Assembly: GCA_963845565.1 (NCBI GenBank)
Contig: CAWJSJ010000005.1
Location: 1 to 64,000 of the forward strand
Length of the DNA stretch: 64,000 bases
From: an uncultured Methylomirabilota bacterium
GTDB taxonomy: Bacteria; Methylomirabilota; Methylomirabilia; Methylomirabilales; 2-02-FULL-66-22
Direction of reading: 5' to 3'
The notes under the pieces are model-generated. The model was not told the origin of the DNA. It saw nothing but the letters and a program-made list of their open reading frames with translations, and searched no databases. Positions 1 through 64,000 of this stretch are shown here, piece after piece. A program made the translations under genes and the position numbers. Position 1 is the first letter of the stretch, and the number at the start of each line of letters is the position of its first letter.

Positions 1-1455
1 GCGCAAGACCGGCGGCACCTTCATCTCCGCCAAGACCACGGAGGCCCCGAGTCTGGACACGATTCTGGAGCAGGCGGCCTCCCGCCAGCGGATCGACGTC
101 CTGTTCTACAATCGGCTGGTGGAGTGGGGCACCGACGGCGCCATCCATCCCGCCCTGGCCGAGTCGTGGACGGTGTCCCCGGATGGCAAGAGCTGGACCT
201 TCAAGCTCCGGCGCGGAGTGAAGTTCCACAACGGGCGCGAGCTTCGCTGCGGACGATGTCAAGTTCACCTACGAGAAGGTCATGGACGCCAAGGTCGGCT
301 CGGGCGGCCGGGGCTACTTCGCGGCCGTCGAGGGTATCGAGATCCCGGATAAGTACACCGTGCGGATCCACACCAAGGCGCCGACCGCGTCGTTGCTGGC
401 GGGGTTGGCTCGGAAACTGGTCGGCGATCGTTCCGCGGGACGAGGTCGAGAAGCGCGGGGATCTGCGGACGGACCGCCATCGGGACCGGTCCCTTCATCC
501 TGCAGGAGTGGGTCCCGCAGAGTCATCTGAAGGCGCGGCGGAATCCCGATTACTGGGACAAGGGCAAGCCGGTGGTCGACGCCATCGAGATCCGGATCAT
601 CCCCGACGAGGCGAGCATCATCGCCCAGCTCCGTACGGGCAACATCCACCACGCCATGCTCGAGGACAACAAGAACTACCTCCTGGTCAAGGACGATAAG
701 CGGCTCACCACACTCCGGACCTCGCGGCTCGGGTTCGACTGCCTGATGATCAATATGGGGCGGAAACCGTTCACCAGCGTCCGCGTCCGGCAGGCCCTCG
801 GTCTGGCCATCGACCGGAACGAAGTGCTCCGGTGGCGGCCTCGGGACTTGGCCAGGTTACCGGCCCGGCCACCCCCGCGATGAAGCCCTGGGCATTGCCG
901 CTCGATGCGTACAAGGAGTGGTACACGCCGAACATCGAACGCGCCAAGAAGCTGCTCGCCGATGCCGGGTTTCCGAGCGGGTTCAAGACCTCGATCCTGG
1001 CGATCCCGACCTTCCCGACGATGGTGGCGGGGGCTCAGGTCATCTCGGCGCACCTGAAGCGCGTTGGGATCGACGCGCAGATCGTGCAGCAAGAGTACGG
1101 TGTGTGGATCAAGAACATCATCAAGCCCAACTTCAACTTCGACCTCTCAATGCAGCTCACGAATGGCGAGGCGGATCCGGACTCGCTCTTCTTCCGCCGC
1201 TTCCATGGCAGCGAGCAGCAGTGGACCAATGGCGGGGATCCCGAAGTGGACGCCCTGCTCGACCAAGGGCGGGCTACCATCGACCGGACCAAACGCAAGG
1301 AGACCTACGACAAGGCTCAGCGCCTGATGGTCGAGCGTGCTCTGGCGATCTGGACCTTCTCGCCCGATCTGATCGAGGTCGTGCAGAGCAGCGTCCAGTA
1401 CGAGCAACACTTCACGTCCCTCTTCTATAACTTCCGGACGGTCGCGCTCGGCTAG
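1..1455 (+). CDS. ABC transporter substrate-binding protein, peptide/nickel family 5 (5'-truncated by window edge, several apparent frameshifts)
   Basis: Family-5 motifs spread over successive frames (LAESWTVSPDGKSWTFKLRRGVKFHNG; GTGPFIL; VRQALGLAIDR); frame changes near 243, 410, 475 and 830; followed by two permeases. Confidence 0.85.
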
Positions 1456-1473
1456 CGTCCGCTACCGTCCGCT

Positions 1474-1507
1474 ACCGCCAGGCCCCGGCCAGCCGGGGCC
1501 TGGCGGT
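1474..1507 (+). terminator. GC-rich stem-loop after SBP gene (mRNA-stabilising or attenuating hairpin, no U-tract)
   Basis: ACCGCCAGGCCCCGGC-CA-GCCGGGGCCTGGCGGT perfect inverted repeat. Confidence 0.6.
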
Positions 1508-1520
1508 GTTGGGCCACGAC

Positions 1521-2471
1521 ATGTTCCGCTACGCGATAATTCGCACCTTGTCCCTTCTCCCGACGCTGCTTGGCGTTACGCTCGCGGTGTTCCTCCTGAT
1601 CCGTCTCATCCCCGGCACGATCGTAGATCAGATGATCGGCACTGAGGGGAGCTACAGCGAGGAAACGGTCCGAGCGCTGCGGGCCTTCTTCGGCCTGGAT
1701 GTTCCGATCCATGTGCAGTATGGTCGGTGGCTCTTGTCGCTCCTGCAGGGCGATCTGGGGACAAGCTGGCGCACCGGGATCCCCGTCCTTCAGATGATCC
1801 TGAGCCGGTTCGTGGTGACCGCCGAGCTGACGGTGGGTGCGATGGTCGTCGCGCTGGTTTTCGGCATCCCGCTGGGGATCCTCTCCGCCCGACGGGAGAA
1901 CACCTACCTTGACCACGTCGCGCGAGTGGTGAGTCTCTTCAGCCTCTCCATCCCCGTCTTCTGGCAGGCCACGATGCTGATCCTGGCCGTCTCGCTCTGG
2001 CTCCACTGGGCGCCTGCCGTCGCGTTTGTGAGCCCCTGGACCAACCTGCGCGCCAATCTCGCCATCATGGCGCTACCCAGCTTGGCGCTCGGCACGGCCG
2101 TGGCTGCGGTCTTCATGCGGATGACACGCTCATCCCTGCTCGAGGTCATGCGCGAGCATTACGTGCGTACGGCGCGAGCGAAGGGCGTGTCGGAGCGAAC
2201 CGTCGTCTGGGTCCACGCGATGCGGAACAGCCTGATCCCGCTCATCACGGTCGTCGGCGTCCAGGTGGGCTACCTCCTCGGTGGCGCGATCGTCACCGAG
2301 GAAGTCTTCACCCTGCCGGGCGTGGGGCGATTGATCCTCTGGGCGGTGTTTCAGCGCGACTACCCCTTGGTTCAGGGCACCATCCTGTTCGTCAGCGCAC
2401 TCTTCATGCTAGTCAACCTGGCCGTGGATCTCGTCTATGCGGTCATCGATCCGCGGATTCGCTATGGCTGA
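1521..2471 (+). CDS. Peptide ABC transporter permease (DppB/OppB-like)
   Basis: Hydrophobic; EAA-loop YVRTARAKGV; C-terminal DPRIRY. Confidence 0.93.
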   Translation: MFRYAIIRTLSLLPTLLGVTLAVFLLIRLIPGTIVDQMIGTEGSYSEETVRALRAFFGLDVPIHVQYGRWLLSLLQGDLGTSWRTGIPVLQMILSRFVVTAELTVGAMVVALVFGIPLGILSARRENTYLDHVARVVSLFSLSIPVFWQATMLILAVSLWLHWAPAVAFVSPWTNLRANLAIMALPSLALGTAVAAVFMRMTRSSLLEVMREHYVRTARAKGVSERTVVWVHAMRNSLIPLITVVGVQVGYLLGGAIVTEEVFTLPGVGRLILWAVFQRDYPLVQGTILFVSALFMLVNLAVDLVYAVIDPRIRYG

Positions 2472-3333
2472 CGACATGACCGCCAAGTCAGCCATCGGTT
2501 GGCGCAGCGTCGTCCGTCCAGGGCTGAGGAATCGGCTGGTCCTGTGCGGGATGGCGATCGTCTTGCTCCTCGTGGTGCTCGCGGTGTTCGCGAGCACCAT
2601 CGCGCCGTACGACCCCACCGAAATGAAGGTGATGGACGCGCTGAAGGGGCCGTCGAGCGCGCACTGGTTCGGGACAGATCGTTACGGACGGGACGTACTG
2701 AGCCGGACCATCCACGGGAGCCGGATTGCCCTTGGTGTGGCGCTGTCGAGCATGAGCGTGGCGTTCGTCGTCGGCTCCGCTCTCGGTCTCGTTGCCGGCT
2801 TCGTCGGCGGGTGGTCCGACCTTGCGATCGGGCGGGTGATGGACGTCCTCTTCAGCTTCCCGACGCTGGTGCTGGCCGTCGCAATCTCGGCCATGCTCGG
2901 TCCGGGGCTGGACAACGCGGTGGTAGCCATCGCGGTGGTCTACGTCCCTCTCTTCTGCCGCGTCGCTCGCGGCCCCGTTATGGCCGAGCGGGCGCGCGAG
3001 CACGTGTCGGCGGCGATCGCCCTCGGCGCTGGGTCCGGCCGTGTGATCGTTCGCCATATCCTGCCGAACGTCTTGGCGCCGCTGATCGTGCAAGCATCCG
3101 TGGCGCTCGCCTTTGCGATCCTGACGGAAGCGTCGCTAAGCTATGTCGGCCTCGGGACACAGCCTCCGGATCCATCCTGGGGTACGATGCTGAACGAGGG
3201 GCGAACCTACCTCGAGACCGCGCCTTGGATGAGCATCTTCCCGGGATTGGCGATCATGCTCGCCGTGTTCGGATTCAACCTCTTGGGCGACGGTCTTCGC
3301 GACATGCTTGACCCAAAGCTGCGAGGGCGCTAG
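2464..3333 (+). CDS. Peptide ABC transporter permease (DppC/OppC-like)
   Basis: HWFGTDRYGRD, RHILPN, PSWGTML, NLLGDGLRD motifs. Confidence 0.93.
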   Translation: MADDMTAKSAIGWRSVVRPGLRNRLVLCGMAIVLLLVVLAVFASTIAPYDPTEMKVMDALKGPSSAHWFGTDRYGRDVLSRTIHGSRIALGVALSSMSVAFVVGSALGLVAGFVGGWSDLAIGRVMDVLFSFPTLVLAVAISAMLGPGLDNAVVAIAVVYVPLFCRVARGPVMAERAREHVSAAIALGAGSGRVIVRHILPNVLAPLIVQASVALAFAILTEASLSYVGLGTQPPDPSWGTMLNEGRTYLETAPWMSIFPGLAIMLAVFGFNLLGDGLRDMLDPKLRGR

Positions 3334-3575
3334 TGTCGTCGCGACGTCGTTGACGATGTGCGGGCCTCAGCTCAACGCCCTCCGACGTCTTGTCGCCTTG
3401 TCGAGAACCGCCCGGCGTTGCTTCGGGTCGTCCCGCCTGCGACGAGACTCGCGGACCGGAGCCGGCCAGGGGGTACCCATGCACAGGATGGGTCTGGCGC
3501 AGCGTCCTCGGGATGAGAACTGAGGCGCTAGCGACGTGATGACTTTGGCGAATCGGTGCCGGGCACAGGACACTA
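3331..3575. mobile_element. Putative MITE with TA-GTGTC...GACAC-TA ends (IS630-like termini)
   Basis: TAGTGTC at 3331 and GGACACTA at 3568-3575; internal inverted segments GCCTCAG/CTGAGGC; similar size and ends to the element at 29682. Confidence 0.5.
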
Positions 3576-3730
3576 GGTCGCGCGATCGTCTGGCGGAGCA
3601 CGGGTTCTCGTTGGGTTTGACCTGCTCGAGCTGCCGGCGGGGGCGAGATCCGGAAGGCCCCGGGGCAACTCCATGGTGAGTGCCGTACGCGCTTGTTGCG
3701 CCCAACATCACATCACATAGAGGTTCCATC

Positions 3731-4974
3731 ATGGTGTGTCCAAAGATGTTCCGCGTGAGGCAGGAGTTGGACGGCCCCAGGCTCCCCGACATCCCGGCAG
3801 CCGTCCGAGCATCGATCGAGTCGCTGCGCCTCCGGGATCTGGTGAAGTCGGGCCAGACCGTGGCCATTACGGCAGGCAGCCGCGGCATCGCCAACATCGA
3901 TCGCATTACCCGGGCCGTGGTGGACCAAGCGAAATCCCTGGGGCTCAAGCCCTTCATTGTCCCGGCCATGGGTAGTCACGGGGGGGCCACCGCCGAGGGG
4001 CAGTCCAAGGTTCTGGAGCATTACGGGGTCACCGAAACGACGATGGGGTGTCCTGTCAGGTCCAGCATGGAGGTGGTGGAGGTTGGCAAGACCAAAGGCA
4101 CCACGGTCTACTGCGACAAGAACGCCTGGGAGGCCGACCACATCGCCGTGGTGGGCCGAGTCAGCGCCCACCCGGACTTCAGCGGCGAGATCGAAAGCGG
4201 CCTGTTCAAGATGATGGCCATCGGGCTCGGGAAGCAGCACGGGGCGGAGAACTACCATCGAGCCGGGCAACACTACAGCTATGCCGAGATCTTCCCGCTC
4301 GTGGGGAGAACCGTCCTGGACACCGGCCATATTCTCTTTGGGTTGGGCATTGTCCAGAATGGCTATGGCGAAACAGCCGCGGTGAAGGCCCTGCTCCCGC
4401 TGGACTTCGAATCCGGGGAGAAGGCCCTCTTGAAAGACGCCAAGGCCTGGATGGCCCGATTACCCTTCGAAGCGATCGATCTCCTCATCGTGGACGAGAT
4501 GGGGAAGAATATCAGCGGCGCCGGGATGGATCCCCATGTCATTGGGCGGCCCGCTATCCAAAAACCGGCGGGAAAACCGACCGTTCGTCATTTGTTTGTT
4601 CGTGATCTCACTCCGGAGAGCGAGGGGAACGCGATTGGCATAGGGTTCGCCGATCTGACGACCTGGCGGCTCGTCAAGCAGATCAACTATGCGGCCATGT
4701 ACATGAATGGGATCACCTCGAGCGATACCCACGATTCAAAGATCCCGATGGCCTTCGACACGGATCGGGACGCGATCCAGACCGCCCTGCACATGAATGG
4801 CCTCACGCCTCCGGCGCAGGCGCGCGTCGTCCGGATCAAGAACACGCTGCACCTGACCGAGCTGGAATGCTCGGAGGCGCTGCTGGCCGAGGTGACCGTT
4901 CACGACCGCCTCACGCCGCTCACGGATCCGGCGCCGGTCCGTTTGATGGTTCGGGGAATCTGCTGCCGTTCTGA
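3731..4974 (+). CDS. LarA/DUF362-like lactate racemase-domain protein
   Basis: VAITAGSRGIANI, PAMGSHGGATAEGQ, ESGLFKMMAIGLGK, DEMGKNISGAGMD, RIKNTL; probable 1-nt loss near 4940 giving the natural end FDGSGNLLPF* (ORF track runs to 5041). Confidence 0.8.
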
Positions 4975-5092
4975 CTGGGTGCCCTGGGTGAACTTGGCGG
5001 TTCAAGAATTTCGGATTGGGTTTGGCGCTCGATTTACGTGACGGGCGTTGAATGTTCGCGTTGTCACTTCTCACCGACAGGAGAACGGCACA

Positions 5093-6136
5093 ATGAAGTA
5101 TCGGTTCCTCGGATCGTCCGGTCTGCTGGTCTCGCGCATCGCGCTCGGCACGCTCAACTTCGGCGCTCCGCAGTGGGGATGCGACGAAGCGGAGGCACGC
5201 GCCATCCTGCAAACGTTTTTCGACGGGGGCGGCACCTTCATCGACACGGCCAACGTCTACGCCGGCGGGTCGGCCGAGGAGATCGTGGGTCGTTTTCTGC
5301 GAGAGGTACCTCGGGAGCGGATCGTCCTCGCCTCCAAGGCGTGCATGCCGGTGGGGAGTCAGCCCAACCTCTTCGGCGCCTCGCGCAAGCACATCCTGGC
5401 CGCCTGCGAGGCCAGTCTGCGGCGCCTCCAGACCGATTATCTGGACCTCTACTACCTCCACGGCCCCGACCCGGTCACGCCCCTGGAGGAGACGTTCCGG
5501 GCCTACGACGATCTGGTCCGGCAGGGAAAGGTGCGCTACGTCGGCGTGAGCAACCTGTTCGGGTGGCAGATCGCCACGGGGACGGGGATCACGCAACGGT
5601 TGGGGCTCGCGCCCCTGGTGGCGGCGCAGTACATCTACAGCTCGATCCACCGGGAACTGGAGCAAGAGGTGATCCCGGCCGCCGTGGCAGGCGGAATCGG
5701 CCTGACATGCTACGGCGTCTTCGGCGCCGGCCTCCTGGCGGGGAAGTACAAGGGGATGGCCGACCCGCCCAAGGGAACCCGGATGCAGCTCCGAATGCAA
5801 ATGGACGGGGCGCGCTTCTGGCATCCGAAGGGGCACCGGGCCGCGCAGGCCATCCAGGCCGTGTCCGAGCGGACGGGAGTCCCCATGCCCAAGCTGGCCA
5901 TCGCCTGGCCGCTGGGCCGGAAGTTCGTCAGCGCCGTGGTCCTGGGGATCAGCACGCGCGCTCAGATGCTCGAAGACCTGGAGGCGGCCGACTGGGACAT
6001 GCCCCGGGAGGATTGGAACGCCATCGAAGCTGCGACCCGGCCGGCCGAGGACAACCTCACCTGGTTCAACCGGCAGAACTACCAGCGCGTCCTCACCGCC
6101 GCCGAGTTCCACGACGAGCGAGTTGACCTGCTATAA
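5093..6136 (+). CDS. Aldo/keto reductase
   Basis: LGTLNFG, FIDTANVY, SLRRLQTDYLDLY, GKVRYVGVSN. Confidence 0.93.
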   Translation: MKYRFLGSSGLLVSRIALGTLNFGAPQWGCDEAEARAILQTFFDGGGTFIDTANVYAGGSAEEIVGRFLREVPRERIVLASKACMPVGSQPNLFGASRKHILAACEASLRRLQTDYLDLYYLHGPDPVTPLEETFRAYDDLVRQGKVRYVGVSNLFGWQIATGTGITQRLGLAPLVAAQYIYSSIHRELEQEVIPAAVAGGIGLTCYGVFGAGLLAGKYKGMADPPKGTRMQLRMQMDGARFWHPKGHRAAQAIQAVSERTGVPMPKLAIAWPLGRKFVSAVVLGISTRAQMLEDLEAADWDMPREDWNAIEAATRPAEDNLTWFNRQNYQRVLTAAEFHDERVDLL

Positions 6137-6168
6137 TCCGGCACGCCCGGCCGGAAACACGGACAAAC

Positions 6169-6211
6169 AACCCACAGGATTCGCGAACACGGTTCACGAA
6201 TCCTGTGGGTT
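6169..6211. repeat. Near-perfect hairpin, family shared with 18002 and 18194
   Basis: AACCCACAGGATTCGCGAAC-ACG-GTTCACGAATCCTGTGGGTT. Confidence 0.7.
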
Positions 6212-6468
6212 AGGAACCCTTCGTTAGCGCTCTCGCGACGCGAGACATGAACGCCCTGCTGGGATAATGACCGGTAGGGCGTTTGTATTCGCGGACGATT
6301 CCAAGTCCGACAGCGTTCGTGCGACGATGGCGCGGGCGTCTTGGGGCCAAGGCGAGCAGAGCGATTCGCGCGGCACTGTGCAAGCGCTCCGTCTTCCGTG
6401 TGGAGTTGGTCGCTTCGCCTCATGACGAGGGGGAATGCGTATGAAGGATCCGTAGTGCGTTTTCCTAC

Positions 6469-6494
6469 TTGACAGAATTTATACATTATATAAT
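6469..6494 (+). promoter_or_regulatory. Promoter-like region with AT-rich palindrome upstream of GntR gene
   Basis: TTGACA 6469-6474 and TATAAT 6489-6494 (spacer only 14 bp); palindrome ATTATATAAT 6485-6494 is a candidate autoregulatory operator. Confidence 0.5.
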
Positions 6495-6504
6495 CCTTGA
6501 CGCC

Positions 6505-7152
6505 ATGACCACGGCGAAGACGAGACAGGAAGCCGCCGTCGAGGCGTTGCGGGAAGCCATCGTGGATGGGGTGTATGCCCCCGGCCAGCGGCTCCGGCAG
6601 CAGGAACTGGCCGGGACGTACGGGTGCAGCGTGATTCCCATTCGGGAGGCCCTCCATCAGTTGGCGGCGGAGGGTTTTGTGGTGCTCGATCCGCAGCGCG
6701 GCGCTCGGGTGGCGGCGTTCGACAGCCGGATGTTGGAAGAGATCTTCGAGGTCCGAATCGCGCTGGAGCGTCTCGCCCTGCAGCGTGCGGCCGATCGGAT
6801 GACGCCTCAGGTGGCTGAACGGACCCGCCGCATCCTGGAGCGGATGGAACGGCCGGGCCTGTCAGCCGGCGACTGGGTCCGCCTGGATTGGGAGTTTCAC
6901 GACAGTCTCTGTGCCTGCGCAGATCAAGAGTATCTCCGAAAGACCATTTCGACGCTCCGGCGACAGATGGAGCCGTACCTGCGGCTGGACCTCGCCAAGG
7001 TGGGCACGATCGAGTACGGCCGGCGGGAGCACCGCCGGATCTTTCAGGCGTGCGTGCGCAGGGACGGGGAGGCCGCCGGACGTCATCTCGTCACGCATTT
7101 GCAGCGCACTGTCCGGGGATTCATCCGGTACCTCCGTCTGCACACAAAGTAG
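6505..7152 (+). CDS. GntR-family transcriptional regulator (FCD domain)
   Basis: wHTH with PIREALHQLAAEG; FCD motifs EFH and EHRRI. Confidence 0.93.
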   Translation: MTTAKTRQEAAVEALREAIVDGVYAPGQRLRQQELAGTYGCSVIPIREALHQLAAEGFVVLDPQRGARVAAFDSRMLEEIFEVRIALERLALQRAADRMTPQVAERTRRILERMERPGLSAGDWVRLDWEFHDSLCACADQEYLRKTISTLRRQMEPYLRLDLAKVGTIEYGRREHRRIFQACVRRDGEAAGRHLVTHLQRTVRGFIRYLRLHTK

Positions 7153-7229
7153 ACACTTTACGAGCGAGACCAGGTAGACCGGGGGTGTGCACGTCGGGGA
7201 GGCCAACCCGCCCCTCCGAGGTACTGCGA

Positions 7230-7340
7230 TTCGACGTCGATCCTGGCGTCACCGCCGTCGTCATCTCGTAACTGGTCTGGCTGATGACGGTCCTGCTCTG
7301 GCCCGAACTGGTGAGATGGCTTCCGTCGCCGGCGCACCGT
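7230..7340 (+). pseudogene. Probable remnant of a TRAP DctM 3' end
   Basis: Reads VTAVVIS*LVWLMTVLLWPELVRWLPS, resembling DctM C-termini in this window (LIAYWPDVIMWLPNL). Confidence 0.4.
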
Positions 7341-7420
7341 AAGTCGCTTTGCTGGGCGGCGGGGGGAGAACGGCAAAGCGGACTCGAAGACCACATCAAA
7401 CGCAGAAGGAGGTCGCAACC

Positions 7421-8419
7421 ATGAACAGGTCCCGTTCGATTGTGCTGATGGTGCTCGCAGCCGCTGTCTTGGCCTGGGGGGTGTTGCCCATTCACGCGGC
7501 GGACCGGAAGGTCCTCATCAAACTGAGCGATCAGGTCAACGAGCAGAACCCCCACTACAAGGCCCACGAGTTTTTCGCGAAGACCGTGGCGGAGAAGTCC
7601 GGCGGGAGTATCGAGGTCAAGATCTTCCCGAACAGCCAGCTGGGAAGTGCCCGGGAAGGACTCGAGGGAGCGCTGACGGGAACTATCCAGGCCGTTAAGG
7701 TCACCTCGGGGGAACTCAGCACGTATTCGCCGAAATTCCTGGTGTTCAGCCTGCCCTATATCTTCACGAACAAGAAGGAGGTTTTCGCTGCTCTCGACGG
7801 GAAGCTCGGTGACATCCTGAGGGCCGAACTTGAGAAGCAGGGGTTCCAGTTGGTCGCATTCTTCGACACGGGCTTCCGGAGCATCTTCAACGGAAAGCGG
7901 CCGATCAAGACCGTGGCCGATCTCAAGGGCCTGAAGATCCGGGTGATCAACGATCCAGTCATGATCGAGACCATCAATACCCTCGGCGGTCTCGCCACCC
8001 CCCTCCCGTACGGGGAGCTGTACACCGCCCTGAAGCAGGGTGTTGTGGATGGTGCGGAGCAGCCGCCGGTCGCCCTCTACACCATGAAATTCTACGAGGC
8101 GTCGAAATACTTCTCCCTGACCAACCATTTCTACGATCTCAATCTGGTGGTCATGAGCAAGAAGTTCTTCGACGGAACGCTCTCCCCGGCGCAGCAGAAG
8201 GCGGTGCTGGAAGCGGGGAAGGCGACGGAGCAGTTCGAGCGGAATCTCTGGAACGAGCACGAGAAGGATGTCATCGGCAAGCTCCAGGCGGCGGGCATGC
8301 TGGTGAACGATCTCGACCTCACCCCCTTCAAGCAGGCGGCGGCCGCGATTGTGGAGAAGAACAAGGCAAAGGTCGGCGTGGAGGTTGTCGGCACCGCCCT
8401 TTCTTACGCGGGTAAGTAA
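7421..8419 (+). CDS. dctP: TRAP transporter substrate-binding protein
   Basis: Signal peptide; IFPNSQLG, DLKGLKIRV, ELYTALKQGVVDGAE; RBS AAGGAGG. Confidence 0.95.
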   Translation: MNRSRSIVLMVLAAAVLAWGVLPIHAADRKVLIKLSDQVNEQNPHYKAHEFFAKTVAEKSGGSIEVKIFPNSQLGSAREGLEGALTGTIQAVKVTSGELSTYSPKFLVFSLPYIFTNKKEVFAALDGKLGDILRAELEKQGFQLVAFFDTGFRSIFNGKRPIKTVADLKGLKIRVINDPVMIETINTLGGLATPLPYGELYTALKQGVVDGAEQPPVALYTMKFYEASKYFSLTNHFYDLNLVVMSKKFFDGTLSPAQQKAVLEAGKATEQFERNLWNEHEKDVIGKLQAAGMLVNDLDLTPFKQAAAAIVEKNKAKVGVEVVGTALSYAGK

Positions 8420-8426
8420 CGATGCG

Positions 8427-8456
8427 GGCCGGAGGCGGCCTGAGCCGCCTCCGGCC
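8427..8456 (+). terminator. Stem-loop after dctP
   Basis: GGCCGGAGGCGGC-CTGA-GCCGCCTCCGGCC. Confidence 0.6.
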
Positions 8457-8479
8457 ACGCTCCAGACGAGGACGTCACC

Positions 8480-9148
8480 ATGAAACTCTATCTCAATTCC
8501 TGCGAGCCGGGCGAGATCCGAGAGATCGCCCAGTGGGGGATTCTGGATGGCGTCACCATGAACCCAACCATGGTGGCGGCAATCAACCGGGATTATGTGC
8601 GGAACCTGAAGGAGATCTGCGCGATCGCCGACATGGACGTGTTCGCCCAGGTCGTGGCCGAACGGGCGGAGAAGATGGTGGAGGAGGCGAAGGCCTTGGC
8701 CGCCCTGCACCCCCGGGTGATCGTGAAGGTGCAGACCAATGCGGACGGCGTCCAGGCGATCGGGCACCTGAAGAAAGCTGGCATCCGGACCTGCGCCACG
8801 GCGATCCACTCCACGCTGGAAGCGATTGCCGTGGGCCGAGCAGGGGCGGACCACGCCGCGATCTTTATCGGCTTGCTGGGCGAAGTGGATGAGAACCCCA
8901 CCGAGCAGTTGATCGCGACAATCCGCGAGATCTACGACCAGCACGGCCTGCCAACCCAGCTCATGGCGGCGGTCCGGAGCGCGTCTCAGCTGGTCCAGAG
9001 CCTGGCTTCGGGTGCCGATGAGATCACGGCGCCCTATGGCGTCTGGAAGCTCTTTTTCCAGAACGGCCATACCCTGGCGCGCTGGAACGCGTTCGCGTCG
9101 AACTGGCGGAAAGCCTACGGCGACCGGAACTGGGTCACGGGTTACTGA
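8480..9148 (+). CDS. Transaldolase/fructose-6-phosphate aldolase family protein
   Basis: DGVTMNPT, Schiff-base Lys in IVKV, 222 aa small TalC/FSA size. Confidence 0.88.
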   Translation: MKLYLNSCEPGEIREIAQWGILDGVTMNPTMVAAINRDYVRNLKEICAIADMDVFAQVVAERAEKMVEEAKALAALHPRVIVKVQTNADGVQAIGHLKKAGIRTCATAIHSTLEAIAVGRAGADHAAIFIGLLGEVDENPTEQLIATIREIYDQHGLPTQLMAAVRSASQLVQSLASGADEITAPYGVWKLFFQNGHTLARWNAFASNWRKAYGDRNWVTGY

Positions 9149-9242
9149 GCGGGATCGGATTCCGCCCGGCCCCCGACCGGGAAGCGGGGAGAGAGGGCAA
9201 CGCGTCGACGGCGCATGCCGACGTCACCTCGGAGGGATACTC

Positions 9243-9722
9243 ATGACGGATTGGCTGAAACGGGCATGTGACAACCTGCTGGAACGGGTGGCCATGGCCA
9301 TGTTCCTGCTGCTCATTTTTGTGACCCTCTTCCAGGTGCTCTCCCGCTACATCTTTCCGGTTCCGATCTCCTTCACGGAGGAAGTGGGCAGGTTTCTCTT
9401 TATCTGGGTCTCCTTTCTGGGGGCCGCCATCGTCATGAACCGCGACCAGCACATCCGCCTCGACCTGTTTCAGGGGAAAGTGTCGCGGCGAACAAGTGAT
9501 GCGTTGCGCGTGGCCGTCTACGCGCTGATTGCCCTCTTCAGTGCGGGTATTTTGATCACCACCCCAACCCTCTTGGGGGTCGCGTCCCGTCAGACCGCGG
9601 CGGTGTCCCGGATGTCCATGGGAACCGTGTACGCCGTCCTGCCGCTGTCCGCCCTTCTGACGTTGGGGTATGCGATTATCCATCTGATCAAGACGGCCAA
9701 GGGTCTTCGAGGAGGGAGCTAG
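9243..9722 (+). CDS. dctQ: TRAP transporter small permease
   Basis: 4 TM; QVLSRY, EEVGRF, HIRLD. Confidence 0.9.
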   Translation: MTDWLKRACDNLLERVAMAMFLLLIFVTLFQVLSRYIFPVPISFTEEVGRFLFIWVSFLGAAIVMNRDQHIRLDLFQGKVSRRTSDALRVAVYALIALFSAGILITTPTLLGVASRQTAAVSRMSMGTVYAVLPLSALLTLGYAIIHLIKTAKGLRGGS

Positions 9723-9723
9723 G

Positions 9724-11001
9724 ATGCTCGATATCCTCCTATTCTCCTTCTTTGTCCTGCTCATCGTGCTCACCGTGCCGGTCGGATACGCGCTCGGCAT
9801 TGCGGCGACGCTCTGGATCATCCTGGATGGCACCACGCCTCTTATCATGATCCCGCAGCGGATGTATGCCGGGATCGACAGTTTTCCCCTCATCGCGATC
9901 CCCTTCTTCATCCTAGCCGGCAAGATCATGGCTACCGGCGGCATCTCGGATCGCCTCATCCGGGTGGCCTCGGTCCTCGTGGGGATGTTCAAGGGGGGAC
10001 TGGCCTACATCAACATCGTGGCCAGCATGTTCTTTGCAGGCATCAGCGGGTCCGCTACGGCGGATGCGTCCTCGATCGGGTCCATCCTGATTCCCGCCAT
10101 GACCAAGAAGGGCTACGAGAAGGACTTCGCCGTGGCCGTGACCTCAACGGCCGCGGTCATCGGCATTCTCATCCCACCCAGCATCCCGATGGTGCTCTAT
10201 GGCATCATCATGAATCAATCCATCGGCGATCTGTTCTTGGCTGGGGCGATCCCGGGCATCCTCGTTGGCTTCGTGCTCATGGCGATCAGCTGGGTCCTGG
10301 CAAACAAGCGGAATTATCCCCGGGAGGAGCGGTATACCCTCCGCCAGAGTCTCGCGGTCCTGATGGATGGCATCCTGCCGCTGATGGCGGTGGTGATCGT
10401 GCTTGGGGGCATCATCGCGGGTATCGTCACCCCGACCGAGGCGGCGGTCGTGGCGGTGGCCTACGCCGTCATTCTGAGCTTCTTCCTCTACCGAGAACTC
10501 ACGTTCAGGGACATCCCCACCCTCCTCCTCGAGACGATTCTCATCAACGGCATCGTCATGCTCATGGTGTCCACCGCGACCGCCTTCAGTTGGATCGTGA
10601 CCAGCGAGGAGATCCCGAAACTCATCGGGCAGTTCCTTACCCAGACAGTGCACAGCAAGTTCCTGCTGCTCTTGGTGTTCAATGTCGTGCTCCTCATCGC
10701 GGGGTGCATACTGGATCTCACTCCCGCGATGATCATCTTTGTTCCGGTATTGGGACCGATCGCCATGCAGTTGGGAGTAGATCCGATCCACTTCGGCGCG
10801 ATCGTGGTCGTCAATCTGGGGATCGGCCTCTTCACGCCACCGGTCGGGGCGGTCCTGTTCGTGTGTTGCTCCATCGCCCAGATCAACATGCGCGAGGTAT
10901 TGCGAGCGTTCATGCCGTTCTTTCTCGGAATGCTGGCGGTGCTGATGCTTGTGACCTATGTGCCCGCCTTATCGCTGTGGCTGCCACGGGTCATGAAATA
11001 G
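9724..11001 (+). CDS. dctM: TRAP transporter large permease
   Basis: AIPFFILAG, ISGSATAD, IPPSIPM, TPTEAA, TPPVG. Confidence 0.95.
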   Translation: MLDILLFSFFVLLIVLTVPVGYALGIAATLWIILDGTTPLIMIPQRMYAGIDSFPLIAIPFFILAGKIMATGGISDRLIRVASVLVGMFKGGLAYINIVASMFFAGISGSATADASSIGSILIPAMTKKGYEKDFAVAVTSTAAVIGILIPPSIPMVLYGIIMNQSIGDLFLAGAIPGILVGFVLMAISWVLANKRNYPREERYTLRQSLAVLMDGILPLMAVVIVLGGIIAGIVTPTEAAVVAVAYAVILSFFLYRELTFRDIPTLLLETILINGIVMLMVSTATAFSWIVTSEEIPKLIGQFLTQTVHSKFLLLLVFNVVLLIAGCILDLTPAMIIFVPVLGPIAMQLGVDPIHFGAIVVVNLGIGLFTPPVGAVLFVCCSIAQINMREVLRAFMPFFLGMLAVLMLVTYVPALSLWLPRVMK

Positions 11002-11101
11002 GGGGAGTTTCCGCGATGGAGCGCCCGCGAGGGCAGTGAAGGCCGATGGATTTGCCATCCGACGAGGTCCGCCACTTCGGGTACGCAGAAGAGGAAGGCG
11101 A

Positions 11102-11536
11102 ATGGAGCCACAACCGAGCGATTGCTCCTATTGCGCGCGAGACGAGCGGCTGTCCAGCATCTCGATCGAGATCTGCAGACTGGAGACGTCTACTCTCTAC
11201 CTGTTCCGCGAGCAGACGTACCGGGGGCGGTGCGTCGTCGCTCTGAATACGCACGAGACCGAACTCTTCAGGCTGGATCCCGACACGCTGGGCCGGTTCT
11301 CCCGGGATGTCTCGCGGACCGCGGCCGCACTACAACGGGCCTTCGGACCGGACAAGATCAACTATGCGATTTACGGCGATCTGGCTCCCCACCTTCACTT
11401 TCACGTTGTCCCGAAGTATCGGAACGGTCAAGGGTGGGGCCAGCCGTTTGCCCTTCATCCGGTGGAGAAGCAGTATCTTAGCGAGGAAGGCTACCGAGAG
11501 GTCATCGCGGCCATCAAAGAACACCTGTCCGTGTAA
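11102..11536 (+). CDS. HIT-family nucleotide hydrolase
   Basis: N-terminal CxxC and histidine triad HLHFH. Confidence 0.9.
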   Translation: MEPQPSDCSYCARDERLSSISIEICRLETSTLYLFREQTYRGRCVVALNTHETELFRLDPDTLGRFSRDVSRTAAALQRAFGPDKINYAIYGDLAPHLHFHVVPKYRNGQGWGQPFALHPVEKQYLSEEGYREVIAAIKEHLSV

Positions 11537-11659
11537 TACCCCTCCCTCTGAAGTCTAGACGGGTTTCCAGTACCGATTGGCGCACTTTTTGGCCCCAGTG
11601 CCCACAGTTTTCCCCGGCCTTCGACAGATATAGTTACGCGCCTGTCTTGCGCCCCGGAA

Positions 11660-12412
11660 TCAGTCGCAGACGAGTCCACCGTTTACTTCGATGGTCTCTC
11701 CGTGGACGAAACGCGCCGCGTCCGAGGCGAGGAACGCGACGACATCCGCAATGTCTTCCGGCTCCGCGGGACGACCGAGCGGCGTGTTCTTGACGAGTGC
11801 ATCCCGAACGGCCGTGAGGTCCAGGCCGGCCATGATGCCGGTGTCGCTATGGCCCGGGTTGACGCCGTTGACGACGATCCCAAAGGCGCCCAACTCCTTG
11901 GCGAGTTTCTTGGTGATCGCCACGACGCCCCCTTTGGACGCGACGTAATGGATGCCGGAAAACGTTCCCCCGTTGCGCGCCGCGATTGAGGCGATGTTCA
12001 CGATGCGCCCGCGTGCCTGAGCCTTCATGATCGGGATCACGGCGCGGCAGCACAGGAAGACCCCCTTCAGGTTCACGCCCAGCACCCGGTCCCAGTCCGC
12101 TTCCGTGGTCTCCTCGGTCGGCGTGGATTTCCAGATGCCGGCGTTGTTCACGAGGATGTCCACCCGGCCATGACCGTGGGCGAGGGCGCATCGCACCATC
12201 GCCTCGACGCTTCCCGCCGACGCGACGTCCACGGCGCAAGGCGTTGCTTCGCCCCCCGCCGTGCGAATCAGGGCCGCGGTCTCCTCTGCGTGAGCCGCAT
12301 GGATGTCCGCTGCCACGATGCCCGCACCGTCCTGCGCCAACCGCAGCGCGATCGCTCGGCCGAATCCCTTGCCCGCTCCGGTCACGATGGCGGTCTTCCC
12401 AGCGAATCCCAT
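11660..12412 (-). CDS. Short-chain dehydrogenase/reductase (FabG-like)
   Basis: TGAGKGFG, NNAG, YVASK. Confidence 0.92.
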   Translation of the reverse strand: MGFAGKTAIVTGAGKGFGRAIALRLAQDGAGIVAADIHAAHAEETAALIRTAGGEATPCAVDVASAGSVEAMVRCALAHGHGRVDILVNNAGIWKSTPTEETTEADWDRVLGVNLKGVFLCCRAVIPIMKAQARGRIVNIASIAARNGGTFSGIHYVASKGGVVAITKKLAKELGAFGIVVNGVNPGHSDTGIMAGLDLTAVRDALVKNTPLGRPAEPEDIADVVAFLASDAARFVHGETIEVNGGLVCD

Positions 12413-12425
12413 CTCCGCTCCATAG

Positions 12426-12579
12426 CAGGCTGCTGAAAAAGGTCCATCTGCGGCGTTGGTCCGCCTCGCCACTCGCTGCGGCGTACCTCCAGTACGCCTC
12501 GCTCGGCCTTCGGCGGGCCGCCTTGCATCTGGACCTGTTTGAGCAGCCTGAAAAAGGTGGCCCTTTGCGTAGCTTGTTA
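12426..12579 (+). mobile_element. Repeat family R1 copy A (MITE-like)
   Basis: CAGGCTGCTGAAAA...TTTGAGCAGCCTG core (12426-12550) plus degenerate tail; six copies in window. Confidence 0.85.
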
Positions 12580-12907
12580 GCGCTCCGATATTCTGTGCGG
12601 ATTCCGCGATTGGGTTCGCAGGCCACCGATACGCATCCCGCGCCGAGGAATCGCGTCGCATGGTAACCCAAAGCTTGCTCCAACTCCAGTGGCCGAGTGG
12701 GGTGGGCCGCCGCACGGGTTTCTGTATCGCTTCGGAGAGTCATTCGCGAAAATTCGCTTGATAAATGAGTGCGGCCCAGAGTACGTTGTCCCACCCTACG
12801 ACACGTCACAAGGCCAGATTGTCGCTGATCGCCCGGGAGCCGCAAACCGATCTGCGAATGGCCCGTACATCCAACTGTCTCTCTGCACCGTCGAAAGGAG
12901 GACCGGA

Positions 12908-13919
12908 ATGAAGTCGCATCGCGTCTCATGGACAGTGGTGATGCTCGTCGCCGCGTTCGCTCTGTGTCAGATCGGATGGTCCACGGCCAATGCGCAAACG
13001 ATCCAGTTGCGGGTGGCCCTGCACATCGACGAGAAGCATCCGGTGTATCTGGGGGCCAAGCAGATGGCGACCAAGGTGGAGGAGCGCACCAAGGGGCAGG
13101 TGAAGATGACGCTCTTCCCCAACAATTCCCTCGGCTCGCCGCCGGAGATGATCGAGCAGGTCGTGCTGGGGACGCTCGACATGTCTCTCAACACCCAAGG
13201 GCAACTCGAGAACCACGTCAAGGCCTCGGCCACGCCGCAGATCCCGTTCATCTTTGACGATTACGAGCATGCCCACCGGACGATGGACGGGCCGGCGATG
13301 CAGTGGTTCATTCCCCAGTTCGAAAAGGCGGGCCTCATCTACCTGGCCAACTGGGAATGGGGATTCCGGAATCTGACCAATAGCAAACGGCCGGTGACGA
13401 AGCCCGAGGACGTCAAGGGATTGAAGATCCGGGTGCCCCCGGAGTTCCACCTCCAGGCGTTGTTCGAATCGTTGGGCGCGGTGGTGACGCAGATCGCCTG
13501 GCCGGAGGTGTACATGGCCCTGGCCCAGAACGTGGTGGACGGCCAGGAAAACCCGCTGAATGCCATCTACTACGCCAAGTTCTACGAGGTGCAGAAGCAT
13601 GTGGCCCTCACCCGCCATGCGTATTCCTGCCTGATCCCGGTCGTGAGCACCAAGACGTGGGCCAAGCTGAGCCCGGAGCAGAAGCAGATCCTGAAGGAAG
13701 AGGCCAAGCAGTTCCGGGGACTGGGTGCGCAAGGAATTGAACAACGAGGAGACTGACCTGATCGGCAAGTTCGAGAAGGCGGGTCTCCAGGTCACGCGGC
13801 CGGACCTCAAGGCCTTCCGCGGGGCCATCGGGTCGGCCAACGAGAAGATCTACAAGCGCTATGGCGAGGACAACGTCAAGACGTTCCTGAAGTTCGTCGA
13901 GGACGCCAGGAAGAAGTAG
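12908..13919 (+). CDS. dctP: TRAP transporter substrate-binding protein (apparent frameshift near 13710)
   Basis: LFPNNSLG, GLKIRVPP, VVDGQEN; C-terminus continues in ORF 13725..13919. Confidence 0.88.
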
Positions 13920-13940
13920 CGGAGGACGGAGACCGAATCC

Positions 13941-15233
13941 ATGATGACGGCCGCCATCTTCGCGGTGTTGCTCTTGTTCGTCATGTTGGGCCTTCCCATC
14001 GCCTTGTGCATGGGGGTGACGGCGGTGATCTTCTTCGTGGCGCTCGGGCAGGCGGACGTCCTGCTGATGCTCCCGGCCCGCATGTACTCGGGCACCACGA
14101 GCTTCACCCTCCTGGCCATCCCGTTCTTCATCCTGGCCGGCAACCTGATGAACACCGGCGGGATGACGCAGCGGCTGGTCCACTTCGCCCAGTGTCTGGT
14201 GGGACACATCCGGGGGGGGCTCGGCCACGTCACGGTGGTCACCAACATGATCATGGCGGGGATGTCCGGGTCGGCGGTGGCGGATGCGACGGGAACCGCC
14301 ACCATCCTGATCCCCGCCATGGAGAAGGCCGGATATCCCCGTTCCTTCTCGGCTGCCTTGGTGGGGGCCGCCTCCACCATCGGGCCCATCATCCCTCCCA
14401 GCATCCCCTTCGTGCTCTTCGGCAGCATCACCGGCACGTCGGTCGGCCGACTGTTCCTGGGGGGGTTCCTCCCCGGCGTTCTGATGGGGATCTTCCTGAT
14501 GTTCACGGTGGCCATCCTCGCCAAGCGGCGGGGGTACCGCCGCGAGGAGCGGGCGAGCCGCCGCGAGCTAATGATTGCGACCCTCCAGGCCACGCCGGCC
14601 TGGGGGGCCCCGATCATCATCATCGGCGGGATTCTCGCCGGCATCTTCACCCCGACCGAGGCCGCCGTGGCCGCCAGCATCTACGCGCTGATCCTGGGAA
14701 TGCTGGTCTACGGCGAGATCAAGCCGGCGGATCTCCCCCGGATCCTCTGGGAGACGGTCCAGAACACCATCCAGGTCCTGTTCATCGTCGCGGCGGCCAG
14801 CATTTTCGGCTTCCTTCTGGTCCGGCAGCAGGTCCCCATGGCGCTGGTCGAGGGGATGATGTCCGTGAGCTCGACCCCCTGGGTCATCCTCCTGGTCATC
14901 AATGTCATCCTGCTGATCCTGGGCTGCTTCATGGAGGCGATCGCCATCATGCTTCTGACCATCCCCATCTTTATGCCGATGATCACGCGGGTGGGGGTGG
15001 ACCCGGTGCACTTTGGGGTTCTCCTCACCCTGAATCTGATGATCGGACTCCTGACCCCGCCCGTGGGGATGGTCCTATACGCGGTGTCCAGCGTCAGCAA
15101 GGTCCCAATGTGGACGCTGGCCAAGGAGCTGAGCCCCTACATTCTGGCCCTGGCGGTCTGTCTCGGGTTGGTGACTTACGTGCCCGGTCTAGTGGTCTGG
15201 TTTCCGAACCTGGTCATGGGGGTGGCGAAATGA
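13941..15233 (+). CDS. dctM: TRAP transporter large permease
   Basis: LLAIPFFILAG, SGSAVAD, IPPSIPF, TPTEAA, TPPVG. Confidence 0.95.
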   Translation: MMTAAIFAVLLLFVMLGLPIALCMGVTAVIFFVALGQADVLLMLPARMYSGTTSFTLLAIPFFILAGNLMNTGGMTQRLVHFAQCLVGHIRGGLGHVTVVTNMIMAGMSGSAVADATGTATILIPAMEKAGYPRSFSAALVGAASTIGPIIPPSIPFVLFGSITGTSVGRLFLGGFLPGVLMGIFLMFTVAILAKRRGYRREERASRRELMIATLQATPAWGAPIIIIGGILAGIFTPTEAAVAASIYALILGMLVYGEIKPADLPRILWETVQNTIQVLFIVAAASIFGFLLVRQQVPMALVEGMMSVSSTPWVILLVINVILLILGCFMEAIAIMLLTIPIFMPMITRVGVDPVHFGVLLTLNLMIGLLTPPVGMVLYAVSSVSKVPMWTLAKELSPYILALAVCLGLVTYVPGLVVWFPNLVMGVAK

Positions 15234-15760
15234 CACCGCCGGGCGCCTCTTCCTGTTGTGCCCAGATGGATCGCCGCCTCGCCGCCGCCATGCGAGGTGT
15301 CTGCCTGGCCGCTTTCGCCCTGCTCATCGTTCTGGTGACGAGCCTGATCCTGATCCGCTTCATGCCGCTTTTCTCCCTGGGCTGGGCGGACGAGATCGTG
15401 GAGCTGTCCTTCGCCTGGATGACCTTCCTCGGCTCCGCGGTCCTTTGGAGGAGCCGAACCCACTTCCGGGTGGATCTGGTCCCGAGCATGCTGGCCGGCA
15501 CGCGGGCGGGGCAGGTCCTGGAGATCGGCCTGAGCCTGGTGTCGTTGCTCTTCCTGCTGATCTTCACCTACGAGGGGATGGTGCTCACGCTGCGGACCGC
15601 CACCCCCTCCCCGATCCTGGCCTGGCCGAAGGCCCTCTGGTACCTGGCCATGCCCATCGCCGGCGCCCTGATGGTGATGTACACGCTTCGGGATCTGTGG
15701 CACTACCTTCACGGCCGCATGAGCCTGGAATCGGAGGCCGTGCGCGAGGGGCACTGCTGA
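15230..15760 (+). CDS. dctQ: TRAP transporter small permease
   Basis: WADEIV, HFRVD, 4 TM; ATGA overlap with dctM. Confidence 0.85.
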   Translation: MTPPGASSCCAQMDRRLAAAMRGVCLAAFALLIVLVTSLILIRFMPLFSLGWADEIVELSFAWMTFLGSAVLWRSRTHFRVDLVPSMLAGTRAGQVLEIGLSLVSLLFLLIFTYEGMVLTLRTATPSPILAWPKALWYLAMPIAGALMVMYTLRDLWHYLHGRMSLESEAVREGHC

Positions 15761-15857
15761 GGTGCGGCCCCTCTCCCACCCGACGGCGCTCCGACAGCCG
15801 GCCGGCCCCCCGGCGCCTGCGCCCGATATCCGTAACCAGCAACGCACGAGGTGACCA

Positions 15858-17066
15858 ATGGAACCGAACTCCCACGAGCCCTGGCGTAAAGCCCACTGGC
15901 ACTGTAGCCCGCACAACTTCGATCCGAGCCTCCAAGTGCCCCCGCACCCAGTGGCCCTGCACGACATCACCGTGCGAGACGGCGAGGAGTGCGCCGACGT
16001 GGCGTTCACCGTGGACGACAAGGTGCGGATCGCCGAGGCGCTGGCGCTGGTCGGCATCCGGCGCATGGAGCTATTCCTCACGGTGCCCGGCTGGCTGGAG
16101 GCCGTGCGGGCCATCCTGCGGCGCAAGCTCCCGCTCGACCTCTACGTCACCTGGCATCCCGGCCGCGTGGAGCGAGCGCTGGAGCTCGGCGTCCGACACA
16201 TCATGGTCTGGTACCGCATCGGCGAGGAGCACCAGCGCTACGACCTCCGCCGGTCGCGCAAGGAACTGCTCGACCAGGCGGCGGACCAGATCGGCGCCGC
16301 GTGCAAGGCCGGGTGCAAGGCGAATCTCTTCCTGGTGGAAGGGACCCGCGCGACGCTGGACCAGGTGAAGGAAGCCGTGCTGGTCGGCAAACAGGCCGGC
16401 GCCTCGGCGGTCACCGTGGTGGACAGCTTCGGCGTGGCCCGGCCAGCGGCCGTCGGGTTTCTCGTCCGGCAGGTGCGCGAGTGGAGCGGGCTGGAGGTGG
16501 ACGTCCACTGCCACAACGACTTCGGGCTGTCCACGGCCAACGTGCTGGCCGCCTACGAGGCCGGCGCCACCGGGCTGAATGTGGCGGTGAACGGCCTGGG
16601 CTACCGGGCGGGGAACGCGGCGCTGGACGAGGTGGCGCTGGCCCTGGAGGTCCTCTACGGCGTGGACACGGGGCTCCGCCTGGAGATGCTCCCGTGGCTG
16701 GGCAAGGTCGTCGAAGAGATCACGGGCATTCCGCTCGACTACTTCAAGCCGGTCACCGGGAAGGGCGCGTTCAGCGTCGAGCAGTGGAAGACGGCGAGCG
16801 CCATGGAGGCGGCCGGCGTCCGGCCGTACGCCTTCCCCTTCGAGCCCGAACTGGTCGGCCGGACTCCCCGGGTGGTGGTCGGCAAGTGGAGCGACGTGGG
16901 GGCCGTGGCGAAGAAGCTGACCGACTACGGGCTCACGGCCTCGCCTGACGCGATCGGCCGCATCTTGGTGGAATGTCAGCGCGCCGGGATCGCGCACCAC
17001 CGCCCGCTCACCGACGACGAGTTCCTGGCCATCGCAAAGGAACACGGGGCCGTGGCGGCGGAGTAG
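15858..17066 (+). CDS. DRE-TIM metallolyase (homocitrate/isopropylmalate/citramalate synthase-like)
   Basis: DITVRDGEE, HCHNDFG, GLGYRAGNA; no LeuA regulatory domain. Confidence 0.85.
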   Translation: MEPNSHEPWRKAHWHCSPHNFDPSLQVPPHPVALHDITVRDGEECADVAFTVDDKVRIAEALALVGIRRMELFLTVPGWLEAVRAILRRKLPLDLYVTWHPGRVERALELGVRHIMVWYRIGEEHQRYDLRRSRKELLDQAADQIGAACKAGCKANLFLVEGTRATLDQVKEAVLVGKQAGASAVTVVDSFGVARPAAVGFLVRQVREWSGLEVDVHCHNDFGLSTANVLAAYEAGATGLNVAVNGLGYRAGNAALDEVALALEVLYGVDTGLRLEMLPWLGKVVEEITGIPLDYFKPVTGKGAFSVEQWKTASAMEAAGVRPYAFPFEPELVGRTPRVVVGKWSDVGAVAKKLTDYGLTASPDAIGRILVECQRAGIAHHRPLTDDEFLAIAKEHGAVAAE

Positions 17067-17220
17067 GCGGCTGCTGAAAACGGCCCATCTGCGGCGTTGA
17101 CCCGCCTCGCCACTCGCTGCGGCGTACCTCCAGTACGCCTCGCTCGGGCTACGGCGTGCCGCCTTGCAGCTGGGCCGTTTTGAGCAGCCTGGGCGAAAAT
17201 GGCTTTCTCGGTATCCTGCT
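17067..17220 (+). mobile_element. Repeat family R1 copy B
   Basis: GGCTGCTGAAAACGGCCCA...TGGGCCGTTTTGAGCAGCCTG plus tail; abuts TAG stop codon. Confidence 0.85.
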
Positions 17221-17254
17221 GGACGCTGATGCGGGATCCACAGGGAGGACGGTC

Positions 17255-18004
17255 ATGGAGCTGAAAGGAACGAGTGCCATTGTCACCGGGTGCACGGGCG
17301 GGCTGGGGCAGCGGATCTGCCGGGCCTTCGCCGAGAACGGCGTGCAGGTCGCCGGGGTGTATCAGCACTCCAAGGAACAAGCGGAGGCCCTGGCCAAGGA
17401 ATGGTCATCGCTAGGACCGCGTTGCATCGCCATCCAGGCCGACGTGACGCTGTCCGCAGAGATCCAGCGCATGGTGGATCAGGTGATGGCAGCATACGGC
17501 CGGGTGGACATTCTCGTGAACAACGCCGCCTTCAACCAGACGGTGCCGTTCAAGGATCTCGACGGCCTGACGCTAGAGCTCTGGAACAAGATCTTGTTGG
17601 CCAATCTGACCTCGCCCCTGCTCTGCGTCAAGGCGGTGGCGGCGATCATGCGAAAGCAGGGGCGCGGCCGGATCGTGAACATCGGCTCCATCGCCGGCCT
17701 GGCTCCGCTGGGGAGCAGCATGGCCTACGCCGTCTCCAAGGCCGGCATCATCCACCTGACCCGTTGCCTGGCGGTGGCCCTGGGGCCCGAGGTGGCCGTG
17801 AACGCGGTCGCGCCTGGCACGATGATGGGCACGCGGATGACGTCAAAGCTGGCCCCGGAGTTGGTGGAGCGGACCACCAAGTCCGCCGCCCTGCAGAGGC
17901 CGGTAGAGCGGGACGATGTGGCCCGGCAGATCGTGGAGTTCTGCCGGAGCGACAGCACCACCGGCCAGGTGCTCGTGCTGGATTCGGGTGTTGTGTATCA
18001 CTAG
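17255..18004 (+). CDS. Short-chain dehydrogenase/reductase
   Basis: TGCTGGLG, NNAA, YAVSK. Confidence 0.92.
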   Translation: MELKGTSAIVTGCTGGLGQRICRAFAENGVQVAGVYQHSKEQAEALAKEWSSLGPRCIAIQADVTLSAEIQRMVDQVMAAYGRVDILVNNAAFNQTVPFKDLDGLTLELWNKILLANLTSPLLCVKAVAAIMRKQGRGRIVNIGSIAGLAPLGSSMAYAVSKAGIIHLTRCLAVALGPEVAVNAVAPGTMMGTRMTSKLAPELVERTTKSAALQRPVERDDVARQIVEFCRSDSTTGQVLVLDSGVVYH

Positions 18005-18046
18005 CCCGCATCGTTCGCGAACGAAGCTCGCGAACGATGCGGGCTA
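18002..18046. repeat. Perfect hairpin overlapping SDR stop (could act as terminator)
   Basis: TAGCCCGCATCGTTCGCGA-ACGAAGC-TCGCGAACGATGCGGGCTA. Confidence 0.75.
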
Positions 18047-18193
18047 AAAAGAAACCCTTGGGGGCGGCGGTCCGGAACGGATCAGGCGCCGCCGGCCCAT
18101 GGTGATACCGCACCCATCCGGACGAATGGGTACCCGGTCCGCCGGCCACCACGTATCTTCCCGCTGCAGGCGAGAATGGCTGCTCGTCAGGTA

Positions 18194-18234
18194 AGCCCGG
18201 ATTATGCACGAATCCTTCGTGAATAATCCGGGCT
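18194..18234. repeat. Near-perfect hairpin, same family
   Basis: AGCCCGGATTATGCACGAA-TCC-TTCGTGAATAATCCGGGCT. Confidence 0.7.
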
Positions 18235-18417
18235 GAAGACTGACGCCGCGACGGCTGGGCGTGCTCTAGAAAAAAATTCGCGCATGCTCTTCCTGTTGTC
18301 GGCATAGGCGTCTATACTCTCAACATCCGGGAGGTTCGATCGCGTATCGTTCCCCCGCGAACCCTCCTTTGCTGATGAACTGGGCATACCGCGGCGGATG
18401 AGCCGCATGGGCCGCCC

Positions 18418-19383
18418 ATGAAACGGGAAACCCTCTACAGCCGCTCCAGCCGGTCGCGGCCGGCTGGCCGACCATCCCCCACAGCTCACCCGGAGGCGCC
18501 GGCGGTTCCGCCGCCCGGGGGCGCCGCCCAACCAACTGGCACGCCTCCCGGTCGGGGAGAGAGCCGGCGGCCCGCCCGGTCGGGACCGGCGTTCTTCCGG
18601 CGCCATGAGCGAACGCTGCTGGTCGTCGCCGGCGGACTGTTCGCCTTGCTTTTGGTATTTCTCCATTCGGCATGGACGCCGTCGCCGCGCGCGATCACTC
18701 AGCGTGACATCGACGCTGCGGTTCTGCACACGCTGGAGACCAAGCCCCTGCCCTCGGCCGCGGCGCGGGCGTACGAGATCATTCGACCCTCTGTGGTGCG
18801 CGTGCGCGGGTTGGGACATCAAGGCACCGACGAGGACGCAGACACCGAAACGGGCGTCGGGAGCGGGGTCGTCATCGTCGACAAGGGGATTATCCTCACC
18901 AACCTGCACGTCGTCGCCGGGGCCAGGCGGGTGACCGTGGTGTTTGCCGACGGGCTCGAGTCCGACGCCACGGTCGTCGGGCTGCAACCGGAGGACGATC
19001 TTGCGGTGCTCCAGGCGGCGAAGATCCCCGACGATCTCGCCCCGGCGACCATGCGCTCCACCAAGGACCTCGCGCCCGGCGACGAGGTGATCGCCGTCGG
19101 CTTCCCGTTCGGCATCGGGCCATCGGTTTCGGCCGGTGTGGTATCCGGTCTGCGGCGCGAGTTCCAATCTCCGCAAGGGAAGCGGCTGCTGACGAATCTC
19201 ATTCAGTTCGACGCGGCGGCCAATCCTGGCAGCTCCGGCGGGCCGCTGGTGACCACCGACGGCGCGGTGGTCGGGATCGTCACGGCGATCCTGAATCCGA
19301 ACGCGCAGCGGGTATTCGTCGGCATCGGGTTCGCCGTGCCCATCGAGAATGCGGCCTCCGCCGTGGGCATCCACCCCTTCTAA
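18418..19383 (+). CDS. Membrane-anchored trypsin-like (S1C) serine protease, no PDZ domain
   Basis: TM segment; catalytic TNLHVV, DDLAV, NPGSSGGP. Confidence 0.9.
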   Translation: MKRETLYSRSSRSRPAGRPSPTAHPEAPAVPPPGGAAQPTGTPPGRGESRRPARSGPAFFRRHERTLLVVAGGLFALLLVFLHSAWTPSPRAITQRDIDAAVLHTLETKPLPSAAARAYEIIRPSVVRVRGLGHQGTDEDADTETGVGSGVVIVDKGIILTNLHVVAGARRVTVVFADGLESDATVVGLQPEDDLAVLQAAKIPDDLAPATMRSTKDLAPGDEVIAVGFPFGIGPSVSAGVVSGLRREFQSPQGKRLLTNLIQFDAAANPGSSGGPLVTTDGAVVGIVTAILNPNAQRVFVGIGFAVPIENAASAVGIHPF

Positions 19384-19384
19384 C

Positions 19385-19535
19385 CGGCCGCTGAAAACGG
19401 CCCATCTGCGGCGTTGGCTTACTCGGGCACTCGTTGCGGCGTACCTGGAGTACGCCTCACTCGGCCCCTCGCACACCGCCTTGCGTCTGGACCGTTTTGA
19501 GCGGCCTGAGTTGAACGAACCTTGTGCAGTCTGCT
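19385..19535 (+). mobile_element. Repeat family R1 copy C
   Basis: GGCCGCTGAAAA...TTTTGAGCGGCC with compensatory changes; follows TAA stop codon. Confidence 0.85.
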
Positions 19536-19562
19536 TGTCAGGATCGGCACCGGAGAAGACGT

Positions 19563-20582
19563 ATGGACACCAACGACTCGGAGCGCGGCGGACACTCCCC
19601 CCTCATGGAGCGTATTCTCTACGAGGTGAAGAAGGTCGTCGTCGGCCAGGATCACTTCCTAGAGCGCGTGCTCGTCGCGATTCTGGCACAGGGGCATCTG
19701 CTTGTGGAGGGCGTGCCGGGGCTCGCCAAGACCTTGACCGTCAAGACGCTCGCCCGCACGATTCGCGGCTCCTTCAAGCGTATTCAGTTCACACCGGACC
19801 TCGTCCCCGCAGACGTCGTGGGAACCCGGATCTACAACCAGAAGACCGGCGACTTTGCCACGGCGCTCGGTCCTGTCTTCACCAATTTGCTGCTCGCCGA
19901 CGAGATCAACCGCGCGCCGGCGAAAGTCCAGAGCGCGCTGCTCGAGGTGATGCAAGAGCGGCAGGTCACGATCGGCGGGGAGACCCACATGGTCCCGGAG
20001 CCGTTCCTGGTGATGGCGACACAGAACCCCATCGAGACCGAGGGCACCTACCCGCTGCCCGAGGCGCAGGTGGACCGGTTCATGATGAAGGTGCTGGTGG
20101 GCTATCCGAGCGAGGAGGAGGAGTTCGTCATCGTCGACCGCGTGACGGGCGTGGCGGAGCCCGGCGTTGCCGCCGTGGCCACGACCGAGCAACTCAGCGC
20201 GCTGCAACGCGAGTGCCGGCGAGTGTACGTCGAGCCATCGCTCATCCAGTACGCCGTGCGGCTCGCCGCGGCGAGCCGCGATCCGGAGCGTTATGGCCTG
20301 GCGGAGCTTGCCAAGTACCTGTCCTTCGGCGCGAGTCCCCGCGCGCCGATCCATGTCATCGAGGGCGCCCGGGCGCTCGCCTACCTGCGCGGACGCACCT
20401 ACGCCCTACCGGAAGACGTGACGGATCTCGTGCCCGACGCCTTTCGGCACCGGCTGGTCCTCACCTACGAGGCGCTCGCCGAGGGGTTGACCGCCGACGC
20501 GCTGATCCTCCGAATCATGCAGCGGATTCCGGCACCCGAGAAGCCGCTCGACGCCCATGTCCACGTTGCCACGGGATCCTGA
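19563..20582 (+). CDS. moxR: MoxR-family AAA+ ATPase
   Basis: EGVPGLAKT, RIQFTPDL, LADEINRAPAKVQSALLE, ATQNPIE, GASPRA. Confidence 0.95.
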   Translation: MDTNDSERGGHSPLMERILYEVKKVVVGQDHFLERVLVAILAQGHLLVEGVPGLAKTLTVKTLARTIRGSFKRIQFTPDLVPADVVGTRIYNQKTGDFATALGPVFTNLLLADEINRAPAKVQSALLEVMQERQVTIGGETHMVPEPFLVMATQNPIETEGTYPLPEAQVDRFMMKVLVGYPSEEEEFVIVDRVTGVAEPGVAAVATTEQLSALQRECRRVYVEPSLIQYAVRLAAASRDPERYGLAELAKYLSFGASPRAPIHVIEGARALAYLRGRTYALPEDVTDLVPDAFRHRLVLTYEALAEGLTADALILRIMQRIPAPEKPLDAHVHVATGS

Positions 20583-21498
20583 GCGCATCCTGCTTCGCCT
20601 CGAGTGGGCGGTGATCCGTCGACTCGACGGGGCGCTGCACGGCAACTACCGGACGCTCTTTCGCGGCGTTGGCCTGGATCTCGCCGATCTGCGCGAGTAC
20701 CAGCATCACGACGACGTCCGGCACATCGACTGGAATGTCACGGCGCGCCTCCAGACGCCCTACGTGCGCGTCTTCAACGAGGATCGCGAGATCACGGCGT
20801 GGTTCCTGCTGGACCTGAGCCCATCGATGGACTTCGGCTCGCAGGAGATGAAGAAGCAGTCGGCCTTGACGGAATTCGTCACCGTGGTGGCGCGGCTCCT
20901 CACGCGTCACGGCAACCGCGTCGGGGCGCTGTTCTATGGCGACAGCGTCGACACGGTCATCCCGGCGCGGACCGGACGGCGCCACGTCCTGCACCTCCTC
21001 CACCGGATGCTGTCTCGGCCCAGGCGATCCCAGTCGGCGCCCACGAATCTGGGTGATCTCTTGCGGGCCGCCTTTCGGTTCATCCCGAGACGGTCGCTCG
21101 TGTTCCTCGTCTCGGATTTCCTCAGCGCACCCGGCTGGTCGGAGCCGCTCGCGCACCTTGCGCAGCGGCACGAGATCCTGGCGGTGCGGCTCACCGATCC
21201 GCTTGAGACGGACCTGCCTGACCTCGGACTGCTGGTCGTCCAGGACGCCGAGACGGGCGAGCAGGTGTTCGTCGACACGCACGACGGCGCGTTCCGAAGG
21301 CGCTTCGCGGCGGCGGCCAAGCGACGCGAGCAGGGACTCCGCGCGGCGTTCAGCGACGCCGGTGTGGACGCGCTCGAGCTGTCCACGGACGACGACCTCG
21401 TCGACACGATCCTGAGGTTTGCCGAACTCCGTAAACGGCGCAGCCAACTGGCGGGTGGCGGACGGCTGCCCGCGCACTTGGAGCGGAGCCCGCGATGA
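20557..21498 (+). CDS. DUF58 family protein
   Basis: LREYQHHDDVRHIDWNVTAR, DLSPSM, SDF. Confidence 0.93.
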   Translation: MSTLPRDPERILLRLEWAVIRRLDGALHGNYRTLFRGVGLDLADLREYQHHDDVRHIDWNVTARLQTPYVRVFNEDREITAWFLLDLSPSMDFGSQEMKKQSALTEFVTVVARLLTRHGNRVGALFYGDSVDTVIPARTGRRHVLHLLHRMLSRPRRSQSAPTNLGDLLRAAFRFIPRRSLVFLVSDFLSAPGWSEPLAHLAQRHEILAVRLTDPLETDLPDLGLLVVQDAETGEQVFVDTHDGAFRRRFAAAAKRREQGLRAAFSDAGVDALELSTDDDLVDTILRFAELRKRRSQLAGGGRLPAHLERSPR

Positions 21499-22538
21499 CG
21501 TTCTTCTGGCCCGAGATGCTCTGGTTGTTGACCGGCGTGCCGGCCCTGGTCGCCGTCTACGTGTTCCTGCTCCGGCGGAAGAAGAAGGCGGCGCTCAGGT
21601 ATGCGAGCCTGAGCGTGATGAAGGAGGCGATGGGCGTGGGCCAGCGGTTCCGGCGCCACGTGCCGCCGCTGCTCCTGGCGCTGGCACTCGCCACGATGAT
21701 GATCGCGGTGGCCCGTCCGGCCGCGATCGTCACCCTGCCGATGCAGCAGCAGACCATCATTCTCGCCATGGACGTGTCGGGCAGCATGCGCGCCAAGGAC
21801 GTGGAGCCGAACCGGCTGGTCGCGTCGCAGGAAGCGGCCAAGGCGTTCTTGGCCGACCTGCCGCGCGACGTGCGGGTCGGCGTGGTGGCCTTTGCGGGAA
21901 CCGCCGCGCTCGTGCAGCCGCCCACGCGGAATCGCGAGGACATCGTGGCGGCCATTGACCGGTTCCAGTTGCAACGCGGCACCGCCATCGGCAGCGGAAT
22001 CCTGGTCTCGCTGGCCACCATTTTCCCCGATGCCGGCATCGATGTGAGCGACGCGATCTACGGGCGCAGCGCGCCGCGCGGACTCCCCCTGGACCAGGCG
22101 CGCGCGCCGGAGAAGAAGGAGTTCACGCCCGTCCCGCCCGGCTCCTACGCCTCGGCCGCCATCATTCTCCTGACGGACGGCCAGCGGACGACCGGACCCG
22201 ACTCCCTCGAGTGCGCCAAGGTCGCTGCCAACCGGGGCGTGCGCGTCTTCACCGTCGGGGTCGGCACGCCGAACGGCGAGGTGATCGGCTTCGAGGGCTG
22301 GTCCTTCCGCGCGCGCCTGGACGAGGACACGCTCAAGGCGATCGCGGATCTGACCCGCGGCGAGTATTTCCACGCCGGCACCGCCATGGATCTGAAGAAG
22401 GTCTACCGGGGCCTCAACGCGCGGCTGGTGTTCGAGAAGAAGCCGACCGAGATCACCGCGCTCTTCGCCGCGGCGGCTGCCGGCCTGACGCTGCTATCAG
22501 CGTTCCTGTCGCTGCTCTGGTTCAACCGGACCCTGTGA
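21495..22538 (+). CDS. vWA-domain membrane protein (BatA-like)
   Basis: MIDAS DVSGSM, GTAIG, LTDG; N- and C-terminal TM segments. Confidence 0.93.
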   Translation: MTFFWPEMLWLLTGVPALVAVYVFLLRRKKKAALRYASLSVMKEAMGVGQRFRRHVPPLLLALALATMMIAVARPAAIVTLPMQQQTIILAMDVSGSMRAKDVEPNRLVASQEAAKAFLADLPRDVRVGVVAFAGTAALVQPPTRNREDIVAAIDRFQLQRGTAIGSGILVSLATIFPDAGIDVSDAIYGRSAPRGLPLDQARAPEKKEFTPVPPGSYASAAIILLTDGQRTTGPDSLECAKVAANRGVRVFTVGVGTPNGEVIGFEGWSFRARLDEDTLKAIADLTRGEYFHAGTAMDLKKVYRGLNARLVFEKKPTEITALFAAAAAGLTLLSAFLSLLWFNRTL

Positions 22539-22677
22539 CCGCATTCGACCCCAACCTGCCCCCGGAAACCGTTAAAGCGGTAGTGTAAGAGCGGACTCTA
22601 CCGAGGCAGGCGGCGTCTGGTTTTTCCTTGCAGTGTCGGCAGGGCGGTCGGCCTCCCGCGATTGTGCGAGGCGAGAA

Positions 22678-23770
22678 TCAGGCCGACGCCGCGTGGTACT
22701 CGGCCAAGAGGGTGCGGACCAGCTCCGGGACCGACACGATCTCCGTCGCCCGATGGGCGTTGTCGCCGGCGAAGGCGAAGCCGTGGGCCATCTTGCCGCG
22801 CTGGGCGTTGATGAGGGCGAGTGCGATGCAGTAGGGGCTGTTGGTGTAATCGCACGTGATGATGCAGTGGTAGGGACAGGTGAAGGGCATCTTCTTCCCG
22901 GCGCTCACGTCGTCGAGGAACTGGTTCCGGATGGCGCGGCCGGGCATGCCCGACCGGGCTTCGGATGATGGTGATGTCCTCGCGGGATGCCCGAATATAG
23001 GCCTCTTTGAAGCCGATCGACGCATCGCACTCGTGGGTTGTCACGAACCGCGTGGCCATCTGGACGCCGGCGGCGCCGAGCTGCAAGATCTTATAGATGT
23101 CCGCCCCGGTGTAGATCCCGCCACCGGCGATCACCGGGATCGGACGCCGCGCCTTGGCCTCGAAGGGCCGGATCTCCGCCAGGACATCCGCCAGGAGCAG
23201 TCTCCAGCGCGTAGGCCGGATCGTCGATCTGCTCCGCCTTGAACCCCAGATGCCCGCCCTGCCCGCGGCCCCTCGACGACGATGGCGTCCGGGGGATGGT
23301 CGTACCGGTCGGTCCACCGCCTGGCGATGATCCGGGCCGCCCGGCCGGAGGAGACGATCGGGACCAGCTTCGTCCGCTCGCCTCCCGGCAGGTACTGGGG
23401 GAGATCCAAGGGCAGTCCGGCGCCCGAGAAGATGATGTCGATCTCCCTCGGCGATCGCCGTCTTGACGAGCTCCCCGAAGTTCGAGAGGGCCACCATGAT
23501 ATTGACCCCCAGGATGCCCTGAGGGCTCAGGGCCTTCGCCCGCCGGATCTCCTTGCGGAGCGCCCGGAGGTTGGCGGCCTCAAAATGCTGGAACAGGTCC
23601 GGCTCGATCATCCCGATCCCGGCCGTGGCGATGACCCCGATCCCGCCCGCGTTGGCCACCGCCGCGGCCAGCCCGGCCAAGGACACGCCGACCCCCATGC
23701 CGCCCTGGATGATGGGCAGCGACGCGGTCAGGTCCCCGATGCACAGCGCCTGCGGGCGACGCTCGGTCAT
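22678..23770 (-). CDS. Nitronate monooxygenase/2-nitropropane dioxygenase-family flavoprotein (several apparent frameshifts)
   Basis: PIIQGGMGVGVS, PVIAGGGI, GVQMATRF, CPYHCIITC...YCI split across frames. Confidence 0.85.
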
Positions 23771-23834
23771 GATTGCACACATCCTGGGGGGCGGCACCGC
23801 GAGAGGCGTGATCGTTACCCCACCACGCGTCGCA

Positions 23835-24588
23835 TCAATAGGCCGTCAATCCCCCGTCGACGGGCAAGGCCACGCCCGTGATGAAGCTCGCCTCGTCCGA
23901 GGCGAGGAAGAGGGCTGCGTTGGCCACGTCCCGGGCGTCGGCGATCCGGCCGAGGGGCACCTCGTCCAACCGCTCCTTCTTCTTCTCCGGATCCTTGAAC
24001 AGCTCCCGCACCATCGGCGTGTCCACGGTGCAGGGGTGAATCGAGTTGCACCGGATGTTGTCGCGGGCGTGGCGGACGGCCACGCTCCGGGTCAGCATGG
24101 TCACGGCCCCCTTGGACGTGGAATAGGTCTCGTTGGTGAACTTGTGACCCACCAGACCGGCGATGGAAGAGATGTTCACGATGGACCCGCCCCCGTGCGC
24201 CTTCATGAGCGGCAAGGCGTGCTTGATCCCGAGGAAGACCCCACGGACGTTGACCGCCATGACCGACTCGAAGTCGCTCAACGGCATCTCGGTGATGGGG
24301 ATCCGCTTGGTGATCCCCGCGTTGTTGACGAGGATGTCGAGCCGACCCTCCGCTGTCCGGATCCCGTTCAGTGCCTCCAGCCAGCTCGCCTCTTGCGTGA
24401 CGTCGAGGGGCACGAATCGCGCGCGGCCACCGGCACGACAGATCCGGTCGGCGGTCGCCTTCCCAAGAGCCTCGTCGAAGTCTCCGATCAACACCTGCGC
24501 GCCTTCCGCCGCGAACCGTGTTGCGATTTCCGCGCCGATGCCCGCTGCTGCGCCAGTGATCCAGGCCGACCTTATCTTGTAGTCGCAT
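23835..24588 (-). CDS. Short-chain dehydrogenase/reductase (apparent frameshift just after start)
   Basis: MRLQDKV in one frame joins ITGAAAGIG, NNAG, YSTSK in another. Confidence 0.88.
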
Positions 24589-25288
24589 GATGAGTAGAGT
24601 GGGGTGAGGGTTATTCGCCAGCGGCTCTCAGGCATCGCACGATGCGAGCCTTGCCGGTGTATGTGAACGGCCTGCCTATGACGATGGAGCATGCCGCGGA
24701 GTTGGCGTGGTTGTCAAGAAAGAAGCTCGGTACGGCGCCCGCGTCGTTCTATGCGAAGAACCGCCCTGTTCTCCGGCTAGCGCACGCAGTGGGGACGGAC
24801 AGCACGTCGCGACCGCAGCCGGGGCGGCCCCCGGCCGCGTCCACGCGCACGAAGGCCGCCCTGGCGTTAGCCGGAGATTTGGGAACCGCCAAACGCGTTG
24901 CGGGTCGTTGGGTTTTGTGATAAAGGAGCGCCAACTGTTTGGCCTCGTTTTAGCGCGGTTTGTCGACTCTGCCCTAACCGGGGCGCACACTGTCGCTGAC
25001 CTCCCGATTCCCGACCAGACGACGGTGGCGTCCTCCGTTGCTGGGCCGACCCTCGGAATCGGTCACGACATCGGTGCTCGGGGAGCAGACGAGGGCGCTC
25101 CTCGATTCCATCAGGGCCGCCCGGGGAAGGCGGGTCCCTGTTCAGCGGTCAGGTGTGACCGATCAGATCAAGACGAAGCGGGCCGAGGTCGGAGAGGTAG
25201 GATACCGTCCGATGGTGTAACACCCTTGGCGTGTCATGGTGTGGGCGCCGAAAATGTTGATCGTTGAACGCCTGCCCAGGTTCGATTA

Positions 25289-26487
25289 GTGGAATTCAGC
25301 TACCTTTGCAGCGAATGCAACCGCCGGTTTTCCATCGCGCCGCGCGTCATGGTGTGTCCGGACTGTTCTGCGACCCAGGCCCCGGACCAGCCGCTTCGCG
25401 GCGTCTTGGAGGTGGAGCTTTCAGGCAAGGCCCCGAGAGACTGGGACGTTGCCTCGCTCCTGCCCGTCGAGCAGCGGTTCTTTCCGCCTATCCCCGTGGG
25501 GGAACGCCGCTCTGGAGGCCAGGGCGGCTCCGGCGCGAGCTGGATTTTCCCGGTTTGTACATCAAAGACGACGGCTTGAATCCCACCTGTTCTCTGAAAG
25601 ACCGGGCCTCGTTCCTGGTGTCGGCCTTCGCGATCAAGTTTGGAATCCAGGAGATTGTCCTGGCCTCCTCCGGGAATGCCGGATCCTCCATGGCCGGCGT
25701 AGGTGCGGCAGCGGGGCAGAAGGTGACTCTCTTCCTGCCCAAGGCCACCCCGGAAGCCAAGCTCATCCAGGCCCTTCAGTACGGAGCCCGGGTGTTCCGG
25801 GTGGATGGTTCCTATGATGATGCCTATGACCTGTCCGTGGGTTACACCGCCCGGTTCGGCGGTTTGAACCGCAACACCGCCTACAACCCCATGACCATCG
25901 AGGGCAAGAAGACCGTGTCCCTGGAGATTGTCCGCCAACTGGGTCGGACGCCCGATTTCGTCTTTGTATCCGCCGGCGACGGTTGTATTCTTGCCGGGGT
26001 TTACAAGGGCTTCCAGGACCTATACCGGCTGGGGCTCAGTGACCGCCTGCCAGTGGTTTACGCCGTCCAAGCGGAGGGGTCCGATGCGTTGGCCCGGGCC
26101 TTCGAAACCGGCGTCTTCCGGCGTGAGACTGCGAGCACCGTGGCGGATTCCATCTCGGTCGATGTACCGCGGAACGGATTCCATGCCCTGCGACAACTGA
26201 AAGCGCACGGCGGTCAGGTGGTGCGGGTGTCCGACGAGAACATCCTGGCCGCGCAGGCGAGGCTCTCGCGGTCGGCTGGCCTGTTCACGGAGCCGGCGGG
26301 TGCGGCAGCGTTTGCTGGTTTCCTGGAAGCCCAGCCCCGTTTGCCCGCAGACGCTGTGGTCGTCGTCCTGGCCACAGGCAATGGCCTCAAGGACACCGCT
26401 GCCGCCACGCGGACCGTGAAGATCCCGGAGAAGATGATTTCCGGCTTGGTCCAGGTGGACGGCGGCGGACGGGCGTTTCCCCTTTGA
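25289..26487 (+). CDS. Threonine synthase-like PLP enzyme (apparent frameshift near 25500)
   Basis: N-terminal CxxC...CxxC; LNPTCSLKDR PLP-Lys; ASSGNAG; EGKKT; EPAGA. Confidence 0.85.
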
Positions 26488-26507
26488 ACAGAGGAGGGGT
26501 CGAGTCG

Positions 26508-27974
26508 GTGTTGGACCTTGCGGTGAATCAGCAGGTGTTGGGGGGCACCGTCGATTTCTGCCGGGCCAAGGGCATCACCCTGCCCACCTTCGCCATGATG
26601 CGGGACCCGAGCCTGGTACCGGACTCTGTCCGGAATGTCCTGACCACGATCGGGTTATGGGACGTCCATCCCGCCAACCTCTACCGGATCACCTGGAAGA
26701 ACCAACCCCAGGAACGCGGCGGGCTCTTCGGGGGAGTCAACCACATCGTACTTCCTCCGGCGCTCACCGGCTGCCCGGCGAACATCCTGGTCCTGGTGGG
26801 CCGCTACTTTCCGACCGGCGCCCACAAGGTGGGGGCCACCTTCGGATGTCTCGTCCCACGCCTGGTAACCGGCCAGTTCAACCCCCTGACTACCAAGGCC
26901 GTCTGGCCCTCCACCGGGAACTTCTGTCGCGGCGGGGCCTACATCTCGGCTCTGCTGGCCTGTCAGGCCATCGCCATCCTGCCCGAGGGGATGTCCCGGG
27001 AACGCTTCGAGTGGCTCCGCAAGATCGCCGGCGAGGTGATCGCCACGCCCGGGTGCGAGTCGAACGTCAAGGAGATCTTTGACAAGTGCTGGGAGCTCAG
27101 GGCCTCGGGCCAGGACCTGATGATCTTCAACCAGTTCGAGGAGATGGGGAACCCGCTTTGGCACTACGTGGTGACAGGTAACGCCGCGGAGGAGGCCCTG
27201 CGGGGCCGTCTCAAGCCCGGCGACCGGTTGGCCGGGTTCGTGGGATCCTCCGGCTCGGCCGGGACGCTGGGCGCCGGGTATTATCTCCAGGAACGATTTC
27301 CCGGTGCCAAGCTGGCCGTCGCCGAGGCGTTGCAATGCCCCACGCTGCTCATGAACGGGTTCGGTGATCACCGCATCGAGGGAATCGGGGACAAGCATGT
27401 GCCCTGGGTCCACGACTGCAAGCGGACCGACTTCGTCATCGCCGTGGACGACGAGGCGCCCATGCGCCTCCTGCGGCTCTTCAACGAGGGGCTGGGCCGG
27501 AGGGCGCTGACCGCCGCCGGTGTTCCCGCGGAGATCGCCGGCCGCCTGGATCTTTTGGGTATCTCCGGCGTGGGCAACCTGATCGCGGCCGTGAAGTTCG
27601 CCAAGTACATGGAACTGACGGCGTCCGACTGGGTGATCACGGTGGCAACCGATTCGCTGGACCTCTATCGGTCTCGGTTGGATGAGCTCACGCAGGAGCG
27701 GGGTCAATACCGCGAGTCCCAGGCAGCGCGAGATCTTGAGATGCTCGCGGGAACCGGTATCGACCACATGAAGGAGCTCACCTACTACGAGAAGAAGGCT
27801 GTCCACAACCTCAAGTACTTCACCTGGGTGGAGCAGCAGGGGCGCGACGTGGCGGAGCTCCGTGCCCAGTGGCACGACCACGAGCATTACTGGGATGGCA
27901 CCTTTGCTCTGGCCGACCGGATCGACGCGCTCATCACCGATTTCAATCAACGGGTCGGCCTTCTCGGGGTCTGA
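26508..27974 (+). CDS. Fold-type II PLP-dependent enzyme of unknown substrate
   Basis: PTGAHKVG, STGNFCRG, GSAGT, HRIEGIG; RBS GAGGAGG before GTG. Confidence 0.85.
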   Translation: MLDLAVNQQVLGGTVDFCRAKGITLPTFAMMRDPSLVPDSVRNVLTTIGLWDVHPANLYRITWKNQPQERGGLFGGVNHIVLPPALTGCPANILVLVGRYFPTGAHKVGATFGCLVPRLVTGQFNPLTTKAVWPSTGNFCRGGAYISALLACQAIAILPEGMSRERFEWLRKIAGEVIATPGCESNVKEIFDKCWELRASGQDLMIFNQFEEMGNPLWHYVVTGNAAEEALRGRLKPGDRLAGFVGSSGSAGTLGAGYYLQERFPGAKLAVAEALQCPTLLMNGFGDHRIEGIGDKHVPWVHDCKRTDFVIAVDDEAPMRLLRLFNEGLGRRALTAAGVPAEIAGRLDLLGISGVGNLIAAVKFAKYMELTASDWVITVATDSLDLYRSRLDELTQERGQYRESQAARDLEMLAGTGIDHMKELTYYEKKAVHNLKYFTWVEQQGRDVAELRAQWHDHEHYWDGTFALADRIDALITDFNQRVGLLGV

Positions 27975-28047
27975 GGCGAGGAGACGTGGCGCGGGCACTT
28001 TTCGGTATGGATGAATCTCGCACGCGATTGGCGCAAAGGAGGAGGTC

Positions 28048-29643
28048 ATGAAGAGAGTCCTGTGGGTGCTGTTGACGTTGATGCTGATCCTGCCGGTGTC
28101 CCCGGCGCTGGCGGAGCGGGCGGGCGGTACGCTGCACTACGTGGTACCGTACGGTGGCGATCTGCTCGGCCTCGATGCGCACAAGTCCACCCGGATCCAG
28201 GATTTCCTGGTCCATACGAGCATCAACCACAGTCTCTATTCGTGGGAACCTGGGGTCAACAAGCCCAAGCTGGAGCTGGCCACCAAGGTCGACGTCACGG
28301 CGGACGGCAAGGTATGGACTTTCACGCTCCGAAACGACGTGAAGTTCCACCATGGCCGCAAGATGACGGCGGACGACGTCATCTTCAGTTACAACCGGAT
28401 CGCGTCCTCGGCGACCAAGTCCCCGTCGGCCCGGTTCGTGCGGATCATCAAGGGCGCCAAGGACGTCGAGGACGGCAAGGCCCAGAGCATCGCGGGCCTC
28501 AAGAAGGTCGACGACCACACCGTGCAGATCACTCTGGAGAACCCGGTGAACCCGGCCTACTCCCTCTTCGAGCCGGGGACGGCCATCCTGCCCAAGGACG
28601 AGGTGGAGAAGCGGGGCGACGGCTTCTCCTCCGATCCGGTGGGCTGCGGCCCCTTCCAGTTCGTCAGATGGGTCAAGGGGAGCGAGGTCACCGTCAAGAA
28701 GTTCCCCGGCTACTTCGTCGCCAACCGCCCCTTCCTGGACAAGATCGTCTTCAAGATCATCAGCGAGAGCCAGGCGCGGGACAACGCCTTCCGGGCCAAG
28801 GAGGTGGACGCCACCGTCATCGAGCCGGTGCAGTATCCGGTCTACAAGAAGGATCCGGCCATCTCCAAGAACATGATCGAGGTGGCGGAGATGTTCACCC
28901 GGGCCATCGGCTTCAATTTCGACAAGGAGCCGTTCAAGAAGAAGGAGGTCCGCCAGGCCATCAACTACGCCATCGACCGGAACCTGATGATCGAGAAGCT
29001 GCTCCACGGCAAGGCCGTTCCGGCGGTGAGTTGGCTGCCCTCCACCTCGGCCGGCTTCAACCCCAACGCGAAGCCGTACGACTACGACCCCGCCAAGGCT
29101 GCCGAACTGATGAAGAAGGCGGGCTACGAGAACGGCTTCACGGCGGACGCCCTGAGCACCGGTAATTCCTCCTGGGGCACGGTCATTTTTGAGGCCGCCA
29201 TGCCCATGCTCAAGCGGATCAATATCACCCTGAAGATCCAGCAACTGGAGGGCGCAGCGCTGGTCGATCGGCTACAGAAGGGCGAGTTCGACATGTTCAG
29301 CTATTCCATGGGCACCGGGCCCGACCCCTACCAGGCCCTGGCCCGGTGGAAGAGCGACATGCCCCGGATTGCCAACTACATGAACTACAAGAACCCGGCC
29401 TACGACAAGGTCTTGGAACAAGCCGCGGCGGAGCGGAACGAGGCCAAGAAGGTGGCCTTGCTCCAGCAAGCCGACGGGATCCTGCTCGAGGACGCGGCGC
29501 TCATGTTTTTCAACTACAACAAGGCCGTGATGGCCTACCATCCCTGGGTTCACGGTCTCAAGCCGGCGGCTGTGGACATGGTCTTTCAGGACTACGTGAA
29601 CATCTGGGTGGAGGAGTCGTCTCCGCGGGCCAAGGAGAAGTAG
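28048..29643 (+). CDS. ABC transporter substrate-binding protein, family 5
   Basis: Signal peptide; DGKVWTFTLRNDVKFH, GCGPF, VRQAINYAIDR. Confidence 0.95.
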   Translation: MKRVLWVLLTLMLILPVSPALAERAGGTLHYVVPYGGDLLGLDAHKSTRIQDFLVHTSINHSLYSWEPGVNKPKLELATKVDVTADGKVWTFTLRNDVKFHHGRKMTADDVIFSYNRIASSATKSPSARFVRIIKGAKDVEDGKAQSIAGLKKVDDHTVQITLENPVNPAYSLFEPGTAILPKDEVEKRGDGFSSDPVGCGPFQFVRWVKGSEVTVKKFPGYFVANRPFLDKIVFKIISESQARDNAFRAKEVDATVIEPVQYPVYKKDPAISKNMIEVAEMFTRAIGFNFDKEPFKKKEVRQAINYAIDRNLMIEKLLHGKAVPAVSWLPSTSAGFNPNAKPYDYDPAKAAELMKKAGYENGFTADALSTGNSSWGTVIFEAAMPMLKRINITLKIQQLEGAALVDRLQKGEFDMFSYSMGTGPDPYQALARWKSDMPRIANYMNYKNPAYDKVLEQAAAERNEAKKVALLQQADGILLEDAALMFFNYNKAVMAYHPWVHGLKPAAVDMVFQDYVNIWVEESSPRAKEK

Positions 29644-29681
29644 GGAAGGAAGGCGATTGGGCAATTCGGCGCGTGGGCAAT

Positions 29682-29917
29682 TAGTGTCCTGAGTTAGAAG
29701 TTCGCCAAAATATCTCAAGGCCAGAGGGGCACCCCGAAGACGCTGCGCTCGCGGGGCGGCCGGGTCCGGTCCGGAGGCCCCCGGTTTCCGGGGGCCGACC
29801 GGAGCAAGGCCGCCCGGTTCCGGGTACCCACCCGGCCGGGTGGGTGTAGGCGCCCGGCGGCTGAGGGGTGTCCCTCTGGCCGGGACATTGTCAGCGAATT
29901 TACGATTCACCACATTA
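29682..29917. mobile_element. MITE with IS630-like ends and TA flanks
   Basis: TA-GTGTCCTGAGTTAGAAGTTCGC ... GCGAATTTACGATTCACCACAT-TA; inner arms GGCCAGAGGGGCACCCC/GGGGTGTCCCTCTGGCC. Confidence 0.7.
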
Positions 29918-30059
29918 GGGAAGCGTTCCGATTTGCCCAATGGTCTGAACGCTCCATCGCCGAACGATTTACTGTTTTCCAATCAAGACGCCGACCGGCG
30001 GCCCGGCCGTCGCGGGCTTCCGGTCGGCGTGCCCATCGAAGGAGCGCGGAACCAAGCCT

Positions 30060-30995
30060 ATGTTTGTGTACTTCATTCGCCGGGTACTGCAGTTCGTGCC
30101 CACCATTCTCGGCGTGACGCTCATCGTCTTCGTGCTCCTCAACGTGCTGCCGGGGAATGCGGCCCTCACGGCCTTGGCCGAGAGCGACCGGGGACTCGAT
30201 CTCAAGTACGTCGAGGAGATGAAGAAGCTCTGGGGATTGGATAAGCCGCTCCACGAGCGATATCTCGACTACATGTTCAAATTGACGCAGGGTGACCTGG
30301 GGCGGTCCTTCCTGCGGCGCGACCCGGTGGGCGGTTTGGTCCTGGAGCGGGTGGGGCCCTCGCTGCGGCTGGCCGTGGCGGCGATGCTTATCGCCCTGGG
30401 GTTGGGCATTCCCCTGGGGTTCTTCTCGGCCCTCCGGCAGGGATCGTGGCTGGATACCGCCTCCATGGTGGGGGCCGTGTCCGGCGTCTCGATGCCGCAG
30501 TTCTGGCTGGGGCTCTTGCTGATGTACGCCCTGGCGGTGGCGGTGCCGCTCTTGCCCACCTCGGGCTATGGCGACGGCAGCCTCCGGAACATGCTGATGC
30601 CGGCGTTCACGCTGGGGGTGACCTACATGGCCCTGCTGGCCCGGACCACCAGGGCAGCGGTGATGGAGATCAAACTCGCCGACTTCATCCGCACCGCACG
30701 GGCCAAGGGCCTTGCGGAAGTCGTGATCAACCGTAAACACATCCTGCGTAACGCGCTCATCCTGGTCCTGACCACGGCCGGGCTGCAGTTCGGCGCCCTG
30801 ATCGGGAACACGGTCATCGTCGAGAAGCTTTTCTCCTGGCCGGGAATCGGCTCCCTCTTGGTGGATTCCATCTTCCAGCGGGACATCCCGGTCACCCAGG
30901 GCTGCGTGCTGCTCCTCATCCTGGCGTTTCTCGCCATCAATCTGGCCGTGGATCTCCTGTACGCCGTGATTGATCCCCGGATCGAGTACCGATGA
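30060..30995 (+). CDS. Peptide ABC transporter permease (DppB-like)
   Basis: FIRTARAKGL, DPRIEY. Confidence 0.94.
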   Translation: MFVYFIRRVLQFVPTILGVTLIVFVLLNVLPGNAALTALAESDRGLDLKYVEEMKKLWGLDKPLHERYLDYMFKLTQGDLGRSFLRRDPVGGLVLERVGPSLRLAVAAMLIALGLGIPLGFFSALRQGSWLDTASMVGAVSGVSMPQFWLGLLLMYALAVAVPLLPTSGYGDGSLRNMLMPAFTLGVTYMALLARTTRAAVMEIKLADFIRTARAKGLAEVVINRKHILRNALILVLTTAGLQFGALIGNTVIVEKLFSWPGIGSLLVDSIFQRDIPVTQGCVLLLILAFLAINLAVDLLYAVIDPRIEYR

Positions 30996-31834
30996 GCGCA
31001 CTCAGAAAGCTACTCAGGACCCGGACCAACGTGCTCGTGGGCGGAATCATCGTCGGCCTCATGACGCTGACGGCTCTCTTTGCCCCCTGGCTTTCCCCTT
31101 ACCACCCCGTGGATGACGCCAACCTCATGTACGCCCTCGAGTCGCCCAGCCAGAAATTCCTCTTCGGCACCGACGCCCAGGGGCGGGACATCCTCTCGCG
31201 GATCATTTACGGCGCGCGCATCTCGCTGAGTGTGGGCCTGATCAGCCAGGGAATCAATAGCCTGATCGGCGTCATCCTGGGGCTCACGGCCGGATTCTTC
31301 GGGCGATGGTGGGACGATCTGGTGATGGGCCTGACCAACATCATGCTCGCCATCCCTTCGCTGATCTTCGCCCTGTCCATCGTCGCCCTGCTGGGGCCGG
31401 GACTGCTCAACGTGTTCGTCGCTCTGGGTTTTACCAACTGGTCCTATTCGTGTCGGATCACGCGCTCGCAGGTCCTCTCGGCGCGCTCGCTGGAATATGT
31501 CCAGGCCGCGCAAGCCCTGGGCTGCGGTCGCGTCCGGCTGATGTTCACCCAGATCCTGCCCAACGTCCTGGGCCCCATCCTGGTCATCGCTACCCTGGGC
31601 GTGGCCGGAGCGATCTTGTTGGAGGCGTCGCTCTCGTTCCTCGGCCTGGGCGTGCAGCCACCCACGCCCTCCTGGGGCAGCATGCTGTCCCAGGCCAAGG
31701 ATCAACTCTTCACCGCGCCCTGGGTGTCCGTCTTCCCCGGCGCGGCCATCTTTCTGACCGTCTTGGGTCTGAATCTGCTGGGGGACGGCTTGCGGGATGT
31801 CCTGGACCCCCACACCAACCGGCAGCGACGCTGA
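30992..31834 (+). CDS. Peptide ABC transporter permease (DppC-like)
   Basis: FGTDAQGRD, PSWGSML, NLLGDGLRD. Confidence 0.94.
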   Translation: MSALRKLLRTRTNVLVGGIIVGLMTLTALFAPWLSPYHPVDDANLMYALESPSQKFLFGTDAQGRDILSRIIYGARISLSVGLISQGINSLIGVILGLTAGFFGRWWDDLVMGLTNIMLAIPSLIFALSIVALLGPGLLNVFVALGFTNWSYSCRITRSQVLSARSLEYVQAAQALGCGRVRLMFTQILPNVLGPILVIATLGVAGAILLEASLSFLGLGVQPPTPSWGSMLSQAKDQLFTAPWVSVFPGAAIFLTVLGLNLLGDGLRDVLDPHTNRQRR

Positions 31835-31901
31835 GATGCCGACGGGGGCGGCAGCGCCCGGCCAAGACGGTGCCGCCAACCCCGCGATGGAGCGAGGGCG
31901 T

Positions 31902-33096
31902 ATGGTCGAGTTCAGCACTCCCGAGGAGATCCGGCAGGCGATCGTCTCGCGCATTGACCGGTACCGACCACTCGTCGAGGACATCGCCGTCTCGCTCTAC
32001 CGGAATCCGGAACTCGGCCTGGCCGAGGTCTTCGCCAGCCAGAAGCTCCGTTCTATTCTGGAGGCCGAGGGGTTTTCCGTTGACGCCGGCATCGCCGGCA
32101 TGCCGACGGCGTTGCGCGCGGCCCACGGCGCCGGGCACCCAGCGATCGCCTTCCTGGCGGAGTACGATGCGCTGCCGGCCATCGGGCACGGTTGCGGGCA
32201 CAACCTGATCGCCGCCTGCTCGACGGTCGCGGCCCTGGCCTGCCGCCACGCGATCCCGCCGGACCGGGGAGGCCGGTGGCTCCTGATCGGGACCCCGGCG
32301 GAAGAGACGGTCGGTGGGAAGCTGGCGATGGTGGAGGCGGGGATCGTTCGCGGAGGTGGACGCGGCCTTCATCGCCCACCCGAGCCGGCAGAACGGTCTG
32401 GGCGGCAGCTCGTGGGCGAGCCACCCGCTGGAGCTCACGTTCCACGGGCGAGCCTCGCACGCCGGGGCCAGCCCCCAGGACGGGATCAACGCGCTGGACG
32501 CGCTGGTCGCGGCGTACACGCAGATCCGCAATCTCAAGCACAGCCTCCGCGACGACGTGCGGCTTGCGGGCATCATCACGCACGGCGGGGATGCGCAGAA
32601 CATCGTTCCCGAGCGCGCTCAGGCCCGGTTCACGGTGCGGGCCCGGGACTGGCGCTATCTGGAACAGGTCGTCCTGCCGAAGGTGAAGCAGGCGGCGGAG
32701 GGGGCGGCACTGGCGGCGGGGGCCCGTCTGGAGCTTCGCCACCACGAGCCGCTCTTCCGCGAGACGCTGGAACACCCCGTCCTGCGGGACGTTGCCCGGC
32801 GCAACTTCGAATACCTGGGCGAAGCGCTCCCGCCCTCCGAGGGCGGGGACGGCGGCGTGACGGACGTGGGGGGCGTGACCTGGGTCACGCCGTGCATCCA
32901 GATTCGCTTCGGCATGACGAGCGCGCGGCCGCACTCCAGGGAGCTGGCGGACGACACGGTCACGCCGCGCGGCATCGACGCCACGCTGATGGCGGCCAAG
33001 GTCCTGGCGCTCTCGGCGGCCGATCTGGCGTATAACCCCGCCGCGCTTGACGAGGCTCGGAACACGCTGCGCCGTGTGGCAGATCAGGCACAGTAA
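31902..33096 (+). CDS. M20 family amidohydrolase (ACY1L2/AbgB-like; apparent frameshift near 32345)
   Basis: EYDALP, GHGCGHNLI, GTPAEE; then GRASHA, GINALDA. Confidence 0.88.
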
Positions 33097-33265
33097 CAGA
33101 ATACTGAAGAACTCACTATTGCCCAGGCTGCTCAAAACGGTCCAGATGCAAGGCGGCACGCGCAAGGCCGAGTGAGGCGTACTCCCGGTACGCCGCAACG
33201 AGTGCCAGCGGCGGGGACCCGTGCGCAGGACGGGTCACCGCAGATGGACCGTTTTCAGCAGCCTG
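33097..33265 (-). mobile_element. Repeat family R1 copy D (reverse orientation, with inserted hairpin)
   Basis: CAGGCTGCTCAAAA...TTTTCAGCAGCCTG. Confidence 0.85.
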
Positions 33266-33279
33266 GTAGGGAGCGTGGA

Positions 33280-34869
33280 ATGTACGATCTTCTCTTCCGC
33301 CAAGCCACGGTTGTTGACGGGACGGGCACACCGGCTTTCACGGCGGACGTTGCGCTGGCCGAGGGCCGGTATGCCGCCGTGGCGCCACACCTCGACGGCC
33401 AGGCCGCGCAGGTCATCCCAGCGGAGGGGCTGGTCTTGGCCCCGGGCTTCATCGATCTGCACTGCCACTTCGACGCCTATCACCTGGAGCGCCCGGCGGG
33501 GGAGATCAAGATCCGCCAGGGAGTGACGCTGGAGGTGGTGGGGAACTGCGGCGCCTCGCTGGCCCCGTTGGCGTCCGAGCGGGCGCAGATGGGGGTGGAC
33601 TACTGTCTGAGCGGGCCGGGCCGGTTCGGCCAGGCGGTGGACTGGCGGAGCTACGGCCAGTACACTGCCAGGGTCGAGACCGCGCGGCCGGTCCTCAACG
33701 TCGCCGGCCTGGTGGGTCATGGCTCCTTGCGGGTGGCGGCTATGGGATTCGCCGATCGGCCTGCCACGTCCGCCGAGCTGGCCGTCATGACACGCCTGCT
33801 CGAAGAGGCCCTGGAGGCGGGCGCGGCCGGCATGTCCACCGGGTTGTATTACGCCCCAGGCCTCTTCGCCACCACCGAGGAGGTCATCGCCCTGGCCAAG
33901 GTGGTCGCGAGGCGCGGCGGCTATTACGCCAGCCACATCCGGAACGAGGCCGAGGGGCTCCTGGAGGCGCTCGACGAGGCGCTCACCATCGGCCGGGCCT
34001 CGGGGGCTCCCGTTCACATCTCGCACCTCAAGGCGGCCGGGACGCGGAACTGGGGGAAGGCCGAGGCGGCCGTGGCCAAGCTCGAGGCTGCCCGCCGGGA
34101 GGGGCTGGATGTCACCTGCGATGTTTACCCCTACCATTTCTCCAGTACCTCGCTCCAGGCGGTCATCCCGCCCTGGGCGCTGGAGGGGGGAGCGGAGCGC
34201 CTCGTCGCCCGCCTCGCCGACCCGGAGCCGCGGGCCAAGATCATCGCCCAGATCAAGGACGGCCTGCCCGGCTGGGAAAACATCTATCACAACGCCGGCT
34301 GGGAGAAGATCCTCATCTCGTCCGTCAACTCGGCCGCCAATGCCCGGGTGCAGGGTCAAAGCGTGGCCCAAGCCGCCGCCGATGCGGGCGCCGATCCGTT
34401 CGAGTGGGCCATGGATCTGCTGGTCGCCGAGCGGGGGGCGGTGAACATCATCGCCGGCTCGATGAACGAGGAGAATGTCGCGCGCTTCCTGACCCTGCCC
34501 TTTGCCATGATCGGCTCGGACGGGGCGCCGCGGAGCGGCAAGCCGCATCCCAGGGTCTACGGCACCTTCCCCAGAGTCATCCGGCGCTTCGTCCGGGAAC
34601 TGAAGTCCCTCACGCTGGAGGAGGCTGTCCGCAAGATGACGTCCGCCAGCGCCGCCCGCTTGGGTCTCTCCGACCGCGGCGTGGTCCAGGTAGGCCAGCA
34701 GGGGGATGCGGTACTCTTTGACCCGGTGACCTTCAGCGACACGGCGACGTTCGAAAATCCCTGCCAGCACCCGGTGGGACTCGCGGCGGTGACGGTGGCC
34801 GGTCGGCTGGTCGTCCATGGCGACCAGATGACCGGCGAGCGCCCGGGCCGCTTCCGGCGACGGACCTGA
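33280..34869 (+). CDS. N-acyl-D-amino-acid deacylase (D-aminoacylase) family
   Basis: PGFIDLHCH, GNCG, SHIR, HISHLK, IGSDG, HPRVYGTFPR. Confidence 0.93.
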   Translation: MYDLLFRQATVVDGTGTPAFTADVALAEGRYAAVAPHLDGQAAQVIPAEGLVLAPGFIDLHCHFDAYHLERPAGEIKIRQGVTLEVVGNCGASLAPLASERAQMGVDYCLSGPGRFGQAVDWRSYGQYTARVETARPVLNVAGLVGHGSLRVAAMGFADRPATSAELAVMTRLLEEALEAGAAGMSTGLYYAPGLFATTEEVIALAKVVARRGGYYASHIRNEAEGLLEALDEALTIGRASGAPVHISHLKAAGTRNWGKAEAAVAKLEAARREGLDVTCDVYPYHFSSTSLQAVIPPWALEGGAERLVARLADPEPRAKIIAQIKDGLPGWENIYHNAGWEKILISSVNSAANARVQGQSVAQAAADAGADPFEWAMDLLVAERGAVNIIAGSMNEENVARFLTLPFAMIGSDGAPRSGKPHPRVYGTFPRVIRRFVRELKSLTLEEAVRKMTSASAARLGLSDRGVVQVGQQGDAVLFDPVTFSDTATFENPCQHPVGLAAVTVAGRLVVHGDQMTGERPGRFRRRT

Positions 34870-35212
34870 ACCACTCTTCTCTCGGTGCACGCCCGGCGGC
34901 GCGCAGGATTTCTGACTCTGGGGCGGGTACGAGACCACCGTGATCGAGCTGGTGATGCTGCCGAAGGGACAGTAAGGCCGGTCGGGTGCCCGCCAACACG
35001 GCACGCGGCCGGATCGCGAATCTCGAGGTCCTGGCACGGTAGCGGTCGAAGTGCGGCTGCCGCGTGTCACCGAGTGGGCGACCTGCCCTGCATTCCTCCG
35101 CCGAAGTTAGAAAAGGCGGCCAGAGGGGGAGTCGGGATTCCTTCGGCAGCGCCGCGAGACCTCGCATCTTTCGCGTTCACATGCTACCCTGATTCACCCC
35201 AAAGCCGTGCGC

Positions 35213-36760
35213 CTACGGCAGGATCACTTCGATGAGCCGCGGGCCGCGCGTCCGGATGGCGTCCCGGAGTTGATCGATGAATTCTTCGCACGTTCCGGCT
35301 CGACTCCCCGGGACACCCATGCCCTCCGCCAGCTTCACCCAGTCGAGGTTCGGGTTGCCGAGATCCAGCATGGCAGTCGCCTTGGGCCCGGGCGTCGCGA
35401 TCCCCATTTGTCGCAGTTCGCCCCGGAGAATCTTGTAGGCCCGATTGGCGAAGATCACCGTCACGACGTCCAGCCGCTCTCGCGCCTGCGTCCAGAGCGC
35501 CTGCAGCGTGTACATACCGGCCCCATCGCTCTCCATGGCGAACACCTTGCGGTCCGGACACGCCAGCGCCGCCCCCGTGGCCACGGGCAGCCCCTGACCG
35601 ATGGAGCCTCCCGTGACGTTCAGCCAGTCGTGCGGCGGGGCGCCGACGGTCCAGGCCTCGGCGTCGCGGCTCGACGTCACCCCCTCGTCGGAGACGATCG
35701 CGTTCTCGGGCATGAGGGCTGCGAGCGCCCGCCAGACCTTCTCCGCCGCGATCGCGCCCGTGGGCAAAGCGGGGCGGTCGTATGGATATGTCGCCGAGAC
35801 GTCCGACGAGGCGCCGACTTCCTCCGCCAGGGTTGCCATGGCGCCAAGACAATCTTCCTCGGGCGTCGCCAACACGTGGATCCGGCAGTCGTCGGGGATG
35901 ATCCAGTTGGGCTTTCCCGGCCAGGCGAAGAACGGCACGGGTGGCGGCGATCCGGCGAGGATGAGGTGCGCGGTTCCCTTGAGCATCGCCATGGCCGGCT
36001 CGATCGGGTAGGGGAGCCGCTCGACGACGACGCGTCCGGCGCCGCGCTGGGTCCGCGCGTTGACCCGGTTCCCCATGATGCGAGCCCCGGTGGCGCGGGC
36101 GATCCGGCCCGCCAGGCGAAGGCCGTCCTCCATGAACAAGGCACCGGAGAGGAAGAGGGCGGCCGGCTCGCCGCGCCGGAGCAGATCGGCGGTTCGCCGG
36201 ATCGTCGCCGGGTCGACCGCCCTCGGCCGCGGAAGAGCGGGGGCGAAGGCCGGCTCGCGGCTCTCGTTCCAGGAGGCGTCGGCGGGCAGGATCAGCGTGG
36301 CCACCTGTCCCGGCGGCGTCATCGCCGCCACGATGGCATCCGCGGCGTCGCCGGGAACGTCCGCCGCGCATCGGCTCCGCCGCACCCAGCCGGAGAAGCC
36401 CTTCACGATGGATTCGATATCGGTCGTGAGCGGCGGATCGTGCTGCAGGTGATAGGTGGTGTGGTCCCCCACGATATTGATCAGCGGCGTGTTCGCGCGT
36501 CGGGCATTGTGGAGATTGGCGAAGCCGTTGCCGAGCCCCGGCCCCAGATGGAGGAGGGTCGCCGCCGGCTTTCCGGCCATCCGGGCGTAACCGTCGGCCG
36601 CCCCCGTGCAGACGCCCTCGAAGAGGCCGAGGACGGTCCGCATCTCGCGCACGTCATCCGCGGCCGCGACGAAGTGCATCTCGGATGTGCCTGGGTTCGT
36701 GAAGCAGATCTCCACACCGCCGTTCACCAGGGTTTGCAACAGACTCTGCGCACCGGTCAT
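35213..36760 (-). CDS. ThDP-dependent enzyme, acetolactate synthase large-subunit-like
   Basis: NPGTSE, ADGYAR, GGSIGQG, SDGAGMY...N. Confidence 0.92.
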   Translation of the reverse strand: MTGAQSLLQTLVNGGVEICFTNPGTSEMHFVAAADDVREMRTVLGLFEGVCTGAADGYARMAGKPAATLLHLGPGLGNGFANLHNARRANTPLINIVGDHTTYHLQHDPPLTTDIESIVKGFSGWVRRSRCAADVPGDAADAIVAAMTPPGQVATLILPADASWNESREPAFAPALPRPRAVDPATIRRTADLLRRGEPAALFLSGALFMEDGLRLAGRIARATGARIMGNRVNARTQRGAGRVVVERLPYPIEPAMAMLKGTAHLILAGSPPPVPFFAWPGKPNWIIPDDCRIHVLATPEEDCLGAMATLAEEVGASSDVSATYPYDRPALPTGAIAAEKVWRALAALMPENAIVSDEGVTSSRDAEAWTVGAPPHDWLNVTGGSIGQGLPVATGAALACPDRKVFAMESDGAGMYTLQALWTQARERLDVVTVIFANRAYKILRGELRQMGIATPGPKATAMLDLGNPNLDWVKLAEGMGVPGSRAGTCEEFIDQLRDAIRTRGPRLIEVILP

Positions 36761-37043
36761 TGCGTCTCTCCATGATTGGGCGTCGCGCGCGGGAAGCGTC
36801 TCAGGCGCCAAAGGGGCATCACGCGGCCGGAAACTCGTCACCGCGTGGGTGGCGTCGGTCGCCGGGCATCGCGAGACGACGGACAGCAGAACAAACCGTC
36901 CGGAACGCTACCAGATTGCCGCCATGGGGTCAACGAAGGGCGCGCGTGTCTCGTCGATTGCCATTTGCCAATTCACCCCCTTGCCTGCTACCCTCACGCC
37001 TCGCCATCCCGAGCTATCCGGCCCCCAACGAAAGGACGCGCGC

Positions 37044-38280
37044 ATGACACAGCGGATGCCCGCTTCAACCCGCGGCTGGATCGTGACGGGCGCCGCCGTG
37101 GGTATCAATCTCATCCTCGGCGCGCTCTACGCTTGGGGCGTGATCGGCAAGGCCTTGGTCGTCCAATGGCACTGGACGAAGACCGAGGCTGCCTTGCCCT
37201 TCACGGTGTCGACAGCCGTCCTTTGCGCTCATGATGATCTTCGCCGGCCGCTGGCAGGACAAGATGGGCCCGCGACTGGTGGCGATGGTCGGCGGGGTGA
37301 TGTTCGGGTTGGCGCTCTGCGCCTCCGCCTATGCCGGGACCCCTGTGCTGATGCTGCTCACATTCGGTGTTGTCGGGGGCATCGGGATCGGTCTCTGCTA
37401 TTCGGCGACCACGCCGCCCGCCATCAAGTGGTTTCCGTCGGCGAAGAAGGGGCTCATCACCGGGATCGTCGTCAGCGGCGTCGGACTGGCCGCCGTCTAC
37501 GTGTCGCCACTGACCCAGGTCCTGCTGGAGCGGACGAGTATCCCGACCACGTTCATGTCTTTGGGATTGGGCGCCACGCTGCTGATCTGCATCTTTTCTC
37601 AATTTCTCACCAACCCGCCCGCCGGTTATGTGGCCGTCGCCGCCGGCGCCCCGGCGGCCGCTGCCGCGAAACCGCTCACCGCCCGGCGCGACCTCGACTG
37701 GAACGAGATGCTCCGGGGGGCGCAGTTCTATCAACTGTGGCTGATGTTCATCTTGGCCGCCTCGGCCGGGCTGATGATCATCGCCCATGTGGCCATCATC
37801 GCCAAGGAGCAGGCACGGTGGGAGTGGGGGTTCGTGCCGGTGGCCATGCTGGCGATCTTCAACACCATCGGACGGGTGGTGAGCGGCTACCTGTCGGACC
37901 GAATCGGGCGCACGCGGACGATGGTGCTGGCCTTCGCGCTCCAGGCGCTCAATATGTTCGCCTTCGCCTCCTACACCAGCCCGGCACTCCTGGTGTTTGG
38001 GTCGGCATTCACGGGCCTCTGCTACGGGACGGTGTTCACCCTGATGCCCGCCGCCACTGCGGACTTCTACGGGGTCCGAAATCTCGGGGTGAACTACGGC
38101 CTGGTCTTCACCGCCTTCGGCGTCGCCGGCGTCCTTGGGCCGCTGCTCGGCGGACGGATTCGCGATGTCGCCGGTTCGTACACGATGTCCTACACCATCT
38201 CGGCGTGTATGCTGCTGCTCGCCGCCGTGCTGGCCTTTGTCATCCGCCCACCCGAGGACAAGGTGGGTCCGGGGCGGTAA
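37044..38280 (+). CDS. OFA-family MFS transporter (oxalate/formate antiporter-like; apparent frameshift near 37220)
   Basis: GALYAW, GRWQDKMGPR, KWFPSAKKG, SDRIGR, NYG. Confidence 0.9.
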
Positions 38281-38335
38281 CGATCACCTATCAGCTTGGC
38301 CGCCCGGCAATGCGTTGTCGGAAAGGAGTCGAACG

Positions 38336-38698
38336 ATGGGCGTCATCCACAGGAAGCTTCCCGGGAAGTACGAGTGGGAGAATACCGATCTTGTGACGTA
38401 CAACCATCCGACCGTGAAGGGGGTGTCGAAGCGGGTGTTGATCGGGCCCAAGGATGGGGCGCAGGGGTTCGCCATGCGCTACTTCGAGGTCCAGCCGGGC
38501 GGCAACTCGGCCTTCGAGCATCATCCGGAGATTCACCAGGTCTATGTCCTGCGGGGGCGGGGGCGGGTGCTGATCGGGACGGAGTGGCACGAGATCGTCG
38601 AAGGGGACGTCATCTACATCGGGCCTGAGGAGCAGCATCAACTTCAGGCGGCGCCCGACGCTCCCCTGGGGTTTATCTGCGTGGCGCCGAAGGCCTAG
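38336..38698 (+). CDS. Cupin-domain protein
   Basis: FAMRYFEV, EHHPEIH, GDVIYI...HQ. Confidence 0.88.
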   Translation: MGVIHRKLPGKYEWENTDLVTYNHPTVKGVSKRVLIGPKDGAQGFAMRYFEVQPGGNSAFEHHPEIHQVYVLRGRGRVLIGTEWHEIVEGDVIYIGPEEQHQLQAAPDAPLGFICVAPKA

Positions 38699-38871
38699 CC
38701 GGCTGCTGAAAACGGCCCATCTGCGGTGACCCATCCTGCGGATGGGTGCCCCGCCCGCTTGAGCACTCGCTGCGGCGTACCGTGAGTACGCCTCACTCGG
38801 CTCTACGCGTTCCGCCTTGCATCTGGACCGTTTTGAGCAGCCTGGGGAAAAGCGATTTTTCCGCATCCTGC
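38699..38871 (+). mobile_element. Repeat family R1 copy E (with inserted hairpin)
   Basis: GGCTGCTGAAAA...TTTTGAGCAGCCTG...TTTTTCCGCATCCTG. Confidence 0.85.
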
Positions 38872-39675
38872 AAGGACGGCGCGTTGACGGGCGCGGAGAC
38901 TGCGGAAGCCTACCCGTGCCAGGGTAACCTCGGTGGTGTCGAGGAGGTCGCCGCGGATGCCGATGGTGACGTCGGTGAGCGGCACGGTGCTTTCGGCGGC
39001 GCGCAGGGCGAACTGGGCGAGACGGGTGAAGCCGGAGCAGCAGGGGACCTCCATGTGGACCACCGTGAGGCTCTTGGGACGCGCCACCCGAAGGATCTCG
39101 GTCAGCTTCTTGGCGTAGAGATCCATCTGGTCCAGCTTGGGGCACCCGATGAGGACCGGTTTGTTCCTGAGAAATCGCTGGTGGAACTCCGGGTAGGCGA
39201 ACGGGACGCAGTCCGCGACCAGCAGGATGTCCGCCCCCTGCAGATACGGCGCCGCCGGCGGAACCAGGGTGAGCTGGATCGGCCAGTGGGTGAGCTCGGA
39301 GGCCACGGCGCCGGTGGCCGCGGACACCGCTGCGGCGTTCGCCGGCCGGCCGAAGCTCCGCATCGCAGAGCCCGGACACTGGTGCGGCGTGTCCATCACC
39401 GGGATCGGCGCGGGCCCGCCGTGCGTCCCCTGCAAGCGGGTGAGGTGTTTCTGGGTTTCGGCTTCGTCGAAGGCGGCGGCCTCGCGCTCCTCGATGGTGA
39501 TGGCGTCCTGCGGACAGTGGCCCAGACAGGCGCCCAGGCCGTCGCAGTAGATCTCACTCACCAGTCGGGCCTTGCCATCGATCACGGCGATCGCGCCCTC
39601 GGCGCAACTCGTCACGCACTCGCCGCACCCGTCACACTTCGCCTCGTCGATCCGGATCACCTTGCGTGTCGCCAT
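38803..39675 (-). CDS. 4Fe-4S dicluster ferredoxin-domain protein
   Basis: CDGCGECVTSC, CDGLGACLGHC, WPIQL, ADC, GCPKLD, MEVPCC. Confidence 0.9.
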   Translation of the reverse strand: MATRKVIRIDEAKCDGCGECVTSCAEGAIAVIDGKARLVSEIYCDGLGACLGHCPQDAITIEEREAAAFDEAETQKHLTRLQGTHGGPAPIPVMDTPHQCPGSAMRSFGRPANAAAVSAATGAVASELTHWPIQLTLVPPAAPYLQGADILLVADCVPFAYPEFHQRFLRNKPVLIGCPKLDQMDLYAKKLTEILRVARPKSLTVVHMEVPCCSGFTRLAQFALRAAESTVPLTDVTIGIRGDLLDTTEVTLARVGFRSLRARQRAVLAGCGKIAFPQAAQNGPDARRNA

Positions 39676-39777
39676 CGTCAGCACTCCTTCGTCTTTCAGC
39701 CGCTCACCCTCGGACCTGAACCGCTATGCGCCCCGACCCTTGTGGGAGTATAATGCCGGAACAGCCGCAGGCGGTCC

Positions 39778-39791
39778 TTGATCCAGATCAA
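39778..39791. promoter_or_regulatory. FNR/DNR-type binding box
   Basis: TTGAT-CCAG-ATCAA, perfect TTGAT-N4-ATCAA between the divergent ferredoxin and Crp/Fnr genes. Confidence 0.85.
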
Positions 39792-39806
39792 TTCCGGCTT
39801 ATTTGG

Positions 39807-39920
39807 TACGCCGTGTCAAAAAATTAGTTGAGCGGAGACATTCCGAAACGGCTTAAGGAGCCGTAACGAAATAGAAAGAGATGTCGAGGTTATTTCGTAA
39901 CAGCTCCTAACGGCTCCTAA
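39807..39920 (-). mobile_element. Repeat family R2 copy (reverse orientation)
   Basis: GCCGTGTCAAA...AAGGAGCCGTAACGAAAT...GTTATTTCGTAACAGCTCC; matches 62776 and 63315. Confidence 0.75.
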
Positions 39921-39946
39921 CCCGCTGTCGCGAAAGGGTTGCGCCG

Positions 39947-40627
39947 GTGAATATTGACGAAACCCTCGCCGCATGCAGCTTCATTTCCCAGGTGGACGGC
40001 CCGAGCCGGAAACGGCTGACCCGAATGGCCGTCCGGCGCGAATACGGGAAAGGAGAGGTGATCTTCCGGGACGGCGACGCCGCCCCCGGCGTCTTCATCG
40101 TGGCCAGCGGACTGGTGCGAGTGTACAAACTCGCGCCGAGCGGCAAGGAGCACGTCCTGCACCTGGCCGGCCCCGGGATGACCTTTGCGGAGGTCGCCGT
40201 GTTGGGGGATTTTCCGTGTCCGGCGTTCGCGGAGGCCCTGGAGGCGACCGACTGCGTCCTGCTACCCACGGCGCCGTTCATGCAAGCCCTTCAAGAGGAT
40301 CATCGCCTGAGTCTGCAAATCTTGTCCAGCATGGGGATGTGGGTCAAGTCGCTGGTCTCCTTGCTGGAGGACATCGTCCTGCGCGACGCCGCCGGGCGGG
40401 TAGCCGGTTACCTGCTCCAGTCCCAGACCGACCAGGAGGGCGCCATCGCGCTCCCCGGACTGAAGAAGCACGTTGCCAGCCATCTCAACTTGACCAGCGA
40501 GACTCTGTCGCGCACCTTGCGCCAGCTCCGGGAGGAGCGATTGATCAGTGAAACGGCGGAGGGGCTGATCATCCATGACGCGCCGGGGCTGCAGCGCATC
40601 GCAGAGGGGTTCTTCCCGCGCTTGTGA
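39947..40627 (+). CDS. Crp/Fnr-family regulator (HcpR/DNR-like)
   Basis: cNMP-binding domain; HTH LTSETLSR; no FNR N-terminal Cys cluster. Confidence 0.92.
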   Translation: MNIDETLAACSFISQVDGPSRKRLTRMAVRREYGKGEVIFRDGDAAPGVFIVASGLVRVYKLAPSGKEHVLHLAGPGMTFAEVAVLGDFPCPAFAEALEATDCVLLPTAPFMQALQEDHRLSLQILSSMGMWVKSLVSLLEDIVLRDAAGRVAGYLLQSQTDQEGAIALPGLKKHVASHLNLTSETLSRTLRQLREERLISETAEGLIIHDAPGLQRIAEGFFPRL

Positions 40628-40859
40628 CCGGCGTGGCGCCGAATTACCGAGCCTGCCGCCGCGGCCGGCGGCGGGGTGTCGCAGAATCGCCACGGAAAAC
40701 TCCTCGACAGGGTCGGCTTTCCGAGTGTAATCTGTATTGAATAGGGTCCGTTTGCCCGTTGCGGGTGGACCATCGTCCCGATTCCTTCTCCCCGGTGTCA
40801 CGCTTTCCGCCGTCGGGAAATTTCCCGGCAGGGCCAGGTTGGTTCCACTCAACCACAGG

Positions 40860-42257
40860 ATGAGCATGGATTTTCTCTCCCTTGATTTGCCCGAATCCGT
40901 GATGCGAGGGATTCAGATCGCCGGATTCACGACCTGCACTCCCATCCAGGAAGAAACGCTGCCGATCGCGCTCCGCGGGCGCGACGTGGCCGGCCAGGCC
41001 CAAACCGGGACCGGCAAGACGGCCGCCTTTCTGATCGCGATCTTCACGCGCCTCTTGCGGGAGCCCGACCGGCGCCGGAAGGGCATGGCTGCGCCCCGCG
41101 CCCTGGTGGTCGCGCCGACGCGGGAACTGGCCGTGCAGATCTACAACGACGCCTGCCTCCTCGGGCAGGAGACGGGCCTTGACATGCAGGTGGTCTACGG
41201 CGGCGTGGACTACCACAAGCAGCGCGAAACGCTCCGGGCCGGCGTGGACCTGCTCGTCGGGACGCCCGGGCGACTCATCGACTACTTCAAGCAGGGCGTG
41301 TTCGAACTGAACGCCGTGGAGGTGCTGGTCATCGACGAGGCGGACCGGATGTTCGATATGGGGTTCATCAAGGACATCCGCTACTTCGTCCGACACCTGC
41401 CGCCGCCGGAAAAGCGTCAATCCTCGCTCTTCTCGGCAACGCTGAGCCAGCAAGTGCTGGAGTTGGCGTACGAGTCCATGAACAATCCGACCATGGTAGC
41501 GGTGGCGCCGGAACGGGTGACCGCAGACGGTATCGAAGAGGTGCTCTACCATGTGTCGCGGGAGGAGAAGTTCCCGCTGTTCCTCGGCCTCATGGCGCGG
41601 GAGCAAGGAAAACGGATCCTGATTTTCGCCAACATGAAGCACGAGGTGGAGCGGCTGGCCGACCGACTGATCCGGCAGGGGTACCACGCCCGGGCTATTA
41701 CCGGCGATGTGGATCAGCATAAGCGTCTGAAAATCATGGAGGCCTTCAAGGAGGGGGGACTTCACATCCTGGTCGCCACGGATGTCGCCTCCCGGGGCCT
41801 GCACATCGAGGCCGTGACCCACGTCGTGAACTACGACCTGCCGCAGGACCCCGAAGACTACGTCCATCGGATCGGTCGGACGGCCCGCGCCGGCGCCTCG
41901 GGGAAGGCCATCAGCCTGGCGGACGAGGCCTGCGTGCTCGCCCTCCCGGCCATCGAGGAACTCATCGGCCACAAGATTCCCGTGGAGTGGGCAGGCGACG
42001 ACCTCTTCGTGAAACCTACGTGGGGCGCGGATGCGCCGTCTTCGGCGGCTCCGCGCCGCCGTCCGGCGCGCGGCAAGTCGACCGGCCCGTCCCGTCCAAG
42101 GCGCCCGTCCGGTCCGGCCCGGCCAAGTCGACCGGCCCAGCCTGCCCGCCCTGCCCAACCGGTGGCCCAAGAGGGCGAGGTGAAGAAGAAGCGCCGGCGT
42201 CGCCGAAAAAAACCGGCGGGCGCTGGGACGCCGCCGCCTGGAGGCGGCGAGCCCTAA
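40860..42257 (+). CDS. DEAD-box RNA helicase (RhlB-like)
   Basis: GFTTCTPIQ, AQTGTGKT, PTRELA, DEAD, SAT, HRIGRTAR; basic low-complexity tail. Confidence 0.95.
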   Translation: MSMDFLSLDLPESVMRGIQIAGFTTCTPIQEETLPIALRGRDVAGQAQTGTGKTAAFLIAIFTRLLREPDRRRKGMAAPRALVVAPTRELAVQIYNDACLLGQETGLDMQVVYGGVDYHKQRETLRAGVDLLVGTPGRLIDYFKQGVFELNAVEVLVIDEADRMFDMGFIKDIRYFVRHLPPPEKRQSSLFSATLSQQVLELAYESMNNPTMVAVAPERVTADGIEEVLYHVSREEKFPLFLGLMAREQGKRILIFANMKHEVERLADRLIRQGYHARAITGDVDQHKRLKIMEAFKEGGLHILVATDVASRGLHIEAVTHVVNYDLPQDPEDYVHRIGRTARAGASGKAISLADEACVLALPAIEELIGHKIPVEWAGDDLFVKPTWGADAPSSAAPRRRPARGKSTGPSRPRRPSGPARPSRPAQPARPAQPVAQEGEVKKKRRRRRKKPAGAGTPPPGGGEP

Positions 42258-42307
42258 GCCGTTGTCAAAGACCGACTTGAATGGACAGGTTATTTCGTAA
42301 CGGCTCC
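42255..42307 (-). mobile_element. Repeat family R2, internally deleted copy
   Basis: TAAGCCGTTGTCAAAG...GTTATTTCGTAACGGCTCC; overlaps helicase stop codon. Confidence 0.75.
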
Positions 42308-42344
42308 GAACGGCCGCGCTGATGTTCCCGAGAGGAGATCGTGT

Positions 42345-42662
42345 ATGCCGACGAAGGACGAGCACTTTGGAATCGGCCTGGGCCTGTACGGGAAGAGCCG
42401 GTACGAGGAAGCCTTGGCCGAGCTCGCCAAGGCGGTGGAGCTGGATCCCCAATTCGCCGATGCACACCTGGCCATCGGGCACACGCTGCACAAGCTGAAG
42501 CGGCTACCCGAGGCGGTGGATGCGATCAAGAAGGCGATCGCCATCAACGCGCAAGAGGTCCTGTACCATACGAGCCTTTCCACCGTCTACCGGGACATGG
42601 GGATGATTCCCGAGGCGGAGGAAGAGATGGCGGTCTCGTTTCAATTGCAGCGCGGGTACTAG
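42345..42662 (+). CDS. Small TPR protein
   Basis: Two to three TPR-like repeats. Confidence 0.85.
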   Translation: MPTKDEHFGIGLGLYGKSRYEEALAELAKAVELDPQFADAHLAIGHTLHKLKRLPEAVDAIKKAIAINAQEVLYHTSLSTVYRDMGMIPEAEEEMAVSFQLQRGY

Positions 42663-42665
42663 AGG

Positions 42666-42751
42666 AATTGTCGATTGACGATTGTCGATTGACGATTCGA
42701 TTCCTCGGACCGTGTCTGCAATCTGCAATCGACAATCGGCAATCGTAAATT
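42666..42751. repeat. Inverted arrays of heptamers
   Basis: (GATTGAC/GATTGTC)n ... (CAATCGA/CAATCGG/CAATCTG)n. Confidence 0.75.
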
Positions 42752-42769
42752 CCGTCAGCGGAGTTCCCC

Positions 42770-43132
42770 GTGAGCCAGACCAACTCGACCGATCCGGCCG
42801 ACATTGCCGTCAGTCGCGAGCAGCGCGAACTGCGCATGCGCTGGGCGGATGGTCACGAGAGCGTGTATCCCTTCGACCTGCTTCGCAGGGAGTGTCCGTG
42901 CGCCCTCTGCAACGACCAGCGGAGCAAGAGAGCCGCCGGCGGAGGGTTGAGCCTCACCGTTCTGAGCGGGCCGGTGCTGCAGGCGGGGGAGGTGCAGGCG
43001 ACGAGTGTCACGCCGGTCGGGCGCTACGCCATCAACTTCGTCTGGAGCGACGGGCACGACAGCGGGATCTATGCGTTCGAGTATCTGCGAGGACTGTGCC
43101 CATGTCCCGTGTGCCGAGCCGCAGGCACATGA
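42770..43132 (+). CDS. DUF971-family protein
   Basis: WADGH, LRRECPCALC, VGRYAI, WSDGHDSGIY. Confidence 0.9.
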   Translation: MSQTNSTDPADIAVSREQRELRMRWADGHESVYPFDLLRRECPCALCNDQRSKRAAGGGLSLTVLSGPVLQAGEVQATSVTPVGRYAINFVWSDGHDSGIYAFEYLRGLCPCPVCRAAGT

Positions 43133-43238
43133 TCGGTCGCCGGCTCCCGTGGGTCGGCCGCGGCTCCTTGTGCCGTTTCCGGAAGTTCCCGGGCCAAGTC
43201 ATTCTTCGACAGCGGTTTGGCCGGGGATGAGGGGTGTA

Positions 43239-43733
43239 ATGGATCAGCCGGGAGGAAGTAAGACAGACGCGCGTCAGCCCAATAGCGAGAAGGCTGGAGG
43301 TGCGTTGGGGGCGCAGCGCCGGGGGCGCCGGCGCCGTGGGCGACGACCGCCGGAATCGACACCGCCGCAACCAGCGCCGGCGATTCCTCGGTGGGGCGCC
43401 GAGCCCGGGGCCAAGATCTGTCGGAAATGCGGTGGCCGAATGCATGCGGCGGACTGGATCTGGCAGAAGTACGGGCTCTGCCTCGGATGGCGCTGTGCCA
43501 ACTGCAAGGAAAAGGTCATGGCGCGCTCGTTGCCGTTCAAGGGGCTGCGGAAGCGGACGCTCGACCCCGACGAAGCGCCGCCCGTTGCTGCGCCTCGCGC
43601 CGCCTCGGATCGGATGCCAACGACGCCGAGACCTGGACTGCCACAAACCGGGAACCGCGCCGATACCGGGAGGCCCCGCCCGGCCCGCCCCACCCGGCGC
43701 CCATCCGCGGGTGGGCGCCCGAGGCCGACCTGA
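43239..43733 (+). CDS. Hypothetical protein with central Zn-ribbon
   Basis: CRKCGG...WRCANC flanked by Arg/Pro-rich tails; operonic spacing. Confidence 0.55.
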   Translation: MDQPGGSKTDARQPNSEKAGGALGAQRRGRRRRGRRPPESTPPQPAPAIPRWGAEPGAKICRKCGGRMHAADWIWQKYGLCLGWRCANCKEKVMARSLPFKGLRKRTLDPDEAPPVAAPRAASDRMPTTPRPGLPQTGNRADTGRPRPARPTRRPSAGGRPRPT

Positions 43734-43736
43734 TCC

Positions 43737-44756
43737 ATGAAGGCTATTCTTCCCCTTGCCTCCGGCGGCTTCGGCCTATCGGAGGTTGTGCCGCCGACCA
43801 TCGGACCGGGCGAGATCCTGCTCGAAATGCGGGCTTGCGGCTTGTGCGGGACCGATCTGGCGAAGCTTGCCCACCCGCAGGATTCGCAGGGGGCGCGGCT
43901 CGGCCACGAATTTTCCGGGGTGGTACGGGCCGTGGGTGCGCAGGTGACCCGCTTCGCCCCCGGAGATCGCATCGCGGCCGCGCATCACGTTCCCTGCGGC
44001 TCGTGCTGGTCTTGCCGGCACGGCAACGAATCCATGTGCCGGCAGTTCAAGACCACCAACGTCGATCCTTGCGGCTTCGCCGAGCTGATCCGGATTCCCC
44101 GGCCGCACGTGGAGCAGGTCACCTTCCGCCTCCCCGATGACCTGACGTACGAGGAGGCGTCTTTCGCGGAGCCGCTGGCGTGCGCGGTACGGGCCGTGGA
44201 GCGGTCCCAGGTCCTTTCGGGCGACCGGATCGCCGTGGTGGGCGGCGGCGGCATGGGACTGCTCATCGCACAGGTGATCCTCGCCCAGGGGGCGGACGCG
44301 ATCGTCTTGGATATCTCGGACGCTCGCCTCGCGCTGGCGGTCCAGGTCGGCGTGCGGCTGGCCGTCAACCCCGGCGCGGCCGGTGTGGGCCGGACGCTGG
44401 CGGACCTGACCGAGGGTGTGGGCGTGGATGGGGCGATTCTCACGGTGGTGAACGGCCGGATTCTGGAGGACACGCAGCGCGCCGTGCGCGCGGGCGGCCG
44501 CATCAACGTGTTTGCGGAGGCGGCGGACGGGCCGCGCCTCGCCATGGATTTCGTGGATCTCTATCATCGGGAACTGGCCGTCTTCGCGACCTATTCCTCG
44601 ACGCCCGCGACGCTCGCCCGGGCGGTCGAACTCCTTTCCGGCCGCCGGATCCGCGTGGCGCCGCTCATCAGCCATCGCTTGCCGCTCGAGGCATTCGATG
44701 AGGGGGTGCGTCTGCAGCGGGAGGGGAAGGCGACCAAGGTGGTGTACCACCCATGA
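43737..44756 (+). CDS. Zn-dependent medium-chain dehydrogenase
   Basis: CGLCGTD, GHE, CGSCWSC...C, GGGGMG. Confidence 0.92.
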   Translation: MKAILPLASGGFGLSEVVPPTIGPGEILLEMRACGLCGTDLAKLAHPQDSQGARLGHEFSGVVRAVGAQVTRFAPGDRIAAAHHVPCGSCWSCRHGNESMCRQFKTTNVDPCGFAELIRIPRPHVEQVTFRLPDDLTYEEASFAEPLACAVRAVERSQVLSGDRIAVVGGGGMGLLIAQVILAQGADAIVLDISDARLALAVQVGVRLAVNPGAAGVGRTLADLTEGVGVDGAILTVVNGRILEDTQRAVRAGGRINVFAEAADGPRLAMDFVDLYHRELAVFATYSSTPATLARAVELLSGRRIRVAPLISHRLPLEAFDEGVRLQREGKATKVVYHP

Positions 44757-45865
44757 CGCCTCCGTCAGTTGAATCGAGCGCCTTCACCCCGGCGCTGCCG
44801 GCATCCCGGCAGATGCGCGCCGCCCTCCTCTATGGCGCCGAAGACGTCCGTTTCGAAGAGGTCCCCATTCCACGGACCGGGCCGGGCGAGGTGCTGGTCC
44901 GGGTGGACGTGGCCTCGGTGGATTTCACGGACCGGAAGGTATTCCTCCGCGGCCATCACCCCATGATCAAGACGCCCGGTCTCTTCGGCCACGAGTGGGC
45001 CGGCATGATCGCAGAAGTGGGCGCGGGCGTCGAGATCCGCTGGCGTCCAGGGCAACGCGTGGCATCCGCGAATTCCGCCCCGTGTCAACCGGCGGAAGGC
45101 CCTCTCTGTCGGCAGTGTCGGCGCGGCCGGCCGAGCATGTGCGAGACCATCGAGTACCTGAACGGCGCGTTCGCGCCATACATTCTTGTGCCCAAGCGAT
45201 TGGCCAGCGTCAACCTGCATCCCGTGCCGGGCGGTGTCTCTCTGGAGCAGATGGTGTTCACCGAACCATACGCCTGCGCCGTCCAGGCCGCGCGGCGAGT
45301 GTCGGTGCTTCCGGGTGACGTCGTGGTGGTTCTGGGGGCGGGCCCCATGGGTCTGTTCATGGTGAACGCGTTGCGCCGCCGCCACGGTCGGGAATTCATC
45401 ATTGTCTCGCTGGATCGGCTCGACAGTCGTCTGCGCGTGGCGACGGCCTTTGGAGCCACCCATGCGTTGAACACGACCGATCGCCCCTCCCGCGATGCTT
45501 TGCAGGAGGCGATCGGGCGACCCGATGCCGACGTGGTCATCGAGGTGATCGGCGCCGTGGAGACACACCGCGAGGCCCTGAGCCTGGTGGGCCGAGGCGG
45601 AACGCTCATCTCCTTCGGCGGTGTGGCCCCGGGTCAGACTTTGCCGGTGGACATCGGCCACCTGCATTACCAAGAGATCGCCATCCAGCCCATCTACCAT
45701 CACACCCCCATCGACGTCGCCGAGGCGGTGCGCCAACTGGTCGCCGGCGAGGTCCCGGTCGAACAACTCATTACGGCCCGGCTCCCGATGTCAGAGCTCA
45801 AGACCGCTCTCCAGATGGTGGCCGACCGGACCACGCTACGGACGATACTTCTTCCGGATCGGTGA
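44753..45865 (+). CDS. Zn-dependent medium-chain dehydrogenase (atypical catalytic site)
   Basis: GHE, GAGPMG; VDFTD replaces the usual CGTD. Confidence 0.88.
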   Translation: MTPPSVESSAFTPALPASRQMRAALLYGAEDVRFEEVPIPRTGPGEVLVRVDVASVDFTDRKVFLRGHHPMIKTPGLFGHEWAGMIAEVGAGVEIRWRPGQRVASANSAPCQPAEGPLCRQCRRGRPSMCETIEYLNGAFAPYILVPKRLASVNLHPVPGGVSLEQMVFTEPYACAVQAARRVSVLPGDVVVVLGAGPMGLFMVNALRRRHGREFIIVSLDRLDSRLRVATAFGATHALNTTDRPSRDALQEAIGRPDADVVIEVIGAVETHREALSLVGRGGTLISFGGVAPGQTLPVDIGHLHYQEIAIQPIYHHTPIDVAEAVRQLVAGEVPVEQLITARLPMSELKTALQMVADRTTLRTILLPDR

Positions 45866-45901
45866 TCCGTTCGTCACCCGACAGACCTTCGCGGTTTCCC
45901 G

Positions 45902-45929
45902 TTGACACCACCTCGGAGCTTGATACCAT
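45902..45929 (+). promoter_or_regulatory. Sigma70-like promoter for the nucleotidyltransferase module
   Basis: TTGACA-16 bp-TACCAT. Confidence 0.55.
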
Positions 45930-45974
45930 CGCCCACAGCCACGACACGGTGAGGCCGGAGGATGGCCCCTGACG

Positions 45975-46493
45975 ATGATCGGTGAGATCGAAGCGGTCGT
46001 CGATTCCCTGAATCGGGCACAGGTTCGCTACCTCGTTGTGGGAGGCGTCGCCGTCGTTTTGCATGGATACCTACGAACCACGGCGGATCTTGACCTTGTC
46101 ATTCACCTAGCCCCCGACAATGCCCTGAGGGCGGTCAAAGCCCTGGCGGCCCTACAGTACCGCCCGCGAGCTCCGGTCAACTTCGAGGCCTTCGCGCAAC
46201 GGGAAGCGCGCGAGTCCTGGTTACGCGAGAAGGGCCTGACGGTTTTCTCGCTGTGGAGCCCCGCCCGCCCAACTCTGGAGATCGATCTCTTCGTTTCCGA
46301 GCCATTCGATTTCGAAGTCGTGTATGCGCGGGCGCTTCGGGTGCGGCTGCAGAGATCCGAGGCGACGGTGGTGTCCCTCGACGATCTGATCGATCTCAAG
46401 AGGCAAGTGAACCGCCCGCGCGATCAGGAAGACGTAGCCGCCCTGGAGGCCTTGAAGGGGGAAACGATGCAAGAAGGCGGCCCCGATGAGTGA
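45975..46493 (+). CDS. Pol-beta superfamily nucleotidyltransferase (putative toxin-antitoxin component)
   Basis: VVGGVAVVLHG...RTTADLD, third Asp in EIDLF, C-terminal K...RPRDQED. Confidence 0.85.
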   Translation: MIGEIEAVVDSLNRAQVRYLVVGGVAVVLHGYLRTTADLDLVIHLAPDNALRAVKALAALQYRPRAPVNFEAFAQREARESWLREKGLTVFSLWSPARPTLEIDLFVSEPFDFEVVYARALRVRLQRSEATVVSLDDLIDLKRQVNRPRDQEDVAALEALKGETMQEGGPDE

Positions 46494-46701
46494 GGCCGGT
46501 GCGAATCTCTGGGCGAAAGGGCACGCGGGATTCGATCGTGGGTTCGACGGGCACTGGCGCCGTCAAGTCCGGCTTGGACTTGCCCTGACGCCGGCCCAGC
46601 GACTGCGCTGGCTCGAACAGACCATGGACGAGCTTCGGCCACTCGTCGGCCGTGCCCGCCTTGCCAAGTCCTCTTCCGAGAAAAGTCCGGGAGCAGCCTG
46701 A
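46486..46701 (+). CDS. Small protein coupled to the nucleotidyltransferase
   Basis: 8-bp overlap; helical motif LTPAQRLRWLEQ. Confidence 0.65.
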   Translation: MSEAGANLWAKGHAGFDRGFDGHWRRQVRLGLALTPAQRLRWLEQTMDELRPLVGRARLAKSSSEKSPGAA

Positions 46702-46746
46702 CCCGTTCCGTCGCCATCATTTTCCGCGACAGTAATGGCGACCGGC

Positions 46747-46842
46747 ACGTCGCGCCTTCCCATGTCCGAACTCACCGCCACCCTCCAGATGGTGGCCGAC
46801 CGGACCACCTTGCGGACGGATATGCGTCGGGACCGCCACTAA
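46747..46842 (+). repeat. Diverged duplicate of the 3' end of the dehydrogenase gene (45773-45865)
   Basis: TSRLPMSELTATLQMVADRTTLRT versus TARLPMSELKTALQMVADRTTLRT. Confidence 0.85.
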
Positions 46843-46874
46843 GTCTTTAACCGCCACCCCGCCGACCTTTCCGC

Positions 46875-46930
46875 TTGACAGGCACGATGCGCCTCGGCTA
46901 GTCTGCCGCATTATTGAAACCGGTTTCAAT
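46875..46930 (+). promoter_or_regulatory. Promoter with LacI-type operator
   Basis: TTGACA-18 bp-TAGTCT, then perfect palindrome ATTGAAACCGGTTTCAAT (46913-46930). Confidence 0.85.
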
Positions 46931-46947
46931 GAATCCTTTTTTGGACC

Positions 46948-48057
46948 GTGGCCGTGCCCGAACAGCGCGCACCGATCCATTCTCCCACCGTGTCCGACGT
47001 GGCGCGCCGCGCGCGTGTCTCGCGCGCCACCGTGTCCCGAGTGCTCAACCGGTACCCCCACGTCCGCTCTGAGGTCCGCGCCCGCGTGGAGCGGGCCATG
47101 GCAGCGCTCGCGTATCGACCGGACGCGGTAGCGCGCAGCCTGGCCCGGCGTGAGACGCGGACCCTCGGGTTGGTGGTGACCGACATCACAAACCCGTTCT
47201 ACGCGGAGACGGCGGCGGCCATCGTCAAGACCGCGCGTGCCCACGGCTACACCGTGATCCTCTGCGACACCGACAATATCGCGGATCTGCAGGCAGAGTA
47301 CATCGAGGTCCTCCGCCAGCGGCGGGTGGACGGGATCATCCTGGGTTCGGTGTTCCTCCGCGACCCGGCGGTGGAGCGACTGATCGACTCCGGCATGCCC
47401 TGCATGCTCTACAACCGTCGGCTCCGCTCGGGCCGAGGGAACTACGTGGTCCTGGACAACCTCCGGGCGGGGCGGGAGCTCACCCGGCATCTGCTGGGGC
47501 TCGGCCACTGCCGCATCGGCTTCATCGGGACGCTGGCCGGACTGTCGTCCGCCGCCGACCGACGGCGTGGGTACGGGGCGGCTCTGCGGGAGGCCGGCGT
47601 CCGCCCGCAGGCGCAGTTCGTCCGTATGCGCGGGGTGAAGCCGGAACTGGCGCGGGAAGCGGCCCGGGAGATTCTAGCCCTCCCGGATCGGCCGACCGCC
47701 ATCGTGGCAAGCAGCGACCGGGTGGCGTTGAGCGTGATGGAGATCGCCGCGGAGATGGGGTTGTCCGTCCCCGGTGACCTGGCCGTGGTCGGGGTGGACA
47801 ACATCCCCATGGCCGCCCACCAGGCCATCCAGCTCACGACGGTGGACCAGCACCTCGCCGAGATGGGCCGCCTGGCCGTGGAGGGCCTTCTGGGCATCAT
47901 TCGTGACCCGGAGCGCTATCGGCGGAGTCCGTTGCAGCAGGTCCTGGCGCCGACGCTCATCGTGCGGCGGACCTGCGGGGCGCTCGACCCGCGAGCGACG
48001 GTGCGGGGACGGCGGCTGCGATCATCCGCAGACCACAAAGGAGGCAGTCGTGGCTGA
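46948..48057 (+). CDS. LacI-family transcriptional regulator
   Basis: DVARRARVSRATVSRVLN, ARSL hinge, LTTV. Confidence 0.95.
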   Translation: MAVPEQRAPIHSPTVSDVARRARVSRATVSRVLNRYPHVRSEVRARVERAMAALAYRPDAVARSLARRETRTLGLVVTDITNPFYAETAAAIVKTARAHGYTVILCDTDNIADLQAEYIEVLRQRRVDGIILGSVFLRDPAVERLIDSGMPCMLYNRRLRSGRGNYVVLDNLRAGRELTRHLLGLGHCRIGFIGTLAGLSSAADRRRGYGAALREAGVRPQAQFVRMRGVKPELAREAAREILALPDRPTAIVASSDRVALSVMEIAAEMGLSVPGDLAVVGVDNIPMAAHQAIQLTTVDQHLAEMGRLAVEGLLGIIRDPERYRRSPLQQVLAPTLIVRRTCGALDPRATVRGRRLRSSADHKGGSRG

Positions 48058-49642
48058 GCGCAAGAAACCGATTCTCACGGCGGAGGAAGCTGCCCAGCTC
48101 GTTCCGAGTGGCGCCACGGTCACCGTGAGCAGCTCGGCGGCCCAGCTCGTTCCGGACAAGGTGCTGGCGGGGATCGGGGCGCGCTTTCTGGCGACGGGGG
48201 AGCCGAAGGGACTCACCATGCTCTTCCCGGTGGCGGTGGGCGACTCCTTCGGCACCGTGGGGATGGATCACCTGGCCCACATCGGCCTGATCAAGCGGCT
48301 CATCGGCGGCTCGTACGTGAACGGTCCGGCCTCGAAGCCGCCTCCGAAGATCTACGCCATGATCTTGAACGACCAGGTGGAGGCCTACAACCTTCCCCTT
48401 GGGGTCCTGATGCACCTGCACCGGGATATCGCAGCCAGGAAGCCGGGGGTCATCACCAAGATCGGATTGGGGACGTTCGTGGACCCCCGGGACCGAGGCG
48501 GGCGGATGAATGGCGTGACGCCGCCGGACCTGGTCGAGGTCATCCAGTTGCTGGGAGAGGAATGGCTGCTCTACCGGAGCTTCCCCATCCAGGTGGCCAT
48601 CATCCGGGGGACCTCGGCGGACGTGAATGGGAACATCACCACGGAGCACGAGGGGGTGACGCTGGCCGTCCTGGCCCAGGCGACGGCAGCGCACAACTCC
48701 GGCGGTAAGGTCATCGCCCAGGTGAAGCGCGTGGTGGCCGCGGGCACGCTTGACCCCCAGAAGGTGAAAGTCCCGGGAATCCTGGTGGACGCACTGGTGG
48801 TGGACCCGGACCAGCGCCAGAACACGGGGATTGCTTATGATCCGGCCATCAGCGGCGAAATCCACGCCGCGACGTTTCCGGTCGAGCCGGTGCCGCTCGG
48901 CCCGGAGAAGGTCATTGCGCGGCGCGCGCTCATGCAGATCCGGTCCGGCGACATCGTGAATCTGGGGTTCGGCATCTCCTCCCTGGTTCCGCAGATCGCT
49001 TTCGAGGAGGGGGTGTTCGACCGACTGAACTTCACGGTCGAGCAGGGGGCGGTGAATGGGCTGCCGCTCACCGGCTTCGCCTTCGGCGCCTCCCACAACC
49101 CCGAGGCGATCATCGACTCGCCGGCGCAGTTCGACCTGATCGACGGGGGCGGCGTGACGGTCGGCTGCCTGGCATTTGCCGAGGTGGACGGTGCGGGGAA
49201 CGTGAACGTCAGCCGACTGAAAGCCCAACCCCACGTGCTGGCGGGGGCGGGCGGCTTCATCAATATTGCCATGGGGACGCGAAAACTGGTGTATTGCGGG
49301 ACGCTGATGGCGGGCGGCCTGGACATCCGGATCGAGGACGGCCGGGTCCGGATCGTCCAGGAGGGGCGGTTCCAGAAGTTCGTGGAACGGGCGCAGGATG
49401 TGACATTCAACGGGCCGCGGGCGGCCGAGCAGGGGCAGGAGGTCTGGTACTTCACGGAACGCGGCGTGTTCCGCCTGGATCGCCAGGGACTGCTTCTGGT
49501 TGAGGTGGCGCCGGGCGTGGACCTGGACCGGGACATCCGGTCGAAGGTGGGCTTCCCGCTCCGGGTGGCGCCGGAGTGCCGGACGATGGATGCGCGCATC
49601 TTCCGCCCCGAGCCGATGGGGTTGGCGGCGGAGTGGACGTAG
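48050..49642 (+). CDS. Acyl-CoA:acetate/propionate CoA-transferase (YdiF/Pct-like, fused)
   Basis: GLGTFVDPR, VNLGFG, catalytic Glu in TVEQG, GNVNVS, GGFINI, TERGVF. Confidence 0.93.
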   Translation: MAERKKPILTAEEAAQLVPSGATVTVSSSAAQLVPDKVLAGIGARFLATGEPKGLTMLFPVAVGDSFGTVGMDHLAHIGLIKRLIGGSYVNGPASKPPPKIYAMILNDQVEAYNLPLGVLMHLHRDIAARKPGVITKIGLGTFVDPRDRGGRMNGVTPPDLVEVIQLLGEEWLLYRSFPIQVAIIRGTSADVNGNITTEHEGVTLAVLAQATAAHNSGGKVIAQVKRVVAAGTLDPQKVKVPGILVDALVVDPDQRQNTGIAYDPAISGEIHAATFPVEPVPLGPEKVIARRALMQIRSGDIVNLGFGISSLVPQIAFEEGVFDRLNFTVEQGAVNGLPLTGFAFGASHNPEAIIDSPAQFDLIDGGGVTVGCLAFAEVDGAGNVNVSRLKAQPHVLAGAGGFINIAMGTRKLVYCGTLMAGGLDIRIEDGRVRIVQEGRFQKFVERAQDVTFNGPRAAEQGQEVWYFTERGVFRLDRQGLLLVEVAPGVDLDRDIRSKVGFPLRVAPECRTMDARIFRPEPMGLAAEWT

Positions 49643-49710
49643 GGAAAAATTCGAATTTCGAAATCCGAAATTGAGAGACGGGCGAAAGACCGGCCGAAAG
49701 GGGAGTTGCG

Positions 49711-50160
49711 ATGGAGCGGTACTACGAGGACATGATGGTCGGAGAGGAGCACGTCTCGCCGGCGCGTACCATCACCGAGGCCGACGTGGTGAACTTCTCG
49801 GCCTTCTCGGGGGACTGGAGCCCGGTCCACAGCGACGAGGAGTGGTGCAAGCAGACGCCCTTCAAGACGCGGATTGCCCACGGGCTCCTCGGGCTGGCTC
49901 TGACCGAAGGGCTCAAGTTCCGCATTCCCGAATTCAGCGCGGCGCGCTACATGGCGTCGCTCTACTGGAACTACAAATTCACGGCGCCGATCCTGATCGG
50001 GGATACGGTCCGGCTGAGGGTGACTATCCAGAGCAAACGGGAGACAAAAAAACCGGACCGTGGGATCGTGATCGAGTACGTGGCGATGCTGAACCAACGG
50101 AATGAGGTGGTCGGCGAAGGCGAGCACGGCCTGATGGTCTACCGCAAGGGCAGTCTGTGA
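49711..50160 (+). CDS. MaoC-family (R)-specific acyl-CoA dehydratase
   Basis: RTITEADV, SGDWSPVH, RIAHG. Confidence 0.92.
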   Translation: MERYYEDMMVGEEHVSPARTITEADVVNFSAFSGDWSPVHSDEEWCKQTPFKTRIAHGLLGLALTEGLKFRIPEFSAARYMASLYWNYKFTAPILIGDTVRLRVTIQSKRETKKPDRGIVIEYVAMLNQRNEVVGEGEHGLMVYRKGSL

Positions 50161-50177
50161 CACGAGGGAACCCAAGT

Positions 50178-50260
50178 AACCGCAGATTACGCAGATTGCG
50201 CAGATTCTCCGAGAACCCAAGTGGCGGGATCCATCTGTGTCATCTGTGAAATTAGCGGTT
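50178..50260. repeat. Repeat family R3 (inverted 9-mer arrays)
   Basis: AACCGCAGATTACGCAGATTGCGCAGATT ... ATCTGTGTCATCTGTGAAATTAGCGGTT. Confidence 0.75.
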
Positions 50261-50317
50261 TAGGCCAGATCGCTTGGTGGCCCAGTTGCCAAATTGCCAT
50301 CACTTATGGAGGCGGGA

Positions 50318-51460
50318 ATGGATTTCGAGTTGAACGATGCGCAGCGGATGCTGCGGGACATGGTGCGGGACTTTGCCGAAAAGGAGATCAAACCACGGGC
50401 CGCAGAGATCGACCGGACGGACGAGTTTCCGTGGGATCTGTGGAAGCGCATGGCCGAGCTGGGCATCCTGGGGATGACCCTGCCGCCCGAGTACGGCGGC
50501 TCGGGCATGGACATCGTGAGCTGGGCCATCGCGCAAGAGGAGATGGCGCGTGCTTCGGTGGTAGTGGCCGATATCCAACTTCTCAGCACGCTGATGCAGA
50601 ACATGATCCTCAAGAACGGGACCGACGCCCAGAAGCAGAAGTACCTGCCGGCTCTCGGCTCGGGAGAGAAGATCTGCATCATCGCGCAAACCGAGCCCGG
50701 CGCAGGGTCCGATGTGGCCGGGATCCAGACCACGGCGAAACCGGAGCGGAACGGGTACGTCCTGAACGGCACCAAACGGTTCTTGACCTGCGCCATGCTG
50801 GCCGACCTGGCGATCGTGGTGGCGACCGTGGACAGGAGCAAGGGGCACAAGGGGATCACGCTGTTCCTGGTGGAGAAGGGGACGCCCGGCTTCTCGCCCG
50901 GATCCAAAGAGCACTTGATGGGTGTCAAGGGGATGGGGACGGGCGAGGTGGTCCTGGACAACTGCTGGGTACCGAAGGAGAACCTGCTAGGCGGCGAAGG
51001 GGAAGGATTCAAGCGCGCCATGATGTCCCTCGACACGGGGCGCATCGGCATCGGCTGCCAGGCGGTGGGGCTGGCGCAGGCTGCCATGGAGGAGGCCATC
51101 CGCTACGCCAAGCAGCGGACCGCTTTCGGCGGCCCCATCGCGAACCTCCAGGCTATCCAATTCATGCTGGCGGACATGTCGGCGGGGATCGAGGCGGCTC
51201 GGCTGCGCCTTCGGCACGCCGCGTGGCTGAAGGACCAGGGGCGGTCGATCATTCGCGAAGCCGCCGAGGCGAAGCTGCTGGCGTCGGATCTGGCGGTGAA
51301 GGTGACGGCGGACGCGCTCCAGATCCATGGCGCATACGGCTACAGCGTCGACTTTCCCATCGAGCGGATGTACCGCGAGGCAAAGGTGTATCAGATCTGG
51401 GAGGGCACCAGCGAGATCCAGCGGGTGGTGATCGCGCGACAGTTGTTGAAAGAGTATTAG
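50318..51460 (+). CDS. Acyl-CoA dehydrogenase
   Basis: TEPGAGSD, QIHGAYGY, IWEGTSEIQ. Confidence 0.95.
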   Translation: MDFELNDAQRMLRDMVRDFAEKEIKPRAAEIDRTDEFPWDLWKRMAELGILGMTLPPEYGGSGMDIVSWAIAQEEMARASVVVADIQLLSTLMQNMILKNGTDAQKQKYLPALGSGEKICIIAQTEPGAGSDVAGIQTTAKPERNGYVLNGTKRFLTCAMLADLAIVVATVDRSKGHKGITLFLVEKGTPGFSPGSKEHLMGVKGMGTGEVVLDNCWVPKENLLGGEGEGFKRAMMSLDTGRIGIGCQAVGLAQAAMEEAIRYAKQRTAFGGPIANLQAIQFMLADMSAGIEAARLRLRHAAWLKDQGRSIIREAAEAKLLASDLAVKVTADALQIHGAYGYSVDFPIERMYREAKVYQIWEGTSEIQRVVIARQLLKEY

Positions 51461-51491
51461 TGCTTCATCCGGGCCGCGCAGAATCGGGGGG

Positions 51492-51662
51492 AACCACAGA
51501 TTACGCAGATTCCACAGATTTCAGAGGAAACGGGTCGGGGGAATAGTTTTGAAAGGAGACTCCGAGGGACCGAGGAAATCGCTGATGATGCACATGTCGC
51601 AGACTTCACGGGAGAGCGGAAGGGTAGAATTCGAATCTGCGTAATCTGCGAAATCTGTGGTT
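51492..51662. repeat. Repeat family R3, with ~105 bp between the arms
   Basis: AACCACAGATTACGCAGATTCCACAGATT ... AATCTGCGTAATCTGCGAAATCTGTGGTT. Confidence 0.8.
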
Positions 51663-51722
51663 CCATTCCGTCCTCTGGCGTTCTTGGTGCCTTGGCGGTT
51701 CACAGCTCTTGGGGAGGGTGAC

Positions 51723-52469
51723 ATGCAATTCGCGGGGAAGGTGGCGTTGGTGACGGGCGGGGGGTCGGGGATCGGGAGGGCGACCTGCGAGCTCTTTGCC
51801 GGGCGGGGCGGGGCCGTGGTGGCGGCGGATGTGAACGAAGCGGCGGCCGCGGCGACGGCCGAGGGGATCCGGAAAACGGGAGGGCGAGCGATAGCAGTGC
51901 GCTGCGATGTCACGCTCTGGGATCACGTCCAGGCGGCTGTGGATCGCGCACGGACGGAGTACGGCAGCCTGGATGTGGTCGTCAACTGCGCCGGCATCTT
52001 GAAGGGCCACCTTCTGGAGGAGACGCCGGAAGCCGAGTGGAGACAGATGCTGGACGTGAATCTCACGGGTGCCTTCTTGGTCACCAAAGCGGCGCTCAAG
52101 GCGATGCGGGAGCAGGGTGGCGGTGCCATCGTCCACATCGCGTCGCGCATGGCCATCCGGGTCAAGGAGGGGCACGGCGCCTATGCCGCGGCCAAGGCGG
52201 GCATCCTGCAACTGACCCAGATGGCCGCGCTGGAGGGCGCGCCCCACAAGATCCGGGTCAACTGCGTCTGCCCTGGTTTTGTGGATTCGCCGATGACGCG
52301 CGGCGGATACCAGGACGACGCGTTCGAGGGCTGGAACAAGGTCTGTCCGCTGGGCCGGCCCGCCGTCCCCGAGGATATCGCCAAGGCGATGCTGTTCCTG
52401 GCCTCGGACGAGGCGGCGTTCATCACCGGGGTGGCGTTGCCGGTGGACGGGGGGCGGACGATTCTCTGA
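51723..52469 (+). CDS. Short-chain dehydrogenase/reductase
   Basis: TGGGSGIG, NCAG, YAAAK. Confidence 0.92.
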   Translation: MQFAGKVALVTGGGSGIGRATCELFAGRGGAVVAADVNEAAAAATAEGIRKTGGRAIAVRCDVTLWDHVQAAVDRARTEYGSLDVVVNCAGILKGHLLEETPEAEWRQMLDVNLTGAFLVTKAALKAMREQGGGAIVHIASRMAIRVKEGHGAYAAAKAGILQLTQMAALEGAPHKIRVNCVCPGFVDSPMTRGGYQDDAFEGWNKVCPLGRPAVPEDIAKAMLFLASDEAAFITGVALPVDGGRTIL

Positions 52470-52624
52470 TGAGCCGGCCAATCCGCGCTTTGTCTTTGAC
52501 GGGGGCGCCGGTTCCTGATACCGCTACATGGCCTCAATGTGGCGTGAGGTCCGGGCCGAGGCGGCACGCTTTCCTGGGCCGGCCGCGTTTCGACCGTAGG
52601 TTGTGAGACGATGGGAGTGGCGGC

Positions 52625-53665
52625 GTGAAGTTGCGAGGCGGCGTTTTTGGCTGCGGGATGATCTCGGAGTTTCACCTGCGGGGCTGGCAGCGCATCCCCG
52701 AGGTGGAGATCGTGGCGCTCGGCAATCGCACCCTCAGCCGCGCCGAGGCCCGACGCGACGAGTTCGTTCCGGCGGCCCGCGTGTACGCAGACCTCGACAC
52801 CATGCTTCGCGAGGAGCGGCTGGACTTCGTGGACATCCTCAGCGTGCCCTGGCTCCACAGGGAGCACTGCGTCCAGGCCAAGGCGGCCGGCGTCCATGTG
52901 ATCTGCCAGAAGCCGCTTTGCGATTCGCTGGAGGACGCCCAGGCGCTGCTTCAGGAGATGAAGGGGTATCCCAAGCTCTTCGCCGTGCATGAGAACCACC
53001 CGTATCGTCCGTGGTTTCAGACTGTTCTCGCATGCCATCGAGATGGCAAATTCGGTACGCCCCGTTTCCTGCGCCTCGCGCAATACGATGGAAAGGAGCC
53101 GCCGGAGGCCTATAAGAACGAGGCGAAGCTGGGAGTCCTGCTGGAGTATGGCACGCATCTGATTGACATGCTCCTGACCCTCCTTGGGACTCCGACTCGC
53201 GTGTATGCGCGCCTGAGCCATGGAAATCCCCGAATGCGGGGAGAGCATCTGGCGTTCGTGGTGTTCGAGTATCCGGAGACCACGGCGGTCGTCGACATCG
53301 CGTGGAAACCGGGCGGACTGCCCCACGGCGGGTTCATCCTGGAAGGGGACACGGGCGCGGTCCTGTACGAGGGCACGATGACGCGCGGTACCGCTTCGCG
53401 GTTCCGGGTCACCCAGGGGGATGCCGGAGTGATCGACGAGATGCGGTCGCCCTACGACGACTACGTGGAGAGCTTTTACCGCTTGGAGCGTGAGTGTGCG
53501 GACTGCATGCTCACCGGAAGGCCGGTCACCCAGTCGGCCGCGCGAAACTTTCAAACGCTCGCGGTGACTTTCGCGGCGTACCGGTCGGCGGAGACCGGCC
53601 GGATCATCGAGATTGACCGCTTCCTGGAGACCGAGTCGAAGGGGCAGGGGTCTTGCCGCCATTGA
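52625..53665 (+). CDS. Gfo/Idh/MocA-family oxidoreductase
   Basis: GCGMIS, CQKP, HEN, EYGTHLID. Confidence 0.9.
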   Translation: MKLRGGVFGCGMISEFHLRGWQRIPEVEIVALGNRTLSRAEARRDEFVPAARVYADLDTMLREERLDFVDILSVPWLHREHCVQAKAAGVHVICQKPLCDSLEDAQALLQEMKGYPKLFAVHENHPYRPWFQTVLACHRDGKFGTPRFLRLAQYDGKEPPEAYKNEAKLGVLLEYGTHLIDMLLTLLGTPTRVYARLSHGNPRMRGEHLAFVVFEYPETTAVVDIAWKPGGLPHGGFILEGDTGAVLYEGTMTRGTASRFRVTQGDAGVIDEMRSPYDDYVESFYRLERECADCMLTGRPVTQSAARNFQTLAVTFAAYRSAETGRIIEIDRFLETESKGQGSCRH

Positions 53666-53706
53666 TGCGTGACCATCCCGCGGGTCTTGCCGAAGGAGGA
53701 ACGAGT

Positions 53707-54192
53707 GTGGTCAATGTATTGCTGAAGGTGCTCGACTGGTTCTGCAACGTGACATCGCTCATCATCCTCTATGTCACCGTGGTGGTGATCTTCGTCCAGG
53801 TGATCTGCCGCTATGTTCTCGAGGTGGCCCTTCCCTGGACCGAGGAGTTCGCCCGCTTTGCGTTTCTCTGGCTGATCTTCCTGGCCAACGCCATGGCCGA
53901 GCGCCAGAAGGAGCACTTCCGGGTGAGTTACTTCGTGGAGCAGGCCCCACGGAGGCTGCGCTACGGCTTCTGGGTCGCCGGCGAAATCCTCATCTTCACC
54001 TTCTTCATCTGGCTGCTCATGGATAGCCTGGCCTTCGTGCAGATGGGCAAACGGATGATCTCACCCGTGATGCAGCTTCGCCTAGACTGGATCTACTGGG
54101 GGCTCCCGGCAGCCGTGATGCTCAGCCTCCTGAACCGGTCCCGTAACATCGTGGCCGTCCTTCACGAGCGGCCCGACAACCCGTTCGCTTGA
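53707..54192 (+). CDS. dctQ: TRAP transporter small permease
   Basis: QVICRY, WTEEFAR, HFRV. Confidence 0.9.
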   Translation: MVNVLLKVLDWFCNVTSLIILYVTVVVIFVQVICRYVLEVALPWTEEFARFAFLWLIFLANAMAERQKEHFRVSYFVEQAPRRLRYGFWVAGEILIFTFFIWLLMDSLAFVQMGKRMISPVMQLRLDWIYWGLPAAVMLSLLNRSRNIVAVLHERPDNPFA

Positions 54193-54210
54193 GCCGCGGA
54201 GGAGTCGTCC

Positions 54211-55503
54211 ATGCTGAGTGGAACCGTCTTATTGCTGCTCTTCTTGGTGTTGATGTTCATGGGCATCCCGGTCGCGCACTCCATGATCATCACCGCCTAC
54301 ATCACCATCAAGTTCATCCATCCCGAGATCCCGACGATCATCGTGGCGCAGCGGCTCTTCGGGGGGGCCGATAATTACATTCTCCTCTGCATTCCCTTCT
54401 TCATCTTGGCCGGCGATCTGATGTCCATGACGACCCTCTTCGACCGCCTGATCAAGGTGGCCAACGCGATGGTGGGACACATTCGAGGGGCGCTCTCCCA
54501 CATCACCATCGTGGTGGCGATGTTCTTCGCCGGGATCACCGGGGCGGCGGTCGCCGACACCTCGGCCGTGGGGACGGTCCTCATCCCGGCCATGATCAAA
54601 CAGGGGTACAGCCGGGCCTACTCCACGGCGCTTACTGTCGTGTCCTCGACCATCGGCGTAATCATCCCGCCGAGCAACCTTATGGTGGTGGCGGCACTGG
54701 TGTCCTCTTCCTCGGTCGCCGCGCTGCTTCTGGGCGGGGTGATCCCGGGCGTCCTGGCGGCGGCTTCGCTCCTTGTCGTGAGCGTGTACTATGGGATCAA
54801 GTACAACTTCCCGAAAGAGCCCAAGCTCACCTGGGGGGGGCGCGCCAAGGCGCTCTGGCACGGCATCCCGGCGCTCGGCATCCCCGTCGTCCTCATGGGC
54901 GGCATCCTCACCGGCATCGTGACCCCGACCGAGGCGGCCAACATCTCCATCATCTACGCCATCATCGTCGGGCCCATCATGATGCGCGGGTTCCCACCGT
55001 TGAAAGAGATCTACAGGAGCTCGGTCGGGGTGTGTACCCGGACATCGGCCGTGATGATCGCCGTGGGCGCCTCGGTCATCTTCGGCTGGATCCTGGCCAT
55101 CGCCCAGGTGCCGGAGGCCATCGCCGAGTTCATCACCACTTACACCTCCAGCAAGATTCTCATCATCGCCGGGATGCTGTTTACCTACCTCGCCATTGGG
55201 ACGTTCCTGGACGCCATACCCATCATCCTGATCTTCACGCCGATCTTTCTTCCCTTGGCCGAGAAGCTGGGCATCCCGGTGGTGGCCTTCATGGTGACGA
55301 TGGTCTTCGCCTCGGCTATGGGGTTGGCCAGTCCCCCTTGCGGTTCCTGTTTGTGGGTAGGCGCGGCCATCGGCGATATTCAGGTGGAGAAATTCACCTG
55401 GGAATTGATTCCGTTCCTGAGCGCGATGACCGCCATCCTGGCGCTGATTGCATACTGGCCTGACGTCATCATGTGGTTGCCGAATCTCTTGCTCGGAAAA
55501 TGA
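54211..55503 (+). CDS. dctM: TRAP transporter large permease
   Basis: IPFFILAG, TGAAVAD, IPPS, TPTEAA. Confidence 0.95.
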   Translation: MLSGTVLLLLFLVLMFMGIPVAHSMIITAYITIKFIHPEIPTIIVAQRLFGGADNYILLCIPFFILAGDLMSMTTLFDRLIKVANAMVGHIRGALSHITIVVAMFFAGITGAAVADTSAVGTVLIPAMIKQGYSRAYSTALTVVSSTIGVIIPPSNLMVVAALVSSSSVAALLLGGVIPGVLAAASLLVVSVYYGIKYNFPKEPKLTWGGRAKALWHGIPALGIPVVLMGGILTGIVTPTEAANISIIYAIIVGPIMMRGFPPLKEIYRSSVGVCTRTSAVMIAVGASVIFGWILAIAQVPEAIAEFITTYTSSKILIIAGMLFTYLAIGTFLDAIPIILIFTPIFLPLAEKLGIPVVAFMVTMVFASAMGLASPPCGSCLWVGAAIGDIQVEKFTWELIPFLSAMTAILALIAYWPDVIMWLPNLLLGK

Positions 55504-55606
55504 GAGGGGGTGATTGCCGCCGGAAGCAGTCGTGGGGGCTAGGGCAACATGGGTCGGCCTTGGCTCCTGTCGTTGGAGAATCGTGAATCCCACGAAGGAG
55601 GCATCC

Positions 55607-56611
55607 ATGGATCGCAAGCGCGTTGCACGGTTTGTTTTCACGGTCGCCGTCCTGGCGGTAGCCGGCCTGATCGCGGCCGTTCCTGTCGCCCAGGCCGGGC
55701 AGGTGACGCTGAAGCTGGCAACGAGCCAGCCGCCGAAGGGCGGATTTCTGGGCGATACCCCCAAGGTGTTCGCCGACGAGGTGGAAAAACTCACCAAGGG
55801 GCAGGTGAAGGTCCAGGTTTTCCACTCCGGCTCGCTCAGCTCCAACGAGGCCGAGCTGTTCCAGATGGCCCAGAGCGGCGCGGTGGATCTCGCGATCGGG
55901 GCCACCACTTATATCCTGGGCTGGACTCCTCGGGCCAAGGTTTTCGATCTCCCCTACCTGTTCGAGGGCGCGCCCCACTTCAAGAAGGTGGTGCAGGGGA
56001 AGGTGGGTGAGGTCATCGCCAAGGAGGTCGAGGACGACGGGGTCTATCTCATCACCTACATCCTTCCCGGCGTGCGGAGCATCTTCAGCACCAAGCGGTC
56101 CATCGAGAAGATCGAGGACGCCAAGGGCATGAAGATCCGCAGCATGCAGAGCCCGGTGTACATCGATATGTTCAAGAACATGGGCATGCTGCCGACCGCT
56201 CTCCCCGCCTCGGAGCTGTACACCTCGCTCCAAACGGGCGTGGTGGACGCCGGCGAGAACGACGCCGCCAGCGTGGTGAGCTGGGGCTGGGTGGACGTGA
56301 TCAAGTTCTACTCGTTGAACGAACACTCCATCTCCTGCAACGTGATGATCGTGAACAAGAAGAAGATGGACAGCCTGCCCGCCGACGTTCAGAAGGCCAT
56401 CCGCGAGGCGGGAAAGAAGGCGGAGAACTACCAGCTCGACTACATCCAGAAGGCGCTGGCCGAGAACCTGGAGAAGATCAAGGCCAAGGGGGTCAAGGTC
56501 AACGTCATCACGGACCGGAAGCCCTTCCAGGATGCGGTGAAGGACATCATCGCCAAGTACGAGCCGGAGATCGGCAAGGACCTGATCCAGGCCGTCCGCG
56601 ACGCGAAGTAG
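55607..56611 (+). CDS. dctP: TRAP transporter substrate-binding protein (copy 1)
   Basis: Signal peptide; KGMKIRS, ELYTSLQTGVVDAGEN. Confidence 0.95.
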   Translation: MDRKRVARFVFTVAVLAVAGLIAAVPVAQAGQVTLKLATSQPPKGGFLGDTPKVFADEVEKLTKGQVKVQVFHSGSLSSNEAELFQMAQSGAVDLAIGATTYILGWTPRAKVFDLPYLFEGAPHFKKVVQGKVGEVIAKEVEDDGVYLITYILPGVRSIFSTKRSIEKIEDAKGMKIRSMQSPVYIDMFKNMGMLPTALPASELYTSLQTGVVDAGENDAASVVSWGWVDVIKFYSLNEHSISCNVMIVNKKKMDSLPADVQKAIREAGKKAENYQLDYIQKALAENLEKIKAKGVKVNVITDRKPFQDAVKDIIAKYEPEIGKDLIQAVRDAK

Positions 56612-56631
56612 CCGCCCCGAGCCACCCGAAG

Positions 56632-56669
56632 CCCGGAGGCGTGGGGCATTTCTGCCCTGCGTCTCCGGG
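56632..56669 (+). terminator. Stem-loop after dctP copy 1
   Basis: CCCGGAGGCGTGGGGCA-TTTC-TGCCCTGCGTCTCCGGG. Confidence 0.5.
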
Positions 56670-56809
56670 GCGGCACCCTGTCAGATCCAGGATGCCTGGG
56701 CGGTCAGGATCGGTCGCGCCGACCTTCCGCTGCAGGAGCGCTGCGAGATGTCGACATACGGTCCGTCGAGTCGGCGGCGGAGCCGGCGACGGCCGAGGAG
56801 GCAAATGCG

Positions 56810-57808
56810 ATGAGTATCTGGAGCGTAATGCGCTGCGCGATGGTTCCGCTGGTCGTGTGTGTGGTCGTCTTGGCCGGGTTCGCGGAGGCTGGCGAGTTCA
56901 CCCTGAAGCTGGCGACCAGTCAGCCACCCAAGGGGGGATACCTCGGCGGGATGGAGAAGGTCTTCGCCGATGAATTGGAGAAACTGACCAAGGGCCAGGT
57001 CAAGACGCGAATCTTCCACTCCGGTTCGCTCAGCTCCAACGAGGCGGAACTGGCCCAGATGGCCCAGAGCGGGGCCGTGGACGCCTCAATCGCCGCCACC
57101 ACCTACATTCTCGGCTGGGCCCCATCCATGAAGGTGTTCGATCTGCCGTATCTCTTCGAGGGCGCGGGCCATTTCAAGCGGGTGGTGCAGGGGCCGGTGG
57201 GCGAGAAGCTGGCCAGGCAGGTCGAGGATGACGGCGTGGTGTTGGTTGCGTATACTCTTCCCGGCATTCGGAGCATCTTCAACACCAAGCGTCCCATCGG
57301 GAGCCTCGAGGACGCCAAGGGGATGAAGATCCGCAGCATGCAGAGCCCCGTCTATGTCGACATGTTCAAGTCCTTCGGGATGCTGCCCACTCCGATGCCA
57401 TCCTCCGAGCTCTACACCTCGCTCCAGACGGGCGTGGTGGACGCCGGCGAGAACGATCCGGCCAGCGTGGTGAGCTGGGGCTGGGTGGACGTGATCAAGT
57501 ATTACTCGCTGGACGAACACTCGCTCACAGCATGCGTGCTCCTGCTGAACAAGAAGCGGTTCGACGGTTTCTCCCCCGAGATACAGAAGGCCATCCGCGA
57601 GGCGGGGAAGAAGGCCGAAACCTACCAGCTTGACTACATCGAAAAGGCGGCCCTCGAGAATCTGGAGAAGATCAAAGCCAAGGGGGTCAAGGTCAACGTC
57701 ATCGCGAACAAGAAGCCTTTCCAGGATTCGGTCAAGCACATTGTCGCCCAGTACGAGAAAGAGATCGGCCCCGACATCGTGCAGGCGGTGCGAGACGCAG
57801 CGAAGTAG
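56810..57808 (+). CDS. dctP: TRAP transporter substrate-binding protein (copy 2, tandem paralog)
   Basis: Long identical stretches shared with copy 1. Confidence 0.95.
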   Translation: MSIWSVMRCAMVPLVVCVVVLAGFAEAGEFTLKLATSQPPKGGYLGGMEKVFADELEKLTKGQVKTRIFHSGSLSSNEAELAQMAQSGAVDASIAATTYILGWAPSMKVFDLPYLFEGAGHFKRVVQGPVGEKLARQVEDDGVVLVAYTLPGIRSIFNTKRPIGSLEDAKGMKIRSMQSPVYVDMFKSFGMLPTPMPSSELYTSLQTGVVDAGENDPASVVSWGWVDVIKYYSLDEHSLTACVLLLNKKRFDGFSPEIQKAIREAGKKAETYQLDYIEKAALENLEKIKAKGVKVNVIANKKPFQDSVKHIVAQYEKEIGPDIVQAVRDAAK

Positions 57809-57887
57809 GGGTGCGGACGCCTGGGCGGAGTCAGGGCTTCGCCCCGGCAGACCGGCTGGGAACGCAGGAGTGATGGAGGACCCGACG

Positions 57888-60257
57888 ATGCGTGCGCCGC
57901 AAGATCGGACGGCGAGGCTGCGCAACCGACTCATGGGCCACGAGCCTTCCGTGTGCCATGAGCGCGCGGCGATCGTGACGGAAGTATACGAACGACTGTC
58001 GGGCACCCTATCGCCGATCCTGCTCCGGGCGCACGCGCTGGCCGCTGTCCTGGACCGAATGTCCGTTTTCATCGGGCCCGATGAGCTGATCGTCGGCAAC
58101 CAGGCCAGCCGGCCGCGCTCGGCGCCGATCTTTCCGGAATACTCCTGGGAGTGGATTCTCGAGGAGTTGGACACGCTGCCGACGCGCGCGGCCGATCGGT
58201 ATGCCGTTCCGCCCGAATCACGGGAGGCGCTCCGGGACATCCTGCCCCGGTGGCAGGGGAAGTCGTTCCGCGACCGGGCCGTTCACGCGTTACCCGAGGA
58301 CGTCCTCCAGTCCCATCAATCGCTGCTCTTCCTGCTCACCAGCATGGGTTGCGGCGTGGGGCACCTGGCGCCGGATTACGCGCGGGTGCTCACCCGGGGT
58401 CTTTCGGCGATCGCCCGGGATTCGCGGGAGCGGCTGACAGCGCTGGATCTGACCGATCCGGACTCGATCCGGAAGCGGGACTTCTGCCAGGCCGTCGCGG
58501 TGGTGGCCGAAGCGGCGATCCGGTTCGCCGGCCGTTTCGCGGAGCGTGCGGAACAGATGGCGGCCGCAGAGGCATGCCCGGACCGGCGAGCCGAGTTATC
58601 GGAGCTCGCGCGAATCTGCCGGAAGGTGCCGGCCGAACCGGCGGACACCTTCCACGAGGCGCTGCAATCCTTCTGGTTCGTTCACCTCGTCATCCAGATC
58701 GAGTCGAACGGCCACTCCATCTCGCCGGGCCGCTTCGATCAGTACATGAGCCCGTTCTGCGAGGCCGACCGGATCGGCGGGCGTCTCGATCGCGACGGCG
58801 CGCTGGAGCTGCTCGACTGCCTCTGGGTCAAGTTCAACGAGATCATGAAGCTGCGCGACAAGACGGCCTCGATCGGGTTTGGGGGATACCCGCTGTTCCA
58901 GAACCTGATCGTCGGCGGGTTGACACGCGACGGCCGGGACGCCACCAACGACCTTTCGTATCTGTGCTTGGAGGCCACCCGGCGGACGCGCCTCCCGCAG
59001 CCGTCGCTGTCGGTCCGCATCCACGCCGATACACCGCGCGAGCTCCTCCGCGCGGCCGCGGACCTGGCGCGGGAAGGGCTGGGACTTCCGGCGTTCTTCA
59101 ACGACGACGCCATCGTCCCGGTGCTCCAGAACATGGGTGTGCCCCTGGAAGAGGCCCGGGGCTATGCCGAGGTCGGTTGCGTCGAACCCCAGGTGCCGGG
59201 CAAGACCAACGGGTATTATCCGGCAGGCTTTCTGAACCTGGGCAAGGTGCTGACCATGGCCCTCCATAACGGGACCGACCCGGTAACCGGGAAACAGCTC
59301 GGTCCGGCCGATCCGGAGGGCCAGGGCTTCGCGTGTTACGGCGACATCGTGGCGGCGCTCGACCGGCAACTCGACCACGTCATCCGGCTGATCGTGATCG
59401 GCGACAACATCCTCGACGACCTGCACGGGAGGCTCGCGCCGAACCCGTTCGTCTCCCTGCTGGTGGACGATTGTCTGGCGCACGGCCTGGCGTACGAGCA
59501 GGGCGGAGCGGTCTACAACTACACGGGGCCGAACAGTGTGGGGCTGGCCAACGTGGCGGACGCCCTGATGGCGATCAAGCGCCTGGTCTTCGAGGAGCGG
59601 CGGGTCGAGATGAACGCCCTCTTGGCGATGCTCGACGAGGACTTCGTTGAACGTGAGAGCGGCCGGCTCCTCCTGCTCAACCGTGCCCCCAAGTTCGGCA
59701 ACGACAACGAGGAGGTGGACCAGATCGCCCGCGACCTCGCCACGCGAATCCTGACGGGATTCAAGCAGTACCGGAACCCGCGCGGTGGCCGGTACGAGCC
59801 GGGGTTGCAGAGTATCTCCGCGCATGCGCTCTTCCGCGACGCGGTCGCCGCCACACCAGACGGCCGGACGACCACGATGCTGCTGGCCGACGGCGGGATC
59901 TCTCCCGCCCAGGGGCGCGATCGGCGCGGCCCCACCGCGGTGATCCGGTCGGCGGCCCGGCTGGACCATCGGGAGGCCTCGAACGGAACGCTCCTCAATG
60001 TCAAGCTGAGTCCCCAGTCGGTCGCCGGGGAGGCGGGGTTGGAGAACCTTGCAGCACTGGTGCGAACGTACTTCGGCCTGGGGGGGCAGCACATCCAGTT
60101 CAATGTGATCAACACCGCCGTCCTGCGCGACGCCCAACGACACCCCGAATGCCACCGAGACCTGGTCGTGCGCGTGGCGGGCTTCAGCGTCCTCTTCACC
60201 ACCATCGACCCGGTGCTGCAAGAGGACATCATCGAGCGCACCGAGCACCGTGTCTGA
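57888..60257 (+). CDS. Glycyl radical enzyme (eliminase class, glycerol/propanediol dehydratase-like scaffold)
   Basis: Cys loop VGCVEP; Gly loop HIQFNV...VRVAGFS; GVGH; ESNGHS; RBS GGAGGA. Confidence 0.95.
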   Translation: MRAPQDRTARLRNRLMGHEPSVCHERAAIVTEVYERLSGTLSPILLRAHALAAVLDRMSVFIGPDELIVGNQASRPRSAPIFPEYSWEWILEELDTLPTRAADRYAVPPESREALRDILPRWQGKSFRDRAVHALPEDVLQSHQSLLFLLTSMGCGVGHLAPDYARVLTRGLSAIARDSRERLTALDLTDPDSIRKRDFCQAVAVVAEAAIRFAGRFAERAEQMAAAEACPDRRAELSELARICRKVPAEPADTFHEALQSFWFVHLVIQIESNGHSISPGRFDQYMSPFCEADRIGGRLDRDGALELLDCLWVKFNEIMKLRDKTASIGFGGYPLFQNLIVGGLTRDGRDATNDLSYLCLEATRRTRLPQPSLSVRIHADTPRELLRAAADLAREGLGLPAFFNDDAIVPVLQNMGVPLEEARGYAEVGCVEPQVPGKTNGYYPAGFLNLGKVLTMALHNGTDPVTGKQLGPADPEGQGFACYGDIVAALDRQLDHVIRLIVIGDNILDDLHGRLAPNPFVSLLVDDCLAHGLAYEQGGAVYNYTGPNSVGLANVADALMAIKRLVFEERRVEMNALLAMLDEDFVERESGRLLLLNRAPKFGNDNEEVDQIARDLATRILTGFKQYRNPRGGRYEPGLQSISAHALFRDAVAATPDGRTTTMLLADGGISPAQGRDRRGPTAVIRSAARLDHREASNGTLLNVKLSPQSVAGEAGLENLAALVRTYFGLGGQHIQFNVINTAVLRDAQRHPECHRDLVVRVAGFSVLFTTIDPVLQEDIIERTEHRV

Positions 60258-61170
60258 GCCGGCGACCGACCCATCCGGGATCATCTTCGACATCCAGCGG
60301 TTCTCGGTGCACGACGGGCCGGGTATCCGTACGCTGGTCTTCTTCAAGGGCTGTCCGCTCGCCTGCCTGTGGTGCTCGAACCCCGAGTCGCAGCGGTTCG
60401 ATCCCGAACTCCTCTTCGATCCGACGAATTGCCTCGCCTGCGGCGGCTGTGCGGAGGTGTGCCCTCACGGAGCCGTCTGGCGCACTGCCGAAAAGTTGGC
60501 GTATGACAGGGGCCGATGTCTTGCGTGCGGCGCGTGCGCCGACGCCTGCCCGGCCGAGGCGCGGACGGTGGCCGGGCGGCGGGTCGCGGCCCCAGACGTG
60601 GTGGCCGAGGTCTTGAAGGACGCCCCGTTCTACGCCAACTCCGGTGGGGGGGTGACCCTGGGGGGCGGTGAGCCGCTGGCCCAATCGGATTTCGCCCGTG
60701 CGATCCTCGCGGGGTGCCGTTTCCATGGGCTCCATACCGCGATCGAGACTTGCGGCCATGTCCCGTGGGCGGCCTTCGAGTCGATCCTGCCCTGGACCAA
60801 TCTGTTCCTCTACGACCTCAAGCACGTGGATGCGGCGACGCACCGGGGGCAGACGGGTGGGGACATCGCGCTCATCCTCTCCAACCTGGAGCGGCTCGTC
60901 GGCGCCAGCGCGACGGTGGTCGTCCGTGTGCCGGTTGTCCCGGGATTCAACGATTCGGCGGAAGATATCCGGGCTATCGCCCGGCAGGTCGCCCGACTTG
61001 GGATCGGGGCGCTTCACCTTTTACCCTACCACCGGCTCGGTCAGAACAAGTATCGGCTGGCGGGTCGGCAGTACGAATTCGCGGGCGGCGACCCAGTGGG
61101 GGACGGTACATTGGCAACACTCCGGGACGCAGTTGCACATCTTGGCCTGTCCGTCACGATCGGCGGGTAA
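60250..61170 (+). CDS. Glycyl radical enzyme activating enzyme (radical SAM with ferredoxin insert)
   Basis: HDGPGIRT, CPLACLWC, CLACGGCAEVC, CLACGACADAC, GGEP, LPYH. Confidence 0.95.
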   Translation: MSEPATDPSGIIFDIQRFSVHDGPGIRTLVFFKGCPLACLWCSNPESQRFDPELLFDPTNCLACGGCAEVCPHGAVWRTAEKLAYDRGRCLACGACADACPAEARTVAGRRVAAPDVVAEVLKDAPFYANSGGGVTLGGGEPLAQSDFARAILAGCRFHGLHTAIETCGHVPWAAFESILPWTNLFLYDLKHVDAATHRGQTGGDIALILSNLERLVGASATVVVRVPVVPGFNDSAEDIRAIARQVARLGIGALHLLPYHRLGQNKYRLAGRQYEFAGGDPVGDGTLATLRDAVAHLGLSVTIGG

Positions 61171-61236
61171 TCGGTTTGGTTTCGGCTTGACGCCTGCGGG
61201 GGGATGTGGTCTGCTTTTCGGCGGGAGGTGGTCGGC

Positions 61237-61425
61237 GTGACGACATGGGGTATCGTTGGACTGGCGTTGCTGTTGGCCTACATTGCGGTCTGCTTCGGGA
61301 GGATCGCCGGCAAGCACGGACGGAACCCGATCCTCTACGGTGTTCTGTCCATCATCTCGCCGGTCAATCTGATCCTGCTCGGAATCTGGGCGTTCTCTCG
61401 GACGGAAACTACAACGAGACGTTGA
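61237..61425 (+). CDS. Small two-TM membrane protein
   Basis: GGAGG RBS; TM-IAGKHGRNP-TM pattern. Confidence 0.6.
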   Translation: MTTWGIVGLALLLAYIAVCFGRIAGKHGRNPILYGVLSIISPVNLILLGIWAFSRTETTTRR

Positions 61426-61461
61426 ACGATCTCGTTCCGCGCTGGTCAAAGGAGCGTCATC

Positions 61462-62364
61462 ATGCCTGATACCGCACTTGGCTTTCTCGGACTGGGCGTC
61501 ATGGGCGGGCCGATGGCCCGGAATCTGGTGAAGGCCGGCTATCCGGTGACCGCCTACGATCCCGACCCCGGCCGGCTGAAGGCCTTCACCGACGCCGGGG
61601 GCAACGCCGCGGCCTCGGCGGCCGCGATCGCCCGGGCGGGAGAGATCGTTTTCCTGTCGCTTCCCACCGGGGACGTGGTCCGGCAGGTGGTCATGGCGGA
61701 CGGGGGGCTCGCCTCCACGATGCCCTCGGGCAGCCTCATCGCCGACCTGAGCACCACGGAGGCAAAGTTGGCCCAGGACGCGGCGGCGGCCTGTGCCACG
61801 CGCGGGATCACCTTCATGGATACCCCGGTGAGCGGGGGCGAGCAGGGGGCCATCGACGCGACCCTGTCCATCATGGTGGGCGGGGCCGCCGCCGGCTTCG
61901 CCCGCGTTGCGCCCATCCTGGCCTGCATGGGCCGTTCCGTCGTGCACATGGGGGGGAGCGGCCTGGGGCAGGCGACCAAGCTCATCAACAACATGATCGT
62001 CGCCGCCGGCTTCGCCGCGGTCTGCGAGGCGTGGGCGCTCGGCGCCAAGGTCGGCCTGGATCCGGCCATGCTGCACGAGGCCATCAAGGGGGGCTGGGCG
62101 GGATCGCGGGTCATGGAAGAGACGGTCCCCCGCCTCTTGGCCAGGAACTTCGTCCCCGGCGGGACCGTGGACATCGCGGTCCGGGACGTCGCCTACGGCC
62201 TGAACATGGCCCGCGGCCTGGATGTCCCGGTTCCGGTGGCGAGCCTGGCCCATGAGCTGTTCCGCATGGCCAAGTCCCAGGGGCAGGGGCCGAAGGCCCA
62301 GCCGATACTCATCACCCTCTGGGAGCAGTGGCTGGGGATCACCGTCGGCGGGGGGAAAAGCTAG
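61462..62364 (+). CDS. Beta-hydroxyacid dehydrogenase family (3-hydroxyisobutyrate dehydrogenase/tartronate semialdehyde reductase-like)
   Basis: GLGVMGGPMA, DTPVSGG, KLINN. Confidence 0.92.
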   Translation: MPDTALGFLGLGVMGGPMARNLVKAGYPVTAYDPDPGRLKAFTDAGGNAAASAAAIARAGEIVFLSLPTGDVVRQVVMADGGLASTMPSGSLIADLSTTEAKLAQDAAAACATRGITFMDTPVSGGEQGAIDATLSIMVGGAAAGFARVAPILACMGRSVVHMGGSGLGQATKLINNMIVAAGFAAVCEAWALGAKVGLDPAMLHEAIKGGWAGSRVMEETVPRLLARNFVPGGTVDIAVRDVAYGLNMARGLDVPVPVASLAHELFRMAKSQGQGPKAQPILITLWEQWLGITVGGGKS

Positions 62365-62377
62365 CGTATGGAGACGT

Positions 62378-62460
62378 AACCACAGATTTCATGGATGACA
62401 CAGGTTATGCTTGGGATTCCCGTCCCGTGAAATCCGCGTAATCTGTGTAATCTGTGGTCC
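62378..62460. repeat. Repeat family R3
   Basis: AACCACAGATTTCATGGATGACACAGG ... AATCCGCGTAATCTGTGTAATCTGTGG. Confidence 0.7.
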
Positions 62461-62474
62461 CATCGGGGGTGAGG

Positions 62475-62756
62475 GTGGAACGGACGCGACGTCAGGAAAT
62501 CCGCGCGCTGTTACTCGAACGCGCCTGGTCCCTGGACGAGTTGGCGGCGAGGTATCTTGTCCCCAAGCGCGTCATCGTGAACGACATGGAGCACATCGCG
62601 CGATCCGTGGCGCCGCGGCAGCGGATCGAGATCCAGGCTCCGGTTTGCGGGGCGTGCGGCTTTCGGTTCAAGGACCGCAAGCGCTTCTCCGATCCGTCGC
62701 GCTGTCCGCGGTGCAAGAACGAACACCTGAGTGCTCAGCGTCTTCGCATTGCGTGA
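62475..62756 (+). CDS. Small HTH plus Zn-ribbon transcriptional regulator
   Basis: TRRQEI, DMEHIARS, CGACGFRF, PSRCPRCK. Confidence 0.85.
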   Translation: MERTRRQEIRALLLERAWSLDELAARYLVPKRVIVNDMEHIARSVAPRQRIEIQAPVCGACGFRFKDRKRFSDPSRCPRCKNEHLSAQRLRIA

Positions 62757-62775
62757 GGAGGTCCGAAGGGGGTTA

Positions 62776-62877
62776 GGAGCCGTTACGAAATAACTTGTCC
62801 ATTTTTGTAATCTCGTTACGGCTCCTTATGCCGTTCCCGAGATTTCTCCGGTCAAGTTATTCTTTGACAACGGCTTA
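62776..62877 (+). mobile_element. Repeat family R2 copy
   Basis: GGAGCCGTTACGAAATAAC...CGTTACGGCTCC...TTTGACAACGGCTTA. Confidence 0.85.
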
Positions 62878-62905
62878 CCGCCTGGCCCGGTTGCGGGGGA
62901 CGCTC

Positions 62906-63097
62906 ATGCGGATCTGGATCAGTCTGGCCTACCTCAGTCTGGGGACGTCACTCATCAGCCTGGCGATTGCCAACGCCTCGTGGCTGCTCAACGCGCCCGC
63001 CGCCGGCTTGAGCCCGCGGGCCTACGCGGGCGGCGCGGTCATCGCACTTCTCTACGCGATCACGTTTCTTCTTTTCGATCTGGCTCAACGACGCTGA
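62906..63097 (+). CDS. Small two-TM hypothetical protein
   Basis: Two hydrophobic helices; GGGGGA RBS. Confidence 0.5.
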   Translation: MRIWISLAYLSLGTSLISLAIANASWLLNAPAAGLSPRAYAGGAVIALLYAITFLLFDLAQRR

Positions 63098-63112
63098 TCG
63101 GAGGGCATCAGA

Positions 63113-63301
63113 TCAGTTCCGCATAGCCCGGACCTGCGTCTCGAACTTCGGATCACGCTCCAGGCGGAACTCCCCGCCGCACTTGCTGCAGTGCCCATGC
63201 CAGGAGGCATCCTGTTGCCGCTCCAGGACGACGACTCCGCAGACTTCCTTTCGAGGAATCCGATGCAACGTGATGGCTATCTGTTGGCTATCCGTGGCCA
63301 T
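63113..63301 (-). CDS. Small hypothetical protein, possible Zn-binding
   Basis: H...C...CSKCG; GGGA upstream. Confidence 0.55.
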   Translation of the reverse strand: MATDSQQIAITLHRIPRKEVCGVVVLERQQDASWHGHCSKCGGEFRLERDPKFETQVRAMRN

Positions 63302-63314
63302 GCGTGTTCCCTTG

Positions 63315-63415
63315 GGAGCCGTTACGAAATAACTTGTCCATTTTTATAATTTCGTTACGGCTCCTTATGCCGTTCGCCGAAATTCTCCGTTCCCGTTATT
63401 CGTTGACAACGGCTT
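63315..63415 (+). mobile_element. Repeat family R2 copy
   Basis: Near-identical to 62776-62877. Confidence 0.85.
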
Positions 63416-63497
63416 GCCGCGATGTTTTGGCGCCGAGCAACTCCAGAATGCCACTAAAGGGGCATCCAGGTCAAGGGGAACGGAGGCGGGGAGCTAA

Positions 63498-63666
63498 CAG
63501 GCTGCTGAAAAAGGCCCATCTGCGGCGTTGGAGCGCCTCGCCACTCGCTGCGACGTACCTCCAGTACGCCTGGACCCAGCTCCGCTGGGTTCCCCGGCTG
63601 CAGCGCTCCGCCTTGCGTCTGGGCCTTTTTGAGCAGCCTGGGCAAAACGGGTTTTTCAGCATCCTG
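63498..63666 (+). mobile_element. Repeat family R1 copy F (hairpin inserted at a different site)
   Basis: CAGGCTGCTGAAAAAGGCCCA...TGGGCCTTTTTGAGCAGCCTG...TTTTTCAGCATCCTG. Confidence 0.85.
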
Positions 63667-63840
63667 TCACGAGAACCGAAAACCGAAAACCGAGAGCCTG
63701 AACCCGAGAGTCGGGGGTGGCGCGCCGGCACTTGATGAATACCCGCGGACGCTCCACGCGTATGGTCACCCGCTTGACGCTTCGCGGACTGGCCTCGTAT
63801 GCTGCGCCCGCGGGCGACGGACAGACGATCGGGAGGACGG

Positions 63841-64000
63841 ATGAAGCGCTACCAGGCTGTGCTCATGGATATGTTCGATACGCTGGTCAACTTCCACTGG
63901 GATCGTCTGCCGCTGATCCGGTTAGACGGACAGGATGTGCGGACGACCAGCCCGCTGCTTTATGAAAGCCTCAGGCCCGGTTTTCCAGATGTGTCCTGCG
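63841..64000 (+). CDS. HAD-family hydrolase (3'-truncated by window edge)
   Basis: GGGAGGA RBS; MKRYQAVLMDMFDTLV, HAD motif I variant. Confidence 0.7.
   Translation, partial: MKRYQAVLMDMFDTLVNFHWDRLPLIRLDGQDVRTTSPLLYESLRPGFPDVSC

Follow-up and report, generated by a model that had tools for sequence, protein, structure and literature searches.

A glycyl radical enzyme from a clade yet uncharacterised, paired with a TRAP importer and nested in a CoA operon of a Methylomirabilota bacterium: a candidate sugar-acid dehydratase

The closest described relatives of the glycyl radical enzyme (GRE) reported here are B12-independent glycerol dehydratase (GD; DhaB1 of C. butyricum, 1R8W/1R9D), found in an alcohol dehydrogenase context beside its activase, and propanediol dehydratase (PD; 5I2G, 9RCO; GRM3/5), while YbiW/PflD, the anhydroglycolysis isomerases, take a phosphorylated sugar. 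In the HpfG (DHPS dehydratase) system an aldehyde product is reduced downstream, and the route from 3-hydroxypropionate through acryloyl-CoA to propionyl-CoA is established. HpfG is a GD-like GRE that dehydrates an anionic diol to that aldehyde, and no experimental structure of it exists (PMC13450708 section 5.6.1). Of the GREs that a June 2026 review counts as C-O eliminases (six) or isomerases (three), not one has a sugar acid as substrate (PMC13450708 sections 5.6, 5.7), and in the literature searched we found no report of radical dehydration of a small sugar acid.

The window, the whole 64,000-nucleotide stretch analysed, comes from an uncultured Methylomirabilota bacterium and holds a GRE locus of 15 genes (Table 1). 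All are intact, each with a single terminal stop, and all lie on the + strand, bearing out the gene order and annotations of a first-pass annotation. Gaps between neighbouring genes run from -8 to 262 nt, and the same-strand run is longer than the locus (39947 to 63097). The absence of microcompartment shell genes, also claimed at first pass, holds for the entire genome (98.7% complete), where PF00936 had no match; the positive control matched E. coli and Synechococcus. The Gfo/Idh/MocA gene has its nearest PDB kin in the 5UHW series (E 3e-32), in which the 5UI9 entry is an Agrobacterium radiobacter oxidoreductase (PMC7535918), and homologues of the 62-aa ORF (86-91%) occur in the closest relatives only (L023, L048, L075).

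Table 1. Features of the GRE locus, in positions of the window.
Feature	Position	Strand	Basis
Putative sigma-70-like promoter, TTGACA-N18-TAGTCT, weak -10	46875..46904	+	read from sequence
Perfect 18-bp palindrome, predicted LacI-type operator, 5' of lacI	46913..46930	unstranded	sequence
LacI-family repressor	46948..48057	+	Pfam LacI + Peripla_BP
Family I CoA-transferase, YdiF/FadX-like, core CoA module	48050..49642	+	Pfam CoA_trans
MaoC-type (R)-hydratase/dehydratase, core CoA module	49711..50160	+	PF01575; neighbour conservation
Short-chain acyl-CoA dehydrogenase (ACAD)	50318..51460	+	NCBIfam
SDR oxidoreductase, core CoA module	51723..52469	+	Pfam, NCBIfam, neighbour conservation
Gfo/Idh/MocA oxidoreductase, accessory, patchy across genus	52625..53665	+	Pfam, PDB match
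DctQ, TRAP small permease	53707..54192	+	PF04290
DctM, TRAP large permease	54211..55503	+	TIGR00786, over cut-off
DctP1, TRAP binding protein, two Arg + Asn anion clamp	55607..56611	+	profiles, residues, fold matches
DctP2, TRAP binding protein, 76% identical to DctP1	56810..57808	+	profiles, residues
GRE, 794 aa, uncharacterised clade sister to GD/PD	57873..60257	+	profiles, alignment, model, tree
GRE activase, radical SAM with ferredoxin insert	60250..61170	+	TIGR02494, 355 bits
62-aa hydrophobic membrane ORF, no Pfam match	61237..61425	+	ORF; homologues in closest relatives only
Beta-hydroxyacid dehydrogenase, HIBADH/GarR family, part of core CoA module	61462..62364	+	NCBIfam, PDB

The GRE (PF02901 + PF01228) is of the GCVE type, as originally proposed, with C436 and E438 in the CXE Cys loop, H164, H281 and S282, and G770 in the C-terminal RVAG Gly loop; profiles, model and fold match all place it in the GRE superfamily barrel. 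The adjoining activase is the only one in the genome above the TIGR02494 cut-off of 174. The predicted GRE model (pLDDT 94) has PD and GD as its nearest folds (Z 54-56, rmsd 1.4-1.5 A; 43-46% identity), the best structural match being PD (Z 56.5, 44-46% identity), which also has Phe at GD position 339, with DhaB1 at Z 54.4, rmsd 1.5 A and 43% identity. In the alignment GD His164, His281, Ser282, Phe333, Cys433, Glu435 and Gly763 are all retained (for the roles of Cys433, Glu435 and His164 see PMC13450708 section 5.6.1), and at this sequence level the predicted diol-elimination centre is conserved. On the tree the clade forms a compact branch of its own, sister to glycerol and propanediol dehydratases and separate from PD with a support of 99, the YbiW group coming next outward.

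Profile scores, pocket residues and this separate branch distinguish the GRE from CutC, HypD, IslA/HpsG, HpfG, GD and PD, in keeping with the first-pass reading; it clusters with no characterised enzyme and belongs to an uncharacterised clade. CutC (548 against 1050 bits) has Asp216 in place of His164, and at HypD Asp278, Ser334, Tyr450 and Thr645 (641 against 1100 bits) the GRE has His, Phe, Phe and Ile. Scores are likewise below cut-off for the HpfG NCBIfam equivalog (577 bits, cut-off 1000), HpsG (555 against 1000) and the PflD-type model (646, cut-off 1109). The Arg-Gln-Arg sulfonate anchor of the IslA/IseG/HpsG sulfo-lyases is replaced by Cys160, His164 and Gly644 (positions inferred by spacing). 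YbiW and PflD (38-40% identity) differ from the GRE in their pocket residues and in taking a phosphorylated sugar, where TRAP would import an acid; YbiW, outside whose branch the GRE falls, has Ser, Arg and Leu at GD 333, 446 and 549, where the GRE has Phe, Tyr and Asn. The PD motifs GWHDA and YPVSAN read GYYPA and QSISAH. Against DhaB1 the changes are Asp447>Pro, His446>Tyr, Tyr640>Gln, Ser642>Ile, Asn645>His, Gln549>Asn and Tyr339>Phe, with a shorter beta-1 loop; Asp447, Tyr339, Tyr640 and Ser642 we take to be GD pocket residues, placed by alignment. These GD-type pocket changes, together with the branch and the lack of shell genes, also separate the GRE from PD, and its genomic context is TRAP and CoA genes rather than the alcohol dehydrogenase of DhaB1.

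The pocket is distinctive across the clade, as judged from an alignment of 73 clade rows with 17 PD-like rows, from which its geometry is inferred. Asp447 is substituted in 73/73 clade rows; Gln646, His651, Asn554 and Gly452 are present in all 73 and in none of the 17 PD-like rows, and Tyr449 is in 70 of the 73 and again in 0/17, so that Y449, N554, Q646 and H651, with F771, mark the clade. The pocket segments of the 73 rows contain no clade-specific Arg or Lys; HypD, as described in PMC7077986, also binds carboxylate via uncharged polar residues.

Both DctPs carry the KIR arginine seen at first pass, a second Arg (GxRSIF) and an Asn (GEND), the clamp whose role in organic-anion binding by TRAP DctPs is set out in PMC11668362. 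Their nearest solved homologues include galacturonate, glucuronate and sugar-acid binders (top matches 27-31% identity), and by fold the isethionate binder IseP ranks equal to the sugar-acid binders (Z 40.3 vs 41.0). TRAP genes lie within 2 kb of the GRE in 41 of 61 clade loci, and in 18 of the 22 flanked by 1.5 kb or more on each side (neither set dereplicated). The pairing recurs in Methylomirabilota, Spirochaetota and Bacillota, and DctPs of this same subfamily (52-62% identical) are encoded after the GRE in Spirochaetota, in some of the Bacillota and in a low-GC group. The expectation that homologues keep their neighbours thus held for TRAP across three phyla but failed for the acyl-CoA genes, present in only 2/61 clade loci, both Methylomirabilota, and in 0/10 other-lineage loci flanked by 8 kb or more on each side.

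A single dedicated pathway, as first envisaged, finds no support in this distribution, nor in that of the CoA genes. CoA-transferase orthologs (77-97%) are genus-wide, in 17/20 relatives, mostly accompanied by MaoC, ACAD and SDR and in some cases by HIBADH as well. In 13 of the 17 no ortholog of the GRE was found, the absence being clean and contiguous in four. The locus consists of two modules, a GRE + TRAP unit and a genus-wide CoA operon, and since the CoA module can also operate on its own, the GRE would be its optional anaerobic feeder. In GRE-less G005 and G006 HIBADH directly follows SDR; in the window and three relatives the GRE separates HIBADH from the CoA genes (G018, split over two contigs, fits), and the nesting is therefore old. 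GRE-bearing genomes are not monophyletic on the CoA-transferase tree (p-AU 7.5e-143). Of the proposed LacI operator, the palindrome itself stands, with one exact copy in the entire genome, but it is placed before lacI, directly 3' of a promoter-like site that fell below the threshold of a consensus scan and was read from the sequence, and it goes with lacI and the CoA module rather than with the GRE. It is kept 5' of lacI in L019, L024, L077, L111 and L121, and GRE-less relatives retain it (exact in G013/L111, one mismatch in G004/L117); any LacI control of the GRE is putative.

We consider the GRE to be probably a radical C-O eliminase (dehydratase) of an imported sugar acid. The best overall explanation, put forward tentatively and at a little under an even chance, is a GRE, activase and TRAP unit nested in a CoA operon, by which an imported small sugar acid would lose water to become a semialdehyde, to be reduced and deoxygenated by the neighbouring enzymes. 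The TRAP system would import a polyhydroxy monocarboxylate; under anoxia the activase would set the Gly770 radical, Cys436 would take H from a terminal CH2OH, and Glu438 would deprotonate that group and His164 protonate the leaving OH, as in glycerol dehydratase; the carboxylate would be accommodated because Asp447 is lost and Gln646, His651, Asn554 and Tyr449 are gained. A 2,3-dihydroxy acid (glycerate or a 2-C-branched relative) would give a 3-oxo acid, which the HIBADH-type enzyme would reduce to a 3-hydroxy acid for conversion by CoA-transferase, MaoC and ACAD/ETF to a saturated acyl-CoA; with glycerate, 3-hydroxypropionate would pass through acryloyl-CoA to propionyl-CoA. This chain from semialdehyde to 3-hydroxy acid to CoA deoxygenation is plausible, though we would sooner doubt it than rely on it.

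As in the 3-hydroxypropionate route, the locus has a CoA-transferase, a dehydratase, an AcrC-like ACAD with ETF and a beta-hydroxyacid dehydrogenase; it differs in having MaoC, not crotonase, and in that the ACAD, the sole full-length one found in the genome, has acryloyl-CoA reductase AcrC as best NCBIfam but stays below its cut-off (466 vs 640 bits). The CoA-transferase scores 362 bits against FadX (cut-off 750), and the beta-hydroxyacid dehydrogenase, whose nearest PDB entries are tartronate semialdehyde reductase and 2-hydroxymethylglutarate dehydrogenase, is below cut-off for GarR (266/397), HIBADH (210/292), LtnD (178/350) and sulfolactaldehyde reductase (177/348). The host genome has no true thiolase and no MMSDH over cut-off, and has ETF and the methylmalonyl-CoA mutase family, a gene set more consistent with reduction to propionyl-CoA than with beta-oxidation. 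The ETF genes adjoin a membrane Fe-S oxidoreductase-like gene (read from sequence), an arrangement that often goes with the oxidative ACAD direction.

Neighbours in other lineages speak for a sugar-acid substrate and also bring a larger one into play. Sugar-acid isomerases, epimerases, transaldolases and tartronate-semialdehyde reductase stand beside the GRE there (KduI/IolB-like in 6 loci, RpiB-like in 4, IolO-like in 8, transaldolase pairs in 7, LarA-like in 5), and one lineage has a true GarR (455 bits, cut-off 397), an enzyme that makes glycerate. Close to the GRE of the clade member L067 there is an AcnX-like gene. A C3 acid accounts less well than C5-C6 keto acids do for the isomerase, epimerase, transaldolase and PDH-like neighbours. 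The GRE could accordingly act on a C5-C6 aldonate, uronate or anhydro-sugar acid, taking a secondary-carbinol H as YbiW/HpsG do, and give a deoxy-keto (e.g. methyl-ketone) acid cleaved by an aldolase, transaldolase or TPP complex, the CoA module being a co-regulated neighbour with its own substrate; jointly, these proposals are a serious possibility that we rate clearly short of even. With YbiW the GRE shares His164/His281/Ser282 and, in one lineage, aldolase-type partners, besides the proximity of the two branches; its beta-1 loop is shortened and de-aromatised as in YbiW, and Ser647/Ile648 match YbiW (Ser-Ile at GD 641-642), which in sequence terms suggests a substrate of more than three carbons. 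In Oscillibacter loci the same slot after dctM is taken by an RpiB-like or a KduI-like gene in alternation, and the CoA module is found without the GRE. One lineage combines a transaldolase pair, GarR and an IolO-like gene and another E1a/E1b/E2 with an IolO-like gene, a parallel to YbiW, after which an aldolase acts (PMC13450708 section 5.7). In five other-lineage hosts HIBADH matches reach 37-41% at best and CoA-transferase matches, in 3/5, 41-49%, distant enough that the GRE product there would go elsewhere. Against the larger substrate, GRE Phe336 keeps GD Phe333, where YbiW and HypD have a Ser that makes room (alignment and PMC7077986), and YbiW Arg at GD 446 is Tyr; these cleavage genes are absent from the locus in the window, and long retention of the GRE in a CoA operon is left unexplained.

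Improbable in our estimation is a divergent diol, polyol or sulfonate dehydratase (GD-, PD- or HpfG-like), with a TRAP link that is incidental or serves a hydroxysulfonate. PD and GD are the nearest solved relatives, IseP ties among the DctP fold matches, and sulfolactaldehyde reductase belongs to the same HIBADH family; yet GD Asp447, His446, Tyr640, Asn645 and Gln549 are all changed, Arg is missing from both IslA/HpsG sulfonate positions as from the clade-specific residues, the HpfG and HpsG models score far below cut-off, shell genes are lacking, and the annotated GRE neighbours include no sulfonate genes. Least probable is C-N or other bond cleavage in an amino or cyclic hydroxy acid (HypD-/HplG-like), or non-eliminase chemistry, for although His651 and Gly452 match HypD positions and the AcnX-like gene might fit, the GRE has His281/Ser282 against HypD Asp278, 36% identity to HypD and a sub-threshold HypD score, and the clade loci show no recurring proline or amino-acid pathway genes.

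In its narrower form, a glycerate-type sugar-acid dehydratase turning a carboxylated diol into a semialdehyde, the preferred reading would let sugar acids be turned into propionate-type acids by radical chemistry, in a clade that extends from sediment Methylomirabilota to Spirochaetes and gut-type Oscillospiraceae and has interchangeable downstream modules; as a whole we regard that form as rather unlikely. Whole GRE clades are without experimental validation (PMC13450708 section 7). As this clade is compact, its pocket signature sharp and the importer its own, screening the soluble DctPs for ligands should lead straight to the substrate. If the dehydratase reading is true, it would add a radical reaction to those known and give sediment and gut-type bacteria an anaerobic route for sugar acids, with a single GRE-TRAP unit joined to several different downstream modules.

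The glycyl radical enzyme (GRE) of the locus passes only the cut-off for the broad PFL2/glycerol dehydratase family. Its scores lie below those set for HypD, HpfG, HpsG, CutC and PflD-type enzymes and it fails membership of the glycerol and propanediol dehydratases (GD and PD), in keeping with the first-pass annotation, which did not recognise the gene set as the context of CutC, HypD, IslA, GD or PD; it probably works as GD, PD and HpfG do, but belongs to none of them. Its nearest solved relatives, both by sequence and by the fold of a model with a pLDDT of 94, are PD (PDB 9RCO is the Raoultella enzyme, PMC12756279) and GD. Among the best 120 homologues, 86 carry a new motif set, 33 are of GD/PD type and one is truncated. 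A tree of 74 rows (FastTree with SH-like support only, three rows having been dropped: one misframed translation and two paralogs of other clades) places the window GRE in a clade with support of 99, with GD/PD as sister group (100) and the YbiW group next. This clade is compact, since its motif is carried by one of 150 representatives at 50% clustering. We found no description of it in the literature searched, which took in few subscription journals, so an earlier description is possible.

In alignment, the GRE retains His164, His281, Ser282, Phe333, Cys433, Glu435 and Gly763 (GD numbering) and is altered at Asp447, His446, Gln549, Tyr640, Ser642, Asn645 and Tyr764, which have pocket roles in GD. 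Asp447 is restored in none of 73 clade rows. Every one of the 73 has Gln646, His651, Asn554, Gly452 and Phe771 (window GRE numbering) together with a one-residue insertion, and 17 PD-like rows have none of these (one further clade row was misbinned as outgroup). Roles in GD have been described for Cys433, Glu435 and His164 (PMC13450708, section 5.6.1) and for Phe333 (PMC7077986). The arginines that hold the sulfonate in IslA and HpsG (PMC8473560) have no counterpart in the aligned window GRE, and its beta-1 loop and Ser647-Ile648 resemble those of YbiW.

A motif scan for the clade yielded 20 genome and 41 metagenome loci, not dereplicated, with named hosts that include Methylomirabilota, Spirochaetota, Bacillota and one genome labelled Myxococcota. 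Of the 61 loci, 41 have TRAP importer genes no more than 2 kb from the GRE (three of these 41 hold a TRAP fragment only, in deletion-scarred loci), as do 18 of the 22 with at least 1.5 kb of flank on both sides. CoA-transferase, MaoC and acyl-CoA dehydrogenase (ACAD) genes, on the other hand, occur within 8 kb in just two of the 61, both Methylomirabilota, and in none of the ten loci from other lineages whose flanks each reach 8 kb or more; homologs thus keep the first of the two neighbour sets named at the outset and not the second. Members of the window DctP subfamily, 52-62% identical, also accompany the GRE in Spirochaetes, in some Bacillota and in a low-GC group, and Oscillospiraceae clade loci carry a different subfamily; both retain a clamp of two Arg plus Asn. 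Among those of the nearest solved DctPs (27-31% identity) for which a ligand is named are binders of galacturonate, glucuronate and sugar acids, with an isethionate binder tying (ligand data from PMC11668362). A plasmid search for close orthologs gave best matches of at most 36% for DctP, 39% for the beta-hydroxyacid dehydrogenase (HIBADH) and 43% for the GRE.

The other neighbours vary with lineage: Gfo plus an RpiB-like or KduI/IolB-like gene, these alternating in one slot; an IolO-like epimerase, two transaldolase-like genes and a true GarR; PDH-like E1a/E1b/E2 with IolO-like or KduI-like genes; LarA-like racemases; and an SDR reading as gluconate-5-dehydrogenase-like. Judged by family name, these would be sugar-acid enzymes; in the PDB, the KduI-like neighbour has no match and the Oscillibacter Gfo a weak one (80 bits). 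Three loci (L049, L054, L081) hold a GRE with an internal deletion or a truncation, joined to a fragment of dctM; LacI and transaldolase-like genes persist there, and GRE, activase and TRAP decay together.

Family scans of the window bore out 15 co-directional, intact genes in the order first described, confirming LacI, a family I CoA-transferase, MaoC, ACAD, SDR, Gfo/Idh/MocA, dctQ, dctM, two dctP genes, the GRE, its activase and HIBADH; as claimed for the locus, no microcompartment shell gene was found, here in the whole genome. A single dedicated 15-gene pathway is nevertheless rejected, given the rarity of acyl-CoA genes at clade loci and the occurrence of the CoA module without the GRE in relatives. 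Within the genus, 17 of 20 relatives carry a CoA-transferase ortholog (77-97%) and four carry the GRE; across the phylum the GRE is found in five of 251 genomes, all of this genus, several of the surveyed genomes being incomplete. At four contiguous relative loci it is cleanly absent. One genome (G004) has LacI, CoA-transferase, MaoC, ACAD, SDR, Gfo, TRAP and HIBADH, missing only GRE and activase; in two (G005, G006) HIBADH directly follows SDR, and another (G013) is without TRAP, GRE and HIBADH. In five hosts from other lineages, neither the window HIBADH nor its CoA-transferase has a close ortholog.

On the CoA-transferase tree, the genomes with a GRE are split between two supported subclades, both of which also contain genomes without one. 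A single clade is rejected, and with it one recent insertion of the GRE. Most simply, a nested cassette of long standing has been repeatedly lost; the GRE may instead have been inserted repeatedly at the same site. In the closest relative (G009:C22, L023), frameshifts or stops interrupt both GRE and HIBADH, through either decay or faulty assembly. Six relative loci (L019, L115, L118, L120, L122, L123) have, just 5' of the CoA-transferase, an SdhA/TfrA-like flavoprotein that lacks an Fe-S partner; it is not in the window. Tandem Zn-dependent dehydrogenases adjoin the CoA module in several relatives, directly 5' of the CoA-transferase in L119 and L125.

Features of the window and of its genome (G000; C, contig; L, compared locus)
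Feature	Position	Strand	Remark
Locus, promoter-like site upstream of lacI to HIBADH	window 46875-62364	+	
Palindrome	window 46913-46930		unique within genome
GRE	window 57873-60257	+	794 aa
Small membrane ORF	window 61237-61425	+	62 aa; kept in three close relatives
HIBADH	window 61462-62364	+	
Two tandem Zn-dependent dehydrogenases	window 43737-45865		upstream of lacI; second has Asp at expected catalytic Zn-binding Cys position
Nucleotidyltransferase-like ORF (DUF6036, weak)	window 45975-46493		between Zn-dehydrogenases and lacI; not called at corresponding place in genomes G009 or G014
Short intergenic repeat	window 50183, 51497, 51657, 62454		15-base core, both orientations; 22 genome copies at <=1 mismatch
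RNA-library depth peaks	window about 62770-62880 and 63340-63640		very high contig depth, many loose ends
Further catabolic clusters	window 3731-18004		nickel-pincer isomerase group 22 gene, FSA-like aldolase, two TRAP systems, SDRs, isopropylmalate-synthase-like gene
Only ETF pair	G000:C1 about 1035600-1045650		
Second, divergent GRE	G000:C1 about 940277-942499 (L129:10278-12500)	-	740 aa
Second sugar-acid-type cluster	G000:C2 about 861000-877600 (L126)		GntR, TRAP, IolO-like, IolB-like, Gfo

The palindrome is conserved 5' of lacI in five other loci, including the GRE-less one of G013, and so marks the lacI/CoA promoter; this much of the proposed LacI operator stands, and that it also governs the GRE, 11 kb downstream, we infer. 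A scan for promoter and terminator sites gave no more of them than shuffles did (2 against 1.6 and 7 against 8.5), so it does not establish operon structure. Sediment RNA-library contigs cover the dctP genes and parts of the GRE, and one bridges dctP2 and the GRE; such contigs cover other stretches too, and are not taken as evidence of expression. The depth peaks downstream would fit widespread repeats or structured elements that organisms have in common.

The host has heme-copper oxidase family genes and is therefore probably not a strict anaerobe. Its genome holds a single full-length ACAD and a single ETF, along with a gene of the methylmalonyl-CoA mutase family, and nothing in it scores above the MMSDH cut-off. 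For thiolase there are weak partial matches but no true one, on which ground canonical beta-oxidation was rejected. By our reading of the sequence, the ETF region also encodes a 657-aa membrane Fe-S oxidoreductase-like protein, a stand-alone B12-binding mutase subunit and a MeaB-like GTPase. The second GRE, with relatives in G002, G005 and G009, carries Asn where the CXE motif has Glu, and the genes called alongside include no activase; the window activase is the sole GRE activase above cut-off in the genome. The second sugar-acid-type cluster also includes a CoA-transferase paralog (45%), an aldolase-like gene and an SDR 58% identical to the GRE-adjacent SDR of L033, and its families are those flanking the GRE clade in other lineages.

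What might the enzyme do? The retained GD centre points to radical C-O elimination from a vicinal diol. A carboxylated substrate is suggested by a pocket that has lost its Asp and acquired neutral or His donors, and by the link with TRAP. The GRE is thus probably a sugar-acid eliminase; sections 5.6, 5.7 and 7 of a 2026 review (PMC13450708) list no GRE acting on a sugar acid. An inositol dehydratase, prompted by the IolB-, IolO- and Gfo-like neighbours, was set aside because Arg-clamp DctPs bind anions and these neighbours also score below iol cut-offs. At this locus, every partner would be accounted for if the substrate were a 2,3-dihydroxy acid bearing a terminal CH2OH: GD-type elimination would give a 3-oxo acid, a family substrate of HIBADH-type enzymes, which HIBADH (nearest structures, tartronate semialdehyde reductase and 2-hydroxymethylglutarate dehydrogenase) would reduce to a 3-hydroxy acid for processing by CoA-transferase, MaoC and ACAD. 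The set of one full-length ACAD, one ETF and a mutase family gene, with neither a true thiolase nor an MMSDH above cut-off, fits reduction to propionyl-CoA. Such a semialdehyde-to-CoA chain is a tentative proposal, which persistence of the CoA module without the GRE makes somewhat doubtful. The resemblance of the loop to that of YbiW, and the enzymes for C5-C6 keto acids beside the GRE in other lineages, suggest instead a larger substrate and a ketone product, a possibility to which we give the same chance as the chain, well short of even. The eliminase reaction and all other chemistry assigned to the locus are putative. The unit of GRE and TRAP, uncharacterised but conserved and here lying inside a genus-wide CoA operon, is real, and its substrate is directly testable.
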